Under the pieces are notes generated by a model. That model was not told the DNA's origin. It saw only the letters and a list, made by a program, of their open reading frames with translations, and did no database searches. From Patescibacteria group bacterium (lineage in GTDB: Bacteria > Patescibacteriota > Minisyncoccia > Phycocordibacterales > DATDWN01): a stretch of 64,000 nucleotides of DNA. The position numbers were made by a program, and so were the translations under genes. The stretch spans positions 178,737-242,736 of the forward strand of contig JAZKAN010000001.1 of assembly GCA_040389125.1 (NCBI GenBank), read 5' to 3'. How positions within the stretch are numbered: the first letter of the stretch is position 1; each line of letters begins with the position of its first letter. This document shows, piece by piece, positions 1-64,000 of the stretch.

Positions 1-198
1 GAAAATCGCTATATATAAAATTTAATCCAACCAAGGGTTTACTGATCTTCTCCGTTGCCACATGTCGAATGTCCTCCATACAATGTTCAGCACTTTGTCT
101 ATTATCTAGTTTATTCATCGAAAGCCCAAATAATAATAGTCCTTTTTCAGAGGGTAATTTATTTATATCGAAGAATTTATTTTGTTCTAAATTGTTCA
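1..198 (-). CDS. hypothetical protein, partial (3' end beyond window start)
   Basis: Minus-strand ATG at 198-196 opens a frame (MNNLEQNKFFDINKLPSEKG...) that runs off the window edge. No recognisable motif. Confidence 0.3.
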
Positions 199-209
199 TG
201 CATTTATTA

Positions 210-440
210 TTAACTAATCCACTCCTTTTTATCAATTCCTGATTGCATAATAATACCCCTCATCGTACGTGGTTTTATAGATTTATTTCCATGAAACGGG
301 ATACATACCTGACGATAAACACTTTTTACATGTCCAACATAATAATAATGACTACCGTGTACATAATTAAGCACAAAATTTCTTTCCTTGAGGAAACTTT
401 CAACATCTCTGAAGGTCCAATTTAATAAACCTCTTGTCAT
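210..440 (-). CDS. hicA: HicA-family mRNA interferase toxin (YcfA-like)
   Basis: 76 aa. GSHYYY and PRTMRGIIMQSGI match the HicA signature (GSH..., ...GTLRSILKQAGL). Lies 6 nt downstream of the HicB-like ORF. Confidence 0.75.
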   Translation of the reverse strand: MTRGLLNWTFRDVESFLKERNFVLNYVHGSHYYYVGHVKSVYRQVCIPFHGNKSIKPRTMRGIIMQSGIDKKEWIS

Positions 441-446
441 AAAAAA

Positions 447-750
447 TTAGGCTTGAGCAACTCCAAACATATTTACTTCAAATGGTGACTTGATCTTTTT
501 TGGAGAGTTGAGGACTTTCCAAAGGTTTTCATATTCTGGATCCGTTTTTTGATTGAGTGGAGAGACGCGGGCACCCTTTATTTTATTGCATGATAAAACA
601 TAGCCATGTACAGCCTGAAGAAGATTAAAGAACGCGATTTTTGGATCATCACTTGATTCAACAATATTAAACTCCAAAGCGACAGCATACCATGTGTCCC
701 CATCACGAAAAACAATATGTCTAAATTTACCTTTTTGTGGAGTATTCATG
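447..750 (-). CDS. hicB: putative HicB-like antitoxin
   Basis: 101 aa from MNTPQKGKFRHIVFRDGDTWYAVALEF..., resembling the HicB N-terminal fold and paired with hicA. The listed ORF to 857 is an N-terminal extension running through the tRNA, so the start is trimmed to the first Met. That ATG overlaps the tRNA 3' end by 2 nt. Confidence 0.45.
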
Positions 751-824
751 GTGGACCCTACAGGACTCGAACCTGCCACCCCATCATTGCAAATGATGTG
801 CTCTACCAGATGAGCTAAGGGCCC
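749..824 (-). tRNA. tRNA-Ala (anticodon UGC)
   Basis: Reverse complement reads GGGCCCTTAGCTCATCTGGTAGAGCACATCATTTGCAATGATGGGGTGGCAGGTTCGAGTCCTGTAGGGTCCACCA. Full cloverleaf, G3:U70 Ala identity pair, anticodon loop TTTGCAA, encoded CCA. Confidence 0.88.
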
Positions 825-882
825 AAATATATGCCAAATATATGGGAGCGAGACCATATATCCCGCAAAACATATTCTATAT

Positions 883-1878
883 TTATTTTCGCTCTAGCGC
901 AAGACCTAGAATGTGGTGCAAAAATTCCTGAAATTTAATCCCCACAGCCTCGAGACTTTTAGGTAGGAGCGACTCACTGGTCAGTCCTGGGAGAGTGTTG
1001 ACCTCGAGAAAGTAAATCCCCCGACGAGGAGTAACGATAAAATCTGATCGCGAGTAGCCGTCGAGACTCAGTATGCTGTGAACCTCTGACGATATGCGTT
1101 CTATTTCCTTTTTTTCGGCAATACTAAAATTTCCTGGACAGATTTCCCTGCTCTGTCCGCTATATTTTGCATCATAATCGAAAAATTGATTGGGTTCGTC
1201 GCTTTTTTTGGGCGGTATGATTTCGACCACTGGCAATGCGTACACGTTTTGACCACGCATATTGTTTACGACCCCACATGTTGCTTCCCTTCCCTTTATA
1301 TATTCCTCTACGAGCACATCATTTTCGCTTTGCAAAATTGTCTCGATTGCGTCTACTAATTCTTCTTTGGTATGTGCAATCGTGATACCGACAGACGATC
1401 CGCCAGTAACAGGTTTTATAATAACCGGCATAGGCAAGAGACTAAACACGTTTCGAATACTAGTTGGTACATTATCCGTAGTACGAACGAGAACAGAAAG
1501 CGGAGTTTTAATACCCGCCTGTGTAATACATTCTTTGGTCATGAACTTATTCATACTGATCGCCGATGAAAGTTTGCCCGAGCCAGAGTATGGGATTCCG
1601 TAGTGATCAAAAATTTCCTGGATACGACCATCCTCGCCATATGTGCCGTGGAGAGCATTGAATACAACGTCTACGTGTTTCAAAATCCTATCTGGAGTTT
1701 TAGGAACGCCTCGCATATGCCACGTGCCATCACGAGAAATAAAAATATCAATTGGGCGATGTGTGACCGAAAGTTCCTTGAGTACATTGCTACCTGTTTT
1801 GAGAGAGACATCATACTCCGGAGAAGGCCCTCCGCGTACTACCCCAATGCGTAGAGATGATGGAAGTGTGAAATACAT
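883..1878 (-). CDS. ddl: D-alanine--D-alanine ligase (ATP-grasp)
   Basis: RIGVVRGGPSPEYDVSL N-terminus, ATP-grasp motifs, EVNTLPGLT C-terminal motif. Start chosen at an internal Met (1878 or 1893); the ORF to 1965 is probably an over-extension. Confidence 0.9.
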   Translation of the reverse strand: MYFTLPSSLRIGVVRGGPSPEYDVSLKTGSNVLKELSVTHRPIDIFISRDGTWHMRGVPKTPDRILKHVDVVFNALHGTYGEDGRIQEIFDHYGIPYSGSGKLSSAISMNKFMTKECITQAGIKTPLSVLVRTTDNVPTSIRNVFSLLPMPVIIKPVTGGSSVGITIAHTKEELVDAIETILQSENDVLVEEYIKGREATCGVVNNMRGQNVYALPVVEIIPPKKSDEPNQFFDYDAKYSGQSREICPGNFSIAEKKEIERISSEVHSILSLDGYSRSDFIVTPRRGIYFLEVNTLPGLTSESLLPKSLEAVGIKFQEFLHHILGLALERK

Positions 1879-1928
1879 ATATATAGTATACATGTAGGAG
1901 GTGGTTTGGTGCAAAATAATTAGTGAAA

Positions 1929-1963
1929 TAAAAAAAAGCGCCCACCCCGGTGAAGGAGTGGGC
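1929..1963 (-). terminator. intrinsic terminator (GCCCAC...GUGGGC followed by U8 on minus strand)
   Basis: Minus-sense GCCCACUCCUUCACCGGGGUGGGCGCUUUUUUUU. It ends the ~345-nt unit upstream of ddl. Confidence 0.6.
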
Positions 1964-2273
1964 AAACCAAGGAGAAGAAAATGGTAAGTTCGATCGGATC
2001 AGGGCTCGCGGGAGCCATGTCTACCATAAGCATATACCTGTCTATCTAGAATGCAAGTAGAGTATAACGCATAAGCACCCAGACAGGTGTCTAGGTGCTC
2101 GAAGGAAAATGTGATGGACCAACAGTCCAAAAAATGAAACTGAGGGTCCCAATGGCTGATTCCTGCAGGAATCGGTCGCAGATGAGAGGTCGTGTGTATT
2201 GGATAAACCAAACAGGAAACCTCTCTCGCAGAAATAAAACAAAAGAACATCGCGTGGGTAAATTTTGCCCACG
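1964..2273 (-). ncRNA. candidate structured ncRNA of unknown class (~345 nt including terminator)
   Basis: Intergenic ddl-uvrC region with only overlapping junk ORFs in three frames. It has its own sigma70-like promoter and a strong terminator, several perfect hairpins, and 5'/3' end complementarity (GUGGGCAAA / UUUGCCCAC). Confidence 0.3.
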
Positions 2274-2280
2274 AGTTTTG

Positions 2281-2309
2281 AGTATATAAAAAGTTTCTGT
2301 TTGGTGCAA
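2281..2309 (-). promoter_or_regulatory. sigma70-like promoter TTGCAC-N17-TATACT (minus strand)
   Basis: Minus-sense ttgcac caaacagaaacttttta tatact. It sits between the uvrC stop and the candidate ncRNA. Confidence 0.45.
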
Positions 2310-2338
2310 CTACTTTTTTGTGGAAAAGTGATGTGAAA

Positions 2339-3652
2339 TTATCGTATTTTTCTACGAAGTTTCTTGTGATATCCTATCGCAAATCTGTGAGCCTCGGAGT
2401 TTGAAAGTAAAATCTCACGTTCGTACACCAGCCATTTTTTATTACCCAAAATCTCTCGCGGACGATGTCTCTCGTCTTTAACTATCGACACTACTGGAAT
2501 ATCTGCGTGACTCTGACGCAAAACTTTTTCTATCGCATTTTTCTGTGCACTGCCACCATCCACAGCAATCAAACTCGGTAGTGGCCATTCTATATGAGTC
2601 AACCTACGCGAAAGAATTTCGGAAAGTGCCTTGGTGTCATTTACTCCTGGATTATCTTTAATTTTAAACTTTCGATAATCAGATTTTTTTATTTCACCAT
2701 CCTCGACAACTGTCATCACCCCCACCACATTTGTTCCCGAGAGGTGTGCGATATCGTAACTCTCAATACGAAATACGCCCTGTTTCAATTCATTATCAGC
2801 AGCTATGAATAAATCTTTTTTTATTAAAGAAATATCCTGAATGTGTGTCAATGCAAATAACGTTCTTTTTATTTTTTGAGCATCTTCAAATCTCTTTCCT
2901 TTTGCGAGATGATTCATTTCTTTTGTGAGATTTTTAATAAGTATCCCCTTTTTACCCTCAAAAAATAAAACAATATTTTTGATTTGCTGTGAATATTCTT
3001 CCTTGCTAATTTTCCCTGTACATACTCCAGGACAAAGTCCTATCTGACTATTGAAGCATGGCTTTCCTTGCATTGGTTCACATTTATCTCGATACGGAAA
3101 AAGCTTACGTATAATTTTTAACGCTTCTTTGAGTTGACTTCCGTTTGGAAAAGGACCAAAGGATTGTTTAATTCTCACTTCACTCATTGGAACTTTTTGA
3201 ATTTCATTCTCCCATGCCTTACCTTTTTGGAGTGGCGATGTCTCACCTGCATGCAAAAGTTCCCTTCCTCGGATCACTAATATTCGTGGGAAATCCTCAT
3301 CAGTAATTACCACAAAATTAAAACTTTTATTATCTTTCTCTTTAATATTAGCTATTGGCTGATGTTTTTTTATGAGGTATGCCTCGAGTATGAGCGCCTC
3401 GAGTACAGAGTCAGTTTGTTCAAATGTAATATCATCAAACTCTGAAAGCATTTTAACAATAAGTGGCCCGCGAGTAGTGGCAATGTCTGACGCAAAATAG
3501 CTTCGTACACGATCACAGAGTGACGTCGCCTTGCCTATGTAGAGAATCTCACTTCCCTCTCTCCCTTTTTCTCCTTTTCCACGTCGAAAGAAATACACAC
3601 CTGGTGCATCCGGAAATTGTTTTATTTTGTCGAGAGCTTCTTGACGAGTCAT
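2339..3652 (-). CDS. uvrC: excinuclease ABC subunit C, short form lacking C-terminal (HhH)2
   Basis: GIY-YIG N-terminus (GVYFF...ILYIGKA), UVR domain, RNase-H-like endonuclease domain (IESYDIAHLSG...IAVDGG). Start at MTRQEALDKI. Confidence 0.85.
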   Translation of the reverse strand: MTRQEALDKIKQFPDAPGVYFFRRGKGEKGREGSEILYIGKATSLCDRVRSYFASDIATTRGPLIVKMLSEFDDITFEQTDSVLEALILEAYLIKKHQPIANIKEKDNKSFNFVVITDEDFPRILVIRGRELLHAGETSPLQKGKAWENEIQKVPMSEVRIKQSFGPFPNGSQLKEALKIIRKLFPYRDKCEPMQGKPCFNSQIGLCPGVCTGKISKEEYSQQIKNIVLFFEGKKGILIKNLTKEMNHLAKGKRFEDAQKIKRTLFALTHIQDISLIKKDLFIAADNELKQGVFRIESYDIAHLSGTNVVGVMTVVEDGEIKKSDYRKFKIKDNPGVNDTKALSEILSRRLTHIEWPLPSLIAVDGGSAQKNAIEKVLRQSHADIPVVSIVKDERHRPREILGNKKWLVYEREILLSNSEAHRFAIGYHKKLRRKIR

Positions 3653-4163
3653 GGTAAGTATGATATCAAATAGTGAGGAGAAAGTACATATGAACAACAC
3701 GATACAGGAAGTACAGCAAGCTGCTCTGAAATTGAAAGGGCTTCAGGCTGAGAACCGCCTTTATAAGGCAGGTAAGCCGAAAGAATTGACCACCCTTGCT
3801 TACGCTCTCATAGGCATGCTGGCGGGAAACTTCGCTTGCTACGGGAGTGTGGGAAATGAATCCAGCCGCTCCGAAATCGAAGAATTCATTGCTGAGGCAG
3901 TCGAATTCGCCGGGACTTTCGAGGACAAATCCACACCACTTTCCAGCATAACTTTGAGTATGTTAGAAGAGATATTCGTGGACGCGATGACTGCCAACCC
4001 CTCGATTCCAAAGATCAGGATAACCGAACCAACCTTGCGAGCCTTACACACACTCGGGGTGAAACTCATTAATGTTCCAACTATGGCAGCACATCATTTG
4101 ACAGAGGCGAAAATCGGCGGAGTTACGCTTCAATGTAAGAGCTCGAAGCCTTTAAAGTTCTGA
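3651..4163 (+). CDS. hypothetical protein
   Basis: 170-aa ORF (alternative start MNNTIQEV at 3690). No recognisable domain. Divergently overlaps the uvrC start and is followed by a clean terminator. Confidence 0.5.
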   Translation: MVSMISNSEEKVHMNNTIQEVQQAALKLKGLQAENRLYKAGKPKELTTLAYALIGMLAGNFACYGSVGNESSRSEIEEFIAEAVEFAGTFEDKSTPLSSITLSMLEEIFVDAMTANPSIPKIRITEPTLRALHTLGVKLINVPTMAAHHLTEAKIGGVTLQCKSSKPLKF

Positions 4164-4176
4164 CGCGAACCTTCCC

Positions 4177-4212
4177 ATGCCACGGCGTCTCAGCGCGCCG
4201 TGGCATTTTCCT
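4177..4212 (+). terminator. intrinsic terminator
   Basis: Stem atgccacggcg / cgccgtggcat, 8-nt loop, followed by tttcctttt. Confidence 0.7.
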
Positions 4213-4242
4213 TTTCCATCACAATATTTCGAGATTAAAAAT

Positions 4243-4354
4243 CTCCCTACACACATGCTTTTATGGCGCATCACGGACTGCATGAAGACAGGAGTGCGAG
4301 GAAAATTTTCAGCAGAAAATTATTCCGGCGACAGAAAAGTATGTGTGTAGGGAG
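4243..4354 (+). repeat. family-A palindromic element, copy 1
   Basis: Conserved ~75-nt core GCGCATCACGGACTGCATGAAGACAGGAGTGCGAGGAAAATTTTCAGCAGAAAATTATTCCGGCGACAGAAAAG, closed by a 14-22 bp copy-specific inverted repeat (ctccctacacacat / atgtgtgtagggag). Other copies are at 25130 and 55361. Confidence 0.8.
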
Positions 4355-4362
4355 ATTTCAAC

Positions 4363-6999
4363 CTACCCCTTCCTATACGCTTTATACTGTTTCAGCGCCC
4401 GCTTCAAATACTTTCCCGTATACGACTTCTCACTATTTGCAACCTCCTCCGGAGTTCCCTTTGCGACGAGCTGTCCACCACCGCTCCCACCCTCTGGACC
4501 AATATCCAAAATATAATCAGTGGATTTGATCATGTCCATGTTGTGTTCAATAACGAGCACTGTATTTCCTTTATTCACCAATTTCTGCAAAATCTCAATC
4601 AGTTTTTTCACATCTTCGTAGTGAAGTCCGATCGTCGGTTCATCAAGAAGATAAATTGTTTTCTGTAAATGCGGACGATACAACTCTGACGAAATTTTGA
4701 CACGCTGCGCCTCACCACCAGAAAGTGTCGTTGCAGACTGACCAAGCTCGAGATAGCCGAGACCGACGTCATCAAGACATTTGAGGCGGTCGTAAATAGC
4801 AGGAATGTCTTCAAAAAATGTGAGCGCCTCCTCCACTGTCATTTTGAGCACATCATAAATATTTTTCTTTTTGTATGTGACCTCGAGAGTCTCTTTCATA
4901 AACCGCTTGCCCTTGCACACGTCACACGGCACATACACCGTCGGCAAAAAGTGCATTTCAACTTCGATCATGCCATTTCCCTGACACGTCTCACATCGTC
5001 CACCCTTTACGTTGAATGAAAATCGATTTGCCTTCCATCCACGTGCACGAGCCTCGACAGACTCTGCAAATAGGTCACGAATAAAACTCCACGACCCTGT
5101 GTATGTTGCGGGATTCGATCGCGGTGTGCGTCCGATCGGAGACTGGTCAATGAGTATTGCACGACCGAGATACTCTGTGCCAGTAAATGTTTTACAGTTA
5201 TAGATTTCTGCACTGCGATATTTGCGTTCAAAACGTGCCTGAAGGTTTCGGTGCAAAATCTCGTACACAAATGACGACTTGCCTGAGCCAGACACACCAG
5301 TCACTGCTACAAATTTACCGAGCGGTATGTCTACGTTTAGGTTTTTAATATTAAAGATTTTGCCTCCGCGTATTTGCAGGCTTCCCTTTTCACCCTCACG
5401 ACGGTTTTCAGGCAACTCTACTATTTTGTCCCCACGCAAATAGTCGAGCGTGAGAGACTCGGATGTATTTTTCTTGGCTGTAAGTAACTCATCGAGATAC
5501 CCAGAAACAACCACATGTCCACCGTGAACACCGGCGCCTGGACCAATATCAACAATATAGTCTGATGCAAATATTGTGTCCTCATCGTGTTCTACTACAA
5601 TAATAGTATTGCCGAGATTTTTTAAATCAATAAGTGTTTGGATGAGACGATCATTGTCACGTGAATGGAGTCCAATCGTCGGCTCGTCGAGTACATAGAG
5701 TGCTCCTACCAGTCCCGATCCGAGCTGACTTGCGAGACGAATACGCTGAGCCTCCCCACCCGAGAGCGTGTGGGCACGACGGTTGAGCGACAAATATTCG
5801 ATTCCTACGTTTATCATAAATTTGAGTCTCGCTTCGATTTCCCGCATGACTACTTTTGAAATATTGATTTCTCGTTCTGTCAGTTTCAAATTCATAGCAA
5901 AATCGTACGCGTCTTTTATAGACATCGCTGTAAACTCTACTATATTTTGCCCACCGATTGTTACATGAAGTGCCTCCTCGCGTAGTCGTGCGCCGTGACA
6001 TTTTGGACATGGTTCCTTGCCGAAAAAGTGACGAGTACCCAAACCATTACATTCGGGACACGCACCATATGGCGAGTTAAATGAAAACAATCGAGGCTCT
6101 ACCTCGGGATATGAATAGCCGTCCTTTGGACATGAAAGTTTTGAAGACATAAAAAATTCTTCGGGAACATATCCTTTTACAGATTCCTGTGCCATATCAC
6201 GAACAAGTATTTTAACTTGTCCGTCGGATTCCAAAAGCGCCTTTTCTAGATCCTCCGACAGTCTCTCCTCTGCACTTTTACTATCTGTACCAAAATCGAG
6301 AAGTGAAATACTATCCACGAGCACGTCTATCGTGTGTCGTTTTGTTTTTGTCAGTACTATCTGCTCTCGGAGAGATTTTCGCACACCATCTACAAGTACA
6401 TGCGAGTAGCCTTTGCCGAGTAGATCGTAGAGGAGCTGGTAGTATTCACCTTTTCGTCCTTTTACTACTGGTGCAAAAATCTCGACGTAAATAGGAAATG
6501 GGATTACCTTGCTTAATTTTTTGTACTCGACTTGCTTGATAGCGATTTTTTCAAGCACAAAATTTTTAATTTCTTCATTTGAAAGTTTTTTGATTTCATC
6601 TCCACAGATGAGGCAGTGTGGATGCCCAATACGCGAATACATGATACGCATGTAGTCATAGATTTCTGTAATCGTTGCGACAGTTGAGCGTGGGTTGTTT
6701 GAACGTGATTTCTGATCGATTGAAATAGCTGGTGAGAGCCCAGATATTTCGTCCACATCCGGTTTTTGCATTTGACGGAGAAACTGTCGTGCATACGATG
6801 ACAGTGACTCGACATATCGTCGCTGCCCCTCTGCAAAAATCGTATCAAATGCAAGTGATGACTTGCCTGACCCAGACAGACCAGTAAAAACCACCATTTT
6901 ATTTCGTGGTATTTCAACAGTAATATTTTTGAGATTGTGAGTCCTAGCGCCTTTTACGACAATCTGCTCCTGGGAATTTATAGTCTTTTTTGGTGTCAT
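4363..6999 (-). CDS. uvrA: excinuclease ABC subunit A
   Basis: 878 aa with two ABC ATPase modules ([14 protein letters not shown]..., [10 protein letters not shown]) and zinc-finger Cys motifs. Confidence 0.95.
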
Positions 7000-7098
7000 T
7001 TTCTTGCTTTATTATACACAGACTACCCCTGAGATCACTCTTAGGGGTTAACTATGAATGAATATGATAGCATGTATTATAAATTTGTATATAATCCT

Positions 7099-9171
7099 TT
7101 ACGCTAACAAATCTTTTGCGTTCTTGGGATTTTTTGACTTCTCAACTTTCGGCACAATATTCATTTTTTCAAGCTCTACAATCTCATCTCGCAGGAGTGC
7201 TGCTGTTTCAAAGTCGAGGATTTTAACAGCACCATCCATTTGTTTTTCTTTCTGCACAATCAACTTTTTCAACTTCTTTGGATCTTTTTTCAGTATATTC
7301 TTGTCTATTGCCAGGAGTTCATCCACCGCCTTGCCATGTTCACTGCGTAACTGATCCGTAATATCCTGAATTTTCTTTATAATTGTTTTTGGAGTGATCC
7401 CGTGTTTTGTATTGTACTCCACTTGTATTGCTCGTCTGCGACTTGTCTCCTCTATCGCCCGTTGCATTGAACCCGTCATGCGATCTGCATACAAAATCAC
7501 TCGGCCATCCACGTTGCGCGCGGCACGTCCTATGATCTGAATGAGAGATGTGTCGGAACGCAAAAATCCTTCTTTGTCTGCGTCGAGAATTCCGATGAGT
7601 GTCACCTCGGGCAAGTCGAGCCCCTCTCGCAGAAGATTCACACCGACGAGTACATCAAACTCGCCACGACGTAGCGAAGTCAAAATTTCAATACGCTGTA
7701 TAGTTTTAATATCACTGTGCAGATACTCTGCACGAATTCCCTTTTCCTTTAGGTATTCACTCAAATCCTCTGCCATCTTTTTGGTCAGTGTCGTTGCAAT
7801 CACACGTCCGCCTTTTTTGACAGCCTTTTCTGTTTCAATAATAAAATCTGTAATCTGTCCAGGAAATTTGCCTTTCTCGACGATTGGCCGCACCTCTACC
7901 ACAGGATCAATAAGGCCAGTTGGACGAATAATCTGCTCAACTATTTGTTCACTGTGTTCACCCTCATACACACCTGGTGTTGCAGATGTGTAAATAACTT
8001 GCCCCACTCGTTCTTCAAATTCTTCGAATTTCAGCGGTCTGTTGTCCTTGCTACTTGGCAGTCTAAATCCAAAATCAACAAGGGATTGTTTACGTGACGC
8101 ATCTCCTGCATACATTGCGCCGATCTGTGATACTGCCACATGCGACTCGTCGATAACCGTCAGAAAATCTGGGTTGCCGTCTGCCTTGTGGGGAAAATAC
8201 GAAAGCAGTGTATCTGGTGCCTCGCCCGCGAGTTTACCAGAAAAATGTCGTGAGTAGTTCTCGATACCATTGCAGTACCCCATCTCGCGAATGAGTGCGA
8301 GGTCGTATGTTGTGCGACGTTTGAGACGCTCTGCCTCGAGAAGTTTTCCATCGCTATCTAGTTCCTTGAGTCTCGCAGTTAGTTCTGCTTTTATTGTTTC
8401 AAACGCTCTCTCACTCTGAGCTTTGGTAGATATAAAATGCTTTGCCGGAAAGAGAAAAAAGACTTCAACGTTTTTTATTATCGCTCGCGTGATTGCATCA
8501 ATAACCAAAACTTCTTTTATTTTGTCACCATCGATTTCGATACGATAAATGACTTTCTCTGAAATCGGCATGATCTCGAGCATGTTTCCAATGGCACGAA
8601 ACTGTCCCGGCGAAAGGTCTGCAGTGGTACGTTCAAAATGAATATCAATAAGTCGTCGAATGAAATCTGCGCGAGAAATTTTCTCACCCACTGCAACTTT
8701 TAAATTCACTTTTTCATACTCAACTGGTGAGCCAAGACCGTAGATACATGAAACAGATGCAACAATAATAACGTCTCGACGTGTGAGAAGTGCCTGTGTG
8801 GATGCATGACGCAAACGATCAATCTCTTCGTTGATCATTGCCTCCTTTTCTATATATGTATCAGAGACTGGCATGTACGCCTCTGGCTGGTAGTAGTCGT
8901 AGTAGGAGACAAAATAATGGACCTCGTTGTTCGGAAAAAACTCTCTGTACTCCTGAGCGAGCTGTGCAGCAAGAGTTTTGTTGTGTGCAATGACGAGTGT
9001 TGGCTTCTGAACTTCCTGAATTACATTTGCAATCGTAAATGTTTTACCAGATCCTGTCACGCCAAGGAGAGTCTGATGTTTCAGACCATTTTTTACACCA
9101 TCTACAAGTTTCTCGATGGCCTGTGGCTGGTCACCTGCAGGCTCAAAATCCCGCTTGATCTCAAATTTCAT
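7099..9171 (-). CDS. uvrB: excinuclease ABC subunit B
   Basis: GVTGSGKTFT helicase motif I, beta-hairpin region and C-terminal UVR domain. Start at MKFEIKRDFEPAG; the ORF to 9291 is over-extended. Confidence 0.95.
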   Translation of the reverse strand: MKFEIKRDFEPAGDQPQAIEKLVDGVKNGLKHQTLLGVTGSGKTFTIANVIQEVQKPTLVIAHNKTLAAQLAQEYREFFPNNEVHYFVSYYDYYQPEAYMPVSDTYIEKEAMINEEIDRLRHASTQALLTRRDVIIVASVSCIYGLGSPVEYEKVNLKVAVGEKISRADFIRRLIDIHFERTTADLSPGQFRAIGNMLEIMPISEKVIYRIEIDGDKIKEVLVIDAITRAIIKNVEVFFLFPAKHFISTKAQSERAFETIKAELTARLKELDSDGKLLEAERLKRRTTYDLALIREMGYCNGIENYSRHFSGKLAGEAPDTLLSYFPHKADGNPDFLTVIDESHVAVSQIGAMYAGDASRKQSLVDFGFRLPSSKDNRPLKFEEFEERVGQVIYTSATPGVYEGEHSEQIVEQIIRPTGLIDPVVEVRPIVEKGKFPGQITDFIIETEKAVKKGGRVIATTLTKKMAEDLSEYLKEKGIRAEYLHSDIKTIQRIEILTSLRRGEFDVLVGVNLLREGLDLPEVTLIGILDADKEGFLRSDTSLIQIIGRAARNVDGRVILYADRMTGSMQRAIEETSRRRAIQVEYNTKHGITPKTIIKKIQDITDQLRSEHGKAVDELLAIDKNILKKDPKKLKKLIVQKEKQMDGAVKILDFETAALLRDEIVELEKMNIVPKVEKSKNPKNAKDLLA

Positions 9172-9396
9172 GCGGTGATTATACGTTGAAAAGGAAGTTT
9201 GGGCAATCTTTTTTATACAAAAAAAGAGCCAAGGCTCGATTTTAAAATAAAAACAAAATGAATTAAACGGGAGGGTTACACAGCAGCGCACTAGTATCCC
9301 CCTCCCGCGGCAGGATAGTTACCACCTCCCTTCTCCAAGAACAGGTTCTTATTTAAGATACCATATCTAAAATGTAAGTACAACAGCTACCCCCAC

Positions 9397-10641
9397 TTAA
9401 CTATTATAATATTTGCCCAGAAAATCTTTTTTGTATTCATCGAATTCCCCACTCATTATTGTTTTTCGCATCCTATCTACCATATGAATAATAAAATGTA
9501 GGTTGTGTATGGACGCGAGAGTTGCTGCAAGCATTTCCTTGGCACGAAATAAATGTGCAACATAGCTGCGACTATAGTTCTGACATGTGTAGCATGAACA
9601 CTCACTGTCTAGTGGCGACAAATCATCGCGATACTCTGCATTCGTTATGTTGATCCTGCCACGAGTCGTGTACACATTTCCATTGCGCGCAATACGAGTT
9701 GACGAAACACAGTCAAACAAATCGCATCCATTTTCCACAGCACCAAACAGATCCACCGGTTCGCCAATACCAAGTAAGTGTCGTGGTTTCTCGCGAGGCA
9801 ATATACTGTTGCACCACTCGACAGCCTTACCCATATCCTCCTTTTCAAATGATCCACCAATTCCAAATCCATCAAACTCCCGTCCGTTTACCGAACAGTC
9901 CGCGAGAAACTGTGCGGACTCTTTGCGTAATGTTTCATCTCGTCCACCCTGCACAATACCAAACAGTGCCTGTGTTTCTGCATTATCTTTCGACACATGA
10001 TATTCCAAACTGCGTTTGGCCCAACGATGTGTCCGCTCAAGCGCCTCCTTTTGGTAATGCAGTGACTCATGTGGGGATGTGCATTCATCAAATGCAAAAA
10101 TCATATCCGCCCCCAAATTATGCTGAATCTCAATTGATTTTTCGGGAGTAAAATAATGTGCAGAGCCGTCTGTGTGCGAACGAAATGTTACACCGTTGGG
10201 ATCTATGTGTGCAATTTTTGGTAGTCCCTCTCCATCATTTCTGTCGGCAAGCATCAGCTCATCTGTTTTCAGTGCATTCGAAATTTTACCCATACCTTTG
10301 TTTCCATATGCCGAACCGAGAGAAAATACCTGAAACCCACCAGAGTCTGTCATGGTCGGTCCCTTCCAATTCATTGCTTTGTGCAATCCTCCCATATTTT
10401 TAATTCGCTCATCACCTGGCTCCAGATACAAATGATATGTGTTTGCGAGCACCACCTGTGCACCCGCATCGCGGACCTGTTCTGGCGTGAGAGCTTTGAC
10501 GGTTGCTTTGGTTCCCACTGTGACAAACGCCGGAGTTTGAATGTCACCATGTGGAGTCGAGATGGTTCCAGTACGTCCAAGCTTGCCCGAAAGTTCGGTG
10601 TGTATCGTAAATGAGAAATTCTTTTTCATTTGGCTCAGCAT
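9397..10641 (-). CDS. tgt: queuine tRNA-ribosyltransferase (tRNA-guanine transglycosylase)
   Basis: GRTGTISTPHGDIQTPAFVTVGT and VLANTYHLYL motifs, and zinc site CSCYTCQNYSRSYVAHL. Confidence 0.9.
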   Translation of the reverse strand: MLSQMKKNFSFTIHTELSGKLGRTGTISTPHGDIQTPAFVTVGTKATVKALTPEQVRDAGAQVVLANTYHLYLEPGDERIKNMGGLHKAMNWKGPTMTDSGGFQVFSLGSAYGNKGMGKISNALKTDELMLADRNDGEGLPKIAHIDPNGVTFRSHTDGSAHYFTPEKSIEIQHNLGADMIFAFDECTSPHESLHYQKEALERTHRWAKRSLEYHVSKDNAETQALFGIVQGGRDETLRKESAQFLADCSVNGREFDGFGIGGSFEKEDMGKAVEWCNSILPREKPRHLLGIGEPVDLFGAVENGCDLFDCVSSTRIARNGNVYTTRGRINITNAEYRDDLSPLDSECSCYTCQNYSRSYVAHLFRAKEMLAATLASIHNLHFIIHMVDRMRKTIMSGEFDEYKKDFLGKYYNS

Positions 10642-10713
10642 AGCACATTCGACTTGAATTTAAAAAATCTTAAAATCTAGATGGAATTCAAGACAAAATT
10701 AAAAAAATAACCC

Positions 10714-10781
10714 GAGGTGTACTAAATGTACATTGAGGGTTATTTTTTTAATTTTAACGCAGAAATCCGCTAAATTTGGAG
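10714..10781 (+). repeat. GUAC-hairpin element (family B/C), degenerate copy
   Basis: GAGGTGTAC-TAAAT-GTACATTGAGGG, then a T7 tract, then AACGCAGAAATCCG...GGAG. It shares the hairpin, AU tract, AACGCAGA and UCCG...GGAG tail with copies at 16210, 29786, 37828 and 41700. Lies just after the FKBP stop. Confidence 0.65.
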
Positions 10782-10785
10782 ATTT

Positions 10786-11253
10786 TTATTTTTCTACCTT
10801 TAGAAGCTGTACCTCAAAAATAAGTGTTGATCCTCCTGGTATCGGTCCGTAGTCGCTCATACCATATCCCATTTCTGGTGGCACAGAGAGTACTCGTGTA
10901 CCTCCCACCTTCATACCCACAATTCCTTTGTCCCACCCCTCGATCACTTGACCACCACCGAGCGTGAACTTGAGAGGTTCACCTCGAGCAACTGAACTAT
11001 CAAATACTTTGCCATCTACAAAATGTCCGACGTAGTGAACTGTTACGATACTTCCAACTGTGGCTTCATCACCTGTCCCTACTACCCTATCCTGAATTAA
11101 CAGATTTCCGATTGCACTCGTGTTCATTGATGTTTGTTGTGTGTTATTTGGACTAAATATAGAAAGTAAACCAGAACCAAAAATAAAAAAACCTGCAATT
11201 GCACAGAGTGATACTACAACTGCGATCCACTCATTTTTATCTAATTTTTTCAT
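10786..11253 (-). CDS. FKBP-type peptidyl-prolyl cis-trans isomerase, membrane-anchored
   Basis: VTVHYVGHFVDGKVFDSS...LGGGQVIEGWDKGIVGMKVGG FKBP core with an N-terminal TM helix. Confidence 0.85.
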   Translation of the reverse strand: MKKLDKNEWIAVVVSLCAIAGFFIFGSGLLSIFSPNNTQQTSMNTSAIGNLLIQDRVVGTGDEATVGSIVTVHYVGHFVDGKVFDSSVARGEPLKFTLGGGQVIEGWDKGIVGMKVGGTRVLSVPPEMGYGMSDYGPIPGGSTLIFEVQLLKVEK

Positions 11254-11337
11254 ACATATAGTATATGATGTGTAGAGAAGAATGTAAATAAAAATTCTGC
11301 AAGTTTCTAGAATAAAAGTATGGTATAGTATCTATTC

Positions 11338-12087
11338 ATGAAAAAGCCACAAAAAGTCAAAGTTGCCCCTGCACCACCTACAAATACATACCCAATGCGG
11401 ATCAATAAATACCTTGCTCACAAGGGTATCGCAACACGTACTGGTGTAGACGAGCTAATCAAATCGCACAAAATCCTCATAAATGGAAAAGTTGCTGTGC
11501 TCGGTGACAAAGTCGCGGAGACAGACAACGTAGAAGTACGTGGCACACACACCAAAAAGAAATATGTGTACTATGCGTACAACAAACCACAAGGTATTGT
11601 GAGTACAAATCCCCAAGGTGATGAAAAAGGTATTTTGGAAAATGTGAAATTACCGGTCAAAGTTTTCCCTGTCGGACGATTGGACAAGGAGTCACATGGT
11701 CTTATGATACTTACAAATGACGGTCGTGTTACAGACAGACTTCTCAATCCTATTTACAAGCACGAAAAAGAGTACATCGTCGAGGTGGATCGCAAATATA
11801 CTCCAGGATTTATGAAACATATGCAAGAAGGTGTTGAACTTTCAGATGGTATTACTAAACCTGCTGTATTTGAGAAAATTGATGAAACAACATTTAGCAT
11901 TATTTTGACCGAAGGTCGCAATCGTCAACTACGACGTATGACAGAAAAACTTGGCTATACGATACGTGACTTGCAACGTATCCGTGTACAAAATATTGAG
12001 CTCAAAACTGCACCGATTAATTCCTGTCGAGAAATCACCGGCACTGAGCGAGAGAAATTTTTGGAAGGTATTGGTTTAACTGCGTAA
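11338..12087 (+). CDS. rRNA pseudouridine synthase (RsuA/RluB family) with S4 domain
   Basis: S4-like N-terminus (INKYLAHKGIATR...KILINGKV) and catalytic VGRLDKESHGLMILTNDG. Confidence 0.85.
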   Translation: MKKPQKVKVAPAPPTNTYPMRINKYLAHKGIATRTGVDELIKSHKILINGKVAVLGDKVAETDNVEVRGTHTKKKYVYYAYNKPQGIVSTNPQGDEKGILENVKLPVKVFPVGRLDKESHGLMILTNDGRVTDRLLNPIYKHEKEYIVEVDRKYTPGFMKHMQEGVELSDGITKPAVFEKIDETTFSIILTEGRNRQLRRMTEKLGYTIRDLQRIRVQNIELKTAPINSCREITGTEREKFLEGIGLTA

Positions 12088-12125
12088 TTTTATTTTTTTA
12101 TTATTCGAGATACAATATATTTATT

Positions 12126-12869
12126 ATGGACAGACCACACAAACACGAAAATCAGCCAAAACCACTTACCAAACAAGAAATTCACGATGCAACCGTGGCT
12201 CGAGTTTCAGCAATAGACAAGGAATTCAACGATGGCTTTAATTTTATGAAGCATTACCCTCGCTCTGTCAGCATTTTTGGAGGAGTGCGTATTGCTGAAT
12301 CCGACCCCTACTACGCAATGGCACGATCGCTGGGTAGTCGTATAGTCAACGAACTCAACTACTCCGTATTTACCGGTGGCGGACCAGGTATTATGGAAGC
12401 AGCAAACCGAGGAGCGTTTGAGGCGGGCGGACAGTCACTTGGACTTACGATCGAACTTCCCTTTGAACAGCAGTCAAATCAGTATCTCACCAAGTTTCTT
12501 GATTTCTATTATTTCTTTAGCCGAAAAGTCTGTTTGCATTTCAGTGGCGAGGCATACGTATTTTTCCCAGGCGGGTTTGGAACGTTTGATGAATTTTTTG
12601 AAATTCTCACACTCGTTCAAACTGGTAAAATCGAGAAAGTTCCAATCATCCTTTTTGGTTCAGAATATTGGAATAAAGTTGATAACCTTATAAAAGAAAT
12701 TTTACTTTCGCGAAATGCTATTGATCCCACAGATGTCCATCTCTATAAAATTACAGATAACGAAGATGAGGTTATCGAGATAATCCGCAACGCACCAGTT
12801 CGCAATGGTCTCAAATTTGAACACGACGCGATTTACGGTCACCACCGTGTTGAGGATGCAAAGGAATAA
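12126..12869 (+). CDS. LOG family (TIGR00730) nucleotide-binding protein
   Basis: VSIFGGVRI...TGGGPGIMEAANRGA...PGGFGTFDEF motifs. Confidence 0.85.
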   Translation: MDRPHKHENQPKPLTKQEIHDATVARVSAIDKEFNDGFNFMKHYPRSVSIFGGVRIAESDPYYAMARSLGSRIVNELNYSVFTGGGPGIMEAANRGAFEAGGQSLGLTIELPFEQQSNQYLTKFLDFYYFFSRKVCLHFSGEAYVFFPGGFGTFDEFFEILTLVQTGKIEKVPIILFGSEYWNKVDNLIKEILLSRNAIDPTDVHLYKITDNEDEVIEIIRNAPVRNGLKFEHDAIYGHHRVEDAKE

Positions 12870-12878
12870 ATCCACGCT

Positions 12879-13097
12879 CTACTCCCCTTTTTGAATTTCT
12901 TTTTTGATTTCCTTAAATTCGTTTTCTATTTCTGAGAGTCGCTCACGAGATGCCTTGATCAGAGTCGCGCCTTCCTTTACATATTCGAGTCCTTTTTCCA
13001 CATCGAGTTCTGATTGCGATTCGAACCACGACACTATCTGAGATAGTTTTTTCAGAGTTTCATTTAAATTTGTTCCGTCCGTTGTTTTTTTTGTCAT
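12879..13097 (-). CDS. xseB: exodeoxyribonuclease VII small subunit
   Basis: 72-aa helical protein (LNETLKKLSQIVSWFES...LEKGLEYVKEG) immediately downstream of xseA. Confidence 0.85.
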   Translation of the reverse strand: MTKKTTDGTNLNETLKKLSQIVSWFESQSELDVEKGLEYVKEGATLIKASRERLSEIENEFKEIKKEIQKGE

Positions 13098-13115
13098 TGC
13101 GTTTGTATAGTTTTG

Positions 13116-14354
13116 TTAGAGCACTTTAGAAACTATTATACCGTCTGACACCAGAATATCAACTTCGGTCCCGTGTGGAGCATCAGCGATTTTCCGTATG
13201 ACCTTTCCACCACTCTGTACAATACTGTACCCTCGTGCTAGTTGTCTCTCGGGACTAGACATTTCGAGAGATTTTGCTGATTGTGACAAGACATCTCGAA
13301 CACGCGAAGTAATCCCCTCGAAACCACGTACAATTTCCTTTTCATTCCTCTGTATAGAATCCGAAATTCTGGCAATCTGAGTTTCAATACGTACGAGTGC
13401 ATGCAGGAGAGTCGTCTCCGCACGTTGAAATGTTTCAAACAACGCGACAAATCGTTTCTCGATTGAAATTTGGGAATTTTCTAAAATATATTGTGAGTCG
13501 CGTAATCCAGCCTGAAACTGTGACATAATTTTCTCCTCTGCGAGATGCACAGTCGCAAGAGCACTCATCCACGTCGAGTTAAGAAGTCCGGCAACAGCAG
13601 TCGGAGTCGAAACATTTTTGTCGGACACAAGTGATACGAGCGAAACATCTTTATCGTGACCAATGCCTGTAAGAACTGGTACAGGAAAATCAGCAACTGC
13701 CCGTACCAACATTTCATTGTTGAACGCCATAAATGATTCGAGTGACCCTCCACCCCGCATGATAACGAGCACATCAATATCTTTTTTTTGTAGTGTCTTG
13801 ATTGCCGAAAGCAAATCTTTGATTGCATCCTGCCCCTCAACTTTGGAATCGACAAAACTAATTTCATATCCAAATTTACCTATGTTGGTCAGAAAATCGT
13901 TTATCACCGCACCACTTTTAGATGTGATAACCCCGATGCGGGTCGGATAGTCAGGAATCATCCGTTTTCGCATTTCAGAAAATAATCCTTCGTCTTCTAG
14001 CTTTTTCCGGAGCACATCATATGCAATCTTCAGTGCTCCATCTCCGACCAGTTCTACGAGTTCAACTTGGAGAGTCAGTCCCCCGTTTGGTTTATATATG
14101 TTTGGGTATGCAGTTACGATAACCTCCATACCGTCGACGAGTGTCACACCGGAAATTTTGAAATCATTTTTCCACATAAAACATTTTATTGTACTACCAT
14201 CTTTGCTGTCTTTTATCGAAAAGTACAAATAGCTTCTGCCTTCGTACATTTGCACGCCAGAAATTTCTCCGATGATTTTAGCTCGCTCACCTTTTAGAGT
14301 AGCATTGAGAGAGTCGAGATATTTACTTACAGAAATGATATCTTTCGAATTCAT
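13116..14354 (-). CDS. xseA: exodeoxyribonuclease VII large subunit
   Basis: N-terminal OB fold and central VLVIMRGGGSLESFMAFNNE...TGIGHDKDVSL motif. Confidence 0.9.
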   Translation of the reverse strand: MNSKDIISVSKYLDSLNATLKGERAKIIGEISGVQMYEGRSYLYFSIKDSKDGSTIKCFMWKNDFKISGVTLVDGMEVIVTAYPNIYKPNGGLTLQVELVELVGDGALKIAYDVLRKKLEDEGLFSEMRKRMIPDYPTRIGVITSKSGAVINDFLTNIGKFGYEISFVDSKVEGQDAIKDLLSAIKTLQKKDIDVLVIMRGGGSLESFMAFNNEMLVRAVADFPVPVLTGIGHDKDVSLVSLVSDKNVSTPTAVAGLLNSTWMSALATVHLAEEKIMSQFQAGLRDSQYILENSQISIEKRFVALFETFQRAETTLLHALVRIETQIARISDSIQRNEKEIVRGFEGITSRVRDVLSQSAKSLEMSSPERQLARGYSIVQSGGKVIRKIADAPHGTEVDILVSDGIIVSKVL

Positions 14355-14366
14355 AGGGGTAGTATA

Positions 14367-14960
14367 TCAAAAATTTGTTCCACACACTCCATCTGCCCAA
14401 AGTCCAAGTTTTTGAACACGAGCATTGTCTTGTGCCTTTTTAAATTCCGTTTGAAATAGGTATGGTATGCGGTATGTGTATTCGTATGCGTACCCCTCTG
14501 CAACCATTACTTTATTTACAAATGTTCCGTCTGGCAGATACACGTATCGCAGGAGTCTCCCGTATTTATCACGATCTGTTTGCGTTTTATCTCCCTTCAG
14601 AAAAACCTCCATTCCTGTCACGAGTTGCTTCATCTTGTTCGATGCGTCTATACCAAAACACTGAACGGGTTTCCGTGGATCTACAGTCTCTGGTGTATTA
14701 ATTCCAATCAGTCGCACTTTTTCTTCAGCTCCATCATCCATAGTCACAACAATAGTATCCCCATCTATTACACGCACGACATCTACTACACCTGGAATGT
14801 GGTTGTGGACAGTGCTTGTTGCACTATTTTCTTCAATATCTATTACTCTAGGAACAACACTTTGAATTACCGTACCAGTTTGATTGATCTGTACACTCTC
14901 CCGCAGGTACAACAAAATCGCAATCGAAAGTAGTACAACCACAGTTGTTAATCTCTTCAT
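14367..14960 (-). CDS. thermonuclease (staphylococcal nuclease-like), secreted or anchored
   Basis: Signal/TM N-terminus and SNase core (VIDGDTIVV...RLIGINTPE...GRLLRYVY...AEGYAY). Confidence 0.85.
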   Translation of the reverse strand: MKRLTTVVVLLSIAILLYLRESVQINQTGTVIQSVVPRVIDIEENSATSTVHNHIPGVVDVVRVIDGDTIVVTMDDGAEEKVRLIGINTPETVDPRKPVQCFGIDASNKMKQLVTGMEVFLKGDKTQTDRDKYGRLLRYVYLPDGTFVNKVMVAEGYAYEYTYRIPYLFQTEFKKAQDNARVQKLGLWADGVCGTNF

Positions 14961-14970
14961 ATAAATGAAA

Positions 14971-15579
14971 TTAAAGTTCTGGCGTATTCTCTATTTTTGC
15001 TTTTCGAGTTTTAACAATATATTCAATCGCAGACGGGAGAACAGAAATAAACACAATGCCAACAATAATCGGGGTGAGATATGAAGTTGCATTTGGAATT
15101 GCTTTGCCCAAATAGAATCCGACTAGTGTCATCCCTCCGGCCCAAAACACTCCACCAATGAATGTGTAGCGAACGAATTTTTCATATTTCATTTTGGCAA
15201 TACCAGCGAGCGTCGGTGCGAAACTGCGTACTATCGGCACAAACCGACCAATAATAATCGTTTTTGCACCGTATTTATCAAAAAATTCCTGCGTATAATC
15301 AATGTATTTTTGTTTGAAATATTTAGAATCTTTTGTAAAAAATTTCTTCACTATGTAGTGACCGAGTGAGTAGCTAAATAGGTAGCCGAGAACCGCAGCA
15401 ATAAAAATAACAAGGATGAGAATGTCGATACGCAAAATTCCCTGCGATGCCAAAAATCCTGTTGTAAACAGGAGACTGTCGCCAGGCAGAAAAAGTGTCA
15501 GCGGAAATGACTCGAAAAATATGATGGCAAATAGACCAGGATAGCCAATTTTTTGTACCAGTGCGATGAGAGATTCCAT
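14971..15579 (-). CDS. DedA family membrane protein
   Basis: FFESFPLTLFLPGDSLLFTTGFLASQGIL DedA signature. Start at MESLIALVQKIGYPG; the ORF extension to 15741 runs through the GC-rich palindrome and is rejected. Confidence 0.85.
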   Translation of the reverse strand: MESLIALVQKIGYPGLFAIIFFESFPLTLFLPGDSLLFTTGFLASQGILRIDILILVIFIAAVLGYLFSYSLGHYIVKKFFTKDSKYFKQKYIDYTQEFFDKYGAKTIIIGRFVPIVRSFAPTLAGIAKMKYEKFVRYTFIGGVFWAGGMTLVGFYLGKAIPNATSYLTPIIVGIVFISVLPSAIEYIVKTRKAKIENTPEL

Positions 15580-15594
15580 GAGGGGTAGTATAGC

Positions 15595-15708
15595 ACAAAA
15601 TCCCGTGCATATGTTTTTAAAACACGGCGTCGCTCGGGGCACTCGCGCGCCTCGCTCTCGGGCCGTCGCCCTGCGTACGGTTTTAAAAACATATGCACGG
15701 GATTTTGT
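15595..15708. repeat. 114-bp palindrome: 29-nt perfect AT-rich arms around a 56-nt GC-rich core
   Basis: Arms acaaaatcccgtgcatatgtttttaaaac / gttttaaaaacatatgcacgggattttgt. The core carries the direct repeat CTCGCTCGGGG...CTCGCTCTCGGG. Confidence 0.9.
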
Positions 15709-15727
15709 AAGTGGTGATTTTAGACAA

Positions 15728-15772
15728 GAAAAAACCGCCACTCACCTGAGAAAGCGCGAGTGGCGGTTTTCT
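15728..15772. terminator. bidirectional intrinsic terminator
   Basis: AAAAAACCGCCACTC...GAGTGGCGGTTTTCTTC, with A-run and T-run flanks. Confidence 0.6.
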
Positions 15773-16075
15773 TCAGCGATGGCGATTTAGTTTGAAGGGT
15801 GTGCAGTAAAGTACAGCTGCCTAAGACTAAGAGTACTTTGATCACCCCATACCCCATCAGGTACAAACTCACTGGTGTGACATTTGGAGTCGCGGATGAT
15901 GCGTTGGATACCTTCGATATGAGGTTTCGGTGCGCCTTTGAGGTGAGTATCGACAGCTGACGGTCCGACATCCTGTCCATGCAGAAGGATTGCAAGAATG
16001 ATCTGCCATACTCGAAGTGCTTCAATCTGTACCGTTGCCTGTGTACTCAAAATCTTTCTCCTTGGGAAACATCCC
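15773..16075 (-). ncRNA. candidate ncRNA or very short-ORF unit of unknown identity (~345 nt including terminator)
   Basis: Bounded by two bidirectional terminators, with a sigma70-like promoter (TTGACA-N16-TAATCT) on the minus strand. GC is above the local average. Only overlapping ORFs without ATG/RBS support. Confidence 0.25.
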
Positions 16076-16081
16076 GACCTT

Positions 16082-16109
16082 AGATTACTCACAATTTCTG
16101 TTCTGTCAA
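16082..16109 (-). promoter_or_regulatory. sigma70-like promoter TTGACA-N16-TAATCT (minus strand)
   Basis: Minus-sense gttgaca gaacagaaattgtgag taatct, immediately downstream of the helicase terminator. Confidence 0.4.
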
Positions 16110-16141
16110 CAAAACAGCATACCATCTTTGGTATGCTGTTT
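16110..16141. terminator. bidirectional intrinsic terminator
   Basis: AAAACAGCATACC-ATCTTT-GGTATGCTGTTTTG. Perfect 9-bp stem flanked by A4 and T4. Confidence 0.65.
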
Positions 16142-16209
16142 TGTCATGATTGAATTCAAGAACTTTCATAATTTCGATGAGATCCGACGTTGAGAATTTG
16201 AAAATTCGA

Positions 16210-16266
16210 GGAGACGTACACGAGTACGTTGACGAGTATTTTTAAATCCGAAACTAGGAGATCGCG
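16210..16266 (+). repeat. GUAC-hairpin element (family B/C) copy
   Basis: GGAGACGTACAC-GA-GTACGTTGACGAGTATTTTTAAATCCGAAACTAGGAGATCGCG, immediately after the DEAD-box helicase stop. Nearly identical to the 37828 copy. Confidence 0.8.
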
Positions 16267-16278
16267 AAATTTGGAAGT

Positions 16279-17592
16279 TTATTCCACGAAGGTAAATGCT
16301 TTGCCCTTCTTGCCCGCTCTACCCGTTCTTCCGATTCGGTGAACATAGTCGTCGTATGTTGCAGGGATATCAAAGTTGATCACGTGTGAGACATCAGAAA
16401 TGTCGAGACCTCGAGCAGCAACGTCTGTCGCCACGAGTACCTGCGCCTTATTTTCCTTGAACTGTCTCAGTGCTCTTTCGCGTCCAGACTGGTTTTTATC
16501 ACCATGAATAGATTCGGCTTTGAATCCGCGACCATTGAGTAGTTGTGTAAGTTTTTCAACGCCATGTTTGGTCCGTCCGAAAATGAGAACTTTATTAAAG
16601 TCAGGTTGAATGAGCATGCTATGCAACACATCAAGTTTATTATCTCCGCGCTCCACTCGCACCACATCCTGGTCAACATTTTTTGATGTGTCCTGAGTTT
16701 TAACAGAAATAGTTACTGGATTTTTCAAGAAATCCTTGATGAGCACCTCGATTTCTCGAGAAAGTGTCGCAGAGAAAAACAGTGTGTGTCTCTCGGCTGG
16801 CATTTTGCTCATGAGCAGCTTCATGTCGTTAATAAATCCCATGTCGAGCATTCGATCAGCTTCATCGAGAACCACCGTTCGAAAATGTGAGAGGTTTAAA
16901 CATCCTCGTTCCACGAGATCCTTGATTCGTCCTGGCGTACCAATGACAAATTCATTGCGATATCGCAAATCGCGAATCTGCTTGCCGATCGGAGATCCTC
17001 CTACCGCACAGACAGAATATAGTTTCATACCCTTTGTAAAACCAACGAGCTCATCCTGAATCTGAGTCGCAAGTTCGCGAGTTGGAACCATGATGAGTAC
17101 GTTTGCTTTTGCATCAGAGAGTACTTTGTGAATAAGCGGAATGAGAAATGCCGCTGTTTTACCAGTACCTGTGTTTGCAATACCGACAACATCCTCTCCG
17201 CGAAGTACGTGTGGGATTGCGCGGTCCTGAATCGGAGTTGGGAGTGAATACCCTTTTCCTAAAATATTATTTTTTAAATTTTCATCAATAAGAAAATCAG
17301 CGAACTTGTGTTCAGGAACAAAGTTTTCAACTTGTTCTGTGATGACTGCCTTGCTGATAAATCGTGAGTGTTCGATGCGGTCGGTTTTGCCCCCGCCTCG
17401 TCCACCGCGACTTCCACCTCTGTTTCCTCCACTTGAAAATCCACGAGAGTTACCTCGTGATCCATATGTAGTTCGTGGAGCATGACTTGCACCACGTGTC
17501 GTAGCGTAATAGCCACCACTCGTACCTGTAGTTGTTCGAGATACAGGTCGTCTCGCCGCTCCTCGTGAGGAGCTGTATGATTTTGATTCCAT
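16279..17592 (-). CDS. DEAD-box ATP-dependent RNA helicase with C-terminal RG-rich tail
   Basis: Q-motif, GTGKTAAF (motif I), VLDEADRMLDMGF (DEAD), SAT, and HRIGRTGRAG (motif VI). Confidence 0.9.
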   Translation of the reverse strand: MESKSYSSSRGAARRPVSRTTTGTSGGYYATTRGASHAPRTTYGSRGNSRGFSSGGNRGGSRGGRGGGKTDRIEHSRFISKAVITEQVENFVPEHKFADFLIDENLKNNILGKGYSLPTPIQDRAIPHVLRGEDVVGIANTGTGKTAAFLIPLIHKVLSDAKANVLIMVPTRELATQIQDELVGFTKGMKLYSVCAVGGSPIGKQIRDLRYRNEFVIGTPGRIKDLVERGCLNLSHFRTVVLDEADRMLDMGFINDMKLLMSKMPAERHTLFFSATLSREIEVLIKDFLKNPVTISVKTQDTSKNVDQDVVRVERGDNKLDVLHSMLIQPDFNKVLIFGRTKHGVEKLTQLLNGRGFKAESIHGDKNQSGRERALRQFKENKAQVLVATDVAARGLDISDVSHVINFDIPATYDDYVHRIGRTGRAGKKGKAFTFVE

Positions 17593-17778
17593 TTTATTAT
17601 TACCTGAGGCTTTTAGAATAAAGTCTCGTAAGTTCGGGGAGAAATATAAAGCGGATACCGCTCGGAAATCTCTAGGATTTAAAGCAAAAGCCTCAAAAAC
17701 AAACTAGTGAGAATGACTCAAGTAACTACTACTATATACTACCTGCCATTTTCTGTCAAGGATTGTGGAAAATGGTGC

Positions 17779-17807
17779 TTGACAATCTATATGGAGTATG
17801 CTATACT
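17779..17807 (+). promoter_or_regulatory. consensus sigma70 promoter TTGACA-N17-TATACT
   Basis: cttgacaatctatatggagtatgctatact, ~90 nt upstream of the LysM gene start. Confidence 0.55.
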
Positions 17808-17898
17808 ATACACAGACTTGTTAAATTTGTTCAGTAATCCGCTAGGCGGGTTGGGGCAGGTTTGGCAAGAGAATGCTCGTTGTAAAAGGAAAGCTCGA

Positions 17899-19056
17899 AT
17901 GAAAACGACTGCTTGCATGATCGTAATGCTTGCGTTGCTTCTCGGGGCGGTCATGCCCCTCGCGGCGCAGGAAGAAAGAAATGATCCGGACGTTTATGTC
18001 GTGATGCCAGGCGACTCTGCCTGGTCAATCTCGGGCGACGTCTTCCACAACCCCCTCCTCTGGAGGCAGGTGGTGGAAAAAAATCCGTTCTTGAAAGCAA
18101 AGGGGCGGATTACGGTTAACGAGAAGAACGGGTGGACATATGTCATGCTACACCCCGGCGAGCAACTGTTTGGACTTGCAGAATTAGGAATTCTGCCCAA
18201 GCAGGTGCCACTTTCCGAACTCGGGATCAAGATTCCCGACCCGGTCGTGATCAATCAAGTGTCAAATTGGACTTGGTTCATTCTCGGCTTGGCACTACTG
18301 CTACTCATCGCGGCCTACCTCATTTATCGGATGCTTACCCGAGATCCGGTAAACTCGAGGCAGGCGATGATGCCTGGCGGAGTTACCGACACGACAGCAC
18401 CAACAGTAATGCAACAGGTTGCTGCTCGGGCTGCCGGATACACTCGTCCAGTCTCGACCAACTCGGCAATCTATCAGCAGTTCACGATCGTCCGTCAAAC
18501 CGCCGGTCGTATCTGGGGCAACATGACAGTTAGTTATGCGGATGGCCGCTCGATTCCTCGTCGCCTTTCCGGTGAACGAGCGTACCAAGCGGAAGTTCGT
18601 TTCCCTGATGGTCACACCGAGACCCTGTACATGTTGCAGGGATGCGGAAATGACCTGCGTATGGGTGGCATCTCGCGTTATCTGCCTGGTCCAGAATTCC
18701 GGTTCGAGGCAGACCCCGCGCCGGTTGTTCCGCCAGCTACCGTTCCGATCGCTGAGACTCCGACCTCTGCACCCGCAGAGGCACCGGCTCCGGTGGTTGA
18801 ACCTGTCGCAACTCCTCAAGTAACAGCCCTTGCACAACCGGAAATCAATCGTAGCGGAGAATTTATCCGCTCGAAAGATGCTCCGGCAGTCGCAAGTGGC
18901 AGCGGAATCGTCAAGCTGGAAATCCGGCGTGCATCATTCGATAATCCTGCCATGCTTCGCATGAGCGGCATCGATGAAAAAGCCGACACCACGTGCGAAG
19001 TGGAGGAAGGGATGGTAACATTCCGATTCACTCCGAAGCACCACAACAGCAATTAG
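17899..19056 (+). CDS. LysM-like domain membrane protein, GC-rich
   Basis: Signal peptide MKTTACMIVMLALLLGAVMPLAAQ. LysM-like segment YVVMPGDSAWSISGDVF...LHPGEQL, a central TM helix, and a Pro/Ala-rich C-terminus. GC is about 55-57% against ~40% background. The ORF to 17707 is an over-extension. Confidence 0.6.
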   Translation: MKTTACMIVMLALLLGAVMPLAAQEERNDPDVYVVMPGDSAWSISGDVFHNPLLWRQVVEKNPFLKAKGRITVNEKNGWTYVMLHPGEQLFGLAELGILPKQVPLSELGIKIPDPVVINQVSNWTWFILGLALLLLIAAYLIYRMLTRDPVNSRQAMMPGGVTDTTAPTVMQQVAARAAGYTRPVSTNSAIYQQFTIVRQTAGRIWGNMTVSYADGRSIPRRLSGERAYQAEVRFPDGHTETLYMLQGCGNDLRMGGISRYLPGPEFRFEADPAPVVPPATVPIAETPTSAPAEAPAPVVEPVATPQVTALAQPEINRSGEFIRSKDAPAVASGSGIVKLEIRRASFDNPAMLRMSGIDEKADTTCEVEEGMVTFRFTPKHHNSN

Positions 19057-19094
19057 TAGTACAAATTTCTGATCTCTCGCAAGAGTAGATTGGG

Positions 19095-19126
19095 GCCACC
19101 ACCTTTCGGGGTAGGTGGCTTTTTTC
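19095..19126 (+). terminator. intrinsic terminator
   Basis: GCCACCACCTTTCGGGGTAGGTGGC followed by TTTTTT. Confidence 0.7.
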
Positions 19127-19169
19127 TTACACAGAAAAATTTAAATCAGATTATGCTAGACTAATCACA

Positions 19170-20447
19170 ATGAAAGAAACAATGGAAAATGCAGACAAAA
19201 TCTGGGATGTGGTCGTCATTGGGGGTGGACCTGCGGGCATGATGGCGGCGGGGCGTGCGAGTGAGCTTGGGGCGGAGGTGCTACTTCTAGAAAAAAATGA
19301 CTCGCTCGGTAAAAAACTCCTGATTACCGGTGGCGGCAGATGTAACCTCACAAACGCCGAGCCAGATGTACGAAAATTCCTTTCGAAATTCAAAGACTCA
19401 GATAAATTTCTTTTCTCACCATTTTCACAGTTTGGTGTACAGGAATCGCTCGACTTTTTCCACTCACGTGGAATGGAGACAAAAGTCGAAGCACTTGGAC
19501 GTGTTTTCCCTGCTTCAAATTCTGCACAGTCTGTGTGGAATACACTTCTGGAATACTTGAAAGCAAACAACGTGAGCATTCGCTCCAACTGCCCTGTGAC
19601 GGGATTCGAAAAAAGTGAAAACAAAATTACAGCTGTTGTTTTAAAAAATGCAAAAAAAATCGAAAGCAAAATTTATGCACGAAAATTCATCCTCGCAACC
19701 GGTGGAAAGTCACGACCAGAGACAGGATCAACTGGCGACGGCTTTGAATGGCTCAAGACAATCGGGCATACAGTCGTGGAACCAAGTGTGGCACTCGTTC
19801 CAGTAACCACGAGCGATGCATGGGTCAAACGTTTGCAAGGAGTAAGTATGTCGGAAGTTAAAATTACTCTACTGCAAAATGAAATTAAACAGGATGCCAA
19901 AGTAGGTAAAATATTATTTACACATTTTGGTGTGAGCGGTCCGACTATACTCAACATGAGTCGCGACATTGGTGAGCTACTCAAATATGGTGAGGTTGTG
20001 ATTTCTCTCGATCTCCTTCCCCACCTTGATCATGGACAGCTCAATACAGAACTTCAGAAAATATTTGCAGAAAACGACAAGAAAAAAATTAAAAATGTTT
20101 TGGATGTACTCGTACCATCTGCAGTCGCTCCAATTATTCTCGAATTAGCTGAAATCAATTCTGATACTGCATGCAATAGTGTGACTCGAGAAAATCGGAT
20201 GACACTTATTAAAATATTAAAAGGAATGCAAATCCACCCGACTGGACTTTTGGGCGAGGACAAAGCTGTAATCACATCTGGCGGTATTTCTCTCGACGAA
20301 GTGGATTTCAAAACAATGTCATCCAAACTTTTCCCAAACTTGTATGTCGTCGGAGACATACTGAACATTGACCGCCCGACTGGTGGGTATGGTCTGCAAC
20401 TCTGCTGGACTTCCGGCTATGTCGCTGGAACAAATACCAGTGCTTAG
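19170..20447 (+). CDS. HI0933/BaiN-family FAD-dependent flavoprotein
   Basis: VVVIGGGPAGMMAAGRA dinucleotide-binding motif and LLITGGGRCNLTN. Family-wide collinearity. Confidence 0.85.
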   Translation: MKETMENADKIWDVVVIGGGPAGMMAAGRASELGAEVLLLEKNDSLGKKLLITGGGRCNLTNAEPDVRKFLSKFKDSDKFLFSPFSQFGVQESLDFFHSRGMETKVEALGRVFPASNSAQSVWNTLLEYLKANNVSIRSNCPVTGFEKSENKITAVVLKNAKKIESKIYARKFILATGGKSRPETGSTGDGFEWLKTIGHTVVEPSVALVPVTTSDAWVKRLQGVSMSEVKITLLQNEIKQDAKVGKILFTHFGVSGPTILNMSRDIGELLKYGEVVISLDLLPHLDHGQLNTELQKIFAENDKKKIKNVLDVLVPSAVAPIILELAEINSDTACNSVTRENRMTLIKILKGMQIHPTGLLGEDKAVITSGGISLDEVDFKTMSSKLFPNLYVVGDILNIDRPTGGYGLQLCWTSGYVAGTNTSA

Positions 20448-20487
20448 TAAATGAAATATATTTGGGGTATCGGTGTACTATATACAT

Positions 20488-22275
20488 ATGAAAACATACT
20501 TTTCGGAAAGATTGCCACGACTTAAAAATTATGTCATTGCGCACAAAATTCTGGCTAGCACAACTATTATTGCAGTTTTACTTGTTGGATATTGGGGAGT
20601 AAAGAAAGTACATGGTTCTACAAACGAGGTGCGATACATAGTGACCACCGTCAAAAAAGGAACTGTAGTTTCAACAGTCAGCGCAAGTGGACAAGTGTCA
20701 GCTACCAACAAAGTAGATGTCAAAGCAAAAGTTTCTGGAAACATCACATGGGTAGGAGCAACTGTGGGGCAGAGAGTGTATGCGGGACAGGGGTTAGCAT
20801 CTATTGATAACAAAAATGCAAAAGCAGCTCTTGCAGACGCACAGGCATCGCTTGCGCAAGCAAAACTTCAATTCCAAAAAGATCAGGCGACTGCACCGAT
20901 AAACTATCAAAAGTCTGTTGATGATGTAACAAATGCAAAAAACGATTTAGATACTGAATACAACGACACATTTAATAATCTTTCAAATACATATCTCGAT
21001 ATCCCACCGGTAGTAACCAGCATGCAGAATATTTTATACGGGTACGACCTCAGCCCAACATCCAGTCAGTGGAATTTGGATGTACTCAAAAATATGTTTA
21101 GTAGTAAAGATGAGGCACAAAAGATACTCAATTTTGCAAACATAGCAGAGAGTGACTACAAAACTGCTCGCACAAAATATGATGCTGCGTTACTTGTATA
21201 CAAACAAATGAGTAGATTTTCTGATCCTACTCAAATGGAAGATTTACTTGCAAAATCTATAGACATGCTCACTGCGGTTGCCCAAACACTACAAAGTGAG
21301 AGCAATTTTCTAAGTTCAATAACAGATACAGCGAGTCTATATAATGTGCGATTGTCGAGTACTATTTCTACAATGCAAACAAATACTCGAAGTAACATTT
21401 CTACAACAAACAATAGTTTGAGTACTCTTTTGTCACAGAAAAAATCACTCGAAACAAGTAAGCAGACAATAAAAACTGGTGAGCAAAATTTGGAACTTTT
21501 AAAAATTGGAGATTCATCTGGCAACAATCCGATCAGTTTACAAATATCAGAAAACAACATTGAAAAACAAGAACGGAATCTACAAGATTTACAAACAGCA
21601 CTGTACGATTATACAGTAGTCGCACCATTTGACGGAACAGTCGCAGCTGTCACTGCAAAAGTGGGTGATACGAGTGGTACGATTGCGACGATTATTACTG
21701 ATGGGCAGGTCGCAGAACTGTCACTCAACGAAGTAGATGCATCCAAAGTTAGTCTCAAACAAAAAGCAATTCTCACATTTGATGCAATTGATGATTTGAG
21801 CATGACCGGTACTATTTCTGAAATCGATCCAGTTGGCACAGTCTCCCAAGGTGTAGTGAGTTACACAATCAAGATAACATTTGATACACAGGATCCACGT
21901 ATAAAACCGGGGATGACAGTAAACGCTGCTATTCAAACTGCGGTACATAGTGACGTACTCGTAGTTCCAAGTTCCGCTGTAAAAACAAGTAGAGGAACGA
22001 GTTATGTGCAAGTCTTTACACCTCCCCTTGTCGATACTGGCGGTACAGCTGGAACAATCTCGGGTACACCACCAGAACAAGTTGAAGTGACAACGGGAAT
22101 ATCAGACGGTACAACTATTGAGATTCAGAGTGGCCTAGAGGAGAATGAACAAATAGTTTCGAGAACTATTACCGCAACTACTGTTGCCAAAACTACTAGC
22201 ACAACTCCATCTGCAACTTCCCTTCTCGGCGGCGGTGCTGGAGGGAGAACTGGTAATGTAAATTTTGCACGATAG
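20488..22275 (+). CDS. efflux transporter periplasmic adaptor (HlyD/MFP, MacA-like)
   Basis: N-terminal TM helix, long coiled-coil, and beta-barrel segments (VSGNITWVGATVGQRVYAGQGLASID...). Upstream of an ABC ATPase/permease pair. The start could be 20473. Confidence 0.8.
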   Translation: MKTYFSERLPRLKNYVIAHKILASTTIIAVLLVGYWGVKKVHGSTNEVRYIVTTVKKGTVVSTVSASGQVSATNKVDVKAKVSGNITWVGATVGQRVYAGQGLASIDNKNAKAALADAQASLAQAKLQFQKDQATAPINYQKSVDDVTNAKNDLDTEYNDTFNNLSNTYLDIPPVVTSMQNILYGYDLSPTSSQWNLDVLKNMFSSKDEAQKILNFANIAESDYKTARTKYDAALLVYKQMSRFSDPTQMEDLLAKSIDMLTAVAQTLQSESNFLSSITDTASLYNVRLSSTISTMQTNTRSNISTTNNSLSTLLSQKKSLETSKQTIKTGEQNLELLKIGDSSGNNPISLQISENNIEKQERNLQDLQTALYDYTVVAPFDGTVAAVTAKVGDTSGTIATIITDGQVAELSLNEVDASKVSLKQKAILTFDAIDDLSMTGTISEIDPVGTVSQGVVSYTIKITFDTQDPRIKPGMTVNAAIQTAVHSDVLVVPSSAVKTSRGTSYVQVFTPPLVDTGGTAGTISGTPPEQVEVTTGISDGTTIEIQSGLEENEQIVSRTITATTVAKTTSTTPSATSLLGGGAGGRTGNVNFAR

Positions 22276-22281
22276 TTCCGT

Positions 22282-22983
22282 ATGATTGAAATAAAAAATA
22301 TTACAAAAACATACGGTACAGGAGAGATGGCGTTTCAGGCTCTGAAAAATATTTCTTTTACGATACACGATGGAGAATTTCTTGCAATTATGGGACCATC
22401 GGGGTCAGGCAAATCTACACTCATGCATATACTTGGATGTCTCGATACACCGACATCTGGAACATACCTTTTGGATGGCAAGGATGTCTCCACTTTTTCT
22501 GATGAAAATTTAGCAGATATTCGAAAGGATAAAATTGGTTTTGTGTTTCAATCATTCAATCTCCTCCCTCGCACATCTGTATTACGCAATGTAATGCTTC
22601 CTCTCGTGTATGCTGGTATCGAAGGTGAAGAGAGAGAAACTCGAGCAAAAAACGCTCTCCTCGCAGCAGGAATGCCGGAGAGTCACTACGGACACCGATC
22701 CAATGAAATATCTGGTGGACAGATTCAGCGAGTCGCCATTGCACGTGCTCTCGTCAATAATCCCAGTCTAATCTTGGCAGACGAACCCACTGGAAATTTG
22801 GATACCAAAACTGGAGATATTGTGCTCGGAACATTTGAAAAGCTGAATCGTGAGCAAGGTAGAACAATTGTACTCATTACACACGAACCAGATGTGGCAG
22901 AGCATGCTCGTCGAATAATTTATATAAAAGATGGTGTAATCACAAGTGATAGTACATCACACAAACAAAAATCAATCTCATGA
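22282..22983 (+). CDS. ABC transporter ATP-binding protein (MacB/LolD type)
   Basis: GPSGSGKST Walker A, LSGGQIQR signature, ILADEPTGNLD Walker B. Confidence 0.9.
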   Translation: MIEIKNITKTYGTGEMAFQALKNISFTIHDGEFLAIMGPSGSGKSTLMHILGCLDTPTSGTYLLDGKDVSTFSDENLADIRKDKIGFVFQSFNLLPRTSVLRNVMLPLVYAGIEGEERETRAKNALLAAGMPESHYGHRSNEISGGQIQRVAIARALVNNPSLILADEPTGNLDTKTGDIVLGTFEKLNREQGRTIVLITHEPDVAEHARRIIYIKDGVITSDSTSHKQKSIS

Positions 22984-24212
22984 ATATAAAAGACACTCTC
23001 GAAGAAACATACACGGCACTCTCTGCAAACAAAGTCCGCTCGGGGCTCACTATTCTTGGTATTGTTATTGGAATTTCTTCTGTTATTGCACTGGTTTCAA
23101 TAGGAGCAGGCGCGTCTAGCTCAATCACTAGTCGTATCGAGTCACTCGGTTCAAACCTCATTCTGGTTACTCCCGGTGCGGCACGCAACCAAGGTTTCGG
23201 TGTAAGTACTGGTCGTGGAGCAGCACGGTCACTGACTATGACAGACGTAAATTCGATTGGAACAGGAGTTACGGGAGTTAGGGCTGTGACGGCAGAGGTG
23301 TCAGGTAGATATCAAGTAACTGCCAAAGGTACGAACACAAATACGACTGTCGACGGTGTCACCTCAACATATCCTCAAATCCGAAATCTGGAAATAAGTG
23401 ACGGAGCTTTTATTGATGATACTCAAAATGATAGTATCGCAAAAGTTGCAGTTGTTGGTCCTACTGTGGTCACAGATTTATTTGGTGTAGATGCAATTTC
23501 AAGCGATGCAATCGGCCAAATCATACGTATCAAAGGAATTCAATTTACAATAATCGGTGTAACGGTCGCAAAAGGCGGTACTGGATTTAGTAGCCCAGAT
23601 GATATGATCTATATCCCGATTACAAGTGCACAGCGGTACCTCTCTGGAAATCAATATGTAAATACGATAGATGTTCAAGCTGAAAATCCCAGTGTCATGA
23701 CTCAGGCCCAAGAGGACATTACAAATCTTCTACTTACAAATCATCATATATCAGATCCTGCCCAAGCTGATTTTAGTGCTCTCAATCAAAATGACATTTT
23801 ATCTACAGCCTCGAGTGTTACTGATACGTTGACGTACCTCCTTGGTGCAATAGCTGGAATCTCACTCATTGTTGGTGGTATTGGTATTATGAACATGATG
23901 CTGACGACCGTGACAGAAAGAACGCGAGAAATCGGACTCCGAAAAGCGATCGGGGCAAAGAAAGCCGATATCAGTAAACAATTTCTCATCGAAGCGACAA
24001 TACTCACCTTGATCGGAGGAATTATAGGCATTATTCTCGGGTGGAGTATTTCTTTTATTGTAAATGCAACTGGAATTCTCTCTACAAGTGTTTCACTTTC
24101 ATCTATATTTTTAGCATTCGGAGTATCTGCAATAATTGGGATTGTTTTTGGATACTACCCGGCCCGTCGAGCGTCTCGGCTGAGCCCAATTGAGGCACTC
24201 AGATACGAGTGA
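22980..24212 (+). CDS. ABC transporter permease (FtsX/MacB family)
   Basis: 4-TM FtsX-like topology with a large extracytoplasmic domain. Overlaps the ATPase gene by 4 nt. Confidence 0.85.
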   Translation: MNIKDTLEETYTALSANKVRSGLTILGIVIGISSVIALVSIGAGASSSITSRIESLGSNLILVTPGAARNQGFGVSTGRGAARSLTMTDVNSIGTGVTGVRAVTAEVSGRYQVTAKGTNTNTTVDGVTSTYPQIRNLEISDGAFIDDTQNDSIAKVAVVGPTVVTDLFGVDAISSDAIGQIIRIKGIQFTIIGVTVAKGGTGFSSPDDMIYIPITSAQRYLSGNQYVNTIDVQAENPSVMTQAQEDITNLLLTNHHISDPAQADFSALNQNDILSTASSVTDTLTYLLGAIAGISLIVGGIGIMNMMLTTVTERTREIGLRKAIGAKKADISKQFLIEATILTLIGGIIGIILGWSISFIVNATGILSTSVSLSSIFLAFGVSAIIGIVFGYYPARRASRLSPIEALRYE

Positions 24213-24262
24213 TAAAATCGATCAGTTTTCAAAGTTAATAATTAGTAAATTAAAAAAATAAT

Positions 24263-24688
24263 ATGAATAAAAATACAACAACAATTATAATCGCAATAGT
24301 ACTTATTATCGGGGCTTTTTATGGAGGTATGAGATATGGTCAACACAAAATAGCAACAGGTTTTCGAACAGGAGGAATGCCCGGAGCATTTGCAAATGGA
24401 AATGGCACAAGAACAGGGGCACGGGGAATGCTCGGACAAAATGGTGGACTCGTCAGTGGCGAGATACTGAGTAAAGATGCAACAAGCATCACAGTCAAAA
24501 TGCGAGATGGGGGATCAAAAATAGTGCTTATTTCTGAAACAACTCCTGTGATGAAATCTGCATCTGGCAAAATTTCTGATCTCATAGTTGGTGAGCAAAT
24601 AACAGCAACTGGTACTGCAAATCCCGATGGTAGTATTGTGGCACAATCCGTACAAATTCGACCTGCAACCACAACTCCAGCAAGATAA
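24263..24688 (+). CDS. hypothetical membrane-anchored Gly-rich protein
   Basis: N-terminal TM helix (IIIAIVLIIGAFYGG) and a Gly-rich linker. No known domain. Confidence 0.5.
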   Translation: MNKNTTTIIIAIVLIIGAFYGGMRYGQHKIATGFRTGGMPGAFANGNGTRTGARGMLGQNGGLVSGEILSKDATSITVKMRDGGSKIVLISETTPVMKSASGKISDLIVGEQITATGTANPDGSIVAQSVQIRPATTTPAR

Positions 24689-24689
24689 T

Positions 24690-25085
24690 TTAAGTAATTC
24701 TAATTTTCTTTAATTCCTCACGCATTTGCATATAGTGCGGCATAGTTTCTGCTACCAAATCCCAAAATTTTTGAGAATGATTAAACTGTCCAATATGACA
24801 GAGCTCGTGTACTAAAATATAGTCCGCGAGGTATGGTGGTAATGTCGCAATTCGATAACTCAAACTAATATTACCTTTTGACGAACAACTTCCCCACCGC
24901 GTTCGCTGGTTTCGGATGCGGATTGTTCCGATGGTGAATTTGTAGTGCAGGTTGAAATAAGCCAAACGCTCCTCCGCAATTCTTTTTGCTTCCACTTTAT
25001 ACTGTATGTACTCAGCTTTGCTTGCCTGAGTGACCTTTCGCACTCTTCTTTTTTTTCTTTTAAAAAATCTAACAAATATTTTCAT
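24690..25085 (-). CDS. YgjP/DUF45 (WLM-type) zinc metallohydrolase
   Basis: HELCHIGQFNHSQKFW zinc-binding motif in a ~130-aa protein. Confidence 0.75.
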   Translation of the reverse strand: MKIFVRFFKRKKRRVRKVTQASKAEYIQYKVEAKRIAEERLAYFNLHYKFTIGTIRIRNQRTRWGSCSSKGNISLSYRIATLPPYLADYILVHELCHIGQFNHSQKFWDLVAETMPHYMQMREELKKIRIT

Positions 25086-25129
25086 GGGAATAATAAGTTG
25101 AATAATTTAAAATCAAAATTCCTCGAAGA

Positions 25130-25221
25130 CATATGTTTTTCAGCGCATCACGGACTGCGTGTAGACAGGAGTGCGAGGAAAATTTCTAGCAAGAAATTAT
25201 TCCGGCGATGAAAAACATATG
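25130..25221 (+). repeat. family-A palindromic element, copy 2
   Basis: Same core as 4243-4354. The outer stem here is catatgtttttca / tgaaaaacatatg. The internal hairpin shows a compensatory swap (TTTCT-AGCA-AGAAA against TTTTC-AGCA-GAAAA). Confidence 0.8.
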
Positions 25222-25245
25222 TCGAGAAAGAATTTTGATTTTAAA

Positions 25246-26709
25246 TTATTTACTGAGATCAAGTATGTCATCTATACGTATCTGTTTTACAAACTCCGGC
25301 ACGTGACTGACCAATATCATCGCCCCCTCATATTTATCAAGTGCCTCGGCAATTATCGGCAAATGTCGAAAGTTTATATGGTTTGTTGGCTCATCGAGAA
25401 TGAGAAGTCCTGGTTTCTGTAATACAAGTCGTGCAAATGCGACAAGTCCTTTTTGACCCTCTGACAGACTCCCAATTTTTGAATATATTAGTTCGCCAGT
25501 GAGAAGAAATCCAGCTGCAGTTGAACGCAAAGTTTCTTCCACCAATTCGTGCATGACTCCAGCGAGAGAATCGTACACCGTATCCTCGAAATTAAGTGTT
25601 GAGAAATCCTGTCTGTAGTATCCAACCCGAATACCTGGAGCAATAACCGTACCGTCGCTTGTACCGCTCGCGAGGGATTCAAGAAGAGTACTCTTGCCAA
25701 TACCATTTGGACCTGCAAGCAATAAATGCTGTTTTTTTCGAAGTGTTATATTTACCTTGCGTGCCACAGGTTTATGATCCTTTATCATCTTGAATTTGGT
25801 AATGGCCAAAATATCACCATTTATATCTGGCTGTGATGGAATAATAAATGATCGGATCGTTTTATCCTCACGACGGACATCTACTTTTTCCTCTTCGAGT
25901 TCCTCAGCCTTTTCACGCATACGACGTGCCACAAGTCGCATCTGACCACCCTTGTTTGCAAAAAAGTTTGCCTTGTCTTTATTCTCTTGAATTTCCTTTG
26001 CAAGCAACGCATTTTTTCTATTTTCTTTTTCTATACGTGCAGAAATATCTGCTACTACATCAAAATAGTTTCCAACATATTGTTCTACTTTGCGAGTAAA
26101 CACATCCAAATACAACACACCTTGTGTAAAACTATTTAGAAACTCCGCATCATGTGAAATTACAATGCATGTCTTTTTGTAATCCACAAGAAATTTTGTA
26201 AGGTGTTCAATCCCATCTTTGTCAAGATTGTTTGTAGGCTCATCGAGAAGCAACAGGTCTGGATCTTGAATAAGTGCAGATGCAAGGAGAAGCCGCGCTT
26301 GTTGTCCACCAGAAAATGATTTGACGATACGATCGTGTGGAGCATTTAGATTTACCACCTTTAGCACCGCATCTATTCGAGGTTCGATATCATATATTTT
26401 TTTGTCTGTTTTGTTTTTGAAACTGTTTTCAAAATATTCTCGTACAGTCATTTCGAGCTCATTGCGAGGAATCACCTGACGAGCTGTAGCGATGGAGAGA
26501 TGCTGTGCAATATTAATTACACCAGACTCTGGTTTGTGTGTTCCTGTGATAAGACCAAAAAGAGTGCTTTTACCGGCACCATTTTGCCCCATAATTGTGA
26601 ATTTTGCTCCTCGCCGGAGCGTAAAATCAACTTCATCCAAAATTGGTTTTTTGATTCCGAAGTCAAATGAGACTTTATCAAAACTGATTATCGTTTCTCC
26701 CCGTGGCAT
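25246..26709 (-). CDS. ABC-F family ATPase (tandem ABC domains, no TMD)
   Basis: Two Walker A boxes (GQNGAGKST, GPNGIGKST) and two signature motifs with a linker between them. Start at MPRGETI. Confidence 0.9.
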   Translation of the reverse strand: MPRGETIISFDKVSFDFGIKKPILDEVDFTLRRGAKFTIMGQNGAGKSTLFGLITGTHKPESGVINIAQHLSIATARQVIPRNELEMTVREYFENSFKNKTDKKIYDIEPRIDAVLKVVNLNAPHDRIVKSFSGGQQARLLLASALIQDPDLLLLDEPTNNLDKDGIEHLTKFLVDYKKTCIVISHDAEFLNSFTQGVLYLDVFTRKVEQYVGNYFDVVADISARIEKENRKNALLAKEIQENKDKANFFANKGGQMRLVARRMREKAEELEEEKVDVRREDKTIRSFIIPSQPDINGDILAITKFKMIKDHKPVARKVNITLRKKQHLLLAGPNGIGKSTLLESLASGTSDGTVIAPGIRVGYYRQDFSTLNFEDTVYDSLAGVMHELVEETLRSTAAGFLLTGELIYSKIGSLSEGQKGLVAFARLVLQKPGLLILDEPTNHINFRHLPIIAEALDKYEGAMILVSHVPEFVKQIRIDDILDLSK

Positions 26710-26896
26710 ATCTAGACAGAGTACACTAGTTTGTGTCAAAAAGATAGATGCGAAGCCATACAATGGAAATCTACTTATTCCACTCCGCCCTGAAATATCA
26801 TTGCCTGACGGCAACAAGATATATTCAGTGCGTGATTTTTATGGTGTAAAAATCAACTACCTTGCATAACATAGTACCTGGTGATATACTGCTAGT

Positions 26897-27226
26897 ATGA
26901 AAATAGACGCTGAAAACCAGAAAGCACAAATGAGAAAAGGGATTCTCGAATTCTGTATACTTCTCATTATTTCTCGTGAGAAAAAATATGCATCAGAAAT
27001 TATCAAGGAACTCAAAATGAGTGATCTCATAGTTGTCGAGGGTACGCTGTATCCCCTCCTTTCCCGTCTTCGTGGTCTGGGACTACTCACCCATACATGG
27101 GAAGAATCCAAAGAGGGCCCACCAAGAAAATACTACGAACTGACAGAAAAAGGCAAAGAGACACTCGCAAGTCTCAAGGAAACGTGGAAGAAATTATATG
27201 TTTCGATCGACACATTAATTCAATAA
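26897..27226 (+). CDS. PadR family transcriptional regulator
   Basis: Winged-helix motif ILEFCILLIISREKKYASEI...GTLYPLLSRLRGLGLL. Confidence 0.85.
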   Translation: MKIDAENQKAQMRKGILEFCILLIISREKKYASEIIKELKMSDLIVVEGTLYPLLSRLRGLGLLTHTWEESKEGPPRKYYELTEKGKETLASLKETWKKLYVSIDTLIQ

Positions 27227-27235
27227 ATAATCATT

Positions 27236-28318
27236 ATGAAAAAAACAATACCAACCAGCATCGCAAATACACTCTTTTATATCGAGGAGGATGCGTATGC
27301 CGAATTACATATATATCTCGAATCAATTCGAAATCATTTTAAATCAAATCCTGATAGTCAAGAAATAATATCCGATATCGAAAGTAGAATTGCAGAACAG
27401 TTTATCGAGTACGCAGGAAAAAATACAGAAACCAACAACCGGATTATAACCCTAGAGCACGCTCGAAAACTAATGCACTCAATGGGGAAACCAGAGGATT
27501 TTAACGATGCCGAAACACATGAAAATACCGACTCTGTTCATAACGCAACGAGAAAAGACAATCGCCGCAAACTGTATCGTGACCCGGACAATGCACAAAT
27601 CGGTGGAGTGGCATCAGGACTCGCAGTGTATTTCGATGTTGATCCAGTATTGATTCGCCTCCTCTTTATCCTCGTCGTACTCCTTGGTGGTTCTGGAATA
27701 CTTATTTATATCATCCTATGGATCCTTATTCCCGAAGCAAAAACAACTTCTCAGAAACTAGAAATGCGTGGCGACCCCATCAATCTCGAAACAGTCAGTA
27801 GTGCAATAAAGGAAAAAATTGAAGAAGTAAAAAATCACAAATCCAACGAGCACGGTGTAGTACGAGGATTTTTTGGATCAATAAAAAGAATTATTTATTT
27901 TGTTGTAGATAAATTTATTCCAGTTATAGGAAAAGTAATCGGGGCGATCCTGGTGTTTGTATCTGTCATTGCATCTGTAGCACTTATATCTGCACTTCTC
28001 ATCAGTGTCATTCATCCAGAAACTCTGCTTTTGACTATTCCAATTTCTCTCAGTATTACAGGAGCGACATACATACTGCTTGTGATCGGAATATTTTTGA
28101 CCGCTATCGTTCCAATATTCCTCATTGGAGAACTTGGCATGATACTTATTCATGCTCGCTCAAAAACCCACCGCCATATCAGCCCCCTCCTCATTGCCTT
28201 GTGGCTCGTGGGTGTAATCATGACTATTGTAATCAGTGTTCCCGTTGTACATGAGTATCAACAGTTGCATCCTGATTTTGATAGAAATAATGAGATTTAT
28301 TTCCAGAGAACGTATTAA
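27236..28318 (+). CDS. PspC-domain membrane protein
   Basis: IGGVASGLAVYFDVDPVLIRLLFIL PspC motif plus further TM helices. Forms a PadR-PspC pair. Confidence 0.8.
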   Translation: MKKTIPTSIANTLFYIEEDAYAELHIYLESIRNHFKSNPDSQEIISDIESRIAEQFIEYAGKNTETNNRIITLEHARKLMHSMGKPEDFNDAETHENTDSVHNATRKDNRRKLYRDPDNAQIGGVASGLAVYFDVDPVLIRLLFILVVLLGGSGILIYIILWILIPEAKTTSQKLEMRGDPINLETVSSAIKEKIEEVKNHKSNEHGVVRGFFGSIKRIIYFVVDKFIPVIGKVIGAILVFVSVIASVALISALLISVIHPETLLLTIPISLSITGATYILLVIGIFLTAIVPIFLIGELGMILIHARSKTHRHISPLLIALWLVGVIMTIVISVPVVHEYQQLHPDFDRNNEIYFQRTY

Positions 28319-28373
28319 ATTTGAGTTTGACTTTGAAGTTAATATTATGTAAGTTGATTTGGGAGAAAACCGT

Positions 28374-28667
28374 ATGTTGAATCTAAAGGATGCAAAGCGA
28401 GAACTCGATTTAAGACAGATTCAGGCGCACAACATGCCCATCGAAACAAAAATTGGGTTGGTTACAAAACCAATTTCCGACGGAGAAGGAGTTGACCTCT
28501 TTAATCTGCGGGAAGTGGTATTATATACACCTGAGTCCCTGATAACGTGTCTTGTAGAGGCTCCGTTGACTCAAAAGGAGACTCGCGAGCAACAGGAAGG
28601 AAAAAGTGTTCACCGTCGAAAATGTACTGGGGTTTCCCTCCAGCATGTGGAGGAAGTCCAGATTTGA
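28374..28667 (+). CDS. hypothetical protein
   Basis: RBS GGGAGA 7 nt upstream of the ATG. 97 aa with no known domain, followed by hairpins. Confidence 0.4.
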   Translation: MLNLKDAKRELDLRQIQAHNMPIETKIGLVTKPISDGEGVDLFNLREVVLYTPESLITCLVEAPLTQKETREQQEGKSVHRRKCTGVSLQHVEEVQI

Positions 28668-28675
28668 ACTTATAA

Positions 28676-28701
28676 GTGCCGCGACCTCTAGGTCGCGGCA
28701 C
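28676..28701. terminator. hairpin, probable terminator shared by convergent genes
   Basis: gtgccgcgacc-tcta-ggtcgcggcac. A second hairpin (ccctccagcatgtggagg) sits just upstream. Confidence 0.4.
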
Positions 28702-28718
28702 TTCACATTATACTATGG

Positions 28719-29123
28719 TTATTTATCCTCTGTATTTTCCTCTAAATCAAGACACACAGAGTTGAGACAAAACCGTTTGCCGGTTTTGGTAGGACCATCA
28801 TTGAATACATGACCGAGATGAGAGTCGCATCTACTACACAGGATCTCTGTTCGCACTACCCCAGCAGTGTCATCCATGCTAAATTTCACTGCACCAGGTA
28901 GAGCCTCGTCAAAACTTGGCCAGCCAGTTCCAGAATCGAATTTTGCTTTAGATGAAAACAGGAGGTTACCACATGCAACACATGTGTACATACCGTCTGC
29001 CTCCTCGTGCACGTATTTGCCTGTAAATGGTGCTTCCGTTCCCTTGTCCCGCAATATTGCATACTGTTCAGGAGTCAGATTTTTCTTCCATTCGTCCTCA
29101 TTTTTTGGTATATCTTTGTCCAT
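28719..29123 (-). CDS. msrB: peptide-methionine (R)-S-oxide reductase
   Basis: CxxC...CxxC zinc motifs and catalytic RCDSHLGHVFNDGP. No signal peptide. Confidence 0.9.
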   Translation of the reverse strand: MDKDIPKNEDEWKKNLTPEQYAILRDKGTEAPFTGKYVHEEADGMYTCVACGNLLFSSKAKFDSGTGWPSFDEALPGAVKFSMDDTAGVVRTEILCSRCDSHLGHVFNDGPTKTGKRFCLNSVCLDLEENTEDK

Positions 29124-29157
29124 ATGTTTTTGTTTATAAAAATTTTAAAATTTCTCA

Positions 29158-29715
29158 TTATTTTTTTAATAATTCTGCAAAATTTTTCTGAACTTTTTCC
29201 AGTTTTGGATTGATAACCAGCTCGCAGTATGCAGCATCCTTGTTCCGTGCATAGTAGTCTGCATGGTAGTTTTCTGCAACATAAAATGTCATGAGTGGTT
29301 CAACCTCTGTCACAATTGGTTTTCCATCTGAATTTGAAGCATTTATATCCGCAATAAATTTCTCTGCTTTTTGTTTTTGGGTTTCAACTGTATAAAATAT
29401 AACGGATCGGTATTGAGTTCCAATATCATTACCCTGACGATTGCGAGTGGTGGGATCATGCGATCCAAAAAATACAGTCAATAAGTCTATGTAGTCTATC
29501 TCGGATGGATTAAATTCTATACGAATACACTCTGCATGTCCCGTAGTACCACTACACACCTGATCATATGTCGGATTAACTGTTGTGCCACCTGCATATC
29601 CAGGCAACACCGATTCTACCCCCTTGAGCATTTTGAAAACTGCCTCCGTGCACCAGAAACATCCCCCACCGAACACTGCGATTTCATTTTTTGAGTCTGT
29701 CATGAGTAAATACAA
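29158..29715 (-). CDS. msrA: peptide-methionine (S)-S-oxide reductase
   Basis: GGGCFWC active-site motif. No signal peptide. Confidence 0.9.
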   Translation of the reverse strand: MYLLMTDSKNEIAVFGGGCFWCTEAVFKMLKGVESVLPGYAGGTTVNPTYDQVCSGTTGHAECIRIEFNPSEIDYIDLLTVFFGSHDPTTRNRQGNDIGTQYRSVIFYTVETQKQKAEKFIADINASNSDGKPIVTEVEPLMTFYVAENYHADYYARNKDAAYCELVINPKLEKVQKNFAELLKK

Positions 29716-29785
29716 TTATACCTCACAAATACAACTAAAACGAATCAAATTGCCTCAGATGCTAGGCCTGTAAGATTTTGAGAGT

Positions 29786-29844
29786 GAGCCGTACTTAGTG
29801 GTACGGTGAATGATCAAAATTGAAACACAACAACGCAGATGAGG
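29786..29844 (+). repeat. GUAC-hairpin element (family B/C) copy
   Basis: GAGCCGTAC-TTAGTG-GTACGGTGA...AACGCAGATGAGG, located between the FNR-like stop and the msrA start. Confidence 0.8.
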
Positions 29845-29858
29845 TAATTTTATTCGTT

Positions 29859-31370
29859 TTAGGCAAAACCTGGGAAAAAGTCGATCTTGATATGCTTAAC
29901 TCCCATTTGTTTTAATGTTTTTTCAAACATAGCGACCATACTATGCGGCCCTGATATATAAAATTGTCGTTCTGCAAAATCTGGAATTTCCGCACGTATC
30001 ATGTCTGCAGTAATAAATCCCTTGCGAAATGAGGGCGGAAGTTCACTCGGCACATCGTCAGTAACTGCATATACCGTGCGAATATCGAGCGTCTCCTCTG
30101 CTATATCAAATATATCTTTGTATGCAATATCCTGCATCGTGCGATTTGAATACAGCATGACCACATCACGTTTTTCTTTCATATCAATCATGTATTTGAC
30201 CATGCTACGAAACGGTGTGACTCCGATACCACCTGCAATGAAAACTAGTTTCTGTGTTGTATCATGTGGCAATGTGAAATTTCCGGCGAGTTGTGATGCT
30301 ATGATAGTGCCTCCTGTTGGAATCTGTCCGAGTGCTAGTTTGAAACTACTCGACTGTTCGTAAAATTTGATACCGAGACGAATATCACTTTCTGTCGGGG
30401 ATGATGATAGAGTAAAATATCTACGGTTACCGCGCGTATCCATATTGTCGTGACCAAGTGTCCACTCCATGTATTGTCCAGGTCTATACGGAAAACGTTT
30501 TTCTAATGTAAACACAAATTCATCTGTATCTTTTGCTATTTCCTTTTTATCTTTTAGAGTCAAAATCGTTCTAATCTTTGGGCTGACTATATACGAAAAA
30601 ATATTTCCAAGAATAAGTGCAAGTTGTGGTGTTGAATACACTGATCCAATATGAAACTGGAGTCCAAAAAGTACACCAACAATACCACCATATACCACCT
30701 GTAAATTCAGTGATGGAGGAGTGGTGAGAGGTTCAGTAAGCATGACTGCGCCGAAAAAGACAATTGGTCCTGAGAACAGAATACTATTTAGAATTTCTAA
30801 AACTGGTATTCCGTATGTAAGACCGGTAATAGTAGAAACAATAATCGCTGGGATAAAGAAACTAAAAAAAAGTGTGAATCTGCGAGTTTTGCGAAGTGTG
30901 AGAAGTCCCAACACAGTGACAACTGGAAGCAGAACGCTACTACCAACCCACCATGAAAATCCAGTTACACCAAATATTCCCAGGAGAACAATACTAATCG
31001 CAACAGGATTAAAAATATGTTTCCGGTTAATATTAAAAATATATTTTGAACCCATCGCGAGCACCCCAACAACTATGTATAACAAAATATCCGAGTATGT
31101 AGTGAGTGGTGTCAATATAAAAAACAAAATAATGCCCGTAATCCACTCTGACTCAGCATTGCGTGGCACACCGAGAAATAATGCAAAGAGTTTGTTTGAT
31201 AAGTAACACACTGCGAAAATCAAAACGAGAGAATACAGGAGGTGTAAACCACTAAATGTGAGTATACCAAGAAATCCAAAAACGATTGAAATCAGTGCAA
31301 GAATACAGAGGCTATAGAGAGCAACTCTATACATAGTAATCTTATTTAAAAAGGTATCTATTGGATTCAT
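29859..31370 (-). CDS. polytopic membrane protein fused to an FNR-like FAD/NAD(P)-binding oxidoreductase domain
   Basis: About 8 TM helices in the N-terminus. The C-terminus has RRYFTLSS (RxY[ST] FAD motif) and LVFIAGGIGVTPFRSM (NAD-binding GGxGxxP). No His set for heme. Confidence 0.75.
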   Translation of the reverse strand: MNPIDTFLNKITMYRVALYSLCILALISIVFGFLGILTFSGLHLLYSLVLIFAVCYLSNKLFALFLGVPRNAESEWITGIILFFILTPLTTYSDILLYIVVGVLAMGSKYIFNINRKHIFNPVAISIVLLGIFGVTGFSWWVGSSVLLPVVTVLGLLTLRKTRRFTLFFSFFIPAIIVSTITGLTYGIPVLEILNSILFSGPIVFFGAVMLTEPLTTPPSLNLQVVYGGIVGVLFGLQFHIGSVYSTPQLALILGNIFSYIVSPKIRTILTLKDKKEIAKDTDEFVFTLEKRFPYRPGQYMEWTLGHDNMDTRGNRRYFTLSSSPTESDIRLGIKFYEQSSSFKLALGQIPTGGTIIASQLAGNFTLPHDTTQKLVFIAGGIGVTPFRSMVKYMIDMKEKRDVVMLYSNRTMQDIAYKDIFDIAEETLDIRTVYAVTDDVPSELPPSFRKGFITADMIRAEIPDFAERQFYISGPHSMVAMFEKTLKQMGVKHIKIDFFPGFA

Positions 31371-31382
31371 ATATATAGTATA

Positions 31383-32255
31383 TCACTCCTTTATAAATAC
31401 CTCTGCGACAAATCCTTCTGATTTTTCTATTGAATAGTCTGGGCGCAAAAGCAAATATTCAAAATTAAATTTCTGTTGCAATACAGATGCGGGGACAAAA
31501 AAAAGTGCAGTAGTAAGGAGATCAGCAAGAATAGTGCTGTCTGCCGTAACCCACACAGCAAGCATGTCATCTGGTGAGGAAAGGTTCTCGGGATGAATAA
31601 TATGATGAAATCTCCCCCATCGTCTACGATTGCCGGCGGATCCACAGAGACTTTGGTTTGAAATAACTACCACGCCCAGAACCTGACTCGGATCATCGGG
31701 ATGTTCCAGTCCGACACGGAGATTTTCTATAGTATGTCGGTGTCGCATGTCTCCGCTTGCATCCACACAATATTCCAGAATCCCATTTTGCTCTAGTAGT
31801 TCACTTATAATATCCACCAGATATCCCTTTCCTCCCGCTCCAAAATCAAGTAGTGCAGGTTGTTTCAAAACAAGTTTGGGATGTTCATATTCTAGTACAT
31901 CATCCCACTCCCGTGCACGTGACATTTCTTTCTCCACAAACGAATACTCTGCGTCGTATCCCGCATCCGACAAAACCTGTCCCACTAGCGGAGTCACCGC
32001 ACCTCCAGTTACTTCATACACAACACGATACAAGGACATCATGTGTTCTGCATCATCTGGAACAATGTACTCACCAGCAGTGTGAGACATGCGCGTGACT
32101 AGAGAGTCCTGTCTAAAACGAGAATAGGCGAGATCAAAAATCTCAATGCGACTTTTTATTTTTTGCAATACAGATTCTTCCTCGTCTTGAGTAATCTGGG
32201 TATACACATCTATACGCCAATGTGTACCAATAGCTTCAAACTCAAATGTAGTCAT
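31383..32255 (-). CDS. apbE: FAD:protein FMN transferase (ApbE family)
   Basis: DFGAGGKGYLVD and SGD motifs, with ApbE-length collinearity. Confidence 0.85.
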   Translation of the reverse strand: MTTFEFEAIGTHWRIDVYTQITQDEEESVLQKIKSRIEIFDLAYSRFRQDSLVTRMSHTAGEYIVPDDAEHMMSLYRVVYEVTGGAVTPLVGQVLSDAGYDAEYSFVEKEMSRAREWDDVLEYEHPKLVLKQPALLDFGAGGKGYLVDIISELLEQNGILEYCVDASGDMRHRHTIENLRVGLEHPDDPSQVLGVVVISNQSLCGSAGNRRRWGRFHHIIHPENLSSPDDMLAVWVTADSTILADLLTTALFFVPASVLQQKFNFEYLLLRPDYSIEKSEGFVAEVFIKE

Positions 32256-32264
32256 ACAAAAAAA

Positions 32265-32750
32265 TTATGCTTGTGCCTGTATTTCTATCTTAGAAATTGC
32301 ATCATTCCAACCTCGTGGAGTGAGAGATGATCCTGAAACTTTAGTGAGTTGTACATCTGTGATTTTCTTGCCGATTACGTACTGTTTGAAACCTGAAGTA
32401 AATTTTGTTTGGAATTCCTGTGATTCCCGAACTACTGCCTGCGGAGTAACAGTAGCGGCTGTGATTACTCCACCTTGGAGGGTTACATTAATTTTGATTG
32501 TTTCTGGACCAGCAGGAGAAATATATGCACCAGTCGCAGAATACGAACCATCCTTGAATTGTCCAGATGTGACAACAGTAGTATCGCCAGAATCAGTCGT
32601 TGTGGCATTTGGATTCACACTTTCTGAACCTGCTGATGTACCACTAGTAACAGGAATCTCGGTAGGTGCTGACGACTGCATATTTCGATACGCAACATAT
32701 CCGAAGAAAACAACTAACACCCCTACAGACAAAATTATTTTTTTATTCAT
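32265..32750 (-). CDS. FMN-binding domain protein (NqrC/RnfG-like), membrane-anchored
   Basis: TM anchor, then the FMN_bind pattern GQFKDGSYSATGAYISPAG...VTLQGGVITAATV. The flavinylation motif is non-canonical (SATGAY). Confidence 0.7.
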   Translation of the reverse strand: MNKKIILSVGVLVVFFGYVAYRNMQSSAPTEIPVTSGTSAGSESVNPNATTTDSGDTTVVTSGQFKDGSYSATGAYISPAGPETIKINVTLQGGVITAATVTPQAVVRESQEFQTKFTSGFKQYVIGKKITDVQLTKVSGSSLTPRGWNDAISKIEIQAQA

Positions 32751-32773
32751 ATCCTAATAGTATACAGATTTTT

Positions 32774-33127
32774 TTATTTTTTAAAAGATTTTTTATTTTT
32801 TATTGTAAATGCCTTGTCCAGCTGATCGGGCACAATGCCATGTTCCTGCAAAATTTGTTTCAAGGTTTTACCTGACTTTAATTCTTTTTTTACCATACCT
32901 CTGTCGAGACCGAGACTTGTTGCCAGTTTACCTACCTTTGCTGTGGAATTCCAACTATGCATGAGATGCATACCAGTTGGAGCCGATACCTGCTCTGTAG
33001 GCGACGAATAATCCTGAGTATCTGCATATGCGGTACCAGAACCCATCCACATCATACCCGCCAAAATACCACTACTTGCACCCAATAAAATACGCTTTTT
33101 AACCTTGTTATATCGTTTATATTTCAT
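32774..33127 (-). CDS. hypothetical secreted protein
   Basis: Signal peptide (ILLGASSGILAGMMWMGSGTAYA) and a basic C-terminus. Confidence 0.5.
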   Translation of the reverse strand: MKYKRYNKVKKRILLGASSGILAGMMWMGSGTAYADTQDYSSPTEQVSAPTGMHLMHSWNSTAKVGKLATSLGLDRGMVKKELKSGKTLKQILQEHGIVPDQLDKAFTIKNKKSFKK

Positions 33128-33190
33128 TATTTGATGTATTATTTTATAGTTTACTCACACTATTTGATACATCTTAATCATGAATTTATT

Positions 33191-33922
33191 TCATTGACTA
33201 TTAAACTTTTTTATTCCATATGCATGGATTTCTCCATTGACTATATCACCAGCCACGAAAACGTGATCTCCGATTGTAATAAATAAAGAAACCTGTGTTG
33301 AGGTGGGTGTAATAACTCGTATAAGACGGCTTTCCTCGTCAGTGTCTGGGTGCATCATGAACGTATTATCCTCTATTTCTCGTACCACCCCTTCAAATAC
33401 ACCTCTGTCTTCATGAGGATGGCGTAGCCCTGTATAGAAGCCACCTACAACAGGCAATGCGTTATGCTCTGCACGATTCATTATCCTGCCGTGGATAGGT
33501 GTGGCAGTATTTACGACATAACTGACAACTACAATACATATTGCCGTGCCAGCAAACAGAAATATTGTCGGACTATGATACCCAAACCGAAATCGCTTGA
33601 GAAGAAGGCCGAGTATTGTAACGAGCACAATATCAACCAAAAACACTACCCATGGAAACAGAACAATAAACACGAAAACTCCCCTCCAACCAAATCCCAG
33701 CAGAAACAGTCGCCCACTTATCGAGAGACTAAACAATGTGTAGCTAATCAGGAAAATCGAAGTAATCAAAATAAGAACCATAAGGAGAACAGAGATAATC
33801 ACGGAGAAAATAAAATAAATTTTTGGGCGCATTGAAACCTCCCCCGCCTCAATTTTTTCGAGAACTTTTTGTTTGAGATTTTCTTGTGTATGTGTGTCGT
33901 TCATATATTTAATGTAAATCAA
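33191..33922 (-). CDS. putative anti-sigma factor (polytopic membrane protein)
   Basis: Directly downstream of the ECF sigma gene and overlapping its 3' end (alternative start MNDTHTQ at 33904). Multiple TM helices. Confidence 0.5.
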   Translation of the reverse strand: MIYIKYMNDTHTQENLKQKVLEKIEAGEVSMRPKIYFIFSVIISVLLMVLILITSIFLISYTLFSLSISGRLFLLGFGWRGVFVFIVLFPWVVFLVDIVLVTILGLLLKRFRFGYHSPTIFLFAGTAICIVVVSYVVNTATPIHGRIMNRAEHNALPVVGGFYTGLRHPHEDRGVFEGVVREIEDNTFMMHPDTDEESRLIRVITPTSTQVSLFITIGDHVFVAGDIVNGEIHAYGIKKFNSQ

Positions 33923-34484
33923 TCTTTAGATCAGCATACGATTTGCGGAGAGCGGCTTTAGCCCGACTGAGCCGGATTCCTACCGTTCCTATTGGTATCC
34001 GCAAAATGTCCGATATTTCCTGATAACTGAATTCCTCGAGATAATACAACACGAGGATTTCTCGGTAATTCGGCGACAGTTTCTCGAGTCCTGCGTCCAC
34101 AATTTTTCTCATTTCTTTTTGCTCTCTCTCTTTTACAATCGGATCGTCCACCACTGTGTGAGATATAAGCGTATCAAAATCAAACATATAGAGTGGCGAA
34201 CGAGATTGTTTCTTGAGTGCATTCACGTATGTGTTGTGTGCGATACGGTAGATCCACGATGAGAATTTCTGTTTGGTGTCAAAACTCTGGATATTTTGAT
34301 ATGTTTTTATAAACACCTCTTGTACCACATCTTCTATATTGTCTTGATTTGAGAGAAATTTATTGCCATATCGAAAGAGCTTTCGCTCGTAGCGTTCCAT
34401 CAGTATCCCAAACTGTTCCTTGTCTCCATGTTGGACTAGAAGGGCCAGTTCCTCGTCGGTAAGCTCTACAGCGGGTATATTCAT
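33909..34484 (-). CDS. ECF-type RNA polymerase sigma factor (sigma-70 regions 2 and 4)
   Basis: Region 2 (FRYGNKFLSNQDNIEDVVQEVFIKTYQNIQSFD) and region 4 HTH (YREILVLYYLEEFSYQEISDILRIPIGTVGIRLSRAKAAL). Confidence 0.85.
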   Translation of the reverse strand: MNIPAVELTDEELALLVQHGDKEQFGILMERYERKLFRYGNKFLSNQDNIEDVVQEVFIKTYQNIQSFDTKQKFSSWIYRIAHNTYVNALKKQSRSPLYMFDFDTLISHTVVDDPIVKEREQKEMRKIVDAGLEKLSPNYREILVLYYLEEFSYQEISDILRIPIGTVGIRLSRAKAALRKSYADLKIDLH

Positions 34485-34553
34485 CTCTGTAACTATATAA
34501 TTAGTACACCTAGGAATCAACATTCTTTCATATGCAAAAGCTTTGAATATAAA

Positions 34554-36269
34554 TTATCCAAAAGTAAACGTAAAAGCATTCAGTCCCGCCTTGGGCACAT
34601 CAATTTCCAAAGTATGTTTGCCGTAGTCCTCTCCCTGGATCAGAGTGTAGAGTTGGTTGCCACTTATTGTTACAGTGTTCACTTTTTTGCCATCACGTAA
34701 AATTGTGATCGTCATGGGTATATCGCTACTTGCCACAAAATACACATTTTTTGCGTCATAATTAAAAAATATTTTTGTCTCGCCTTTTGATGTTGCATAC
34801 TCAGGAGAGATATTCCATACGCCATCCAGATACAGCAAGTTATCGTATCGCGAGTTTGGAATTGTAAATACCTGAGATCCATTTATTCCCTGCCTACCGT
34901 TTGCCAGGTACTCATTCCGACTGGATCCAAAATATGTTTCAGGACTCGCAATTTTTCTTGGATCAACCGAAACCACATTTGTGGGCTGTGCGATAGGTTC
35001 CGAAACGGGAGCGTTATTTAATTCTGAAAGTGCGGACTGGATTGCGAGTTCTGTTTCCTCGTACCCACCTTCGCCAATATGATCGTAAATAATCTCACCA
35101 CGACTATTTATCAGATATTTTCTCGGCCAATACTGATTTCCGTATGCATTCCATGTCGCGTAGTCGTTATCCATGACTACCGGATACTCGATACCAAACC
35201 GCTTGATCGCGTCTTCTACATTGGATTGCACTTTTTCAAATGCAAATTCCGGAGTATGTAGTCCGATCACCTCGAGTCCCATGTCTTTATATTTTTTGTA
35301 CCACTCCACAACATATGGCAATGTCCTCTGACAGTTGATACAGCTGTATGTCCAGACATCCAGCAGAATAACTTTTTTTCCCTTGAACTCGCCGATTGTG
35401 ATAGGTTTGCCATCTGTATTTATAAATCCACTAGGTTTTACTATTTCAGGAGCCTTGGGACCATGCGAGATATTTTTTGATGTAGTGCTCGATGTATTTG
35501 TATTTAAAAATCCAAGTTCGTTACTGTTATATACATTTGGCATTGTTTGTAATCCTAAAAGTTTTTGTTCTATACGAGTCACATCAAATATTCCATGTGC
35601 AAGGAGTGACGCCTCGATTTTTTTATCTACCCCAAACATAATTCCAATACCAAGAATAATGAATAGTAGCCCGAGACTTCGTTTGAATATGCCGTGACTA
35701 TCCGCAATTCCACCGAGACGCGCAATAATTTTCTGTCCTAAAAATGCCACAACAAGAAGCATCCCCGAAAGCCCAACTGCATAGGCTAGCAAATCAATCG
35801 TCCCCACCAGGAGTGACTGTGGCAATACAGTAGCCAAAATAACAAAATATGTTGGAGAGCATGTAGAGAACACTGGTCCTAGTGAGCCGCCTACAATAAT
35901 ATCTCCCCAGAAACTTTGTTTCTGATACCCCACTCCAAGTATTCTATTTGAGTCCACTGATAGTCGCGAAACAAATGGAATATTCTCCCATAACTCTGGA
36001 AAAAGGTTCACGAGTCCAAATAGTACAATAATGGATCCAGAAATAACTGCCCAGACTTCCGGTGGTATTGAAATAAAAAGTGTTGAGACTTTTAGAATAA
36101 ATGTAAAGACGATAACAGAAACACCAAGAGACAATGCAATTGTGATGGCTTTCTTTTTGTTTTTCTCACCCACTACTGAACTTCCAACAATAACTGGCAA
36201 AAGTGGTAATGTACACGGTGCGAGAATAGTGAGCACACCCGCAACAAACGAAAGTATGAAAAGTATCAT
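34554..36269 (-). CDS. CcdA/DsbD-type transmembrane thiol-disulfide transporter fused to a TlpA/ResA-like thioredoxin domain
   Basis: N-terminal CcdA core (LAPCTLPLLPV). Central thioredoxin fold with WTYSCINCQ (CxxC). About 170-aa C-terminal domain of unknown function. Confidence 0.85.
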   Translation of the reverse strand: MILFILSFVAGVLTILAPCTLPLLPVIVGSSVVGEKNKKKAITIALSLGVSVIVFTFILKVSTLFISIPPEVWAVISGSIIVLFGLVNLFPELWENIPFVSRLSVDSNRILGVGYQKQSFWGDIIVGGSLGPVFSTCSPTYFVILATVLPQSLLVGTIDLLAYAVGLSGMLLVVAFLGQKIIARLGGIADSHGIFKRSLGLLFIILGIGIMFGVDKKIEASLLAHGIFDVTRIEQKLLGLQTMPNVYNSNELGFLNTNTSSTTSKNISHGPKAPEIVKPSGFINTDGKPITIGEFKGKKVILLDVWTYSCINCQRTLPYVVEWYKKYKDMGLEVIGLHTPEFAFEKVQSNVEDAIKRFGIEYPVVMDNDYATWNAYGNQYWPRKYLINSRGEIIYDHIGEGGYEETELAIQSALSELNNAPVSEPIAQPTNVVSVDPRKIASPETYFGSSRNEYLANGRQGINGSQVFTIPNSRYDNLLYLDGVWNISPEYATSKGETKIFFNYDAKNVYFVASSDIPMTITILRDGKKVNTVTISGNQLYTLIQGEDYGKHTLEIDVPKAGLNAFTFTFG

Positions 36270-36322
36270 GAGTTGTATTATCGCACATTGGTTTTTTATG
36301 GTCTACCTTGTATACTTATTAT

Positions 36323-36538
36323 ATGGAACCAAACACATCAAATATTGAAGCGAGAATGCAACTTTTGGAGCAGAAAATTGACAGTATTTATATTTCTGTC
36401 GAGAAAACACGAAATTATTTTAAATGGTCAGCTATTATTACAGTCGTGTTATTTGTCTTGCCACTTATTGGAATACTATTTGTTGCACCTTCATTTATTT
36501 CCAACTATACGACCACACTCCAGGATTTGAGCCAATAA
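36323..36538 (+). CDS. hypothetical small membrane protein
   Basis: One TM helix (AIITVVLFVLPLIGILFVAP). No RBS. Confidence 0.3.
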   Translation: MEPNTSNIEARMQLLEQKIDSIYISVEKTRNYFKWSAIITVVLFVLPLIGILFVAPSFISNYTTTLQDLSQ

Positions 36539-36673
36539 TGATTCAGACAAAACAAAAAATGCAAAAACTTATTTACCGGAGCTTTTGTATTTATACATTC
36601 TTCATTTGTTTCAGATATACTGAAATAGTTCACAAATAGGAGTCATAGACAGAATTATCAGTATAAAAAAATC

Positions 36674-36943
36674 ATGAATACAATAACATTTCCATATACA
36701 AATCTACTAACGGTTTTTAAAAAAATACTCGTTTTCTTTGGAATTGAAGAGGATCAGGCACGGGAGAAAGAGGAGCTTTCAGGCGAACATGAGGAGGAGC
36801 GCAATGAACTAAATGAAAAGCACCAAGCAGAACGAGATGCAGAAAAAGAACGCCTCGCAAAAGAAGCCGATGAAGCAAAGGCAGAAAAAGAAGATGCTGA
36901 AAGACGAGAAAATGAGGCAACAGAAAAACAAAAAGAATTATAA
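36674..36943 (+). CDS. hypothetical charged coiled-coil protein
   Basis: 89 aa with a Glu/Lys-rich C-terminus, followed by a terminator. Confidence 0.35.
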   Translation: MNTITFPYTNLLTVFKKILVFFGIEEDQAREKEELSGEHEEERNELNEKHQAERDAEKERLAKEADEAKAEKEDAERRENEATEKQKEL

Positions 36944-36953
36944 ATGAATACGC

Positions 36954-36995
36954 AAATAGCACATCCAGTTTACTCGGGATGTGCTATTTGTTTTC
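36954..36995 (+). terminator. intrinsic terminator
   Basis: AAATAGCACATCC...GGGATGTGCTATTTGTTTT. Overlaps the EVE gene 3' end. Confidence 0.65.
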
Positions 36996-37445
36996 TGACA
37001 TTTTCAAAATAGTGTCAAAATGCCTTTTGAGTACCGGCTGTACAGACAATCTACTGCCCCGCTGGACCAGCATCATGTCATCCAAATCACGAGAAAATCT
37101 AATCTGTGGTAGTGTGACAGGATTCTTAAATTTACTGACAAATTTTATATCAACACACATCCACATTGGATTTTCGATGGTTGATTTTGGATCAAAATGA
37201 TCATTACTCGTATCGAGAGCCGTAGTGTCTGGGTGTGGCAGACTGGCAACCTCAGCAACTCCAACCACACTCGGTGGATTTCCACCCGAGTGATAAAACA
37301 ATACTGGATCACCTATTTTCATCGAGTCACGCATAAAATTCCGTGCCTGATAATTACGAATCCCAGTCCATGCTGTTTTCTTGTCTTTTTTCAGATCATC
37401 TATCGAATAGCAATCCGCTTCACTTTTTACGAGCCAGTAATTCAT
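36984..37445 (-). CDS. EVE (PUA-like) domain protein
   Basis: MNYWLVKSE...GIRNYQARNFMRDSMKIGDPVLFYHS EVE-domain signature. Confidence 0.8.
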   Translation of the reverse strand: MNYWLVKSEADCYSIDDLKKDKKTAWTGIRNYQARNFMRDSMKIGDPVLFYHSGGNPPSVVGVAEVASLPHPDTTALDTSNDHFDPKSTIENPMWMCVDIKFVSKFKNPVTLPQIRFSRDLDDMMLVQRGSRLSVQPVLKRHFDTILKMSENK

Positions 37446-37477
37446 ACCATTTTATTTTATCATATGATATTCAGTAA

Positions 37478-37747
37478 TTATTTTTTAGAAGGAAACGTAT
37501 ACCCTTCAGCAAGAAGGATCTGCCTTTTTCTTTCTACTCCGCCACGGTTGTATCCACCCATACCACCGTCCGAACGCACTACTCTGTGACACGGAATATC
37601 CGGAGCAAAGTTTGCTTTCATAATACTCCCTACTGCTCGCGAGGCACCTGGACTCCCCGCCTTTGTCGCGACCTGTTTGTATGTCAAAACTTTTCCCTTA
37701 GGAATCTTCCTCACAATATTTTTAACTTTTTGAGTGAAGGTAAACAT
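37478..37747 (-). CDS. methylated-DNA-protein-cysteine methyltransferase DNA-binding domain protein (MGMT/Ogt C-terminal domain only)
   Basis: PCHRVV active-site motif within a ~89-aa protein. HTH YKQVATKAGSPGASRAVG. Confidence 0.8.
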   Translation of the reverse strand: MFTFTQKVKNIVRKIPKGKVLTYKQVATKAGSPGASRAVGSIMKANFAPDIPCHRVVRSDGGMGGYNRGGVERKRQILLAEGYTFPSKK

Positions 37748-37827
37748 GTTCCATATTAATTAACTTATATTTGTTTTCTAGAACTGACGTAGATGGATGA
37801 AATCCGCGAAGGGAGAGGAAAATAATT

Positions 37828-37885
37828 GGAGACGTACACCGGTACGTTGAGAATTATTTTCTGAATTCCGACAAAGGAGTTCGCC
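37828..37885 (+). repeat. GUAC-hairpin element (family B/C) copy
   Basis: GGAGACGTACAC-CG-GTACGTTGAGAATTATTTTCTGAATTCCGACAAAGGAGTTCGCC. It is flanked by a 20-nt outer inverted repeat (tctagaactgacgtagatgg / ccatctactaagttctag, 37777-37901). Confidence 0.8.
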
Positions 37886-37901
37886 ATCTACTAAGTTCTA
37901 G

Positions 37902-38468
37902 CTAGTATTTCCGTATCACCCCCTTCACAATCGCCGCCACCTTGAGTTCGTATTGTGGATAGATGGGTCTGTAATTTTTATTTGCCGGTAAAAGATAAAT
38001 CTTGTCACCTTTTTTCTTGTAGTATTTCATTGTCCAACCCCCATCAACCTCGGCGATAACAATGTCTCCATCTCGTGGGTTACCACGACGCTCTGCTATG
38101 ACCAAATCCCCCTCCTTTATTCCCTCGTCAATCATGGAATCACCTTTAACTTCGAGAAGATATGTGGATTCTTTGTTCCGAACAAGATATTCATCTAGAT
38201 TGAGTGTATTCGATCTATCCTCGTCAACTGTTGTTGGGAATCCTGCCTCAACCAGTCCCAGAAGTGGCAAATCATTGTATGTATTTTCTGGTATTAATTT
38301 ACCCTTTGAATCCTTGCTCACGACACCCTCCTCGATAAGTTTGTTGACGAGTTTGTATACAGCATTTTTAGACTTGAATCCCAGAATCGTCATGATCTCT
38401 GCATATCCAGGCATACGACCATTTCGTTTGTAGAATCCGAATATTTTGTTTTTGTATTCTATACTCAT
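37902..38468 (-). CDS. lexA: LexA repressor
   Basis: N-terminal wHTH and a C-terminal S24 peptidase domain with GDSM and IVIAEVDG. Confidence 0.9.
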   Translation of the reverse strand: MSIEYKNKIFGFYKRNGRMPGYAEIMTILGFKSKNAVYKLVNKLIEEGVVSKDSKGKLIPENTYNDLPLLGLVEAGFPTTVDEDRSNTLNLDEYLVRNKESTYLLEVKGDSMIDEGIKEGDLVIAERRGNPRDGDIVIAEVDGGWTMKYYKKKGDKIYLLPANKNYRPIYPQYELKVAAIVKGVIRKY

Positions 38469-38484
38469 AGTATGAATTATTTCA

Positions 38485-38694
38485 TTATAGAACAAATGTT
38501 GAAACGAGTTTGAGAGGCCTACCAAACCAACCTGATCTAGTCGCAGGACGGAGTGTCGAAAGCTGTGTCACCAGGAATTTGTGTCGGCGTGCCTCGCGCG
38601 CATATGACAGACCTTTTATTATTTTCAGGTCAATTTGTTCGTTCAAAATCTCTATTTCTTTGCGAACTGTTTTTTCTAATGTATTTTTGCTCAT
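38485..38694 (-). CDS. hypothetical small ORF upstream of lexA
   Basis: MSKNTLEKTVRKEIEILNEQIDLKIIKGLSYAREARRHKFLV..., overlapping the putative SOS box. Weak support. Confidence 0.2.
   Translation of the reverse strand: MSKNTLEKTVRKEIEILNEQIDLKIIKGLSYAREARRHKFLVTQLSTLRPATRSGWFGRPLKLVSTFVL
38490..38501. promoter_or_regulatory. putative SOS box (Cheo-box-like GAAC-N4-GTTG)
   Basis: agaacaaatgttga lies 22 nt upstream of the lexA start, with one mismatch to GAAC-N4-GTTC. Confidence 0.4.
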
Positions 38695-38993
38695 GGTGTA
38701 TTTTGTTAACTTGTTAGATACAGTATAGGTGAACGAGTGTTCACCAGTCAAGAAAATTTGGTGTGGATAGTGGAGTCAGAAACAAAAAATTCCTTCACGC
38801 AAGTGGTGATGGAATTTAATGTGTTAATCAAAGGGTAATTTAGGAATTATTTCTTTGGTTTTTTTGCTTTCTTTTTTTCTTTTTTGTGTGTTTCTCCTTT
38901 TGCCATATAAAATATTTTAATTAATAATGCATTCAAATTCGCACACTTAAATTATATCATGAAGAGAAATTAAAATGCCATGAAGATTTTAAC

Positions 38994-39332
38994 TTATGCA
39001 TCAATTTTTGCTGCGAGAATAAAATCATTGTTGGAAAGTCCACCAATCGCATGTGTTGTCAGAACTATCGTAACATATTTGTATTCTGTCAGATGAATAT
39101 CTGGGTGATGACCCTCGTCCTCAGCGATTTCTGCAACTTTGTTCACAAATTCGATTGCTGAAGCAAAATCTCTAAATTCGTATTTACGACTGATACTTGC
39201 GTAATCACTTGCAAGTTCCCAGTCTGGAATATGTTTCAAAAGAATCTCTGCATCATCACGAACAATAGGATCCACACCCCCTTCACACGGTACGCATTTT
39301 TGTTCTGTAAGATTAATTTCAGTTTCGTCCAT
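38994..39332 (-). CDS. pterin-4a-carbinolamine dehydratase (PCD/DCoH)
   Basis: EGHHPDIHLTEYKYVTIVLTTHAIGGLS motif. Confidence 0.85.
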   Translation of the reverse strand: MDETEINLTEQKCVPCEGGVDPIVRDDAEILLKHIPDWELASDYASISRKYEFRDFASAIEFVNKVAEIAEDEGHHPDIHLTEYKYVTIVLTTHAIGGLSNNDFILAAKIDA

Positions 39333-39377
39333 AAATATATTTAATTAATATAGTATATCATGCAAAAAGCATTCTCC

Positions 39378-41054
39378 TTACTCTAGAAATAATCGTGCGA
39401 GACGAATTTTCAGATACGATGGATTTTTCTTTTTCTTCTGGAGAAAATAATACACCGGTGCGAGACTCGTTGCTTTGGTTTTTTCAAACGCAGACAAAAT
39501 TTCATCGAGTTCACTCCGTTTGAACTCGCGACGTAGATATGCAATATCCGGACATGCATCCTTGTCTTCTTCCATCAATTTCTCAATATGTGATACAATC
39601 GTCTCCGCTTTAAGTCCACGGAGTTTGGCGATTTCATCGAGTGGAATTTCATCTCTGAGCAAATCCGCTGTAATTTGCTCCGTCGATTTTTTCATTTCTT
39701 TTTCTTTCTTTTTGATTCTCACTTTTTCCTCTGGCTCTATCGTTTTTATATATGCATTTTGTCGTGCGGTGATTTCGGATCGTGACATAGTTTTCAAATC
39801 CTCCACTGCATCCACTGACATATCTCGAAACTCTCTATCACGCTCCAAAACTTCCGCGTCAACTTCAAGTGACAAGTCGTTGAATCCTAGAAGTTTCATC
39901 CCACCGAGTGACCGCACCCGAGAGAGTGCCACATATCCCATTCCCTTTACAAACGATTTTGACAAATCCAATTCCATAGCATCGAGTGACATTCCCTGAC
40001 TTTTGTGGACCGTAATAGCCCAGGCAAGTCGCAGTGGAAGCTGGCTTATTTCTGCTTTTGTTTTACCTTCCTCCTCGATTTTCCATGACTGTGCAGAAAC
40101 ATGGAATACCTGTCCGCTCGTAGTACGCACCACTGGATCGCCAAATGTATTGAAATCCGTCACCACTCCGAGTGTTCCATTTACATATCCGCCCTCCATA
40201 TGATTTTTGGTAAACATAACTCTGGCACCAATTTTGAGTTCCAAAATTTCTGGCGACAGACAACTTTTCTTGAGTGAGTCTGCAATATAGCTCGAACCCT
40301 TCCACGCCATCGTATATTTTTTTGCATTTCCCGATACCAAACTCAAATGTTGTTTGTTGATACCATCCACGTCTATATTGTGCGTAAAAAGTTTGGTGGG
40401 TTCCACACCTGATTCTGGATCTTTATTAAATCTCGATTTCAAGAGATCAATTGTATTCTGCGTGACTGCATTTTCACGAATCTGATTTAAAATAGATAGA
40501 TATGTATTATCTTTTTGACGATGTTGTTCGGACAAGTGACATATCGTGAGATTTGCTCGCTCCCAGCTATCTGCCTTGTAGGCGAATTCGGACTCGACCA
40601 CCTCACCGCGCGTCACCGGCGGAAGCTGAAAAAAGTCACCACAAAGAATGACTTGCATTCCACCAAAGGGTCGCTCGGATCGTTTGAACTGCCGACAAAT
40701 CCACTCGATCAGATCGAGTCGGTAGTGGTGTAGCATTGACACCTCGTCTATAATCAGAACTTTTGTCCGATCAAAACGCTTGTACAAATACTGCCGCTCC
40801 ATGAGATCTTCGATGTCGTAATCAGTGAGAGTACTACGTACACCAAGTCCCGACCACGAGTGTATCGTCATACCACCGAGATGTGTTGAAGCGATGCCAG
40901 TAGACGCGGTTACAGCCACATCCACCGCATGTGATTTGAGGTATTTGATATATTCATTGAGAACATACGTTTTACCACTCCCGGCCGGTCCAGTGAGAAA
41001 GACATTTTTGCCAAGTTTCAAAATATCGAGCGCTTCGGATTGCAACATGTTCAT
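39378..41054 (-). CDS. PIF1/RecD-like SF1 DNA helicase with C-terminal extension
   Basis: GPAGSGKTYVL (motif I), VLIIDEVSMLHH (motif II), ILCGDFFQLPPV, and UvrD_C-like SQGMSLD. About 150-aa extra C-terminal domain. Confidence 0.85.
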   Translation of the reverse strand: MNMLQSEALDILKLGKNVFLTGPAGSGKTYVLNEYIKYLKSHAVDVAVTASTGIASTHLGGMTIHSWSGLGVRSTLTDYDIEDLMERQYLYKRFDRTKVLIIDEVSMLHHYRLDLIEWICRQFKRSERPFGGMQVILCGDFFQLPPVTRGEVVESEFAYKADSWERANLTICHLSEQHRQKDNTYLSILNQIRENAVTQNTIDLLKSRFNKDPESGVEPTKLFTHNIDVDGINKQHLSLVSGNAKKYTMAWKGSSYIADSLKKSCLSPEILELKIGARVMFTKNHMEGGYVNGTLGVVTDFNTFGDPVVRTTSGQVFHVSAQSWKIEEEGKTKAEISQLPLRLAWAITVHKSQGMSLDAMELDLSKSFVKGMGYVALSRVRSLGGMKLLGFNDLSLEVDAEVLERDREFRDMSVDAVEDLKTMSRSEITARQNAYIKTIEPEEKVRIKKKEKEMKKSTEQITADLLRDEIPLDEIAKLRGLKAETIVSHIEKLMEEDKDACPDIAYLRREFKRSELDEILSAFEKTKATSLAPVYYFLQKKKKNPSYLKIRLARLFLE

Positions 41055-41122
41055 ATTGTATCAGTACTTTGCCCAACTTGACAAATATCCACTTTGGGTG
41101 TATGATAGTGGAGGAGAAAAAG

Positions 41123-41371
41123 ATGCCCTTAATAAAAGACGATGCGCGGAGAGACTGGTTGTTGTTTCTTCTTTTAATGTTGGCGATCGGAGCAGGAATT
41201 TTTGCCTGTATTACCAACGACAAAGTTTTTTTCATATTCGCCCTCGGAACTGGAATTTTTCTACTGGTGCTCGGAATCCTAATACTCGGGCCTCGACCCG
41301 ATCACAGCCCGGTAATGAAGGAACTCATTCAGAAAACTCTCGAGTTCGAGAGAAAGCCCGACTCCCAGTAA
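41123..41371 (+). CDS. hypothetical small membrane protein
   Basis: RBS GGAGGAG upstream of the ATG and two TM helices. Confidence 0.45.
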   Translation: MPLIKDDARRDWLLFLLLMLAIGAGIFACITNDKVFFIFALGTGIFLLVLGILILGPRPDHSPVMKELIQKTLEFERKPDSQ

Positions 41372-41390
41372 TGGGGTCGGGTTTACGTTT
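41356..41390 (+). terminator. intrinsic terminator
   Basis: GCCCGAC...GTCGGGTTTACGTTTT. Confidence 0.5.
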
Positions 41391-41446
41391 TATATTTGTA
41401 TAGTGACAAAATTTTTTAATGTAGTAGTGTTACAAACGGAGGAGTC

Positions 41447-41689
41447 ATGTTTACATTTTTCGCATTTGCAGTTCTTGGTCTCGTCAACCTACAAAAGGAT
41501 GACGGGGGAGGTTCACACAAGAAGAGAAACTACTGGATCCTGATCCTGAAAATCGTTGGGTCCTGCATAGCGAGTTGGCTACTTATGCAGTTTATCATAG
41601 CATCACATCATAGCACCGTACTCGAAAGAGTCGGTGCTTTCATTTGTATTGCTCAAAGAATTTTTGCTCAAGGTCAAGGCGAAGTTTGA
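41447..41689 (+). CDS. hypothetical small membrane protein
   Basis: RBS GGAGGAG 4 nt from the ATG and two TM helices. Confidence 0.45.
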   Translation: MFTFFAFAVLGLVNLQKDDGGGSHKKRNYWILILKIVGSCIASWLLMQFIIASHHSTVLERVGAFICIAQRIFAQGQGEV

Positions 41690-41699
41690 AAAAGGCGAG

Positions 41700-41757
41700 G
41701 AGCCGTACTTAGTGGTACGGTGACGAGAATTTTTTAAACTTCAACGCAGAGATTGAG
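41700..41757 (+). repeat. GUAC-hairpin element (family B/C) copy
   Basis: GAGCCGTAC-TTAGTG-GTACGGTGACGAGAATTTTTTAAACTTCAACGCAGAGATTGAG, located between convergent genes. Confidence 0.8.
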
Positions 41758-41774
41758 CAAAAAGACCGAGCAAC

Positions 41775-43553
41775 TTAGCTATTTCTCTTGCCATGGAGTA
41801 ACATCTCCACCGCGTGTTCCATATCGCCCGCAAGTGTTATCTGCCCACCGTTAATAAAGAAAATCTGATCCGCATTACGTATCGTGTTCAGTCGGTGCGC
41901 GATAATCACTTTTGTAGTTGTAGCAGGTAGTTTTGCCAAAATTTCTTCGAGCAGTTCCTCTGTGACCGTATCAATATTTGCAGTGGCCTCGTCGAGTATC
42001 AAAAGTTCTGGCTTGCGAAGTACGGCTCGCATGAACGCGATGAGCTGCTTCTGTCCGAGACTCACACTGTTGCCACTCGTTGAAACAGGGGTATCTAATC
42101 CCTCTGTAAACCGCGCAAGAAGTTTAGAAAGATTTGCATCCTCTAAAACTTTTAATAATTCCACACTCGTATACCCTGCCAATTCTGTGTTTCCATACAA
42201 TATATTGTCTCGCACTGTTCCAGTAAACAGGAACGGTTCTTGCAAAATAAATCCAATTTTCTGTGTGCGTTCCTTTGGAGTGTACGTTCGAATATCATGA
42301 CCAGAAAGTAACACTGTTCCCTCGGACGGATCAAAGAGTCGTGCCATGAGGGATGCAGTAGTTGTTTTACCTCCACCAGTTGGCCCCACGAGCGCATACG
42401 TTTTACCTGGCAATAATTCCAGATTAATATCGCCGAGCACCTCCACGCCGTTTGGATAATGAAAATGAACGTGATCAAATCTCAGAATTGCAGACGACGC
42501 AGAGCGAGTTTTCTCCGTCTCACTTTCTATTATGATCGGCATATCTGACTCGAGTGCGAGCACTTCTGAAATACGATCAAACGCTGCGAGTGCTAACTGA
42601 AACGATGCCCAGATAGCAGCCAGTTGTCGTAATGGACTGTAGAAATTGTTTACATACAACAAATATCCAATCAAAATTCCGATTGTGATATGTCCATTCA
42701 AAATAAGGGAAATACCGTAACTAATCACAATGAGCTGAGCGAGCATGGAAGCCAGTCCATATAGCGGTGTGAAAATGTTGTTTGCAATTCCACTCTGAAC
42801 TGATGCCTGAAAATTGCTTTCATTTACCCCATGAAATTTTTCTCTAAAATAGTCTAAACGGTTGAATGCGACAATCACTTTGAAATTGGCGAGGCTTTCC
42901 TGAATTTCCGAACTCATACCACCGACAGTCTGCAAACTTCGGAGGTTTCTGCGTTTGACCCAACCAGAAATAATCTGAGTAAAAATGAGAACACACAATG
43001 CTGGGACGAGTGCCGCAGAGCCCAGACGAATATTGATAACAAGCAAAAATATTCCCGCTCCTAAAATGAGAAAGAAACTACCAATAAACTGCATGATACC
43101 CTGCGAGAAAAACATATTGAGCCGATCGGTGTCATTGTTGATACGCGAAATCAAGTCCCCTGCCTTATTCTGATTAAAAAATGCAACGGGTAATTCCTGG
43201 AGTTTTGTAAAAATTGAATTACGGAGTTTAAATAATACACGGCGACTGACCCCACCCATGATCATCGTTTGTAAATACCCGCCGACAAGGCCAATAAGAT
43301 ATATTCCGACCAAAATTCCAGAAAATAAAAGCACGCCATGAAAATTTTTAAGGCGAATATACGTATCTACTGTATGACTAACAACAATCGGCGCAACAAG
43401 CGTGGCCAGAGAATTCACGATAATTGCAATCATTGCAATGACAAGATTTCGTTTCTCTGTAGCGAGAAGTGGCGCAAGTTTCCGCATCGCAGTCAAAAAA
43501 CTGGGTTTAGGGCCAGATGTATTTGTCTTTTGTGTATTAAGCGTGTAATTCAT
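41775..43553 (-). CDS. ABC exporter, fused TMD-NBD (MsbA/LmrA type)
   Basis: Six TM helices, then GPTGGGKTT Walker A, LSGHD..., signature SLGQKQ and ILDEATA Walker B. Confidence 0.9.
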   Translation of the reverse strand: MNYTLNTQKTNTSGPKPSFLTAMRKLAPLLATEKRNLVIAMIAIIVNSLATLVAPIVVSHTVDTYIRLKNFHGVLLFSGILVGIYLIGLVGGYLQTMIMGGVSRRVLFKLRNSIFTKLQELPVAFFNQNKAGDLISRINNDTDRLNMFFSQGIMQFIGSFFLILGAGIFLLVINIRLGSAALVPALCVLIFTQIISGWVKRRNLRSLQTVGGMSSEIQESLANFKVIVAFNRLDYFREKFHGVNESNFQASVQSGIANNIFTPLYGLASMLAQLIVISYGISLILNGHITIGILIGYLLYVNNFYSPLRQLAAIWASFQLALAAFDRISEVLALESDMPIIIESETEKTRSASSAILRFDHVHFHYPNGVEVLGDINLELLPGKTYALVGPTGGGKTTTASLMARLFDPSEGTVLLSGHDIRTYTPKERTQKIGFILQEPFLFTGTVRDNILYGNTELAGYTSVELLKVLEDANLSKLLARFTEGLDTPVSTSGNSVSLGQKQLIAFMRAVLRKPELLILDEATANIDTVTEELLEEILAKLPATTTKVIIAHRLNTIRNADQIFFINGGQITLAGDMEHAVEMLLHGKRNS

Positions 43554-45294
43554 AATGGTTTAGACTTTGTTGCGAATTATAAATCTGTACGTATTCCGGC
43601 GAAACTTTCAAGAGGTGTTTGTGCGTGCCAGATGCGAGGACTTCTCCCTCCATGAGGAGAATAATCTGATTATACGTTTCGATCGAGGAGATTTTTTGTG
43701 TGACAGAAATAAGCGTAATGTCCGGATAATTTTTGGAAATATTTGAGAGGATTTTTTGCTCCGTGTTAGTGTCCACTCGCGCAGTAAAATCATCGAGGAG
43801 AAGAACCTTTGGATCATGAGCGAGTGCACGCGCAAGCATGATGCGCTGTTTCTGTCCGCCAGAGAGACTTGTACCACGTTCCGATACAATGGTGTCTAGT
43901 TTCTCTGGAAGAGCACGAATGAAATCATCGAGTTCCGCTGTATCAATCGCCTTTTGTAGGGACTCATCTGTTACGGTATTACTAAACGCAATATTTTCAC
44001 GTACCGTGAGGTTGAACATGATACTGTCTTGAAACACAAATCCAACCTGGTCATGAAGCGCTTGTTTGTTGTATTTATCGACACTCTCGCTGTCATACAA
44101 CACCTCGCCTGACTGGGGCGTGAGTAGTCCAGTGAGCACATACAGAAGTTGTGTTTTACCTGCAGCAGTCGGGCCAATAATAGCAGTTTTAGTTCCAGCC
44201 TTAATTTCAAATGAAACATGTTTGAGTGCAATTTTCTCGCCAAATGCGACCGTGACATCTCGCATTGCGATATTACCTTGGATGGGATTTTTTAAAACAC
44301 CAGTGTCTGTACTTTCAGGAGCATTGAGCACCTCCGTGAGTCGCACGTACGATGCATTGGCCTGTGCAATAAGCGAGCTCACAAATCCGATAACCAAAAT
44401 CGGAAAAATGAGAATGGCAAGGTAGCTGTTGAACGCACTGAACTCCCCGAGAGTCAGTGTTCCCTGGATTATAAAATGTCCGCCAAGTGCGAGAATGATT
44501 ACTGTCGCAATACTCGTCGCAAATGTAATCGCCGGAATAAGTCCCGCAAAAAGGCGAAGAATTTTCAGACCAATATCGCGCGCCTCTGTGTTTGCATCTA
44601 CAAATTTCTTGTATTCATTTTCGTGCGAGTTAACAATACGAATCAGCGCAGCTCCCAAAATACTTTCGTTGATAACTTTGTTCAGCCAGTCGATCGCCTC
44701 CTGTGATTGTTTAAATAGTTTTTTTACTTTTGAAAAAATAACAAAAAAGAGAATGCCGAGAAATGGAATAATTCCGAGAATGGCAAGACCTAGTTTCCAA
44801 TTGATAAGGAGGAGGAGCGTACTCGCACCAATAATGAGGAAAACGGACGAAATGAGGGATGAGATAGCCTGTGACACAAATGTTTTGACTGCATCCACGT
44901 CCGATGTGAGGTTGGTGAGGAGTTTTGCCGGAGTGACGCGTTCGACATATGCGTAGTCCTGAACGGAAATTTTGGCGGTGAGTCTCGTACGCAAATCCCT
45001 CGCCACACGCTCTGCTGCGTATGTCTGCACAACACCCTGTAAATACGTGAATACAAATACAACAACCGCAATCAGAATAAAATCAAGCACGACGGTGTGT
45101 GACAGGAGTCCGCTACGCACAAATGTGTCAATCGCTCGAGAAATGATTTTCGGAATGACGAGCATGAGAGCGTTTGCAGAAATAGTAAATAGCACGAGGA
45201 GTGTTATAAATCCCGCGTACGGTCGAAGTAGCCCCCAGAGACTGCCGGCTACAGGAATGACCGCTTCCTTTTGTGAATTAGTATTTGAAACCAT
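43537..45294 (-). CDS. ABC exporter, fused TMD-NBD (heterodimer partner)
   Basis: TMD, then GPTAAGKTQ Walker A, LSGGQKQR signature and LLLDD Walker B. Overlaps the partner gene by 17 nt. Confidence 0.9.
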   Translation of the reverse strand: MVSNTNSQKEAVIPVAGSLWGLLRPYAGFITLLVLFTISANALMLVIPKIISRAIDTFVRSGLLSHTVVLDFILIAVVVFVFTYLQGVVQTYAAERVARDLRTRLTAKISVQDYAYVERVTPAKLLTNLTSDVDAVKTFVSQAISSLISSVFLIIGASTLLLLINWKLGLAILGIIPFLGILFFVIFSKVKKLFKQSQEAIDWLNKVINESILGAALIRIVNSHENEYKKFVDANTEARDIGLKILRLFAGLIPAITFATSIATVIILALGGHFIIQGTLTLGEFSAFNSYLAILIFPILVIGFVSSLIAQANASYVRLTEVLNAPESTDTGVLKNPIQGNIAMRDVTVAFGEKIALKHVSFEIKAGTKTAIIGPTAAGKTQLLYVLTGLLTPQSGEVLYDSESVDKYNKQALHDQVGFVFQDSIMFNLTVRENIAFSNTVTDESLQKAIDTAELDDFIRALPEKLDTIVSERGTSLSGGQKQRIMLARALAHDPKVLLLDDFTARVDTNTEQKILSNISKNYPDITLISVTQKISSIETYNQIILLMEGEVLASGTHKHLLKVSPEYVQIYNSQQSLNHYELHA

Positions 45295-45369
45295 ATTTTA
45301 AACCAAGAAATGCAAAATAGATAAGACTATAGTATACCTCATTTACATTTTACTTTCCAACCTTTTTTC

Positions 45370-46074
45370 TTATTTCTTTCCTTTATTCTTCCACTCCTCT
45401 ATTTTCTTGTGATCACCTGAGAGGAGTACTTTTGGTACACGATATTTCTTTTTTTTGTATTCAAAAACTTCTGGACGTGTGTAGACGTCAGAACTTGAAA
45501 TACGAGACTCTTCGAGAGAGCTGAAATTGCCAAGCACTCCTTCTACTTGGCGTGATATGCAGTCGATCACGATTTCCGCGGGCAGTTCCCCACCAGTCAG
45601 TACGAATGGTCCTACTGAAATATCTTCTGTTTTGAAAATCTTTTTGACACGTGCATCAATGCCTTCGTATCTACCAGAAATTAAAATGATGTCTGTGTAT
45701 TTTTTGGCGACACCTTTTGCATACTCAGTTGTAAACTGCTTGCCAGATGGAGAAAAGAAAATGATTTTAACTTTCCTGTTTTCTCTTTTGACTTTTTGGC
45801 TTTTTGTTTTCGATGCAGTTTGCTTTCCTGGCTTTTTGTTTATTTTTGCAAGCGCTTTTTCAATAGCTTTCACTACTGGCAGTGCCTGAATGACCATACC
45901 CGGACCACCACTGTATGGTTTCTGGTCCACTCGTTTCCATTTGTCATCCGAGTAGTCACGAGGATTATAAAACATCACCTTGATTTTCTTGTCCTCTATC
46001 GCCCGCGACAAAATCGACTCCCCGAGATAGGAGGTAAATGAATCAGGAAAAAGTGTAATGATATGAAAATTCAT
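45370..46074 (-). CDS. trmD: tRNA (guanine37-N1)-methyltransferase
   Basis: SPOUT motifs (IITLFPDSF, GRYEGIDARV, LTGGELPA). Carries a Lys-rich ~40-aa insertion. Confidence 0.9.
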   Translation of the reverse strand: MNFHIITLFPDSFTSYLGESILSRAIEDKKIKVMFYNPRDYSDDKWKRVDQKPYSGGPGMVIQALPVVKAIEKALAKINKKPGKQTASKTKSQKVKRENRKVKIIFFSPSGKQFTTEYAKGVAKKYTDIILISGRYEGIDARVKKIFKTEDISVGPFVLTGGELPAEIVIDCISRQVEGVLGNFSSLEESRISSSDVYTRPEVFEYKKKKYRVPKVLLSGDHKKIEEWKNKGKK

Positions 46075-46133
46075 ATAATAAAAATGTGATACCACTGTAC
46101 CACATTTTTATTATTTAGTCTATTTATTTGAAA

Positions 46134-46457
46134 TTAGAGTTTGAGGTCAGCCATTGCGTCGTCGAGGGACTTAGTCGCAGATCCTGTTGCCGACTTTACC
46201 TCTTTCATTCCGCCGGCTGGCTCGTTTATTTTGAGGTTTACCCGTGCGTTGTTTTTCATACCTACAACTCGGAGTAATGTGCGAATCGCCTTTGCAGTGT
46301 TACCCTCGCGACCAATTATTTTACCCATGTCCGCAGGATTGACATCGAGTGTCATGAGGACACCCATTTCATCTACTGTGCGGACGATTTTGACGTCTGC
46401 AGGATATTCTACTAGTGCCTTAATAACAAAGTCTAGAAATTGTACATCGTGTTCCAT
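46134..46457 (-). CDS. KH-domain RNA-binding protein (YlqC/UPF0109)
   Basis: KIIGREGNTAKAIRTLL GXXG loop. Classic rpsP-KH-trmD neighbourhood. Confidence 0.85.
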   Translation of the reverse strand: MEHDVQFLDFVIKALVEYPADVKIVRTVDEMGVLMTLDVNPADMGKIIGREGNTAKAIRTLLRVVGMKNNARVNLKINEPAGGMKEVKSATGSATKSLDDAMADLKL

Positions 46458-46539
46458 GAGTTCAAGTTAAATTGTAAAGCTGAGCAAACGATAACAATAT
46501 AATTATAACAGTGGAGAATAAAGAGTCAATGAACATTGA

Positions 46540-46980
46540 CTATGCAACCGCTTCTTCTGTGGTTTCAGCGGCTGTGGGAGCTGGGGTTTCCTCAACAGGT
46601 GCTTCTGAAGCTGCGGTCGGTGCAGATTTTGCCTCCACACTAGGGGCCTCAGGATTACCTGATGCATAAGTGTTCGCTTCGGCTCCCTTAGCGTCTTTAA
46701 CGATTGCTTTTTTAAGTGGCAATGTGTTGATTTTCTTTCCTGTTATGATTTTCTTGTCCACGAGTAGGTTGTGAACTGTGTGCGAAACTTGTGCACCCTG
46801 GGACATCCAGTATGTCACTCGGTCTGTTTTCATGACAGCATCATTTCCATGGCGAGCATCATAGTTGCCAAGGATCTCTAAATATTTCCCACTTTTTGTC
46901 GAGTTTTTTGAGTCAGTAAGAACAAGTCGAAATGATGGTTCGTGTTTGCGTCCTACTCGCTGTAATCGTATTTTTAACAT
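46540..46980 (-). CDS. rpsP: 30S ribosomal protein S16 with C-terminal extension
   Basis: MLKIRLQRVGRKHEPSFRLVLTDS N-terminus. Start at MLKIRLQ. Confidence 0.9.
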   Translation of the reverse strand: MLKIRLQRVGRKHEPSFRLVLTDSKNSTKSGKYLEILGNYDARHGNDAVMKTDRVTYWMSQGAQVSHTVHNLLVDKKIITGKKINTLPLKKAIVKDAKGAEANTYASGNPEAPSVEAKSAPTAASEAPVEETPAPTAAETTEEAVA

Positions 46981-47059
46981 GTCTGCTATGGTAACAGAAA
47001 TCATAAAATAGGTCAACCATGATTCCGAAATTATCCTATCTATGATATGCTAGCGCCAT

Positions 47060-49009
47060 ATGAACAAAACTTTTGTGGGTCCGCTGAGTGTAAACACCAA
47101 GGGAATTGGCTTTTTTCTTATTCCAGATGAAAATGGCGAATTCAAACCACGTGATAAACAAACCGACGCAGACACACTCGAAATCCAACCAGAAAATATT
47201 TTGAAGGCATTTCATGGAGATGTTGTCGAGGCAGTGGCAACTGGTGAGAAGTTCTACAACAGACCACAAGGCAAAGTGCTTAAAATTGTCACACGCTCCA
47301 AAAGCGAGTTTGTGGGTGTCGTGCAAAAACATGATGGAGCAACATTTGTTGTGCCCGATGACAAACGCGTGTACGTGGATATTTTCCTCCCCGATGGAAC
47401 TATTGCTGAGGACGGCGATAAAGTGCTGGTTGAAATAACCGACTGGGATGCAAAAAACCTCGAAGGTAAAGTGGTAAAAGTGATTGGTAAAAAAGGTGAA
47501 AACAATACAGAGATGGAATCGATAGTACTTGAAAAAGGATTCCGTATCGAGTTCCCCGCTGACGTAGAGCGCGAGGCAGATGAACTCCTCCGAACATACA
47601 AGAATCATTTTGAGGAGGAACTCAAAAATCGACGTGATATGCGTGGCACAACAACCATGACTATTGACCCTGCGGATGCAAAGGACTTTGACGACGCGAT
47701 TTCATTTGTGGATCTTGGAAATGATATATATGAAATCGGGGTACACATTGCGGACGTATCATATTTTGTGACTCCAGGCTCTGCTCTCGATCGTGAATCC
47801 GAAAAACGTGGTCTCTCTGTGTATCTTGTAGATCGCACCATACCCATGCTTCCCGAAGTACTTTCAAACGACCTCTGTTCACTCAATCCAAACGAAGACA
47901 AGTACACATTTTCAGCAGTGTTTAAAATAAACAGCAAGGCGGAAATTTTAGACATCTGGTTTGGGCGGACAGTCATACATAGTGACAAACGATTTTCATA
48001 CGAGGATGCACAGGACGTACTCGATAGCAAAACAGACGGACCATATCAAAAAGAACTTTTGACTCTCCGTAGTGTTGCTCGAATACTCGAAAAAAATAAA
48101 TTTCAAAACGGCGCAATCAATTTTGAAACAGAAGAAGTTAAGTTTGAACTGGATTCAACCGGCAAGCCAATCCGCGTATACAAAAAGCATCGTCTCGACA
48201 CACACAAACTTGTTGAGGAATACATGCTCCTCGCAAACCGTGCTGTGGCAAAATACATTTGGCAGTCACAAAGTGCTCCGAACAAAAAAGGTTCACAGTC
48301 TGTGTATCGTATTCACAATGTGCCAGACAAGGATCGCATTGCAAACCTTGCAGAGTTTATCAAAGCTCTCGGATTTGATTTGAAAAATAAGGACGGAGCA
48401 GTGACATCGCGAGATATTGGTGTGATGCTTAAAGAAGTAGAGGGGTCACCGAGCGAGGAACTAATCAAGACTGCGACGATACGAAGTATGGCAAAAGCTG
48501 TGTACTCGACTAAAAATATTGGACATTTTGGACTAGCGTTTGAATACTACACGCACTTTACTTCTCCTATTCGTCGCTACCCTGACTTACTGGTACACCG
48601 ATTTTTGGAACGCGAAATAAAAGGTGGCAAAATAGAACAAGACGAATACGCAAAATACGAACGCATTTGTCTCGCATCATCAGAGCTCGAGAAAAAAGCG
48701 GCAGACGCCGAACGTGCAAGTATCAAATACAAACAAGTTGAATACATGACTGACCATGTCGGAGAGGAGTTTGATGGCACAATCACCGGCGTTACCGAAT
48801 GGGGTATCTATATAGAAGAAAAGGAAACAAAATGCGAAGGTATGGTCAAAATCCGCGACATCGGTGACGACTTCTACCAACTTGATGAAAAAAACTACAC
48901 CCTCAAAGGTGAGAAAACCGGACGCAAATTCACCCTCGGTGACTCTGTGCGATTTAAAATTGTTGGAGCGGATATGGAGAAACGAGTACTGGATTATGCA
49001 ATAGTTTAA
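47060..49009 (+). CDS. rnr: ribonuclease R (RNB family 3'-5' exoribonuclease)
   Basis: Cold-shock-like N-terminus, RNB catalytic motifs (TIDPADAKDFDDAISF), and a C-terminal S1 domain. Confidence 0.9.
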   Translation: MNKTFVGPLSVNTKGIGFFLIPDENGEFKPRDKQTDADTLEIQPENILKAFHGDVVEAVATGEKFYNRPQGKVLKIVTRSKSEFVGVVQKHDGATFVVPDDKRVYVDIFLPDGTIAEDGDKVLVEITDWDAKNLEGKVVKVIGKKGENNTEMESIVLEKGFRIEFPADVEREADELLRTYKNHFEEELKNRRDMRGTTTMTIDPADAKDFDDAISFVDLGNDIYEIGVHIADVSYFVTPGSALDRESEKRGLSVYLVDRTIPMLPEVLSNDLCSLNPNEDKYTFSAVFKINSKAEILDIWFGRTVIHSDKRFSYEDAQDVLDSKTDGPYQKELLTLRSVARILEKNKFQNGAINFETEEVKFELDSTGKPIRVYKKHRLDTHKLVEEYMLLANRAVAKYIWQSQSAPNKKGSQSVYRIHNVPDKDRIANLAEFIKALGFDLKNKDGAVTSRDIGVMLKEVEGSPSEELIKTATIRSMAKAVYSTKNIGHFGLAFEYYTHFTSPIRRYPDLLVHRFLEREIKGGKIEQDEYAKYERICLASSELEKKAADAERASIKYKQVEYMTDHVGEEFDGTITGVTEWGIYIEEKETKCEGMVKIRDIGDDFYQLDEKNYTLKGEKTGRKFTLGDSVRFKIVGADMEKRVLDYAIV

Positions 49010-49023
49010 ATTTTATATACAAG

Positions 49024-49052
49024 AATGGGACCACAACGTGGTCCCATTTACT
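49024..49052. terminator. bidirectional terminator hairpin
   Basis: AATGGGACCAC-AAC-GTGGTCCCATTT. Confidence 0.55.
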
Positions 49053-49239
49053 ATTTCATCAGCGCCCACACATTTTTCTTAAACTCCTCGAACTCGCTCT
49101 CCGTTTCGGTACTGCCAGTTGCGAGGGGGTCCAAGTTGTCATACATTGCCAGAAGCGAGTCGAGACGATCTCTAAACCTTGCTCTCCCAACAATTTTTTC
49201 AGTCTCAACATCCCTAAAAGGGTCCTGACTATCTACCAT
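49051..49239 (-). CDS. hypothetical small acidic protein
   Basis: RBS AGGAGG 9 nt upstream. 62 aa. Confidence 0.4.
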   Translation of the reverse strand: MVDSQDPFRDVETEKIVGRARFRDRLDSLLAMYDNLDPLATGSTETESEFEEFKKNVWALMK

Positions 49240-49317
49240 TACCAGTTACCTCCTGAGATATTTATACACTTTTTACATAAAAGCGAAAGGGCCACCGCCG
49301 ATGGTAGCCCTTTGAGA

Positions 49318-49602
49318 TTATGCGTCCGATGCCTCCATTGCGGTGAAAGCTATAACAAGTCCGAAGAGCTCGTACGCAATTCTACCAAGCAACAACAGGT
49401 TAATCTCAGCACTCAAGAGCGTCAGTCCTGCCATGACTCCCACAGGACTTTCCCACTGTAGTCGTGCCACAACCATCACTATTCCCATCAGCACGGATGC
49501 AACACAGAGGCCGAGACCCTTGTATCGCAAAGTGAACTGACGCAAAACAAGCGTCAGGAGCCCTAGCAAAAAAATAATCCATGTAGCCATGTTCCAGAAC
49601 AT
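49318..49602 (-). CDS. hypothetical small membrane protein
   Basis: Three predicted TM helices. Confidence 0.4.
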   Translation of the reverse strand: MFWNMATWIIFLLGLLTLVLRQFTLRYKGLGLCVASVLMGIVMVVARLQWESPVGVMAGLTLLSAEINLLLLGRIAYELFGLVIAFTAMEASDA

Positions 49603-49652
49603 ACAAACCCTCCTACAAAAACACTACTCTTAAAATTAAATTTTGTAAAATG

Positions 49653-51902
49653 CTACTTTGCTACCGCAACGGCCTCATCGAAAGCGACTGATAATAGTTT
49701 CGATCCACCACCGAGACCCATAGTAACTCCGTATAAGATTCCAGCTCGAGACATTGTCTCGCGATTGTGAGTAATCACAATGAGTTGTGAATACTTGGAA
49801 AGGTTTTCAATCATGTCTGCATACTTTTTGGAGTTTGCTTCATCGAGTGCAGCGTCTGTTTCATCAAGAATAATAAATGGTGGCGGATTGACCTGAGAAA
49901 TAGCAAACAAAAGTGCAATAGATGTCAGCGCTCTCTCACCACCTGAAAGCATCATGAGACCTTTTACTTTTTTCTTGGGCAGACTAACTTCGATATCAAT
50001 TCCCTCCTCAACTGTTTCGTCATCGGTCATTTCTTCCACATCTTCTGTTTCGAGCAGACTGTCTGTGTCCTTTTTCTTGCGCTTTGGTGGAAGGGAAAGT
50101 GAGAGGTGTGCCTCGCCTCCTCCAAACATGAGTGCAAAATATTCTCGAAACTGTGTGTTGATTTTTTCAAGTCCCGTTTTGAATTCTACAGAAAGTCGCG
50201 TGTCGAGATCTGCGATAAGTGCCGAAAGTGATGTTGCAGACTGTTCCAAATCCGTGAGCTCCTTTGCTAGAAATTCGTCTCGCTCAGACGCGTCAGTGTA
50301 TTCTTTCATTACATCTGCCCCACCGATTCCGCCCGCATCCTCGAGACGGATTTTTATTTTCTCTATCGCTCTACGTCGCTCCTCCTGGATTCCCCGCGAC
50401 TCATTGTAGTCAAATGAAAGTGCCTCGAACTGCAGGACATCACGTCCAAGCATCATCGCGAGCTCTGTAAGTTCCCTCTTGAAATCTTCTTTGACCAGCC
50501 TCAAATTTTCCTCATCGGCGTGCAGTGTGTGGAGTCGTGACCGCACCTCCTGATCCTCTGCCATGATCCGAAACACCGCTTTTTCTGCATCTCGATTTGA
50601 ATCCTTTTCACGTTCAATATTTTCTTTGAGAGTGTTGTACTGTGCCGACAACTCATTCTCGCGATCCTTGACCTGTGCAAGTGATTCTTCAATGTGTTTT
50701 TTAGATTCTTTAAGCTCCTCAATATCTCTCTGCGCATCTGCAAGGAGCGACATATCAACCTTATCTTTGTTATGATCAATAAAATTTGTAACAAGTCCGA
50801 GGACTTCATCGAGAGTAGAAATAAGCACAGCTACATCATCAGAACTCTTTGCAAATTTTATTTTTTCCTCAATTTCTCCCGAGAGTGTTTCGACAGAAAC
50901 AAGTGTCACCGTTTTGTGTTCGTATGAATGCGCCACTTGCTCCTGCTTTTTGACCATTCGCACGAGCGAACTCACCTCGCCATCAACTCGTCCAAACTCC
51001 CGAAACAGATTATCTTTTTCCTCGCGAATATCATGAAGATTTTTCTCAAGCCCAATAAGCTCCTCACTTTTTTTGTCTTTATGAGATGCGTTTTCCAGAA
51101 TTGCCTTTGCTTCCGCAAGTTCCCGCTCCAATTTTTCTGATTCTTCTGCAAGTGGCGCTTTTTCTTCGTGAATTTTTTTCTCAGTAGTTTTTATATATTC
51201 ATCCTCACGTTTTGCATACTCGAGCGCTCTATCCCGCAATTCATTTTTTAATTCAAGAGTCTTCTGTACTTTCTCTACCTGTTTTTTTAAAAATTTAATA
51301 TGAGGCATGATCTCCCGCCGAAGGGATTCCACTTGTGCAATATTTTCTCGAGTTTTGACGAGCTTTTTTTCACTTTCGGTTTTCTTGTACTGATACATCT
51401 TGAGACCAAGCGCATCCTCGATAGCGGATTTACGTTCCTTGGTTGTACTATTCAAAATCCTGTCCGCCTCGCCCTGAGAAATAATATGATGACCAGATGA
51501 GCCAATGTGTGCTGACAGGAGAAGTTCCACAACGTCTTTTAGTCGTACCTGTGAGCCGTTGATGAGATACTCGTTGACCGAGTCACGATGCACCGCACGC
51601 TCGATGGTCACCGTCTCAAAATCAACGGGAAGAAATTTAGTGCTGTTATCAAATGTTACTTTGACACTCGCCCGGTTTGCACGAGGCAGGTCACCGGTGC
51701 CGTTGAAAATGAGATCCTCGCCCTTTTTACCACGCAGGCTTTTTATCGACTGCTCACCGAGCACAAATCGAAACGCCTCCGCAATGTTTGATTTCCCCGA
51801 GCCATTTGGTCCCACGATAGCAGAAATGGGAGAAGAGAAAGTCAGTTCGCTTTTTTTTGCAAATGACTTGAATCCCGAGAGTTCAATAGATTTGAGATAC
51901 AT
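49653..51902 (-). CDS. smc: SMC-family chromosome segregation ATPase, miniaturised (749 aa)
   Basis: N-terminal Walker A (GPNGSGKSNI), long coiled coils, C-terminal LSGGERALTSIALLFA signature and ILDETDAALD Walker B. rnc lies upstream as in the canonical locus. Confidence 0.8.
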   Translation of the reverse strand: MYLKSIELSGFKSFAKKSELTFSSPISAIVGPNGSGKSNIAEAFRFVLGEQSIKSLRGKKGEDLIFNGTGDLPRANRASVKVTFDNSTKFLPVDFETVTIERAVHRDSVNEYLINGSQVRLKDVVELLLSAHIGSSGHHIISQGEADRILNSTTKERKSAIEDALGLKMYQYKKTESEKKLVKTRENIAQVESLRREIMPHIKFLKKQVEKVQKTLELKNELRDRALEYAKREDEYIKTTEKKIHEEKAPLAEESEKLERELAEAKAILENASHKDKKSEELIGLEKNLHDIREEKDNLFREFGRVDGEVSSLVRMVKKQEQVAHSYEHKTVTLVSVETLSGEIEEKIKFAKSSDDVAVLISTLDEVLGLVTNFIDHNKDKVDMSLLADAQRDIEELKESKKHIEESLAQVKDRENELSAQYNTLKENIEREKDSNRDAEKAVFRIMAEDQEVRSRLHTLHADEENLRLVKEDFKRELTELAMMLGRDVLQFEALSFDYNESRGIQEERRRAIEKIKIRLEDAGGIGGADVMKEYTDASERDEFLAKELTDLEQSATSLSALIADLDTRLSVEFKTGLEKINTQFREYFALMFGGGEAHLSLSLPPKRKKKDTDSLLETEDVEEMTDDETVEEGIDIEVSLPKKKVKGLMMLSGGERALTSIALLFAISQVNPPPFIILDETDAALDEANSKKYADMIENLSKYSQLIVITHNRETMSRAGILYGVTMGLGGGSKLLSVAFDEAVAVAK

Positions 51903-51950
51903 AGAAATATAATAACATAATCAATTTTTTTGTACGAAAAAGGTGGGTTT

Positions 51951-52235
51951 TTAATCCACCTTTATCCCAGACGTCTCAGTGTTTACAGCGAGGACCTCCT
52001 CAAGATCCCCCACTAAGTTATGAAGATTAGTATCGCGCCAAACACCGCCTTTTTTGCAGATTGCAATATCAAGGCGCGAGATTTCCTCGAGTAGTAACTT
52101 CACCCGTGCATGATGTTCGGCCAACCTCTCCCGAACAACCCACTCACGATCTTCAGAACTAAATTCTCCTTTTGGAAAACGAGGGCCCTCGACAGGGCGA
52201 TCCTCACGAAAAATCTTGCGAGCAACTCCTGCCAT
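51951..52235 (-). CDS. hypothetical protein between rnc and smc
   Basis: Strong RBS GAGGAGG 4 nt upstream of the ATG. 94 aa with no known domain. Confidence 0.45.
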   Translation of the reverse strand: MAGVARKIFREDRPVEGPRFPKGEFSSEDREWVVRERLAEHHARVKLLLEEISRLDIAICKKGGVWRDTNLHNLVGDLEEVLAVNTETSGIKVD

Positions 52236-52272
52236 AGAACCTCCTCACTTTATAATAACATAGAAAATTTTC

Positions 52273-52968
52273 TTAATTCCAACCACGGATTTTGAGTGCC
52301 TCTCGTGCCGCCATCTGCTCTGCATCTTGTTTTGAATCCCCTGTTCCTTGTGCCACTAAATCCTTGCCGATGTAGACACCAACTGTAAATTTCTTTTCGT
52401 GATCTGGTCCCGACTCACTGACTGTTTTGTATGATGGAGTAACAGCATCGTATTCCTGCGCCTTTTCCTGAAACAAACTTTTAGAATCAATAAAACTTCC
52501 AGCAGAAATAATATCGTCAATAAGTGGAGTGAAATTTTTCTCTATAAATCCCTGCGCAGTGTCGTAACCTTGATCGAGATAAATAGCACCAATAATAGCC
52601 TCGAGAGCATTCGCAAGAATGTATTGTCGTGCACGTCCGACATCCTTGGTCTCACCTTTGGATAGCAGTAGGTAGTCATTGATTGAAAGTCGAGTAGCGA
52701 TTTCAGAACATGTCTGCGCGTTCACGAGGGCTGACCTGTAGGCAGTCAAATCGCCCTCATTTTTTTCTGGATATTTTTTAAACAGAAAGTCTGTAATGAC
52801 GAGTTCAAGCACCGCATCCCCGAGAAATTCGAGGCGTTCGTTGTGAGTGAGGCCCGACTGTTTATTTTCGTTTATATATGAACGGTGAACAAACGCCTGC
52901 ATGAGGAGTGCCGGATCGTTGAATGTGAGACCTATATTTTTTTGAAATTCCGTAAAGTCGATTTGCAT
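52273..52968 (-). CDS. rnc: ribonuclease III
   Basis: ERLEFLGDAVLELVITDFLF RNase III signature and a C-terminal dsRBD. Confidence 0.9.
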   Translation of the reverse strand: MQIDFTEFQKNIGLTFNDPALLMQAFVHRSYINENKQSGLTHNERLEFLGDAVLELVITDFLFKKYPEKNEGDLTAYRSALVNAQTCSEIATRLSINDYLLLSKGETKDVGRARQYILANALEAIIGAIYLDQGYDTAQGFIEKNFTPLIDDIISAGSFIDSKSLFQEKAQEYDAVTPSYKTVSESGPDHEKKFTVGVYIGKDLVAQGTGDSKQDAEQMAAREALKIRGWN

Positions 52969-53003
52969 GGGTGCACTATACCACAGAAACTAGAGATTAC
53001 CAA

Positions 53004-53336
53004 TCATAGATACAATATTAAATAATCTCTTGCAACAAAAACAATAATTACAAATATTACCGTACCAAAGAGTGATATTTTTGAATAATTATCCTTATGA
53101 CTTTTTCCACCAATAAGAATATATGTTAACTCATCAACAAACAATCCAAGTCCAACAGCATATAATATAAGAGAGTGAATTAGTAGTGTTATCAATATTC
53201 CAACTACTCCATACATCCAGTGGTGAATTCTAAACCCTTTTATTGTAGGTGCGGGTATAGGTTTAAGGAATAGAAAAATTCTAGTTACGATTACGGTTCC
53301 TAGAAAAATCATAAAAAAATGATGTGCCTCGATCAT
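53004..53336 (-). CDS. hypothetical small membrane protein (AT-rich islet)
   Basis: Three TM helices. About 27% GC. Confidence 0.5.
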   Translation of the reverse strand: MIEAHHFFMIFLGTVIVTRIFLFLKPIPAPTIKGFRIHHWMYGVVGILITLLIHSLILYAVGLGLFVDELTYILIGGKSHKDNYSKISLFGTVIFVIIVFVARDYLILYL

Positions 53337-53337
53337 T

Positions 53338-53775
53338 TTATTTTTTGGAAATATCCAAACTCATAAGATCATAACTATCATCTACTTTATCTATTGTTTT
53401 AAAATCAAAATGTTTTACATAGTAATCTGGAATTTTTGCTGAAAGTAGAATTAATTTTGCATTTTTCTTCTTCCTTATTTCTTTAATAACTCGATCTACC
53501 AACAGCTTACCTATTCCTTGTTTTTGCAAATTAGGAAGGACGTTGACCCAGAAAATAGTCCAGATAGAATAATCCATCCATGACTGACTGAAACCTGCAA
53601 ATCCTAGTATTTTACCCTTTTCTTCCGCAACAAAATATATTGGGGTTACCTGACTTTTACCAAACATATCCTTCAACTCAAGAGTTGCACTTCTCTGGTA
53701 TTTCTTATTATAATTCTTGCCAACAATTGTAGCTGCTTGAGTAATATCTTTTTTCTGAAGTAAGCGAATTTTCAT
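53338..53775 (-). CDS. GNAT family N-acetyltransferase
   Basis: Acetyl-CoA-binding motif NLQKQGIGKLLVDRV. Confidence 0.8.
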   Translation of the reverse strand: MKIRLLQKKDITQAATIVGKNYNKKYQRSATLELKDMFGKSQVTPIYFVAEEKGKILGFAGFSQSWMDYSIWTIFWVNVLPNLQKQGIGKLLVDRVIKEIRKKKNAKLILLSAKIPDYYVKHFDFKTIDKVDDSYDLMSLDISKK

Positions 53776-53778
53776 AAA

Positions 53779-54318
53779 CTATAATGATTTAAGTTCCAAT
53801 TTTTTAAACAATTCATATGCAACCATCGCACCATTCAAAGTACTGTGTGGATCAGGTTCTGGTGGTACATCAAATATTTCACATGTCTTTTTTAAACTCC
53901 AACTTTCCTGTCTCTTCAGACCTCTTTCCCATGCAATAGATAACAAATCTAATCTATGATAATCCATTTCATCTTTTACTTTTGTTTTTCTAAAAGCTTC
54001 ATTCATAAATCCCCAATCAAAAGTGGTGTTGAAAGCACAGAAAATAGCACCTTTTGTTTTTTCAGCATATATCTTTACGGCTTCTGCTAAAGATACTGCA
54101 TCTTTCCAATCAACTTCACTGTATCCATTTCTTTCCAATGCAGCTGACACTGCATTTTCAATATGTTCAGATTTAACTTTTACGTTAAGGGTATCCAGAA
54201 TTTCAAAAGTATTTTGATCAAAAACAACCAAACCGATTTCCAATATTTCATGTTCAGAAAAAACAGACCCACTAGTTTCAAGATCAGTCATTGCTATGGG
54301 TCTCACTGACATGTTCAT
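53779..54318 (-). CDS. DEDD-family 3'-5' exonuclease (DnaQ-like)
   Basis: Exo I AMTDLETSG, Exo II FNTTFDWGF, Exo III-like YHRLDLLS. Confidence 0.8.
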   Translation of the reverse strand: MNMSVRPIAMTDLETSGSVFSEHEILEIGLVVFDQNTFEILDTLNVKVKSEHIENAVSAALERNGYSEVDWKDAVSLAEAVKIYAEKTKGAIFCAFNTTFDWGFMNEAFRKTKVKDEMDYHRLDLLSIAWERGLKRQESWSLKKTCEIFDVPPEPDPHSTLNGAMVAYELFKKLELKSL

Positions 54319-54384
54319 AATAAATATTATAACACAAATATCACTGATTTTTTCAGTGATATTTGTGTTAGCAACGACATGCTA

Positions 54385-55281
54385 TTATTTCTTGAGCAGA
54401 ATATTGATAGCCTGTGTCACGAGCGGGAGAATGTCATTGTAGAAATTGAGATCGAGAATATCGCCCATTTTGAACCATTTGGCATCGTCGAGACCGCCGG
54501 AATTTTTGAGTTCGAGTTCGATAAACGGCGACTCGACGAGATAGTATGTTACGTTCTTTTTTATTTTGCCTTTTTCGGGATGGTATGTCGTGTATTCATT
54601 ACTGCCGAGTTTCTCTTTGATTTCAACATCGAGAGAAAGTTCGTCTTTGATTACACGCTTTATTTCCTCCTCCTGATTTTTGTCTCCCTCAATGTGTCCC
54701 TTGGACAAAGTCCAGCGTCCAAACACATCGTGAACGAGAGCGAGAAAAATATCATCGCCCGCACGTGCGAATACGACAGCACCACCAAGATATTCTACAG
54801 GTACTGGTGCAAGCGGATTTGCTTTTACCGTTTTATCTTTGGATGTTTCGTCTTTGCCTGGCTCACCGAGCTCCTTGTACACTGCGCCGAGCACACCGTT
54901 TACAAATTTACTCGATGTCTCTCCACCGAATGTTTTAGAAAGTTCGATCGCCTCGTTGATAGCAACTTTTGGAGGAACTTGTCCGCGATCAGAAAAGAGT
55001 AGCTCGCAGAGTCCGATACGGAGAATGTTTCGGTCCATCACACTGATTTTTTCTATTGGCCAGTCTGGTGCTGCTTTTTCAATAATAAGGTCAATGTCTT
55101 TTTGTTTGTCCAACACGCAGTCGAGGAGGTTTTCCATGAACGCGAAATCCCCCATTCCAGGAGCAAATTCCTCTGCGTTGCGTATGAAAATTTCTTTTGC
55201 CTCAGCGAGGCTTTTGTTATTAAAATCCCACTCAAAGAGTGATTGGAGAACTATTGACCGTGAAAGGTGCCTGTTTGCCAT
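54385..55281 (-). CDS. nusB: transcription antitermination factor NusB fused to a C-terminal Nudix-like domain
   Basis: N-terminal NusB signature (RSIVLQSLFEWDF...NEAIELSKTFGGETSSKFVNGVLGAV). The C-terminal ~170 aa follows the Nudix fold pattern (GGAVVF...LPKGHIEGDKNQEEEIKRVIKDEL) with a degenerate Nudix box. Confidence 0.75.
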   Translation of the reverse strand: MANRHLSRSIVLQSLFEWDFNNKSLAEAKEIFIRNAEEFAPGMGDFAFMENLLDCVLDKQKDIDLIIEKAAPDWPIEKISVMDRNILRIGLCELLFSDRGQVPPKVAINEAIELSKTFGGETSSKFVNGVLGAVYKELGEPGKDETSKDKTVKANPLAPVPVEYLGGAVVFARAGDDIFLALVHDVFGRWTLSKGHIEGDKNQEEEIKRVIKDELSLDVEIKEKLGSNEYTTYHPEKGKIKKNVTYYLVESPFIELELKNSGGLDDAKWFKMGDILDLNFYNDILPLVTQAINILLKK

Positions 55282-55360
55282 GACGTTCTGTATAGTATAA
55301 ATGTTTTTGAAAAAAGTACAAACCACATACACACTTCTGTTGATTTTGAATTCTCTTTCT

Positions 55361-55457
55361 CCCAAAAGCTTTTCTGTCGCCGGAGTAATTTTCTGCTGAA
55401 AATTTTCCTCGCACTCCTGTCTACATGCAGTCCGTGATGCGCCGGAAAAGTTTTTGG
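55361..55457 (-). repeat. family-A palindromic element, copy 3 (inverted orientation)
   Basis: The reverse complement carries the same core, CCGGCGCATCACGGACTGCATGTAGACAGGAGTGCGAGGAAAATTTTCAGCAGAAAATTACTCCGGCGACAGAAAAG. The outer stem is ccaaaaacttttc / gaaaagcttttgg. Confidence 0.8.
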
Positions 55458-55505
55458 TCGACGAGATTTCAAAATCAAAAAAACACCTTGCGGTGTGCTT
55501 TTTGT

Positions 55506-55730
55506 TTATCGTCCTTCTTTTTTTGATTCGGTTTTTTTCGCTTTTCGTGCGATTTTTGCCTGCACGTCGATCACTTGTCGGCCTTTGTATTGACCAGTAA
55601 CAAGCGACGCTCTGTGTCGCAAATGTGGAACGTTTGTGTTTTTGTCCAAAGTAACCGAAGGGTTAGCCAATCCGTCGTGGGATCGTCTGTTGTTTCGGTG
55701 TGCCTTGGTTGATCTCATTCGTACTACCAT
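55506..55730 (-). CDS. rpmF: 50S ribosomal protein L32
   Basis: STKAHRNNRRSHDGL...HLRHRASLVTGQYKGRQVI matches the L32 signature. Confidence 0.85.
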   Translation of the reverse strand: MVVRMRSTKAHRNNRRSHDGLANPSVTLDKNTNVPHLRHRASLVTGQYKGRQVIDVQAKIARKAKKTESKKEGR

Positions 55731-55760
55731 AGTGGTTTTAGACTACACTACTTGAATAAA

Positions 55761-55797
55761 AAAGGCAACCCCATAACAAGCAGTGCTTGCTACGGGG
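55761..55797 (-). terminator. hairpin between the YceD-like ORF and rpmF (terminator or attenuator)
   Basis: CAACCCCATAACAAGCAGTGCTTGCTACGGGGTTG. Confidence 0.4.
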
Positions 55798-55802
55798 TTG
55801 TG

Positions 55803-56069
55803 CTACAAAGGAAGGCGGTAAAGCCAGGCTAAGAACGCTTCTCTGCACTGGCTGCATCCACCATTTTCAGGTAGTAATGCATAGTGGCAAAGAAACAGCC
55901 CATTTTCTATTGGATCCCGGGAGTAATTCAAGAACAACCCCCGACCCGTCTCACACAAACCAGAAGGAATTTCGACTGAGGAAGATGTTAATTCCCCCAC
56001 AAAACTCATCCTTTGAAATTTTTCAAATCTCGCGGGAAACTCCCGCAACTTCCCCATCGACAGTTTCAT
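55803..56069 (-). CDS. hypothetical Cys-containing protein, possible YceD/DUF177-like partner of rpmF
   Basis: Strong RBS AAAGGAGA 6 nt upstream. 88 aa with a C-terminal CSQC. Its position upstream of rpmF matches the conserved yceD-rpmF pairing. GC is above the local average. Confidence 0.35.
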   Translation of the reverse strand: MKLSMGKLREFPARFEKFQRMSFVGELTSSSVEIPSGLCETGRGLFLNYSRDPIENGLFLCHYALLPENGGCSQCREAFLAWLYRLPL

Positions 56070-56111
56070 CTTTGTCTCCTTTTATTAGGTTATTCCCTAA
56101 TCACTTTCTAG

Positions 56112-56714
56112 TCAAATAATATTTTTACAAAAACTCTTACGATGCAAAATTGAAAACCCGTGAGTTTGGATTGTGTTTCTGTGTTTTGCTGTGCCATAAC
56201 CCTTGTGAATTTCAAATCCGTACTGTGGAAATTTTTTAGCATGACGGCACATGAGTGCGTCACGAGAAACTTTTGCCAGGATTGATGCCCATGCGATGAT
56301 TTTTTCCTTTTCGTCACCTTTGATTATTGTTTTTTGGTTTGTAAATTCAGCGGGAGCATGGAGACTGCCATCGAGACGTATTTCTGTTTGCTTTGGATCG
56401 ATTTTGAGTTTCTGAATTCCACTTCGCATCGCCTTTTTGATTGCAAATGAAATTCCTTTTGAATCGATAATGGTTTGAGAAATATGTGTCACCACAAAAG
56501 AAATTTTCTTTTCTTTTGCGAGATGTTTTAACATTTTGGAGTATTTCTCTCGATCAGCATGCGAGAGCTTTTTGCTGTCTTTTCCACTCCCAGGAAGTCG
56601 TTTGTCACGTTTGAGTGCTATGTAAATATCCGCCCTACAGACGACCACCCCGACCGTCACAGGTCCCGCCAGAGGCCCCCGTCCCACTTCATCTATCCCG
56701 ACAATGTATTTCAT
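56112..56714 (-). CDS. rnhB: ribonuclease HII
   Basis: IVGIDEVGRGPLAGPV N-terminal catalytic motif. Confidence 0.9.
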   Translation of the reverse strand: MKYIVGIDEVGRGPLAGPVTVGVVVCRADIYIALKRDKRLPGSGKDSKKLSHADREKYSKMLKHLAKEKKISFVVTHISQTIIDSKGISFAIKKAMRSGIQKLKIDPKQTEIRLDGSLHAPAEFTNQKTIIKGDEKEKIIAWASILAKVSRDALMCRHAKKFPQYGFEIHKGYGTAKHRNTIQTHGFSILHRKSFCKNII

Positions 56715-56792
56715 CCAGATATTTTAACATACGATAAAGGGCGCCCGAAGTTCGGACGCCCAGATTTTATTACTTCTCCTGCCGCTCCCCGT

Positions 56793-57086
56793 TTACCACT
56801 TCACGGGATCCCACTCCTTCTTGAGAGACTCATTGAATTCCATCTTTTCCTCGGCATACGTCACTTCACAGTGGCCGTCGAACACGAGGAAACCTTTTAT
56901 TCCTTCTCCAAGTTCCACCCAGGTATTAGTTCCTTCCAACTCGAAGCGACGCATTTTACCGCCAACCAGTATGGCGCAGGACCCGGCCGTCTGGAGTACT
57001 TCGAAGGGAATCTCCACAAATTTGTACACCTCCTGTGGTTGCCCTTGTTTGTCATAAAAACCCGTGCCAATTGCTATCTTAAACAT
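56793..57086 (-). CDS. hypothetical protein
   Basis: RBS AGGAGAG 8 nt upstream of MFKIAIGTGF. 98 aa, no known domain. Confidence 0.45.
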   Translation of the reverse strand: MFKIAIGTGFYDKQGQPQEVYKFVEIPFEVLQTAGSCAILVGGKMRRFELEGTNTWVELGEGIKGFLVFDGHCEVTYAEEKMEFNESLKKEWDPVKW

Positions 57087-57174
57087 GTTGTGCTCTCCTG
57101 TGTATATTATACACCCATTATATAGTATTGTCAAGCACGAGTGACTTCAGTCAATGTGTTACAATCTCACTACC

Positions 57175-60100
57175 ATGGCATCCAAATTCACCCATCTCCA
57201 CACACATTCGCACTACTCCCTACTCAATGCACTTCCGAAAATTAAGGATTTAGTAAAAGAAGCGAAGAAATACGAGATGACTGCACTCGCGCTCACCGAC
57301 AACTGCAACTTGTACGGTGCAATCGAATTCTACCAGGCCTGTCTCAAGGCAGAAATAAAACCGATACTTGGTATTGATGCGTATGTGGCGTACCGATCTC
57401 GAAATGACAAACAAACGGGGATTGATAAGGAGCGATATCGTCTCGTCTTGCTTGCTGAAAACACAGTGGGCTACAAAAACCTGATCAAACTCGTCACCTA
57501 CGCACACCTCGAAGGCTTCTACTACAAACCTCGTATCGACAAGGAGCTCATGGAAAAATATCATGAGGGTATTATTGCCATTGCTCCGTCATTTTCATCG
57601 GACATCATGCAGGCAATCAAAATGTCGCATCCGGAAAAGGCACTCGAGCGACTACAGTGGTACAAAACTACTTTTGGCGAGAATAATTTTTTCCTTGAAA
57701 TCTCACATCACCCTGAAATAAAAGGTCACGAGGAAAATATGAAAAAACTGGTGGACTTTGCACGAGAGACAAACACACAGATTGTAGCCGCACATGATGT
57801 GTACTATCTACACAAAGAGGACCGACCTGCACGTGAGACACTCATGGCGGTGCAAAACAACGGGGACATTTCTGACAAGATTGAAGCGACAGAAGAAGAT
57901 TTCTCTTTTATCTCGCCGGAAACTGCAGAAAAATATTTCAAAAAACTTCCAGATGCAATCGAAAATTGCGCCAAAATTGTAGAGCGATGCAACATTGATA
58001 TCCCGATCGGCAAGTGGGTACTGCCGAACTATATTGTAGAAAGTGGACTTTCGTACGATGACGAACTGCGTCGTATTACTGAGGAAGGAATATTAAAAAG
58101 GAAACTCGAGAAAACTCCGGAAATAACCGAGCGTATGGAATACGAACTGGAAGTCATTCGTGACAAAGGATATGCACCGTATTTTCTCGTTGTATCTGAC
58201 CTGTTACATTTTGCTCACGACCACGGCATTCTCACTACAATTCGAGGATCGGTTGCGGGATCTCTCGTTACGTACCTCTCTGGAATTACAAACGTGCATC
58301 CACTCGAGTACAACTTGCCGTTTGAACGATTCCTAAACCCTTCGAGACCATCTGCGCCCGATATCGACATGGACTACGCCGACAACCGTCGCGACGAAAT
58401 GATTGACTATGCGAGAACGAAATATGGTCACGACAAAGTGGCACAGATTGGAACATTTGGTACTATGGCTGCCCGCGGTGCTGTGCGAGATGTGACTCGT
58501 GCGATGGGATTTCCATATGGTGTGGGCGATACGATTGCCAAACTCATTCCCATGGGAGCACAAGGATTTCCCATGACAATCGAGCGTGCACTCAAGGAAG
58601 TTCCCGAACTGAAAGAAATGTACAAAGCCGAGGCAGATGTCAAAACGATTATTGATATGGCACAGAAAATTGAAGGTTGTGCGCGACACATCTCGGTACA
58701 CGCCGCTGGTGTGGTGATTTCTCCTACACCACTGACTGACTTTGCACCACTCCAGTACGACACCAAAGGCGATAACAAAATCATTACGCAATACGATATG
58801 CATGCAGTGGGAGAAGACGGTGTAGGACTTCTCAAATTCGACTTTCTCGGCATACGCAACCTGTCGATCCTCGCTGACGCTGTGAAAATCACGGAAAAAA
58901 TCGAGGGTGTACAAGTAGATATTGAAAACGTGCCAGTGGATGATCGAAAAACATTTGAAATGCTTGCACGTGGAGAAACCATCGGACTCTTTCAACTAAA
59001 CGGCGACGGTATGACACGGTCACTCAAGGATTTGAAGCCAACTACGATTCATGATATCAACGTGATGGTGGCACTCTACCGACCGGGACCGATGATGAAC
59101 ATTGAGGAATATATTGCGCGCAAACACGGCAGAAATCCGATTACATATCTGCATCCAAAAATGAAAAACTTTCTTGACCGAACATATGGAGTGCTTGTGT
59201 ACCAGGACGACCTTCTCATGACGGCGATCGAGGTTGCCGGATACACATGGGGCGAGGTGGATAAATTTCGCAAAGCGATTGGAAAGAAAATTCGCGAGGA
59301 GATGGCAAAGCAACATGTAAAATTTGTCGAGGGTTGCCAGAGTCACGGAGGCATGACAGCAAAAAAAGCTGAGGAACTGTGGAATCTGTTTGAACCATTC
59401 CAGGGTTACGGCTTCAACAAAGCTCACGCTGCAAGCTACGGAAAGGTGGCGTATCAGACCGCATACATGAAGGCCAACTTCCCTGCTATATATATGTCTG
59501 CGGTTTTGACTGCTGAAAGCGGAAATGTCGAAATGATTTCAGAAATCATCGGCGAGTGTAAACGAATGCAGATTCCTGTACTTCCGCCAGATGTCAATCA
59601 ATCGTTTGAGGGATTTACTGTCGTGAAAACGACAGTAAACAATACACAGCCTGTGGTCAACGAAACAAGTGATGCAATCCGCTTTGGACTCACTACTATC
59701 AAAAACTTTGGTGAAGGCATTGCACACTCGATCATCGCCGAGAGAAAAGCGGGGGGACACTTTACATCACTAATTGATTTCTTGCGCAGAATCAAAGACA
59801 AAAATCTCAACAAAAAATCTCTCGAGTCACTGATTAAAGCCGGCGCGTTGGACTCATTTGGTGATGGTTCCCCCGACAATCGTGCAACTCTTTTGTTCAA
59901 CCTTGAATATTTACTTGCGTTCAATAAGGAAGAACGAGCAAAGGAAAATGATCAGGATTCCCTATTTTCTCTCATGGCAGAACCTGCCCAGGCGACAGAA
60001 CTGCATTTGCAAAAGGCACCAGAAAGCAATCCGACTGACCGTTTGGTTTGGGAAAAGGAACTTCTCGGACTATATATTTCCGGACATCCTCTCGATAGTT

Positions 60101-60411
60101 TCAGAGATAAACTTGAAAAGCGAGATGTCACAATAAAAAAGTTGAAAGAAACTGGTGTCGAGAAACAACCAGTTGTAATTGGTGGAATTGTTGAAGAAGT
60201 AAAAGCAGTGATGACTAAAAAAGGCGATAAGATGGTGTTTCTCAAAATTGCGGACATGACAGACTCGATCGAGGCGGTGGTATTTCCAAAAATTTTTGAA
60301 GAGTTTCAAGACATTCTGATTCCCGAAAGTTGCATTGTGATCAAGGGCACATTTTCAACACGAAACGGTGGCAAGAGTCTGATGGTGGACAAAGTAAAAG
60401 CACTAGAATAA
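57175..60411 (+). CDS. dnaE: DNA polymerase III alpha subunit
   Basis: PHP domain (HLHTHSHYSLL), polymerase palm/fingers, C-terminal OB fold. 1085 aa. Confidence 0.9.
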   Translation: MASKFTHLHTHSHYSLLNALPKIKDLVKEAKKYEMTALALTDNCNLYGAIEFYQACLKAEIKPILGIDAYVAYRSRNDKQTGIDKERYRLVLLAENTVGYKNLIKLVTYAHLEGFYYKPRIDKELMEKYHEGIIAIAPSFSSDIMQAIKMSHPEKALERLQWYKTTFGENNFFLEISHHPEIKGHEENMKKLVDFARETNTQIVAAHDVYYLHKEDRPARETLMAVQNNGDISDKIEATEEDFSFISPETAEKYFKKLPDAIENCAKIVERCNIDIPIGKWVLPNYIVESGLSYDDELRRITEEGILKRKLEKTPEITERMEYELEVIRDKGYAPYFLVVSDLLHFAHDHGILTTIRGSVAGSLVTYLSGITNVHPLEYNLPFERFLNPSRPSAPDIDMDYADNRRDEMIDYARTKYGHDKVAQIGTFGTMAARGAVRDVTRAMGFPYGVGDTIAKLIPMGAQGFPMTIERALKEVPELKEMYKAEADVKTIIDMAQKIEGCARHISVHAAGVVISPTPLTDFAPLQYDTKGDNKIITQYDMHAVGEDGVGLLKFDFLGIRNLSILADAVKITEKIEGVQVDIENVPVDDRKTFEMLARGETIGLFQLNGDGMTRSLKDLKPTTIHDINVMVALYRPGPMMNIEEYIARKHGRNPITYLHPKMKNFLDRTYGVLVYQDDLLMTAIEVAGYTWGEVDKFRKAIGKKIREEMAKQHVKFVEGCQSHGGMTAKKAEELWNLFEPFQGYGFNKAHAASYGKVAYQTAYMKANFPAIYMSAVLTAESGNVEMISEIIGECKRMQIPVLPPDVNQSFEGFTVVKTTVNNTQPVVNETSDAIRFGLTTIKNFGEGIAHSIIAERKAGGHFTSLIDFLRRIKDKNLNKKSLESLIKAGALDSFGDGSPDNRATLLFNLEYLLAFNKEERAKENDQDSLFSLMAEPAQATELHLQKAPESNPTDRLVWEKELLGLYISGHPLDSFRDKLEKRDVTIKKLKETGVEKQPVVIGGIVEEVKAVMTKKGDKMVFLKIADMTDSIEAVVFPKIFEEFQDILIPESCIVIKGTFSTRNGGKSLMVDKVKALE

Positions 60412-60419
60412 AACTTATT

Positions 60420-60758
60420 TAAAATATTTTTATATAAAAAGCAAACCCACCTGAAATCAGGGGGTTGATAGAAAAACAGGGAACGGGTGTGTGAGACATC
60501 TCACACGAAGGAACAGGGTGTTATCGGCGCCGATAACGAGGGAAAGAACATGTGCAATGATCTAGGAAGGTGGGAGGGGGAAAGCGACAGTCGCAATCCC
60601 CACCACCGACTTCCAGATTTACCGCACAAATAAAGTATATTCCACCCAGCAGTATTGTCAAGCAGTTTTTCCAAAGAAAACTGTGGATAACTCTCATGTC
60701 CAAATTTGGCTAAAAATCATTAGATTTTTACAGCTAAATCTGATACTGTGTAGATACT
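60420..60758 (+). promoter_or_regulatory. structured ~340-nt leader upstream of thrS (possible autoregulatory or attenuator element)
   Basis: Unusually long intergenic region with perfect hairpins (60489-60506 GTGTGAG-ACAT-CTCACAC; 60520-60537 GTTATCGGC/GCCGATAAC) and G-rich/C-rich complementary tracts. No clean T-box consensus was found. Confidence 0.3.
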
Positions 60759-62498
60759 ATGGAACAAGACAAATTACAAAAGATACGCCACTCACTCGCC
60801 CATTTACTCGCAGCTGCAGTTTTAGAAATCTACCCAGATACACTCCCTACTATCGGTCCCGCAACCGACACAGGATTCTATTATGACTTCGAATTCAAAT
60901 CCCCTATTTCCGACAACGATTTTGGAAAGATAGAACAAAAAATGCGACAGATCGCAAAAACATGGAAAGGATTTGAAAAAACAGATGTGTCATATGACGA
61001 AGTAAAAAAACAATTTGCCGGAAATCCATACAAACTCGAACTCATCGAGGAAATAAATAACAAGGGTGAGGCAATAACCACATACACATCCGGAATATTT
61101 ACTGATCTCTGTCGCGGTGGACATGTAGACGACATGCATGATGTAGATATGAATGCATTTAAACTCGAGCGTGTTGCTGGTGCATACTGGCGAGGCAATG
61201 AAAAAAATACGATGCTCACTCGCGTGTATGGACTCGCGTTTGAATCAAAAGAAGCATTAGAGGCCTATGAAGTGCAACAAGAAGAAGCACGAAAACGTGA
61301 TCACCGAAAACTTGGCAAGGAAATGAAATTGTTTACGATTTCAGATCTTGTTGGACCAGGACTCCCTCTCATGCAGCCAAAAGGTATGATCATCCGAAAA
61401 GCTATTGAGGATTATTTGTGGGAGCTGCATACAAATAAAGGATATGACCGAGTGTGGACTCCTCATATTGCAAAACAAAGCTTGTACGAAACATCTGGAC
61501 ACGCTGCAAAGTTTGGCGATGAGCTTTTTCGCGTAACTGGAGGTGACGAAGAATTTTTTATGAAGCCTATGAATTGCCCTCATCATATGCAGATATTTGC
61601 TGACAATCAGTTCTCGTACAAGCAGATGCCCGTGCGATATTTTGAACCAGCTACTATTTATCGATATGAAAAAGCAGGACAGCTTGCAGGACTCACACGT
61701 GTTCGAGCAATCACACAGGATGATGGACACCTTTTCTGTCGAGTATCACAAATAGGCGATGAGGTTTCGACTATCGTCAATATCATCAAAGAATTCTACA
61801 CAACCATGAACATGATGGATGGTTACTGGGTGCGACTCTCGACTCGCGGTGACGATAAAAGTAAATACCTTGGTAGTGATGAAGTGTGGGCAAAAGCCGA
61901 GGGGGCACTCGAAGCATCTGCAAAGGAAAATAATCTAAATTATAAAATCGGACGAGACGAAGCTGCATTTTACGGACCAAAATTGGATTTCATGTTCAAA
62001 GACGCAATCGGCCGCGAGTGGCAACTAGCAACCATACAGTGCGACTTCAACTTGCCAGAGCGATTTGATCTCTCATTCACAAATGAAAAAGGAGAAAGGG
62101 AACGACCAGTTGTTATCCACCGTGCAATCTCTGGTTCACTCGAGCGATTTATGGGTGTTATGATCGAACATTTCGGTGGTAACTTCCCTCTCTGGCTTTC
62201 GCCTGTGCAAGTCAAAGTAATTCCTGTGCGTGAGAATCATAATGCATATGCAAAAGATGTGTTTGTTATGCTACGAGATGCTGGTATCCGTGCTGAGTTT
62301 GACGATGCAGACGAAAATCTTGGTAAAAAGGTACGTGGTGCAAAAAATGACCGAACTCCCTACTGGCTCGTAATCGGCGACAAAGAAATCGAAGCAAACG
62401 CAGTCACTCTCGAATCCCGCGACAACGGTCAACTTGGACAGATTTCAAAAGAGGAACTTTTGGAGAAACTGGCGAGTGAGATGAAGAATAAAAAATAA
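60759..62498 (+). CDS. thrS: threonine--tRNA ligase, short form without N-terminal TGS domain
   Basis: SAD domain (HSLAHLL...CRGGH), class II catalytic core (MNCPHHMQIF), and anticodon-binding domain. Confidence 0.9.
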   Translation: MEQDKLQKIRHSLAHLLAAAVLEIYPDTLPTIGPATDTGFYYDFEFKSPISDNDFGKIEQKMRQIAKTWKGFEKTDVSYDEVKKQFAGNPYKLELIEEINNKGEAITTYTSGIFTDLCRGGHVDDMHDVDMNAFKLERVAGAYWRGNEKNTMLTRVYGLAFESKEALEAYEVQQEEARKRDHRKLGKEMKLFTISDLVGPGLPLMQPKGMIIRKAIEDYLWELHTNKGYDRVWTPHIAKQSLYETSGHAAKFGDELFRVTGGDEEFFMKPMNCPHHMQIFADNQFSYKQMPVRYFEPATIYRYEKAGQLAGLTRVRAITQDDGHLFCRVSQIGDEVSTIVNIIKEFYTTMNMMDGYWVRLSTRGDDKSKYLGSDEVWAKAEGALEASAKENNLNYKIGRDEAAFYGPKLDFMFKDAIGREWQLATIQCDFNLPERFDLSFTNEKGERERPVVIHRAISGSLERFMGVMIEHFGGNFPLWLSPVQVKVIPVRENHNAYAKDVFVMLRDAGIRAEFDDADENLGKKVRGAKNDRTPYWLVIGDKEIEANAVTLESRDNGQLGQISKEELLEKLASEMKNKK

Positions 62499-62716
62499 TG
62501 AAATTTTCATTCACTCACCATGCACAGTTTCGTATAATGGAACGAGGAATATCGACAGATAATATCAAGAAGGTGCTGCAAAATCCTGACATGCAAAGAA
62601 AAGATGTATATGGTATGATGATTGCAAACAAGAAAATCGGAGCAAAATTTTTGGAAGTAGTGTACAAAACAAAAGGTTCTGAATATATTATAATCACCGC
62701 ATATTATGAAAATTAA
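62498..62716 (+). CDS. DUF4258-family putative toxin
   Basis: HAQFRIMERGISTDNIKKVLQNPD...LEVVYKTKGSEYIIITAYY pattern. Confidence 0.65.
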   Translation: MKFSFTHHAQFRIMERGISTDNIKKVLQNPDMQRKDVYGMMIANKKIGAKFLEVVYKTKGSEYIIITAYYEN

Positions 62717-62924
62717 TTACGACAAAACAGCTGACGCTGTCTACATATCAATAAAAAAAGGTGCTGTCAAAAAAACTGCTCGTCTTGCTGATTTAGTATT
62801 AGCTGATCTTGATAAAAATGGCAAAGTCCTTGGAGTTGAGATACTTGGTGCATCTGTGAAATTTTCCAAAAAAACCAAGAGTTTAAAATCAATATTCAAT
62901 ATTCCAGTTTCCATAACTGCATAA
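62706..62924 (+). CDS. DUF2283-family putative antitoxin
   Basis: MKINYDKTADAVYISIKKG...DLDKNGKVLGVEILGAS. Overlaps the upstream gene by 11 nt. Confidence 0.65.
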   Translation: MKINYDKTADAVYISIKKGAVKKTARLADLVLADLDKNGKVLGVEILGASVKFSKKTKSLKSIFNIPVSITA

Positions 62925-62925
62925 A

Positions 62926-62959
62926 AAACAAGCATCTCATTGTGAGATGCTTGTTTTTT
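62926..62959. terminator. bidirectional intrinsic terminator
   Basis: AAAAAACAAGCATCTCA-TTG-TGAGATGCTTGTTTTTT. Confidence 0.7.
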
Positions 62960-64000
62960 ATATATCAATATTTGCCTTGTTGGCATTCGACTGAATAAAC
63001 GACTTGCGAGATGGGACGTCGGAGCCCATGAGAATATCAAACACCTTGTCGGCTGATACTGTCTCACCTACTGTAACTTGTTTTAGGATGCGTCTAGCTG
63101 GATCCATGGTTGTTTCCCATAGTTCCTCTGCATTCATTTCTCCGAGACCTTTGTATCGTTGAACAGAAACTTTAGCGGTTTTTGGTTTGTCGTCTTTTGT
63201 GCTTTTTTTAGTCTTTGCATTTTCATCCTCAGTTTCTTCAGCGTCAGCAGATTCATCTTCGCCACCCACCTCCTCGAGTTCCATGACCTCTGCATTTTTA
63301 CCCACAATCTTGTCTCGCTCCTCATCTGAATATGCGTAGAAAATCTCTTTACCTTTTTTAATTTTGAATAGTGGTGGTTGTGCGATATAGATAAATCCAC
63401 CATCGATAAGTGGTCGGAAAAATCTGTATAGGAGTGTCAGAATAAGGGTACGAATATGCGCACCGTCCACGTCCGCATCCGTTGCAATAATGACTTTGTG
63501 ATATCGAAGTTTTGAAATATCAAACGTGTCACCTATGGCCGTTCCCAGAGCCACTACTAGGTTTTTGATCTGCTCACTTTCGAGCATACGATCGAGACGT
63601 GCTCGCTCGATGTTCAGAATTTTACCTCGGAGTGGCAAAATCGCCTGTGTCTTTCGATCACGACCTGTTTTAGCTGTACCTCCCGCGGAATCTCCCTCCA
63701 CAATAAAAAGTTCACTTTCTGCGGCACTTTTGGACTGACAGTCTGCAAGCTTGCCGGGAAGTGTCATACCCTCGAGAGCGCCCTTGCGGAGCACAGAATC
63801 CTTGGCGGCCTTTGCGGCCTTGCGAGCCTTGAGTGCGAGCACAACTTTGTTTATGATTGCTTTTGCATCGTCTGGATTTTCCTCAAGGAAATATGTAAAG
63901 CCTTCAGAAAATACTGTGTTTACAGAACTCTGTGCTTCTACAGATCCGAGTTTGGCTTTGGTTTGTCCTTCAAACTGAATCTCGCGGAGTTTGACAGACA
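62958..64000 (-). CDS. gyrB: DNA gyrase subunit B, C-terminal part (5' end beyond window)
   Basis: IQFEGQTKAKLG, TOPRIM motifs (LFIVEGDSAGG, IATDADVDGAHI), and C-terminal QRYKGLGEMN. The frame stays open to the window edge. Has an acidic/Lys-rich insertion. Confidence 0.85.
   Translation of the reverse strand, partial: SVKLREIQFEGQTKAKLGSVEAQSSVNTVFSEGFTYFLEENPDDAKAIINKVVLALKARKAAKAAKDSVLRKGALEGMTLPGKLADCQSKSAAESELFIVEGDSAGGTAKTGRDRKTQAILPLRGKILNIERARLDRMLESEQIKNLVVALGTAIGDTFDISKLRYHKVIIATDADVDGAHIRTLILTLLYRFFRPLIDGGFIYIAQPPLFKIKKGKEIFYAYSDEERDKIVGKNAEVMELEEVGGEDESADAEETEDENAKTKKSTKDDKPKTAKVSVQRYKGLGEMNAEELWETTMDPARRILKQVTVGETVSADKVFDILMGSDVPSRKSFIQSNANKANIDI

Follow-up and report, generated by a model that had tools for sequence, protein, structure and literature searches.

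What, if anything, is encoded in the long gap between uvrC and ddl in this uncultured Parcubacteria genome, a member of the Candidate Phyla Radiation (CPR)? In the window, by which we mean the whole stretch of 64,000 nucleotides that was analysed, the spacer measures ~460 nt (1879-2338) rather than the 370 nt reported in the first-pass annotation; ddl starts at the ATG at 1878, and its predicted product is identical to the deposited 331-aa protein. As that annotation had seen, the gap holds only short overlapping ORFs. It proposed a structured non-coding RNA on the minus strand and left the identity open, with a novel sRNA among the candidates. This was the right conclusion: no Rfam family matches, and the comparative data presented here indicate that a genuine non-coding RNA, conserved and folded, is specified by the minus strand of the gap and belongs to an undescribed family. 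To our knowledge, the regulatory RNAs of the CPR are essentially uncharted. We found no relevant paper on CPR small or regulatory RNAs in the literature collection searched, and the main text of the 224-motif paper mentions neither Parcubacteria nor ddl nor uvrC.

Folded as RNA, 352 nt of the minus strand reach −118.7 kcal/mol, compared with −85.5 ± 5 kcal/mol for shuffled sequences (z = −6.6); together with a covarying core in 8 other species, this bears out the proposal of a structured RNA. The predicted parts are listed in Table 1. One perfect stem that had been singled out previously, GCACCUAGAC-ACCU-GUCUGGGUGC, is present at 2098-2075, inside hairpin H4; another, GGCUC-CCGC-GAGCC, is also present but is not conserved in the closest relative. 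The conserved unit comprises only ~200 nt at the 5' part of the RNA, while the 3' ~140 nt are a separate and poorly conserved module.

Table 1. Predicted features of the uvrC-ddl spacer, listed in the direction of the minus strand.
Feature	Positions	Strand	Description
Upstream box	2319..2329	-	ACTTTTCCACA; just 5' of the −35 region; conserved
RNA promoter	2281..2309	-	TTGCAC (2309-2304), N17, TATACT (2286-2281)
H0	2253..2273	-	5'-terminal hairpin CGUGGG-CAAAAUUUA-CCCACG; from MFE fold
Single-stranded motif	2241..2251	-	GAUGUUCUUUU; conserved
H1	2177..2230	-	long hairpin UGCGAGAGAGGUU ... GACCUCUCAUCUGCG, tip extended in this genome; from MFE fold
H2	2158..2173	-	GAUUCC-UGCA-GGAAUC; perfect 16-nt palindrome
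H3	2116..2149	-	GGACC ... GGUCC around a variable inner hairpin
J34	2101..2115	-	pyrimidine-rich single-stranded linker AUCACAUUUUCCUUC; conserved UUC at its end, before GAGC; from alignments
H4	2073..2100	-	GAGCACCUAGAC-ACCU-GUCUGGGUGCUU
3' module B	1965..2072	-	block shared with L001 (ACUUGCAUUCURGRUA..AGGUAUA) and small hairpin; from fold
Small hairpin of module B	1985-1966	-	ACCA-UUUUCUUCUCCU-UGGU; CU-rich, anti-Shine-Dalgarno-like loop
Strong intrinsic terminator	1929..1964	-	stem 1964-1939 (10 pairs, 7 G-C), U8 1937-1930
ddl promoter (outside the RNA)	1876..1914	-	TTGCAC (1914-1909), N18, TATACT (1890-1885), N6, ATG (1878-1876); leaderless-type

Homologs of the RNA were sought with a covariance model built on its core, which recovered 8 further species (9 in total; E-values 5.5e-16 to 1.4e-4). 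Each homolog occupies the uvrC-ddl spacer and is encoded on the gene strand; every homologous locus was collected via Ddl, which makes the constant adjacency to ddl an ascertainment artefact. With nhmmer and blastn, L001 and L005 alone were matched by the RNA among 81 loci, so that the remaining homologs are beyond the reach of these programs and covariance models are needed. The secondary structure is conserved, with covariation support: in alignments fitted to the covariance model, and covering 9 species in all, 97.9% of the cells in the three core hairpins are paired, and 12 of the 19 pairs show compensatory changes. None of 500 shuffles equals this covariation, and slid controls are 31-57% paired. 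Pairing amounts to 97.6% in helix 1 (H2), where 4 of 6 pairs have both partners changed; to 95% in helix 2 (H3), where this holds for 3 of 5 (variants GGACC/GGUCC, GGGGA/UCCCC, GGCCC/GGGCC and GGGCA/UGCCC); and to 100% in helix 3 (H4), where it holds for 5 of 8. In H4 the basal G·U pair is invariant in 8/8 species; since G·U pairs are A·C mismatches on the opposite strand, the minus strand is fixed as the RNA strand. The comparative alignment of the syntenic spacer suggested in the first-pass annotation thus yields a conserved, covarying core in 8 other species.

The two 5' hairpins, compared by eye, show compensatory change as well. The stem of H0 is altered yet kept in L001 (GUGGCC/GGUUCAC), L165 (CGUGACA/UGUCACG), L005 (GUGUGC/GCACAC), L174 (AAACAGAC/GUCUGUUU) and L167. 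Likewise, homologs of H1 retain a hairpin with an RGGCC loop on stems of different sequence (L001 GAGAGCA/UGCUCUC, L165 CGGAGAC/GUCUCCG, L174 GGAGAC/GUCUCC, L004 GAGGCA/UGCCUC, and 12 bp in L005). Indels are hairpin-sized, as exemplified by one of 28 nt at the tip of H1 between the window and L001, and because of them a full-length MAFFT alignment is unusable. The GUUC within the single-stranded motif GAUGUUCUUUU is found in 8/8 species in which the 5' region is covered. The loop of H2 is self-complementary in every species (UGCA, GGCC, AGCU, GCGC).

The shortest homologs are ~105 nt long and consist of three local hairpins. The family is missing from most relatives, for example from L002, whose spacer is ~50 nt, and with this patchy distribution it appears to be restricted to a sub-clade of Parcubacteria. 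In metagenome contigs, a strict DNA pattern (H2 ... GGNCCATCA ... TCGA) gave 0 matches, and the loci of Ddl relatives among the metagenome matches listed (≤52% identity) contained no homolog of the RNA. A pattern match in a viral contig, L172, was set aside as a chance occurrence, since the covariance model does not recognise it.

As for transcription, the hexamers TTGCAC-N17-TATACT that had been proposed as a promoter are present on the minus strand (2309-2281), although a standard sigma-70 consensus scan did not call them (8 of 12 positions match). Support for this predicted promoter is comparative, through the positional conservation of its −10 element. Such an element occurs at the equivalent place in every homolog with upstream sequence, as TATACT, TATAAT, TATAGT, TATAAG or TAGAAT, 6-8 nt 5' of the first element of the RNA, and its position is kept in L001, L005, L006, L165, L004, L167 and L174; H0 or GUUC begins at ~+1 to +10 relative to this positionally conserved promoter. 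Transcription would start at ~2276-2274, ~7 nt past the TATACT −10 element. The 11-mer of the −35 region, TTGCACCAAAC, recurs exactly at the ddl promoter. The upstream box is identical in L001, and TTTTCCACA occupies the equivalent position in L005, L006 and L165; a functional role of the box may be surmised. The same box is also found 5' of the promoter of a DEAD-box helicase within the window.

At the other end, the terminator that had been noticed ahead of ddl, a stem followed by U8 on the minus strand, is present. Terminators with different sequence occupy the corresponding position in L001, L005 and L165, and intrinsic terminators were found in every carrier species. Its own promoter and an intrinsic terminator thus appear to bound the RNA as a discrete unit. 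In most homologs H4 itself is, to judge from its tail UUUUGYG, a terminator hairpin. Here the tail of H4 reads UUAUGCG, a weak U-tract, and since H4 is without a U-tract in this genome, a single transcript of 345 nt is plausible.

Could the same signals reflect a regulatory region acting at the DNA level, with no functional RNA at all? The spacer would then contain the uvrC terminator, an operator (the 16-bp palindrome H2 together with the CCACA box) and promoters, and the hairpins would be incidental. H2 is indeed palindromic including its loop in every species, as a dimeric DNA-binding protein needs and an RNA hairpin does not; a second promoter also carries the conserved CCACA box; and the nucleotide identity that the core shares with distant homologs, 0.47-0.67, does not clearly exceed the 0.58-0.62 seen for ddl coding DNA. 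However, H3, H4, H0 and H1 are not palindromes, and their pairing is kept by compensatory changes between stems of unrelated sequence. Moreover, the invariant G·U and the other G·U pairs are strand-specific, H2 lies at ~+10 to +100 from the promoter, which is atypical for an operator, and terminators with a U-tract follow the structure in all species. We consider an explanation at the DNA level improbable.

If the element is an RNA, is it one of the known ones? The first-pass annotation had suggested a divergent housekeeping RNA, and recommended Infernal searches with the Rfam models for RNase P, tmRNA, 6S, SRP and riboswitches; no family was matched. Rfam 15 was scanned at gathering score over the 64-kb window, at E ≤ 10 over 1850-2400 and at E ≤ 0.1 over 9 homologous loci; apart from tRNAs and terminator-like noise, nothing was recovered. 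Matches to riboswitch and cis-regulatory families are all sub-threshold and terminator-driven (14-18 bits versus thresholds of 41-140). Specifically, the covariance models of RNase P RNA (RF00010/RF00011), 6S RNA (RF00013) and SRP RNA (RF00169/RF01854) have no match in the window, in the region or in the 9 homologous loci, and a GGAAAGUCC-type CR-I / P4 pseudoknot, diagnostic of RNase P RNA, was not found. For tmRNA, which combines a tRNA-like domain with a tag reading frame, ARAGORN run on the window reports tRNA-Ala only, and no Rfam tmRNA model matches. SRP RNA, marked by a domain IV helix with conserved internal loops, is, in addition, a single long hairpin, whereas the RNA described here has several.

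The feature that had been likened to RNase P or 6S RNA was a complementarity between the 5' and 3' regions like that of their closing helices; in 6S RNA this helix is long and joins the two ends around a central bubble. The 9-nt complementarity GUGGGCAAA/UUUGCCCAC does exist, but the likeness to a closing helix does not hold: by our own estimate ~0.6 such repeats are expected in 551 nt, which is chance level, and the energy of the duplex is no better than that of shuffles in 4/4 species (window, L001, L005, L165; fraction of shuffles as good, 0.32-0.58). As the complementary 9-mer is also missing from L001, a closing helix was rejected. With 6S RNA and RNase P RNA the RNA shares its non-coding nature, a high degree of structure, a length of ~345 nt in this genome (the size range of RNase P RNA and tmRNA) and complementary ends. 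It differs from them in having local hairpins instead of a long-range rod or a P1-P4 core, in an end-to-end helix that is not conserved, in homologs of ~105 nt, which are too small, in a patchy distribution, with the family absent from most relatives, and in covariance-model scores far below gathering thresholds, with none at E ≤ 10. The lack of an Rfam match, the ~105-nt homologs and the non-conserved closing helix together rule out RNase P, 6S, tmRNA and SRP RNA.

A small protein gene fares no better. ORFs of 72-83 aa on the minus strand overlap the RNA, but in a comparison of the window with L001 no frame stands out: similarity is equal in all six, with frame switches and with indels that are not multiples of 3, which places the conservation at the nucleotide and not at the protein level. 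Neither these ORFs nor a plus-strand ORF of 22 aa with an AAGGAG (1981-2049) are conserved as proteins, and both were dismissed. A conserved small protein in the spacer, which the first-pass annotation had named as the finding that would speak against an RNA, is thus absent among the relatives compared, no frame being conserved, and the RNA appears to be non-coding. Taken together, a divergent housekeeping RNA or a small protein gene deserves next to no credence as an explanation of this locus.

The reading that we prefer, although it is roughly an even call, is that of a clade-restricted, independently transcribed small RNA, with a conserved core and, in this genome, also a 3' module that includes a CU-rich loop together with a strong terminator. 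Transcription would begin near 2275, ~7 nt after the −10 element. H0 would open the 5' end of the RNA as a protective hairpin, followed by the conserved GUUCUUU stretch and by the four hairpins H1-H4. In most species H4 and its UUUUGYG tail would stop the RNA at ~105-250 nt; here, with the H4 tail degenerate, the polymerase would probably run on through module B, leaving its CU-rich loop exposed, and the transcript would end at the strong terminator (1964-1930), for a length of ~345 nt. ddl would be transcribed apart, from the leaderless-type promoter just 3' of the RNA terminator. This TATAMT-N6-ATG promoter, which belongs to ddl alone and lies 3' of the terminator, makes the RNA look like a separate transcription unit. 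Among relatives with at least 48% identity, 65 of 102 have the arrangement TAnnnT-N6-ATG at ddl, versus 1 of 55 among those with <40%.

The most likely mode of action of such an RNA would be that of a trans-acting riboregulator, in which GUUCUUU, J34 and the CU-rich loop might pair with purine-rich regions of mRNAs or bind a protein. A k-mer scan for targets, using complements of the CU-rich loop and of the GUUCUUU motif, gave only noise. By description, the RNA resembles the trans-acting sRNAs of Gram-positive bacteria with C/U-rich loops, such as RsaE/RoxS and FsrA, which have their own promoter, a 5' stem-loop, a Rho-independent terminator and no coding potential, and whose pyrimidine-rich segments or loops are complementary to Shine-Dalgarno-like purine tracts (here the UUUUCUUCUCCU loop, 1981-1970). 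Unlike in those systems, the host seems to use few Shine-Dalgarno sites, and there is no homology of sequence or structure to them (Rfam 15: no match).

The ~345 nt might also be two RNAs instead of one. In this less favoured reading, the locus could harbour two tandem sRNAs: an RNA A from ~2275 to 2068, and an RNA B, with the CU-rich loop and the terminator, formed by the last ~95-140 nt and transcribed from an internal promoter. Units similar to module B, each equipped with a CU-rich loop and with a promoter and terminator of its own, stand alone in the uvrC-ddl spacer of L163 and L173, from which the core is absent, and homologs without module B stop at H4. In L005 and L165, TGTATACT / TGTTATAT directly follow the U-tract of H4, and −10-like elements (GGTATAT/TATACT) occur inside module B of the window. 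These internal candidates, however, have neither a TG extension nor a −35 element, and with the unusable H4 tail UUAUGCG of the window an RNA A would lack an obvious 3' end before 1930. Module B, moreover, is poorly conserved past L001 (40% column identity), and its homology across species could not be demonstrated.

The position of the RNA raises a further question, already posed by the riboswitch-like ddl leader of the first-pass annotation, which is whether the core acts in cis on ddl, as a leader of the attenuator or ON-type riboswitch kind. In such a scheme the distal promoter, with its CCACA box, would produce a leader in which H1-H3 are the sensor, and a P1-like helix of GUUC with GAGC/GAAC would compete with the base of H4, allowing read-through into ddl in addition to the output of its constitutive leaderless promoter. 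The geometry is that of a cis-leader: the RNA points the same way as ddl and immediately precedes it in 9/9 species (all collected via Ddl), and in L006, L004, L167, L170 and L175 a distance of 29-58 nt separates the end of H4 and its U-tract from the ddl ATG. The 5' strand of H4 begins with 4-7 nt that are complementary to the motif GAUGUUCUUUU, and both the GUUC motif and its partner in that strand are invariant. For transcripts ending before the H4 3' strand, RNAfold predicts that GUUC pairs with this partner strand in the window, L001, L165 (7/7 bp) and L005. The CCACA box is also found 5' of ddl in L168, where the RNA is absent, and with Shine-Dalgarno motifs so rare, translation of a leadered ddl mRNA that lacks such a motif is conceivable.

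Against this, the P1-like pairing shows no covariation, only 4 bp of it are always pairable, and 152-200 of 500 shuffles equal it; L167 has GUUCUUU but no GARC partner. A second strong terminator lies between H4 and ddl in 4 species, this one included, the core is conserved in the window even though H4 has lost its U-tract there, the leaderless-type ddl promoter is kept everywhere, and the junctions are pyrimidine-rich linkers instead of the conserved purine-rich pockets typical of aptamers. A comparison with ON-type riboswitches such as pbuE/ydhL adenine (purine family, RF00167), whose P1 helix overlaps, through its 3' strand, the 5' half of the terminator stem, gives the same mixed picture. 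Shared with them are the position upstream of, and co-oriented with, a gene, the hairpins enclosed by a possible P1 (GUUC:GARC) that competes with the terminator H4, and a minimal form (L006) made of P1, two hairpins and a terminator; on the other hand, Rfam gives no match, P1 measures just 4-7 bp, and a conserved pocket-like junction is missing. We regard a cis-acting leader, the main rival of an independent small RNA, as rather unlikely. Its most specific version, to which we attach little belief, is a new ON-type transcriptional switch in which H1-H3 would sense a cell-wall signal (D-alanine, D-Ala-D-Ala or UDP-MurNAc-peptide) that stabilises the GUUC:GARC helix, disabling the H4 terminator and letting transcription from the distal promoter enter ddl. 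If true, a class of regulatory RNA would for the first time be linked to D-Ala-D-Ala ligase, and for the first time one would be CPR-specific.

The locus offers a concrete, covariation-backed family with clear transcription signals, adjoining an essential cell-wall gene. With 9 species found, the family is narrow and its general impact modest for now, but it provides a starting point for mapping transcripts in Parcubacteria enrichments and for distinguishing action in trans from gating of ddl. The ddl promoter touches on a wider matter. Gene starts in this genome seldom carry a Shine-Dalgarno motif, and within the window 13 ORFs of 100 aa or more show the TAnnnT-N6-ATG geometry, the start being plausible for 12 of these. 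A literature search for leaderless genes in Parcubacteria returned nothing relevant; leaderless-type promoters, that of ddl included, are widespread in this lineage, which bears on the annotation of start codons and small genes in CPR genomes.

A real, conserved and structured non-coding RNA is encoded on the minus strand of the uvrC-ddl spacer; it is a bacterial small RNA of an undescribed, newly found and narrowly distributed family. All the sequence features listed for it in the first-pass annotation are present on that strand, both quoted stems included. The spacer itself is about 460 nt long and not 370 nt, the shorter figure having stemmed from a spurious TTG-extended ddl ORF. The window derives from a Parcubacteria/Patescibacteria (CPR) metagenome-assembled genome; its Ddl has the same sequence as a deposited 'Patescibacteria group bacterium' D-alanine--D-alanine ligase, with Zambryskibacteria/Taylorbacteria-like proteins as nearest relatives. 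Nearby, a 136-aa ORF (447-857) is over-extended and overlaps tRNA-Ala, and a 170-aa ORF (3651-4163, +) lies between uvrC and uvrA on the opposite strand; neither the latter nor the 449-aa ORF at 17707-19056 (+) has a Pfam match at E <= 0.001.

Features of the uvrC-ddl region and related elements (window positions unless a locus of a relative, L number, is named)
Feature	Position	Strand	Remarks
uvrC	3652..2339	minus	UvrC RNase H and GIY-YIG domains
uvrC-ddl spacer	2338..1879	minus	
Conserved box ACTTTTCCACA	2329-2319	minus	5' of promoter
RNA promoter TTGCAC-N17-TATACT	2309-2281	minus	inferred start near 2275
H0 hairpin	2273-2253	minus	extreme 5' end of RNA
Single-stranded motif GAUGUUCUUUU	2251-2241	minus	GUUC in 8/8 species with 5' region
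H1	2230-2177	minus	RGGCC loop in most species
H2	2173-2158	minus	core hairpin
H3	2149-2116	minus	core hairpin
J34 linker, 15 nt	2115-2101	minus	pyrimidine-rich, UUC at its end
H4	2100-2073	minus	core hairpin
Terminator	1964-1930	minus	10 pairs then U8
ddl	1878..883	minus	331 aa
tRNA-Ala (UGC)	824..752	minus	directly 3' of ddl; Rfam and ARAGORN
H2 palindromes	2158-2173; L005 2773-2788; L006 2875-2890; L165; L174 1263-1280		
TAnnnT-N6-ATG starts	1876-1890 (ddl)		
TAnnnT-N6-ATG starts	11338, 20488, 26897	plus	
TAnnnT-N6-ATG starts	56714, 51902, 41048, 32750, 31370, 14354, 11253, 9171	minus	

The 352-nt stretch has a minimum free energy of -118.7 kcal/mol; its dinucleotide shuffles reach -85.5 ± 5 (z = -6.6). 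The reverse strand folds nearly equally well (z = -6.4), so that the strand is not given by folding energy alone. It is given by the G·U pairs: at the base of H4 a G·U pair is invariant in 8/8 species, and on the opposite strand this and other such pairs turn into A·C mismatches, so that the RNA comes from the gene strand. In a model-fitted alignment of the 8 species, the core hairpins H2-H4 are paired at 97.9%, with changes on both sides in 12 of 19 pairs (29 cells), figures that are somewhat inflated because the alignment was fitted to the structure. In pairing, compensatory-change counts and covariation score alike, none of 500 shuffles comes up to the real alignment, and when partners are slid by 1-3 columns pairing falls to 31-57%. 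The H3 stems are plainly different sequences (GGACC/GGUCC, GGGGA/UCCCC, GGCCC/GGGCC, GGGCA/UGCCC), and by eye the 5' hairpins H0 and H1 likewise change their stems across homologs while keeping them paired. Folding, covariation and strand evidence thus bear out the structured minus-strand RNA originally proposed. In every species H2 is a perfect palindrome, loop included (loops UGCA, GGCC, AGCU, GCGC), a pattern that fits a DNA operator bound by protein, or RNA-RNA dimerisation, better than a plain hairpin. The window palindrome contains a CTGCAG (PstI-type) site.

A closing helix between the 5' and 3' regions had also been proposed. The 9-nt complementarity (GUGGGCAAA/UUUGCCCAC) is present, but the helix is not kept in L001, the locus of the nearest relative; we rejected it, as its duplex energy does not exceed the shuffle level in 4/4 species, and by our estimate chance alone would yield ~0.6 such complementarities in 551 nt. 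A protein gene was rejected too: the window and L001 are similar in all six frames, forward and reverse, with frame switches, and more distant species show no peptide conservation of the RNA region. A conserved small protein in the spacer, which would have told against the RNA, was looked for across relatives and not found; the plus-strand 22-aa ORF at 1981-2049, with a good AAGGAG, is not conserved.

Searches with the Rfam covariance models, as the first-pass annotation had advised, place the RNA in no matching family. At the gathering score of Rfam 15, tRNA is the sole match in the 64-kb window; at E <= 10, positions 1850-2400 give only terminator-driven matches, far below threshold, and at E <= 0.1 nine homologous loci give no non-tRNA match. 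ARAGORN found no tmRNA in the window. It does not belong to the housekeeping RNAs, and the earlier option of a divergent one is rejected on these grounds.

Ddl loci were gathered from GTDB species representatives (80) and, among the matches listed, from JGI metagenomes (80), with a further sample of contigs encoding selected Ddl homologs. The uvrC-ddl synteny is widespread among them, with spacers of ~50 nt to >800 nt. In L001 (Ddl 72% identical) the syntenic spacer is colinear with that of the window, promoter and central core are kept, and the two spacers differ by indels the size of hairpins (28, 78 and 12 nt). Successive covariance models (R1, then R2) matched the core in L005, L165/L166, L006, L004, L170 and L174-L177, and a rearranged version was recognised by eye in L167. 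The carriers total 9 species, every copy lying in the uvrC-ddl spacer in the orientation of the genes; as all loci were fetched through Ddl, this constant linkage counts neither for nor against independence from ddl. The motif is absent from the remaining 150-odd loci, near relatives L002 and L003 among them. A strict DNA pattern gave zero matches in the metagenome collection, and a single viral match was judged to be chance.

Other elements occur in these loci. The L003 spacer (2590-2950) is unrelated in content to the window RNA: a TTGACT-N17-TATACA promoter is followed by ~300 nt in which GGAGG-N8-ATG opens a 23-aa ORF (MTPAQVERQEMEFVRKGKGSSTI), with a terminator (GGACUCCUCGGGGUCC-U6) behind it. 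It appears that the uvrC-ddl spacer is a small-gene hot spot. In L174 (1355-1485) a perfect inverted repeat of ~33 bp around ~55 nt, which may be a miniature mobile element, lies between RNA terminator and ddl promoter; it is shared with L176. L175, whose Ddl is identical, would lack it, as its spacer differs by 96 nt in length. A tRNA gene occupies the equivalent position in every RNA-bearing relative checked (L001, L004, L005, L006, L165, L170).

As to the ends of the RNA, the promoter claimed for it is present but was uncalled by a consensus scan (8/12 positions match), while the strong terminator is confirmed. In L006, L004, L167, L170 and L175, a UUUU(U)GUG tail comes after H4 and the ddl start lies 29-58 nt further, giving RNAs of ~105-250 nt. 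The window H4 tail (UUAUGCG) is a poor U-tract, and in the window, L001, L005 and L165 another 100-230 nt follow as an additional 3' module, closed by a strong terminator. This module, whose conservation is confined to the window and L001, has CU-rich stretches, in the window a small hairpin with loop UUUUCUUCUCCU (1981-1970). Similar units, each with its own promoter, CU-rich-loop hairpin and terminator, stand alone 5' of ddl in L163 (1285-1385) and L173 (840-1000), in the same spacer and without the core; their loops are anti-Shine-Dalgarno-like (GUUUCCUUCUCCUA; UUCCCUCCGU). Taken together, these ends make the single ~345-nt transcript first proposed plausible for the window genome, with two tandem RNAs possible in its place.

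In every locus read, the ddl ATG follows TATAAT/TATACT at a distance of 6 nt (7 nt in L006). TAnnnT-N6-ATG occurs at ddl in 65/102 relatives with at least 48% Ddl identity vs 1/55 below 40%, and at 13 window ORFs that reach 100 aa or more, in 12 cases with a plausible gene start. Shine-Dalgarno motifs are scarce at plausible starts. Transcription starts ~7 nt past the -10 element, so an ATG 6 nt past it is the signature of a leaderless mRNA; ddl would thus have its own promoter, downstream of the RNA terminator. Such mRNAs are apparently frequent in this Parcubacteria genome; among the papers searched, none links 'leaderless' with Parcubacteria. An exact 11-nt direct repeat, TTGCACCAAAC (minus; 1904-1914 and 2299-2309), forms the -35 regions of the ddl and RNA promoters (~0.04 expected by chance in 551 nt, our estimate), suggesting that the two promoters are regulated together or that a promoter module was duplicated.

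From the sequence, we favour a stand-alone small RNA, because it has its own promoter, 5'-end hairpin and terminator, because a second terminator precedes ddl in four species, and because the core is retained even though the window H4 lacks a U-tract. The main rival would be a cis-acting leader of ddl: in folds without the H4 3' strand, the 5' GUUC is predicted to pair with the first H4 nucleotides (GAGCA/GAAC) in the window, L001, L165 and L005, an ON-switch geometry. However, 4 bp alone are always pairable and do not covary, and the second terminator and separate ddl promoter argue against such a leader. For the stand-alone RNA, the exposed conserved segments (GUUCUUU, J34 and the CU-rich loop) are pyrimidine-rich, like the C/U-rich small RNAs of Gram-positive bacteria; the analogy suggests that it may act by pairing with purine-rich mRNA sites or by binding protein.

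The box upstream of the RNA recurs (TTTTCCACA) within 17593-17772 (minus), 4 nt 5' of a good TTGACA-N17-TATAGT promoter that leads into a structured ~130-nt 5' leader, with a long-range helix GAGGCUUUU/AAAAGCCUC, of a DEAD-box RNA helicase gene (16279-17592).

Follow-up and report, generated by a model that had tools for sequence, protein, structure and literature searches.

Palindromic repeats with a conserved branched apex and a sequence-free stem at gene ends in a Patescibacteria genome

Three copies of a short palindromic element lie scattered over the 64-kb stretch of DNA analysed here (the window; GC content 41.8%), each next to the end of a gene, and in each a conserved core is closed by a helix that seems to be the copy's own. 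Are such elements structured RNAs, small cores that have entered existing palindromes, or palindromic repeats that travel as a whole? An earlier note on this DNA had proposed the first two. We address the question here for these three copies, which we call family A, and for their relatives in the window and in other genomes.

The 16-mer GCGCATCACGGACTGC occurs exactly three times in the window, at 4266 and 25143 on the plus strand and at 55427 on the minus strand; 100 shuffles never gave three matches. When the 64-kb window is scanned without filters with a covariance model built on the core (R1), no further close copy appears, so the three copies reported earlier are indeed present and are the only ones of their kind in the window. 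Their cores align at 4258-4339 (copy 1, plus strand), 25136-25215 (copy 2, plus strand) and 55369-55450 (copy 3, minus strand), with a mean column identity of 93% over 82 nt. Read off the alignment, copies 1 and 3 are about 95% identical, in keeping with the earlier figure of more than 90%; for copy 2, about 88-90% identical to either, that figure was slightly generous. Against a second model (R2), built from five full units, the close copies score 135-152 bits. In addition, an independent short-read assembly of the same organism (Logan SRR26324622) includes half of the copy 2 core together with the flanking sequence of that copy; the contig (L026, positions 1-36) stops inside the core, a break that is typical at repeats. 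Shuffles, model scores and the second assembly together refute chance similarity or an assembly artefact as the source of the three copies, and the odds that remain for either are negligible.

The elements are longer than the roughly 100 nt first assigned to them: model matches and segmentation give a unit of about 120 nt. Copy 1 occupies 120 nt on the plus strand (4239-4358; R1 108.7 bits, R2 135.5 bits), and a scripted segmentation check resolves it into an outer helix AAATCTC/GAGATTT (4239-4245/4352-4358), a stem P1 (4246-4269/4328-4351) and two apical hairpins, P2 (4272-4296) and P3 (4300-4326; GGAAAATTTTC-AGCA-GAAAATT-A-TTCC); it has no bubble between outer helix and stem. Copy 2 covers 122 nt on the plus strand (25115-25236) with a bubble CTCGAA/GAGAAA; its inverted repeat has 46-nt arms that are 87% complementary, and complementarity runs outward to 25101-25250, spanning the stop codon of an ABC-F gene at 25246-25248. 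Copy 3 covers 121 nt (55349-55469), its core sense lying on the minus strand, with a bubble GTCGA/GAGAAA; its palindrome reaches 55335-55483, where it shares sequence with the T-tract of the rpmF terminator. The inverted-repeat arms around copies 1, 2 and 3 measure 31, 46 and 38 nt, respectively, and the fold of each copy is a long hairpin that ends in a three-way junction (z-scores -5.5 to -10, on both strands). The compensatory double substitution noticed earlier in P3 of copy 2 (UC/GA to CU/AG) is real and falls in alignment columns 52/59 and 53/58. The proposal that the whole closing helix is specific to each copy holds in part: pairing is kept throughout, but only the middle 8-12 bp of the stem are copy-specific. 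Only the 7-bp AT-rich termini AAATCTC/GAGATTT and the adjoining bubble are shared, copy 1 being bubble-less, and the remaining arm sequence differs.

The covariance models add four members to the three window copies, one at 15586-15716 of the window, two in GCA_034680565.1 and one in GCA_013816135.1, which brings the known family to seven elements. R1 gives two weak but specific matches in L036, a locus of GCA_034680565.1 whose UvrA is 90% identical to that of the window. Both lie between uvrC and ddl: X1 at 7506-7585 on the minus strand (26 bits) and X2 at 7634-7712 on the plus strand (21 bits). When they are aligned with their flanks to the window copies, the arms prove homologous too. R2 points to two more distant superfamily members, at 15586-15716 of the window on the minus strand (38.7 bits, versus 18.5 on the plus strand) and at 11441-11570 of L031 in GCA_013816135.1 (Y1; 31.9 versus 12.3 bits between orientations). 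Since reverse complements of true copies score 28-47 bits under R2 as mere palindromes, these two members were judged on the difference between orientations and on their alignments; E-values, which come from short model calibrations, are rough. The 15586-15716 element has 29-nt perfect arms (ACAAAATCCCGTGCATATGTTTTTAAAAC) and a GC-rich apex, in which P2 (GGGC-GACG-GCCC, then GA) and P3 follow in the same order as in family A. In the four added members every helix stays paired in spite of different sequences; the conserved pairing that the earlier note had described thus extends to other genomes. In the window, the 373-nt spacer between uvrC and ddl (1966-2338) is free of ORFs and has no Rfam match, even in permissive mode; the same spacer carries X1 and X2 in L036 and an AT-rich palindrome with 26-nt arms in L037.

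A hand segmentation of six elements from three genomes, checked by script, yields one architecture for the element of about 120 nt: an outer helix, an asymmetric bubble, a stem of free sequence and an asymmetric apical three-way junction. The outer helix has 7 bp (AAATCTC/GAGATTT). The bubble sets GTCGA opposite GAGAAA and is missing in copy 1 and Y1. The P1 stem has 18-24 bp of near-perfect pairing. At the apex, P2 has a lower and an upper helix, separated by an internal loop G(G)A/GA, and is capped by a loop; P3 likewise has two helices, lower and upper, with an AG(C/U)A loop and an A bulged on the 3' side; and the junction strand J3/1 is G(U). The bulged A, the AG(C/U)A loop, the GA of the P2 internal loop and the G(U) at J3/1 are unpaired and conserved. 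All six elements have the same module order and every helix paired, in four to five sequence versions (P2a, for instance, reads CAC/GTG, ACTCTC/GAGAGT, AGT/ACT or TTC/GAA). In the five-sequence alignment, 89% of the cells are paired and 17 of the 41 pairs change on both sides, a level reached by none of 500 shuffles; slid controls give 3-7 such pairs. This covariation supports the fold, but a DNA hairpin would give the same signal. A K-turn was considered and rejected by reading, as neither the P2 internal loop (GGA/GA, 3x2) nor the bubble fits the 5x2 k-turn layout.

The modules of the element differ in their histories. Within the window, P2 is 93-96% identical between copies and P3 84-97%, whereas P2 of the window copies is only 41-62% identical to that of X1 and X2; P3 is 81% identical to that of X2. 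P1, at 50-64% in every pair, is the least conserved module and the apex, at 84-97% within the window, the most conserved. The outer module of copy 3 is 92% identical to that of X2, in another genome, but 73% to that of copy 2 and 52% to that of copy 1. Conversely, P2 of copy 3 is 41% identical to that of X2 and 96% to that of copy 1. Copy 3 thus combines arms that match an element of another genome with the core of copies 1 and 2. That copy 3 and X2 have like arms and different cores shows that the arms belong to the element and that modules reassort between copies. The copy-specific closing helix is thus one free module between two conserved ones, with cores and arms re-assorted.

A core that is 88-97% identical beside an unrelated but perfect stem calls for an explanation, since fresh selfish repeats should be similar throughout and old, decaying ones diverged throughout. 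It needs selection on the core, exchange of modules, or a stem that is remade or corrected at the DNA level. Module exchange between elements is directly evident from the comparison of copy 3 with X2. A stem remade or corrected by a DNA mechanism is plausible: a nascent strand that copies itself improves the pairing of a quasipalindrome (PMC7202029), and self-copying could also be the reason why the palindromes of copies 2 and 3 go on for 5-15 bp past the conserved termini. We also considered arms made from native flank. In family A the arms extend into native sequence only in copies 2 and 3, and there by just their outermost 5-8 bp, and the idea was rejected for this family.

It does apply to an unrelated element of the window. 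The palindrome at 29735-29862, between an NAD-binding gene and msrA, has 28-nt arms that are 86% complementary and a GUAC-type apex (CCGTAC-CACTAA-GTACGG). Its gene-proximal arm CTAAAACGAATAAAATTACCTCATCTGC is native sequence, kept in L031 and partly in L028 without a palindrome, and its distal arm looks like an inverted duplication of the flank, rejoined at a TTGT microhomology.

Alternatively, the elements may be multiple copies of a structured non-coding RNA. It could be encoded by a gene of its own or act in cis, for example as a protein-binding site, a processing site or a ribozyme, with P1 as a closing stem that drifts. The earlier note had leaned on this reading, and part of its basis stands: core and structure are conserved, compensatory changes recur in three genomes, and the conserved nucleotides of the bulged A, the AG(C/U)A loop, the P2 GA and J3/1 G(U) are unpaired. 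Within one genome, conservation of the core far exceeds that of the stem, which would require selection if the copies are old. Moreover, the core sense gives the more stable fold in X1, X2 and Y1, by 5-16 kcal/mol; in copy 3 the opposite sense has the advantage, by about 5 kcal/mol. The arms, almost purely Watson-Crick, speak against an RNA: transition mismatches would give G-U pairs in 9 cases in the core (plus) sense and in 13 in the opposite (minus) sense, which shows no strand bias of the RNA type and fits a palindrome kept at the DNA level. Nor do searches for known RNAs support a role as RNA, ribozyme or riboswitch. Rfam 15 returns only a tRNA for the whole window at the gathering threshold, and permissive E-value scans of copy 1, X1 and X2 give only sub-threshold miRNA and snoRNA noise; the elements thus have no known RNA family at either setting.

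Nor do transcription signals point to an RNA gene. Neither a sigma-70-like promoter nor a terminator is common to the copies, only copy 2 having weak consensus matches to a promoter, and a terminator scan finds two neighbouring terminators (4177-4206 and 55483-55496) and none of the elements, whose base is an AU-rich helix. The elements were therefore rejected as intrinsic terminators: they have no short GC-rich stem directly before a U-tract. The conserved asymmetry of the element (bubble, bulged A, GA loops, P2-then-P3 order) does indicate that one strand or orientation matters; RNA, single-stranded DNA and a protein-bound duplex all fit.

Coding potential can be set aside. All three copies do have one frame (AHHGLH.DRSARKI.S.KL.RR) that runs through the core without a stop, but it lacks a conserved start, and all six core frames, searched as a chimeric query against 5.8 billion proteins, returned no homologue; the statement that the core is not coding holds.

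The surroundings of the copies are those of ordinary cellular genes. After an identical NCBI protein, the next relatives of the window's ABC-F protein are Zambryskibacteria/Paceibacteria-like, and the larger window ORFs that were scanned encode housekeeping functions (ddl, tgt, a Pif1-type helicase, ABC exporters, RNase R, SMC, dnaE, thrS and others). Among the proteins scanned with Pfam over the 64 kb, there is no transposase, integrase or HUH/RAYT gene. As noted earlier, each copy adjoins a minus-strand stop codon. Copy 1 and the uvrA stop (4363-4365, minus strand) are 4 nt apart; beyond the opposite end of this copy, the ordinary intrinsic terminator at 4177-4206 (plus strand) belongs to a 170-aa ORF (3651-4163) and is not part of the element. 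The ABC-F stop falls inside an arm of copy 2, and about 20 nt separate the end of this element from ygjP. Between the rpmF stop (55506-55508) and copy 3 stands only that gene's own terminator hairpin (55483-55496, minus strand; ACACC-GCAA-GGTGT, then a T-run); copy 3 is followed by a 326-aa ORF with an N-terminus that, by eye, resembles NusB. The orientation of the copies relative to the flanking genes is mixed, which argues against a structured RNA.

The same sites in relatives bear on how the elements arrived. The ABC-F stop and the ygjP start are 160 nt apart in the window but 4 nt apart in L028 (GCA_040384245.1, of the same clade, ABC-F 93% identical), and they overlap in L033. In both relatives the whole copy 2 unit is absent, arms included, and the junction shows no hairpin or palindrome; with a spacer of 0-4 nt and no palindrome there, the arms of copy 2 must have come together with its core. 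In L031 this junction is taken by Y1, another superfamily member, which faces the genes in the same way as copy 2 does. From the sequences compared, the junction may be either a hot spot of insertion or the site of an old element that was lost twice.

At the site of copy 1, no core follows uvrA in L035, from the genome of the closest relative (UvrA 99% identical); instead, a mini-hairpin AAAATC-AGAAGTACGA-GATTTT stands right after uvrA, followed by other sequence. In this region (L035, 3945-4080) the mini-hairpin combines the outer helix of the family (AAAATC...GATTTT) with an apex containing GTAC, and a GUAC-like hairpin GAAAACAATGTCGGAGTACCTTGTTGTTTTC comes after it. The mini-hairpin could be a footprint or a precursor of the element at the copy 1 site. 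With copy 2 missing from its site in two relatives and no core at the copy 1 site in L035, the conservation at orthologous loci that one would look for in a structured RNA is not seen, and this further weakens that reading.

No direct repeat flanks any unit, as judged against the empty copy 2 site, and the flanks extend the palindrome; there is thus no sign of a target-site duplication. CATATG flanking T/A runs, seen at copy 2 and at 15586-15716, was rejected as such a duplication: the pattern fails in copies 1 and 3 and in Y1, and the motif is more likely part of the element. The oxidoreductase side of ygjP shows another difference between genomes. In the window, about 4.2 kb (20473-24688) encoding an HlyD-like protein, an ABC ATPase, an FtsX permease and a 141-aa protein lie between a gene for an FAD-dependent oxidoreductase and ygjP; the two genes are adjacent in L028 and have one small ORF between them in L031 and L033. 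To judge from gene order, this block beside copy 2 is probably an insertion or a rearrangement.

These sites also bear on the second proposal of the earlier note, that of a small element entering pre-existing palindromes. In this scheme a core of about 80 nt would insert into the loop of an existing hairpin, which would be a native terminator or else an older repeat serving as scaffold, for instance one of the GUAC-hairpin family; it is a sub-variant that overlaps with mobility of the whole unit, and the likelihoods that we attach to the three readings are not meant to sum to one. The genome does offer suitable hairpins, its ordinary terminators being long A-tract/stem/T-tract structures with 16-28-nt arms, and a mini-hairpin with the same outer helix stands after uvrA in L035. 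Core and arms, moreover, differ in history. Against this, the copy 2 junction is hairpin-free in L028 and L033, the rpmF terminator is intact beside copy 3, and the outer helix and bubble, homologous across copies and genomes, hold one fixed orientation relative to the core in copies 2 and 3, X1 and X2. The proposal as originally worded is not supported by these comparisons, and we regard a nested insertion into an older repeat of the same superfamily as unlikely.

GUAC-type hairpins do have an arm module in common with family A, which speaks for such nesting. The GUAC-hairpin family is represented in the window at 16150-16270 and 37780-37890, and the element at 16200-16242 has a right arm, GTTGACGAG-TATTTT, that matches the AAATCTCGTCGAC module of family A and X2 when reverse-complemented. 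Kinship between the two families, which had been suggested earlier, is borne out to this extent only: the shared arm module is a reverse-complement match found by reading, and the R2 match is insignificant (13.6 bits). A further nested palindrome lies at 10663-10787, with outer arms AAAAATCTTAAAATCTAG/CTAAATTTGGAGATTTTT and an inner hairpin with 28-nt arms (AAAAAATAACCC...GTAC-TAAAT-GTAC...GGGTTATTTTTT). A very similar hairpin is found at 15399-15459 of L031, at a non-orthologous site after a DEAD helicase, and the inner hairpin may accordingly be another dispersed repeat.

How widespread is family A? Two exact words of 18 and 20 nt from the invariant part of the core were searched in large collections. 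GACAGGAGTGCGAGGAAA has four matches in 185,579 species genomes, all by chance, and AGACAGGAGTGCGAGGAAAA has one chance match, in a GC-rich gene, in 241 million metagenome records; in viral contigs, a 16-mer and a P3 motif give chance matches only. That core words are missing from such collections argues that the subfamily is young or narrow, and it is a further point against a structured RNA. We found no description of interspersed palindromic repeats in Patescibacteria in the literature. The family is therefore previously undescribed: non-coding hairpin repeats of about 120 nt at gene ends in a small clade of the candidate phyla radiation (CPR), whose members are Paceibacteria/Zambryskibacteria-like.

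Taken together, the observations favour, with a probability of roughly 0.55, the view that family A is a subfamily of a modular, non-coding and non-autonomous palindromic repeat of the MITE or REP type, dependent on structure and confined to a small Patescibacteria clade. For this view we have insertion polymorphism at the copy 2 junction and the missing core at the copy 1 site of L035; three copies in 64 kb, incongruent module identities and near-perfect Watson-Crick arms; a short-read contig break, rare core words, no Rfam family and no shared promoter; and six elements of three genomes with the same module order and helices in different sequences. Counting against it are the lack of a transposase, integrase or HUH/RAYT gene in the window, the lack of target duplication and a membership of only seven. 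The strongly conserved core beside an unrelated stem is likewise unexpected for a purely selfish fresh copy, and the bulged A, GA loops and asymmetric bubble would suit a functional RNA equally well, as would the greater predicted stability of X1, X2 and Y1 in the core sense. The RNA reading nevertheless has to accommodate mixed orientations, a copy that folds better in the wrong sense, and arms nearly without G-U pairs, and it seems to us unlikely.

For a mobile repeat of this kind we may hypothesize the following course. The element would be moved or copied as a folded single strand, its junction and bubble being recognised by an enzyme acting in trans. The arms would be kept complementary by mutual correction through hairpin-templated synthesis, as in quasipalindrome template switching, and by the same self-correction they would sometimes creep outward into native flank. 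In read-through transcripts the hairpin would probably form an incidental stem-loop, at a 3' end or between cistrons.

Known systems offer partial parallels. The attC sites of integrons are imperfect palindromes of 57-141 nt located after stop codons and recognised as folded single strands through bulged bases; they have conserved R''/R' core sites (RYYYAAC/GTTRRRY) at their base, form cassette arrays and depend on the IntI integrase. Family A resembles them in a conserved structure with varying sequence, a variable terminal structure and a place just after a stop codon. It differs in that its base has no RYYYAAC/GTTRRRY, there is no cassette array or IntI, and the flanks are syntenic housekeeping genes. 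TIGR arrays, CRISPR, retrons and attC were all rejected as identities, for the elements are dispersed and have neither partner genes nor defining core sites. Like conventional MITEs, which are below about 300 bp, family A elements are small (120-122 nt) and non-coding, with three close copies and a distant one in 64 kb, and their presence is polymorphic between relatives (the copy 2 junction in L028 and L033, the copy 1 site in L035); unlike them, they have no target-site duplication.

The ERIC or IRU elements of enterobacteria are non-coding imperfect palindromes with conserved terminal inverted repeats. With these and with the Correia repeat-enclosed elements (CREE) of Neisseria (PMC2649163; reviewed in PMC2229807 and PMC10969869), family A shares the form of a non-coding imperfect palindrome of 100-150 nt with many intergenic copies near gene ends, presence that varies between relatives, long hairpins in read-through RNA and the lack of a transposase of its own. 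However, CREE and ERIC are defined by conserved terminal inverted repeats, CREE with a TA duplication, whereas family A has 7-bp termini and no duplication that we could see; its stem varies and its branched, asymmetric apex is most conserved. There is no sequence similarity, and the host is a CPR bacterium.

REP sequences and REPINs are likewise short hairpin repeats, vertically persistent and extragenic beside stop codons; the enzyme presumed to mobilise them in trans, RAYT, is encoded in a single copy and reads a folded single strand (PMC3116915, PMC3337134). In a REPIN, two inverted conserved REPs form the stem and the spacer varies; family A is the reverse, and the window holds no RAYT (Y1 transposase) and no GTAG-type motif that we could see. 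A parallel from very compact genomes is provided by the hairpin elements of sponge mitochondria, small elements of obscure mechanism and divergent families that recurrently invade short spacers and have been likened to those of non-metazoan opisthokonts (PMC2800124). These are organellar and unrelated in sequence, and they are usually simple or double hairpins, with no conserved three-way junction reported.

A more specific version can be put forward, though only as a tentative one that we hold to be improbable: the active part would be the three-way junction with its GA loops, bulged A and bubble, serving either a self-rebuilding, structure-guided CPR element or a structured RNA that has spread in multiple copies to bind protein or process itself. 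In the first case, the element would be copied as a folded single strand and its closing stem rebuilt at each insertion. In either, the free-sequence and perfectly paired stem would be a designed feature and not drift.

CPR genomes are tiny and tightly packed, and repeated mobile DNA is therefore expected to be uncommon in them; the window holds at least eight hairpin elements in 64 kb. Such elements reshape the operon junctions at uvrA, the ABC-F ATPase gene, ygjP, rpmF and the 326-aa gene downstream of rpmF, where spacers in relatives measure 0-4 nt. A practical effect is that they fragment short-read assemblies of these genomes. Family A inverts the usual rule of small bacterial repeats, its tip and base being conserved and its stem free yet perfect, and it thereby provides a natural case for the upkeep and extension of palindromes at the DNA level and for the recognition of structure as opposed to sequence.

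Follow-up and report, generated by a model that had tools for sequence, protein, structure and literature searches.

Five long hairpins at gene ends in the window

What are the five GUAC-stem hairpins that follow minus-strand genes in this stretch of DNA (the window, by which we mean all 64 kb analysed), and why do they recur behind unrelated genes? A sequence-only reading had described them as a conserved 3'-end family and suggested a REP-like repeat, a protein-binding site or a set of attenuators. We scanned both strands with the regular expression TCANYGTAC-N4-6-GTACRNCTC, the minus-strand reading of the motif (GAG..UGA on the plus strand). The scan returned exactly five matches in one orientation, against 0.0003 expected by chance at the window's base composition, so the five copies are real. 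A covariance model, R1, built from 40 copies of other phyla with no window sequence, recovered just these five in the 64 kb, each at full length, and no other match.

c1, 10662-10789, plus strand: 128 nt, between the FKBP stop codon (10786-10788) and the tgt start (10641); R1 52.8 bits, E=1.9e-12, positions 1-128; a single hairpin, -47 kcal/mol on plus (z=-9.1) vs -43.2 on minus
c2, 16158-16284, plus strand: 127 nt, after the DEAD-box helicase stop codon (16279-16281), boxes degenerate; R1 22.2 bits, E=5.7e-4, full length; -44 kcal/mol on plus vs -27.6 on minus
c3, 29735-29862, plus strand: 128 nt, after the FNR-like stop codon (29859-29861), upstream of msrA; R1 71.1 bits, E=1.7e-17; -54.6 kcal/mol on plus vs -40.2 on minus
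c4, 37778-37902, plus strand: 125 nt, after the Peptidase_S24 (LexA-like) stop codon (37902-37904), boxes degenerate; R1 45.7 bits, E=1.8e-10; -54.6 kcal/mol on plus vs -41.4 on minus
c5, 41648-41775, plus strand: 128 nt, after the ABC exporter stop codon (41775-41777); R1 44.6 bits, E=3.5e-10; -53.1 kcal/mol on plus vs -39.6 on minus

The minus-strand ORFs that end at the copies are:

10786-11253, minus strand: FKBP
16279-17592, minus strand: DEAD helicase
29859-31370, minus strand: NAD_binding_1/FNR-like
37902-38525, minus strand: Peptidase_S24
41775-43553, minus strand: ABC exporter

Each copy is an imperfect hairpin of 125-128 nt that occupies the spacer 3' of a stop codon. From the outside to the tip it comprises an outer stem, a purine-rich internal loop (CNAGGC / AACGNNG), a middle stem, a GAG/UGA platform, the CGUAC/GUACG stem and a loop of 4-6 nt. 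On the plus strand this order folds as a rod, with a variable outer stem, the conserved 5' C-N-A-G-G-C opposite the 3' A-A-C-G-N-N-G, and a variable middle stem; its upper part consists of a conserved platform of tandem G.A/A.G and G.U pairs (GAG.../...UGA), the 5-bp stem and a free loop. The apex matches and the boxes are:

10714-10736, plus strand: c1 apex, GAG-G-UGUAC-uaaau-GUACA-U-UGA; a compensated U-A pair replaces C-G in the stem
16211-16232, plus strand: c2 apex, GAG-A-CGUAC-acga-GUACG-U-UGA
29786-29809, plus strand: c3 apex, GAG-C-CGUAC-uuagug-GUACG-G-UGA; 24/24 nt identical to the c5 apex
37829-37850, plus strand: c4 apex, GAG-A-CGUAC-accg-GUACG-U-UGA
41700-41723, plus strand: c5 apex, GAG-C-CGUAC-uuagug-GUACG-G-UGA
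10689-10694, plus strand: c1 5' box, CAAGAC (family consensus C-N-A-G-G-C)
10756-10762, plus strand: c1 3' box, AACGCAG
16185-16190, plus strand: c2 5' box position, degenerate, CGACGT; placed by R1 alignment
16252-16258, plus strand: c2 3' box position, degenerate, AACTAGG; placed by R1 alignment
29762-29767, plus strand: c3 5' box, CTAGGC
29832-29838, plus strand: c3 3' box, AACGCAG
37804-37809, plus strand: c4 5' box position, degenerate, CCGCGA; placed by R1 alignment
37870-37876, plus strand: c4 3' box position, degenerate, GACAAAG; placed by R1 alignment
41675-41680, plus strand: c5 5' box, CAAGGC
41743-41749, plus strand: c5 3' box, AACGCAG

These units partly confirm what the sequence-only reading had observed. 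All five do sit in spacers just 3' of minus-strand stop codons, its AACGCAG box is genuine across the whole family, and the closing-pair variation it reported (C:G twice, A:U twice, G:U once) holds, on the plus strand only. Its intervals, taken as full elements, took in only the apex plus a single arm; at full length each copy touches the stop codon or overlaps it, and does not start 10-80 nt past it. The outer inverted repeat that it credited to the 37.8-kb copy alone is present in 5/5 copies, and its UCCG...GGAG tail motif is really a degenerate box plus the outer arm of c2 and c4. Pairwise identity among the five copies is only ~56%, which indicates that they do not stem from a recent burst; their outer arms vary and are alike only in c1 and c2. 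The subfamily arm of c3, ATAAAATTACCTCATCTGCGTTG, is also present in unrelated metagenome loci (L248, L149, L157, L196).

Stems covary and the fold is strand-specific

In 59 independent metagenome copies, 91.7% of cells were paired, where shuffles reached 70.9% and slid controls 26-38%; double changes occurred at 16 of 22 pairs, with a covariation score of 0.518 versus 0.149. Arms match within a copy better than across copies, both in the window (35-41 versus 21-32 Watson-Crick pairs) and outside it (34.5 versus 24.4). Even the apex stem has covariants (TGTGC/GCACA, TATAC/GTATA), and its spacer measures 4, 5 or 6 nt in 20, 41 and 60 copies, respectively. A non-Watson-Crick pair within the boxes covaries as well (C/A in 57 copies and A/G in 15, with 1 and 3 off the diagonal; Fisher p=4e-12). 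Stems covary across the family, and loops and apex remain constant.

The fold is also specific to one strand. The GAGG strand, which is the plus strand of the window, gave the more stable fold in 156 of the 160 non-redundant copies, by a mean of 11.5 kcal/mol, and was the better-folding strand in 5/5 window copies; when the apex was swapped for a neutral hairpin, it still folded better in 138 of the 160. Mismatches on this strand are purine.purine 932 times and pyrimidine.pyrimidine 105 times. The closing partner of the fixed 5' A is C in 108 copies, T in 10, G in 1 and A in 2, which gives a G.U or A-U pair on the GAGG strand only. The strand asymmetry amounts to 4-16 kcal/mol with RNA energy parameters and to 0.1-3.7 with DNA parameters, which indicates that RNA fits at least as well as single-stranded DNA.

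The family is dispersed across phyla

Over 240 loci share the architecture described above; they belong to Nitrospira, Clostridia, Syntrophales, Desulfobacterales, Rokubacteria, Acidobacteria, Patescibacteria and others. The apex pattern occurs in at least 120 loci of GTDB species genomes, and its C:G variant in at least 120 metagenome loci; among the matches listed, all have the long-hairpin architecture, with GC contents of 36-72%. Across this range a 9-nt flank-plus-stem motif and both boxes are kept. Copies are multiple and dispersed among unrelated housekeeping genes, at densities from 5 per 64 kb in the window to 4 per 8 kb at the densest locus (L039), and they lie between convergent gene pairs more often than divergent ones (17 vs 6). 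Neighbouring copies share their orientation in 16 of 22 two-copy loci, and Nitrospira copies have termini in common. Measured on the GAGG strand, GC skew has a negative sign at 106 loci and a positive one at 68 (p=0.005), an orientation bias far weaker than that reported for IS200/IS605 elements.

Copies also reside inside other structured RNA genes: one is a 135-nt insertion at the P3 tip of a TPP riboswitch and another lies inside a 5S-23S rRNA spacer. Because of these two sites and the copies between convergent genes, the attenuator role suggested earlier is unlikely. Some copies in turn contain other small repeats nested within them. No description of this repeat family was found in the literature.

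These data bear out the earlier proposal of a conserved repeated family rather than generic terminators: further copies are many beyond the window, compensatory changes are abundant in the larger alignment, and flanks differ between copies, at odds with remnants of one duplicated segment. The accompanying interpretation is partly supported, and REP-like is the nearest of its three suggestions. The minus-strand genes do not carry a 3'-UTR RNA element of ~60 nt here; the unit is a hairpin of ~125 nt that folds better on the plus strand, antisense to those genes.

Copies turn over between sister genomes

Sister genomes differ in which copies they have. In GCA_040384245.1, whose tgt and Pif1 proteins are 92% and 91% identical to those here, the element is missing at 3/3 comparable sites (c1, c3, c4), and model scans of 23 kb of that genome (L121 with default filters, L123 with filters off) gave no match. 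The c1 site is a 65-nt spacer with an ordinary terminator; the c3 site, a 27-nt spacer, keeps an arm remnant of ~18 nt; and the c4 site is a 9-nt spacer, the empty site in L126 being read directly from sequence. The c3 difference is clearly due to a deletion in the sister genome, and losses from that genome, instead of gains in this one, could likewise account for c1 and c4. We caught no recent insertion whose boundaries were clean.

A mobile repeat is the probable explanation

We consider it probable that the five sites are copies of a non-autonomous interspersed repeat of ~125 nt, similar to REPs, REPINs and MITEs, which is selfish, propagates through a single-stranded form and makes gene-end hairpins incidentally. 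Such a repeat would spread with its GAGG strand as the single-stranded intermediate (ssDNA or, less likely, RNA), and the conserved loops and apex of that strand would be what an enzyme acting in trans recognises; by analogy, the putative enzyme would be an HUH/Y1 nuclease of the RAYT or IS200-IS605 type. Canonical copies end in CCTG followed by CTAG on one side only, with TAG in 21/28, and TA[AG] peaks 50-54 nt from the apex; in the window copies that side reads CTAG, CTAA, CTAA, ATAA and ATAA, which are the stop codons. Insertion beside a (C/A)TA(G/A) tetranucleotide would explain why the five copies stand directly after TAA/TAG stop codons in one orientation. After landing, the hairpin is predicted to serve as a (bi)directional intrinsic terminator or 3'-end protector, and c1 occupies the position of the sister genome's ordinary terminator; conserved A and U tracts around the stem speak for such a role, though c3 and c4 lack a good U tract. 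Neither the 64-kb window nor the recurrent neighbours of ~250 copies encode a transposase, an HUH nuclease or a reverse transcriptase, so the mobilising agent is one that we purely infer.

A more tentative possibility is that the family is an uncatalogued, ancient, cross-phylum class of non-autonomous elements, whose propagating form would be a folded single strand and which is either recognised by a widely distributed enzyme outside the REP/RAYT, IS200 and IS630 pairings or passes through an RNA intermediate. The tandem G.A pairs, the G.U pairs, the covarying C.A/A.G pair and the CNAGGC/AACGNNG loop would then be its fixed non-canonical features. If there is an RNA intermediate, the family would be either a SINE-like retro-element of bacteria or a structured RNA that is new and widespread.

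It is unlikely that the GAGG-strand transcript acts as a structured non-coding RNA, an sRNA gene family or cis-acting module whose many copies are gene copies. The purine-rich loops and G.A/G.U platform would offer a putative protein- or RNA-binding surface, non-canonical pairs conserved between covarying helices are typical of functional RNAs, the strand asymmetry is much stronger by RNA than by DNA parameters, and the riboswitch and rRNA-spacer copies both lie in sense. However, an Rfam covariance-model search of the window at the gathering score matched only a tRNA, the element had no match in 16 foreign loci, and a cut-off of E<=10 also gave nothing relevant. The element fills the whole spacer and hence leaves no room for a promoter; 5/5 window copies are antisense to their neighbours, with mixed orientation elsewhere (AA 32, SS 22). 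The density at L039, the nested repeats and the three empty sister sites also argue against this reading.

The element ends bear on a classical DDE MITE of the IS630/Tc1-mariner type, in which the arms would be double-stranded terminal inverted repeats inserted at TA, CTAG by preference, the TA being duplicated, and the hairpin would play no part of its own. In its favour, the ends show TA, CTAG or CTAA. AT-rich copies have TAR...YTA at both ends, which a TA duplication by a DDE transposase would fit too, and TA stands on both sides of the inverted repeat in 4/5 window copies; TA being self-complementary, a duplication is indistinguishable from one more base pair. The reconstructed empty site of c3 is GCC-TAG, and the canonical termini CAGG...TCAAAAAG may resemble Tc1/mariner ends. 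IS630 inserts into TA within CTAG, according to references cited in PMC2170065. Nevertheless, canonical GC-rich copies have their CTAG or TTAG flank on one side and no TA on the other, and conservation is strongest at the centre, not at the termini. Double-stranded inverted repeats would not be expected to show a strand-specific excess of G.T and purine.purine mismatches or a one-strand fold bias, the arms vary among the copies of one genome while each remains self-complementary, and no DDE transposase lies beside ~250 copies. We therefore give this reading a low probability.

That the copies are ordinary intrinsic terminators, alike through convergence or local duplication, is very improbable. 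They do stand at gene ends, c1 where the sister genome has a terminator, and their stems are bracketed by A and T tracts: A4-5 and U4-5 tracts are conserved in the family consensus, c1 has A7...T7, and its middle stem AAAAAAATAACCC/GGGTTATTTTTTT, read on the gene-sense strand, looks like a bidirectional terminator. On that strand the middle stem is followed by T7 in c1, T5 in c5 and T4 in c2 and c4, while c3 has only T4, after the outer stem; the T7 at c1 and the T5 at c5 correct the earlier statement that no clean U tract follows. However, the motif is missing from the ordinary terminators of the window (16096-16156, 41354-41384, 62911-62971), the flanks differ between copies, and the chance expectation and a cross-phylum family that conserves motif and boxes from 36% to 72% GC contradict this reading.

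Least probable of all is that the apex palindrome CGTAC-N-GTACG is the operator of a dimeric, LexA-like DNA-binding regulator: palindromic half-sites exist, c4 adjoins the LexA-like gene and the apex may resemble RGTAC-N3-DGTWC, the cyanobacterial and Gram-positive LexA box, but this reading is contradicted by the variable spacing and stem covariation, the sites lie at 3' ends rather than promoters and the motif also occurs in phyla with different LexA boxes, while the 4-6 nt loop and the asymmetric conserved flanks (GAG versus TGA) make any double-stranded protein-binding site, as once suggested, unlikely.

Comparison with known systems

Integron attC sites are imperfect palindromes of 57-141 nt that are recognised as a folded single strand, with structure more conserved than sequence and unpaired features that confer strand selectivity. 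They need paired R boxes (RYYYAAC/GTTRRRY) and have a variable tip, whereas here an internal loop places the invariant AAC opposite C-N-A-G-G (AAGG), and it is the tip that is conserved; moreover, the copies are dispersed singly rather than in cassette arrays, with no integrase nearby.

The MITEs RUP, Correia/NEMIS and ERIC/IRU are likewise intergenic and nearly palindromic, 100-130 bp long, fold as RNA hairpins and can carry terminators; RUP and Correia elements have TA at their ends. Each of those families is confined to a genus or family and conserves its termini, whereas the element here keeps its centre across phyla, has covarying arms and is structured in a strand-specific way.

For IS200/IS605 elements and PATEs, which transpose as ssDNA, a strand-specific folded DNA substrate would match, as do conserved non-canonical base interactions and a cross-phylum distribution. 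A tetranucleotide at one end without target duplication recalls TTAC for IS608 (PMC6006769). Those elements carry two separate subterminal hairpins of 20-25 nt, at the left and right ends, in contrast to the one long hairpin here; the orientation bias by skew is weak here, and no TnpA/TnpB gene was found nearby.

The CGTC-tagged REPs (Di Nocera et al. 2013, PMC3733652) also lack a known dedicated transposase and are often arranged to permit a large hairpin, and the gene-sense 5' box here, CTGCGTT or GCGTCGTT, places a CGTY motif beside a stem. Those REPs have stems of 8-9 bp, loops of 4-5 nt and a CCA tail, and each is self-palindromic, whereas the arms here are not, and a single long hairpin has the CGTY box as one of its internal loops.

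REP, BIME and REPIN sequences, which RAYT (TnpA-REP, HUH/Y1) nucleases mobilise, are the broader likeness: short, extragenic, high-copy palindromes, mainly 3' of genes and between convergent genes, that form one-strand hairpins with a conserved unpaired tag at the hairpin foot, exist as a diverged population of copies in each genome and contain no transposase. Side roles in termination and mRNA stability have been proposed for REPs and REPINs (PMC3733652, PMC6006769). The REP tag is GT[AG]G, 5' at the hairpin foot of a palindrome of 20-40 nt, and here it is GAG(G/A/C) on the plus strand and TCA(A/C) on the other, G[C/T]AG being seen only within the 3' outer arm of some lineages. A REP system has a single-copy RAYT (Y1 HUH) gene with the repeats at its flanks; no such gene was seen in the window or among recurrent neighbours in loci of 8-14 kb. 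A REPIN consists of two inverted REPs with conserved distal parts and a variable spacer, whereas the element here is one hairpin of ~125 nt with its apex most conserved; and REP/RAYT pairs are lineage-specific, whereas this motif is conserved across many phyla.

Five copies form the tips of long hairpins

Read on the gene-sense (minus) strand, the five copies (c1–c5) shared a common core, TCA-[A/C]-[C/T]GTAC-loop-GTAC[G/A]-N-CTC, corresponding to GAG-N-YGUAC-loop-GUACR-N-UGA on the + strand. Scanning both strands of the window with this pattern returned exactly five matches, all intergenic and in a single orientation, where 0.0003 are expected by chance from the window base composition. A minus-strand ORF precedes each copy: FKBP (c1), a DEAD-box helicase (c2), an FNR-like NAD_binding_1 protein (c3), a Peptidase_S24 (LexA-like) protein (c4) and an ABC exporter (c5). 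The arrangement first proposed from sequence alone, five intergenic copies in one orientation after minus-strand ORFs, was thus borne out.

Folding placed each core at the apex of a long imperfect hairpin, a single rod of 125–128 nt, with + strand z-scores of -5.7 to -9.1.

Hairpin units of the window (core from the two-strand pattern scan; fold energies in kcal/mol)
c1: core 10714-10736, full unit 10662-10789, + strand; fold -47 on +, -43.2 on -
c2: core 16211-16232, full unit 16158-16284, + strand; fold -44 on +, -27.6 on -
c3: core 29786-29809, full unit 29735-29862, + strand; fold -54.6 on +, -40.2 on -
c4: core 37829-37850, full unit 37778-37902, + strand; fold -54.6 on +, -41.4 on -
c5: core 41700-41723, full unit 41648-41775, + strand; fold -53.1 on +, -39.6 on -

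The intervals of the sequence-only reading cover the apex and one arm of these units. It had assigned an outer inverted repeat to the 37.8-kb copy alone, but the middle and outer arms are complementary in all five copies. Nor do the elements start 10–80 nt past a stop codon, since the full units occupy whole spacers and reach up to or into the stop codon of the gene upstream.

Ordinary bidirectional terminators without the family motif (A tract, GC-rich stem, T tract) were seen at 16096-16156, 41354-41384 and 62911-62971, as examples of plain terminators in this genome; the second is kept in the sister genome, GCA_040384245.1 (L126, 116-150). It separates two small + strand ORFs (41069-41371 and 41447-41689), where the sister has one such ORF (L126, 128-388), in a stretch of ~600 nt from the Pif1 helicase to c5 (41055-41650) that is free of minus-strand ORFs. 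At 17707-19056 (+), where minus-strand genes give way to plus-strand genes, lies an ORF of 449 aa that Pfam does not match; its C-terminal half is rich in Pro and Ala, and its composition is atypical for this AT-rich genome.

The element belongs to a cross-phylum family

One genome per GTDB species was scanned with the pattern TCAACGTAC-N4-6-GTACG-N-CTC. At least 120 loci matched, and further copies were found in metagenomes, so that the family extends well beyond the five from which it had been proposed. Among the matches listed are Nitrospira, Clostridia, Syntrophomonas, Syntrophales, Desulfobacterales, Rokubacteria, Acidobacteria, Planctomycetes, Omnitrophota, Sporomusa and others, and nearly all listed matches have the same architecture (exceptions include L017 and L095). 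The apex C:G variant was found at a minimum of 120 metagenome loci, with GC contents of 36-72%. On the strand carrying the GAG platform (GAGG strand), the consensus runs from an outer stem (often CAGGCUGNUCAAAAAGG...) through C-N-A-G-G-C and a middle stem of 15–19 nt to the apex, GAGGCGUAC-loop-GUACGUUGA, and returns through the middle stem, (C)AACG-N-N-G and the outer stem. The AACGCAGA motif noticed initially is a true conserved box; the 'UCCG...GGAG' tail motif is not.

A covariance model (R1) trained on 40 foreign copies, with the window sequence excluded, recovered exactly c1–c5 in the 64-kb window, at full length (E 1.7e-17 to 5.7e-4) and with no other match. It also revealed additional copies within loci, up to 4 per 8 kb. 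Phage and plasmid collections were essentially without the element: blastn gave no match in phages with a Clostridia copy and none in plasmids with a canonical copy. Four matches from an IMG/VR pattern scan were taken as chance, as none had a hairpin context and at least one (L130) lay inside a long ORF.

Three neighbourhoods of foreign copies were recorded in passing. An unrelated groundwater contig (L180, 940-2179, GC 51%) carries a DEAD-box helicase 62% identical to that of the window, followed by the hairpin element, oriented to the gene as c2 is; chance or an old insertion common to both may account for this. A TD-2 RNA (RF03162, 65.4 bits; L090, 5799-5888, +) lies 113 nt from an element (apex 5664-5686), and an AT-rich metagenome contig with the element has a recA split by an intein whose endonuclease domain is of the LAGLIDADG type (L203, 2673-4838, +).

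Stems covary and the fold is strand-specific

RNAalifold analysis of the 40 seed sequences gave 22 pairs; compensatory changes occur in 13. An independent set of 59 distinct metagenome copies outside the model, in an alignment that was fitted to the model and so favours the structure, had standard pairs in 91.7% of cells, compared with 70.9% in column shuffles and 26-38% with slid partners. Double changes were present in 16 of the 22 pairs, and the covariation score was 0.518 versus 0.149. The compensatory change seen initially in five copies therefore holds in larger alignments. In unselected copies the apex stem can be compensated, as in TGTGC/GCACA and TATAC/GTATA. The arms, too, match their own copy best: in the window, 35-41 Watson-Crick pairs form within a copy and 21-32 between copies (outside the window, 34.5 and 24.4).

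Mismatches on the GAGG strand were purine.purine in 932 cases and pyrimidine.pyrimidine in 105, with G.T outnumbering A.C (299 vs 218). Two G.U pairs and tandem G.A/A.G (GAG/UGA) extend the apex helix on this strand, where the opposite (TCAA) strand has A.C and pyrimidine mismatches. The partner of the 5' A, which our search fixed, was free to vary and was mostly C (108 copies), with T in 10, A in 2 and G in 1; this yields a closing G.U or A-U pair on the GAGG strand only. The GAGG strand was more stable in 156 of 160 non-redundant copies (mean 11.5 kcal/mol), and still so in 138 when the apex was swapped for a neutral hairpin. Within the conserved boxes, a non-Watson-Crick pair covaries: 57 copies combine CNAGG[C] and [A]AC, 15 combine CNAGG[A] and [G]AC, and the two mixed combinations number 1 and 3 (p=4e-12).

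Element ends suggest a possible polarized insertion site

Ends were mapped from position histograms and canonical termini; boundaries called from unrestricted arm alignment ran too long (median 181 nt) and were dropped. The palindrome of canonical GC-rich copies (28 distinct ones) terminates as G-CAGG...CCTG-C. TAG follows the 3' side of the GAGG strand in 21 of the 28 (CTAG in 10, TTAG in 4), and these copies lack a matching CTA on the opposite side. On the TCAA strand, TA[AG] is most frequent 50-54 nt upstream of the apex (141 sequence clusters); AT-rich clusters show a mirror YTA peak downstream. The corresponding side of c1–c5 reads CTAG, CTAA, CTAA, ATAA and ATAA, tetranucleotides that supply the upstream genes with their TAA or TAG stop. 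We propose that the element inserts beside a TAR-containing tetranucleotide with fixed polarity, which would explain why c1–c5 stand directly after stop codons in one orientation. Alternatively, insertion may produce a 2-bp TA duplication, which the self-complementarity of TA would make look like one more base pair.

Copies differ between sister genomes and lie within structured RNAs

The window genome (Patescibacteria; Minisyncoccia/Parcubacteria) is syntenic with GCA_040384245.1 (tgt 92%, Pif1 91% identical). The window genome and this 91-92% sister occur in the same sequencing run (loci L122 and L124, Logan SRR26324622; L121, L123 and L126, GCA_040384245.1). At all three comparable sites (c1, c3, c4) the sister has no element. 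Its spacer is 65 nt with an ordinary small terminator at c1, 9 nt at c4, and 27 nt at c3, where ~18 nt resemble the gene-proximal arm of c3. That arm was found again in unrelated metagenome loci, so it is part of the element and the sister spacer carries a deletion remnant; on the same grounds, outer arms derived from inverted host flank were rejected. Insertion into pre-existing terminator loops was likewise rejected for c3 and c4, as the 27- and 9-nt sister spacers contain no hairpin. Judged from the compared sites, presence of the element is polymorphic between these close relatives, and the differences at c1 and c4 may be either gains or losses.

In L007, the tip of P3 in a TPP riboswitch (RF00059, 54.4 bits; 4614-4849, -) bears a 135-nt insertion in sense orientation, comprising a complete element (4679-4803, -). 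A related Desulfuromonadales genome (L032) looks like an orthologous case. In Sporomusa ovata DSM 2662 (L057), an rRNA operon ordered 16S-5S-23S (2570-8000) carries a sense element in the 5S-23S spacer (4893-5017, +), which would therefore belong to the pre-rRNA.

Other small repeats lie within some copies. Nitrospira genomes contain, nested in the apex loop, 5' arm or 3' arm of the element, a further repeat of ~45-55 nt made up of TTTTCACCCGCCCAaCCC and a GGCGCG...CGCGCC hairpin, and in one genome of Desulfobacteraceae Eth-SRB2 a small hairpin (TTTATCCCGCCTATGTTTGGCGGGGGAG) breaks the 3' box region of two copies.

Elements interrupted by other repeats
L079, 946-1120: Nitrospira nested repeat
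L061, 7431-7631: Nitrospira nested repeat
L060, 2413-2538: Nitrospira nested repeat
L054, 2335-2457: Nitrospira nested repeat
L063, 2123-2240: Nitrospira nested repeat
L010, 2691-2816: Eth-SRB2 small hairpin
L068, 576-700: Eth-SRB2 small hairpin

A mobile repeat fits better than an RNA gene, regulator site or terminator

Several features have to be explained together: many dispersed copies beside unrelated genes, a centre and two internal loops conserved across phyla within covarying stems, the strand-specific fold, sister turnover, insertion into structured RNAs and nested repeats. An RNA gene, a regulator site or a plain terminator accounts for this combination less well than does a non-autonomous repeat, mobile or selfish, of the REP/REPIN/MITE kind. 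Among the readings offered initially, the REP-like one comes closest. The copies may serve as terminators, in one or both directions, or as 3'-end hairpins, as suggested by the A and U tracts conserved around the hairpin and by the ordinary terminator replaced at c1. Promoter and terminator consensus scans gave counts near those of shuffles.

Relative to flanking genes the element is antisense/antisense in 32 cases, sense/sense in 22, convergent in 17 and divergent in 6. Neighbouring copies are co-oriented in 16 of 22 two-copy loci, and the GAGG strand has negative GC skew at 106 loci and positive at 68. Because the element lies in either orientation to genes yet its fold is strand-specific, we favour a single-stranded DNA intermediate that would be recognized by a trans-acting HUH-type enzyme, as in REP/RAYT and IS200/IS605 (PMC6006769). 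The element may instead act in RNA form: the strand asymmetry is larger with RNA than with DNA parameters, under which the + strand of c1–c5 is favoured by 0.1-3.7 kcal/mol. Against an HUH-type enzyme, no such protein was found in the window or among recurrent neighbours of ~245 loci. The search combined all-against-all ORF clustering of 120 and then ~245 loci with Pfam analysis of recurrent clusters and of the window's unannotated ORFs. It detected no linked protein or recurrent transposase, and returned housekeeping families only (histidine kinases, ABC transporters, sigma factors, tRNA synthetases, SSB, RecA, ClpP, EF-P). The RAYT or other cognate gene envisaged by the sequence-only reading did not appear, Pfam giving no transposase within the 64-kb window and none recurring beside copies.

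Comparison with known systems

At gathering score, Rfam matched no element in the window or in 16 foreign loci, and at E<=10 it gave nothing for the window region or one canonical copy. Literature text containing the motif strings was primer and siRNA noise only; keyword searches on repeats in Nitrospira, Patescibacteria and related taxa yielded no description of the element, and papers on HUH nucleases, TIRYT, REPs and CGTC-tagged REPs concern other architectures. The element thus appears undescribed in Rfam and the searchable literature, although absence there is not proof.

REPs, REPINs and MITEs are usually restricted to one lineage. Two things are out of the ordinary in the present element, its spread across phyla and an RNA-like pattern of non-canonical pairs that are conserved: a single strand-specific structure, with ~40 conserved nt in covarying helices and no linked gene, extends from Patescibacteria to Nitrospira, Clostridia, Acidobacteria and Deltaproteobacteria. 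To our knowledge, the mobilization of small palindromic repeats is understood in few families only. If confirmed, the element would offer a tractable handle on the mobilizing enzyme through phyletic-profile correlation. It would also be a marker that confounds terminator, sRNA and riboswitch annotation, since copies occur within a TPP riboswitch, in an rRNA spacer and at contig breaks. Finally, it would be a natural case of tiny, streamlined CPR genomes gaining or losing 125-nt gene-end hairpins, with likely effects on termination and operon structure.

The element lacks the GT[AG]G tag of GTAG-tagged REPs, and it is conserved at the tip, whereas REPINs are conserved at their distal ends. It differs from CGTC REPs, which are small self-palindromic units with a CCA tail (PMC3733652), and from attC sites in having a conserved tip and no paired R boxes. 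Classical MITEs share termini; the copies of the window genome do not. The two-hairpin layout of IS200/IS605 is likewise missing, but the strand-specific fold and, in canonical copies, the one-sided flank are features that the element has in common with that family.
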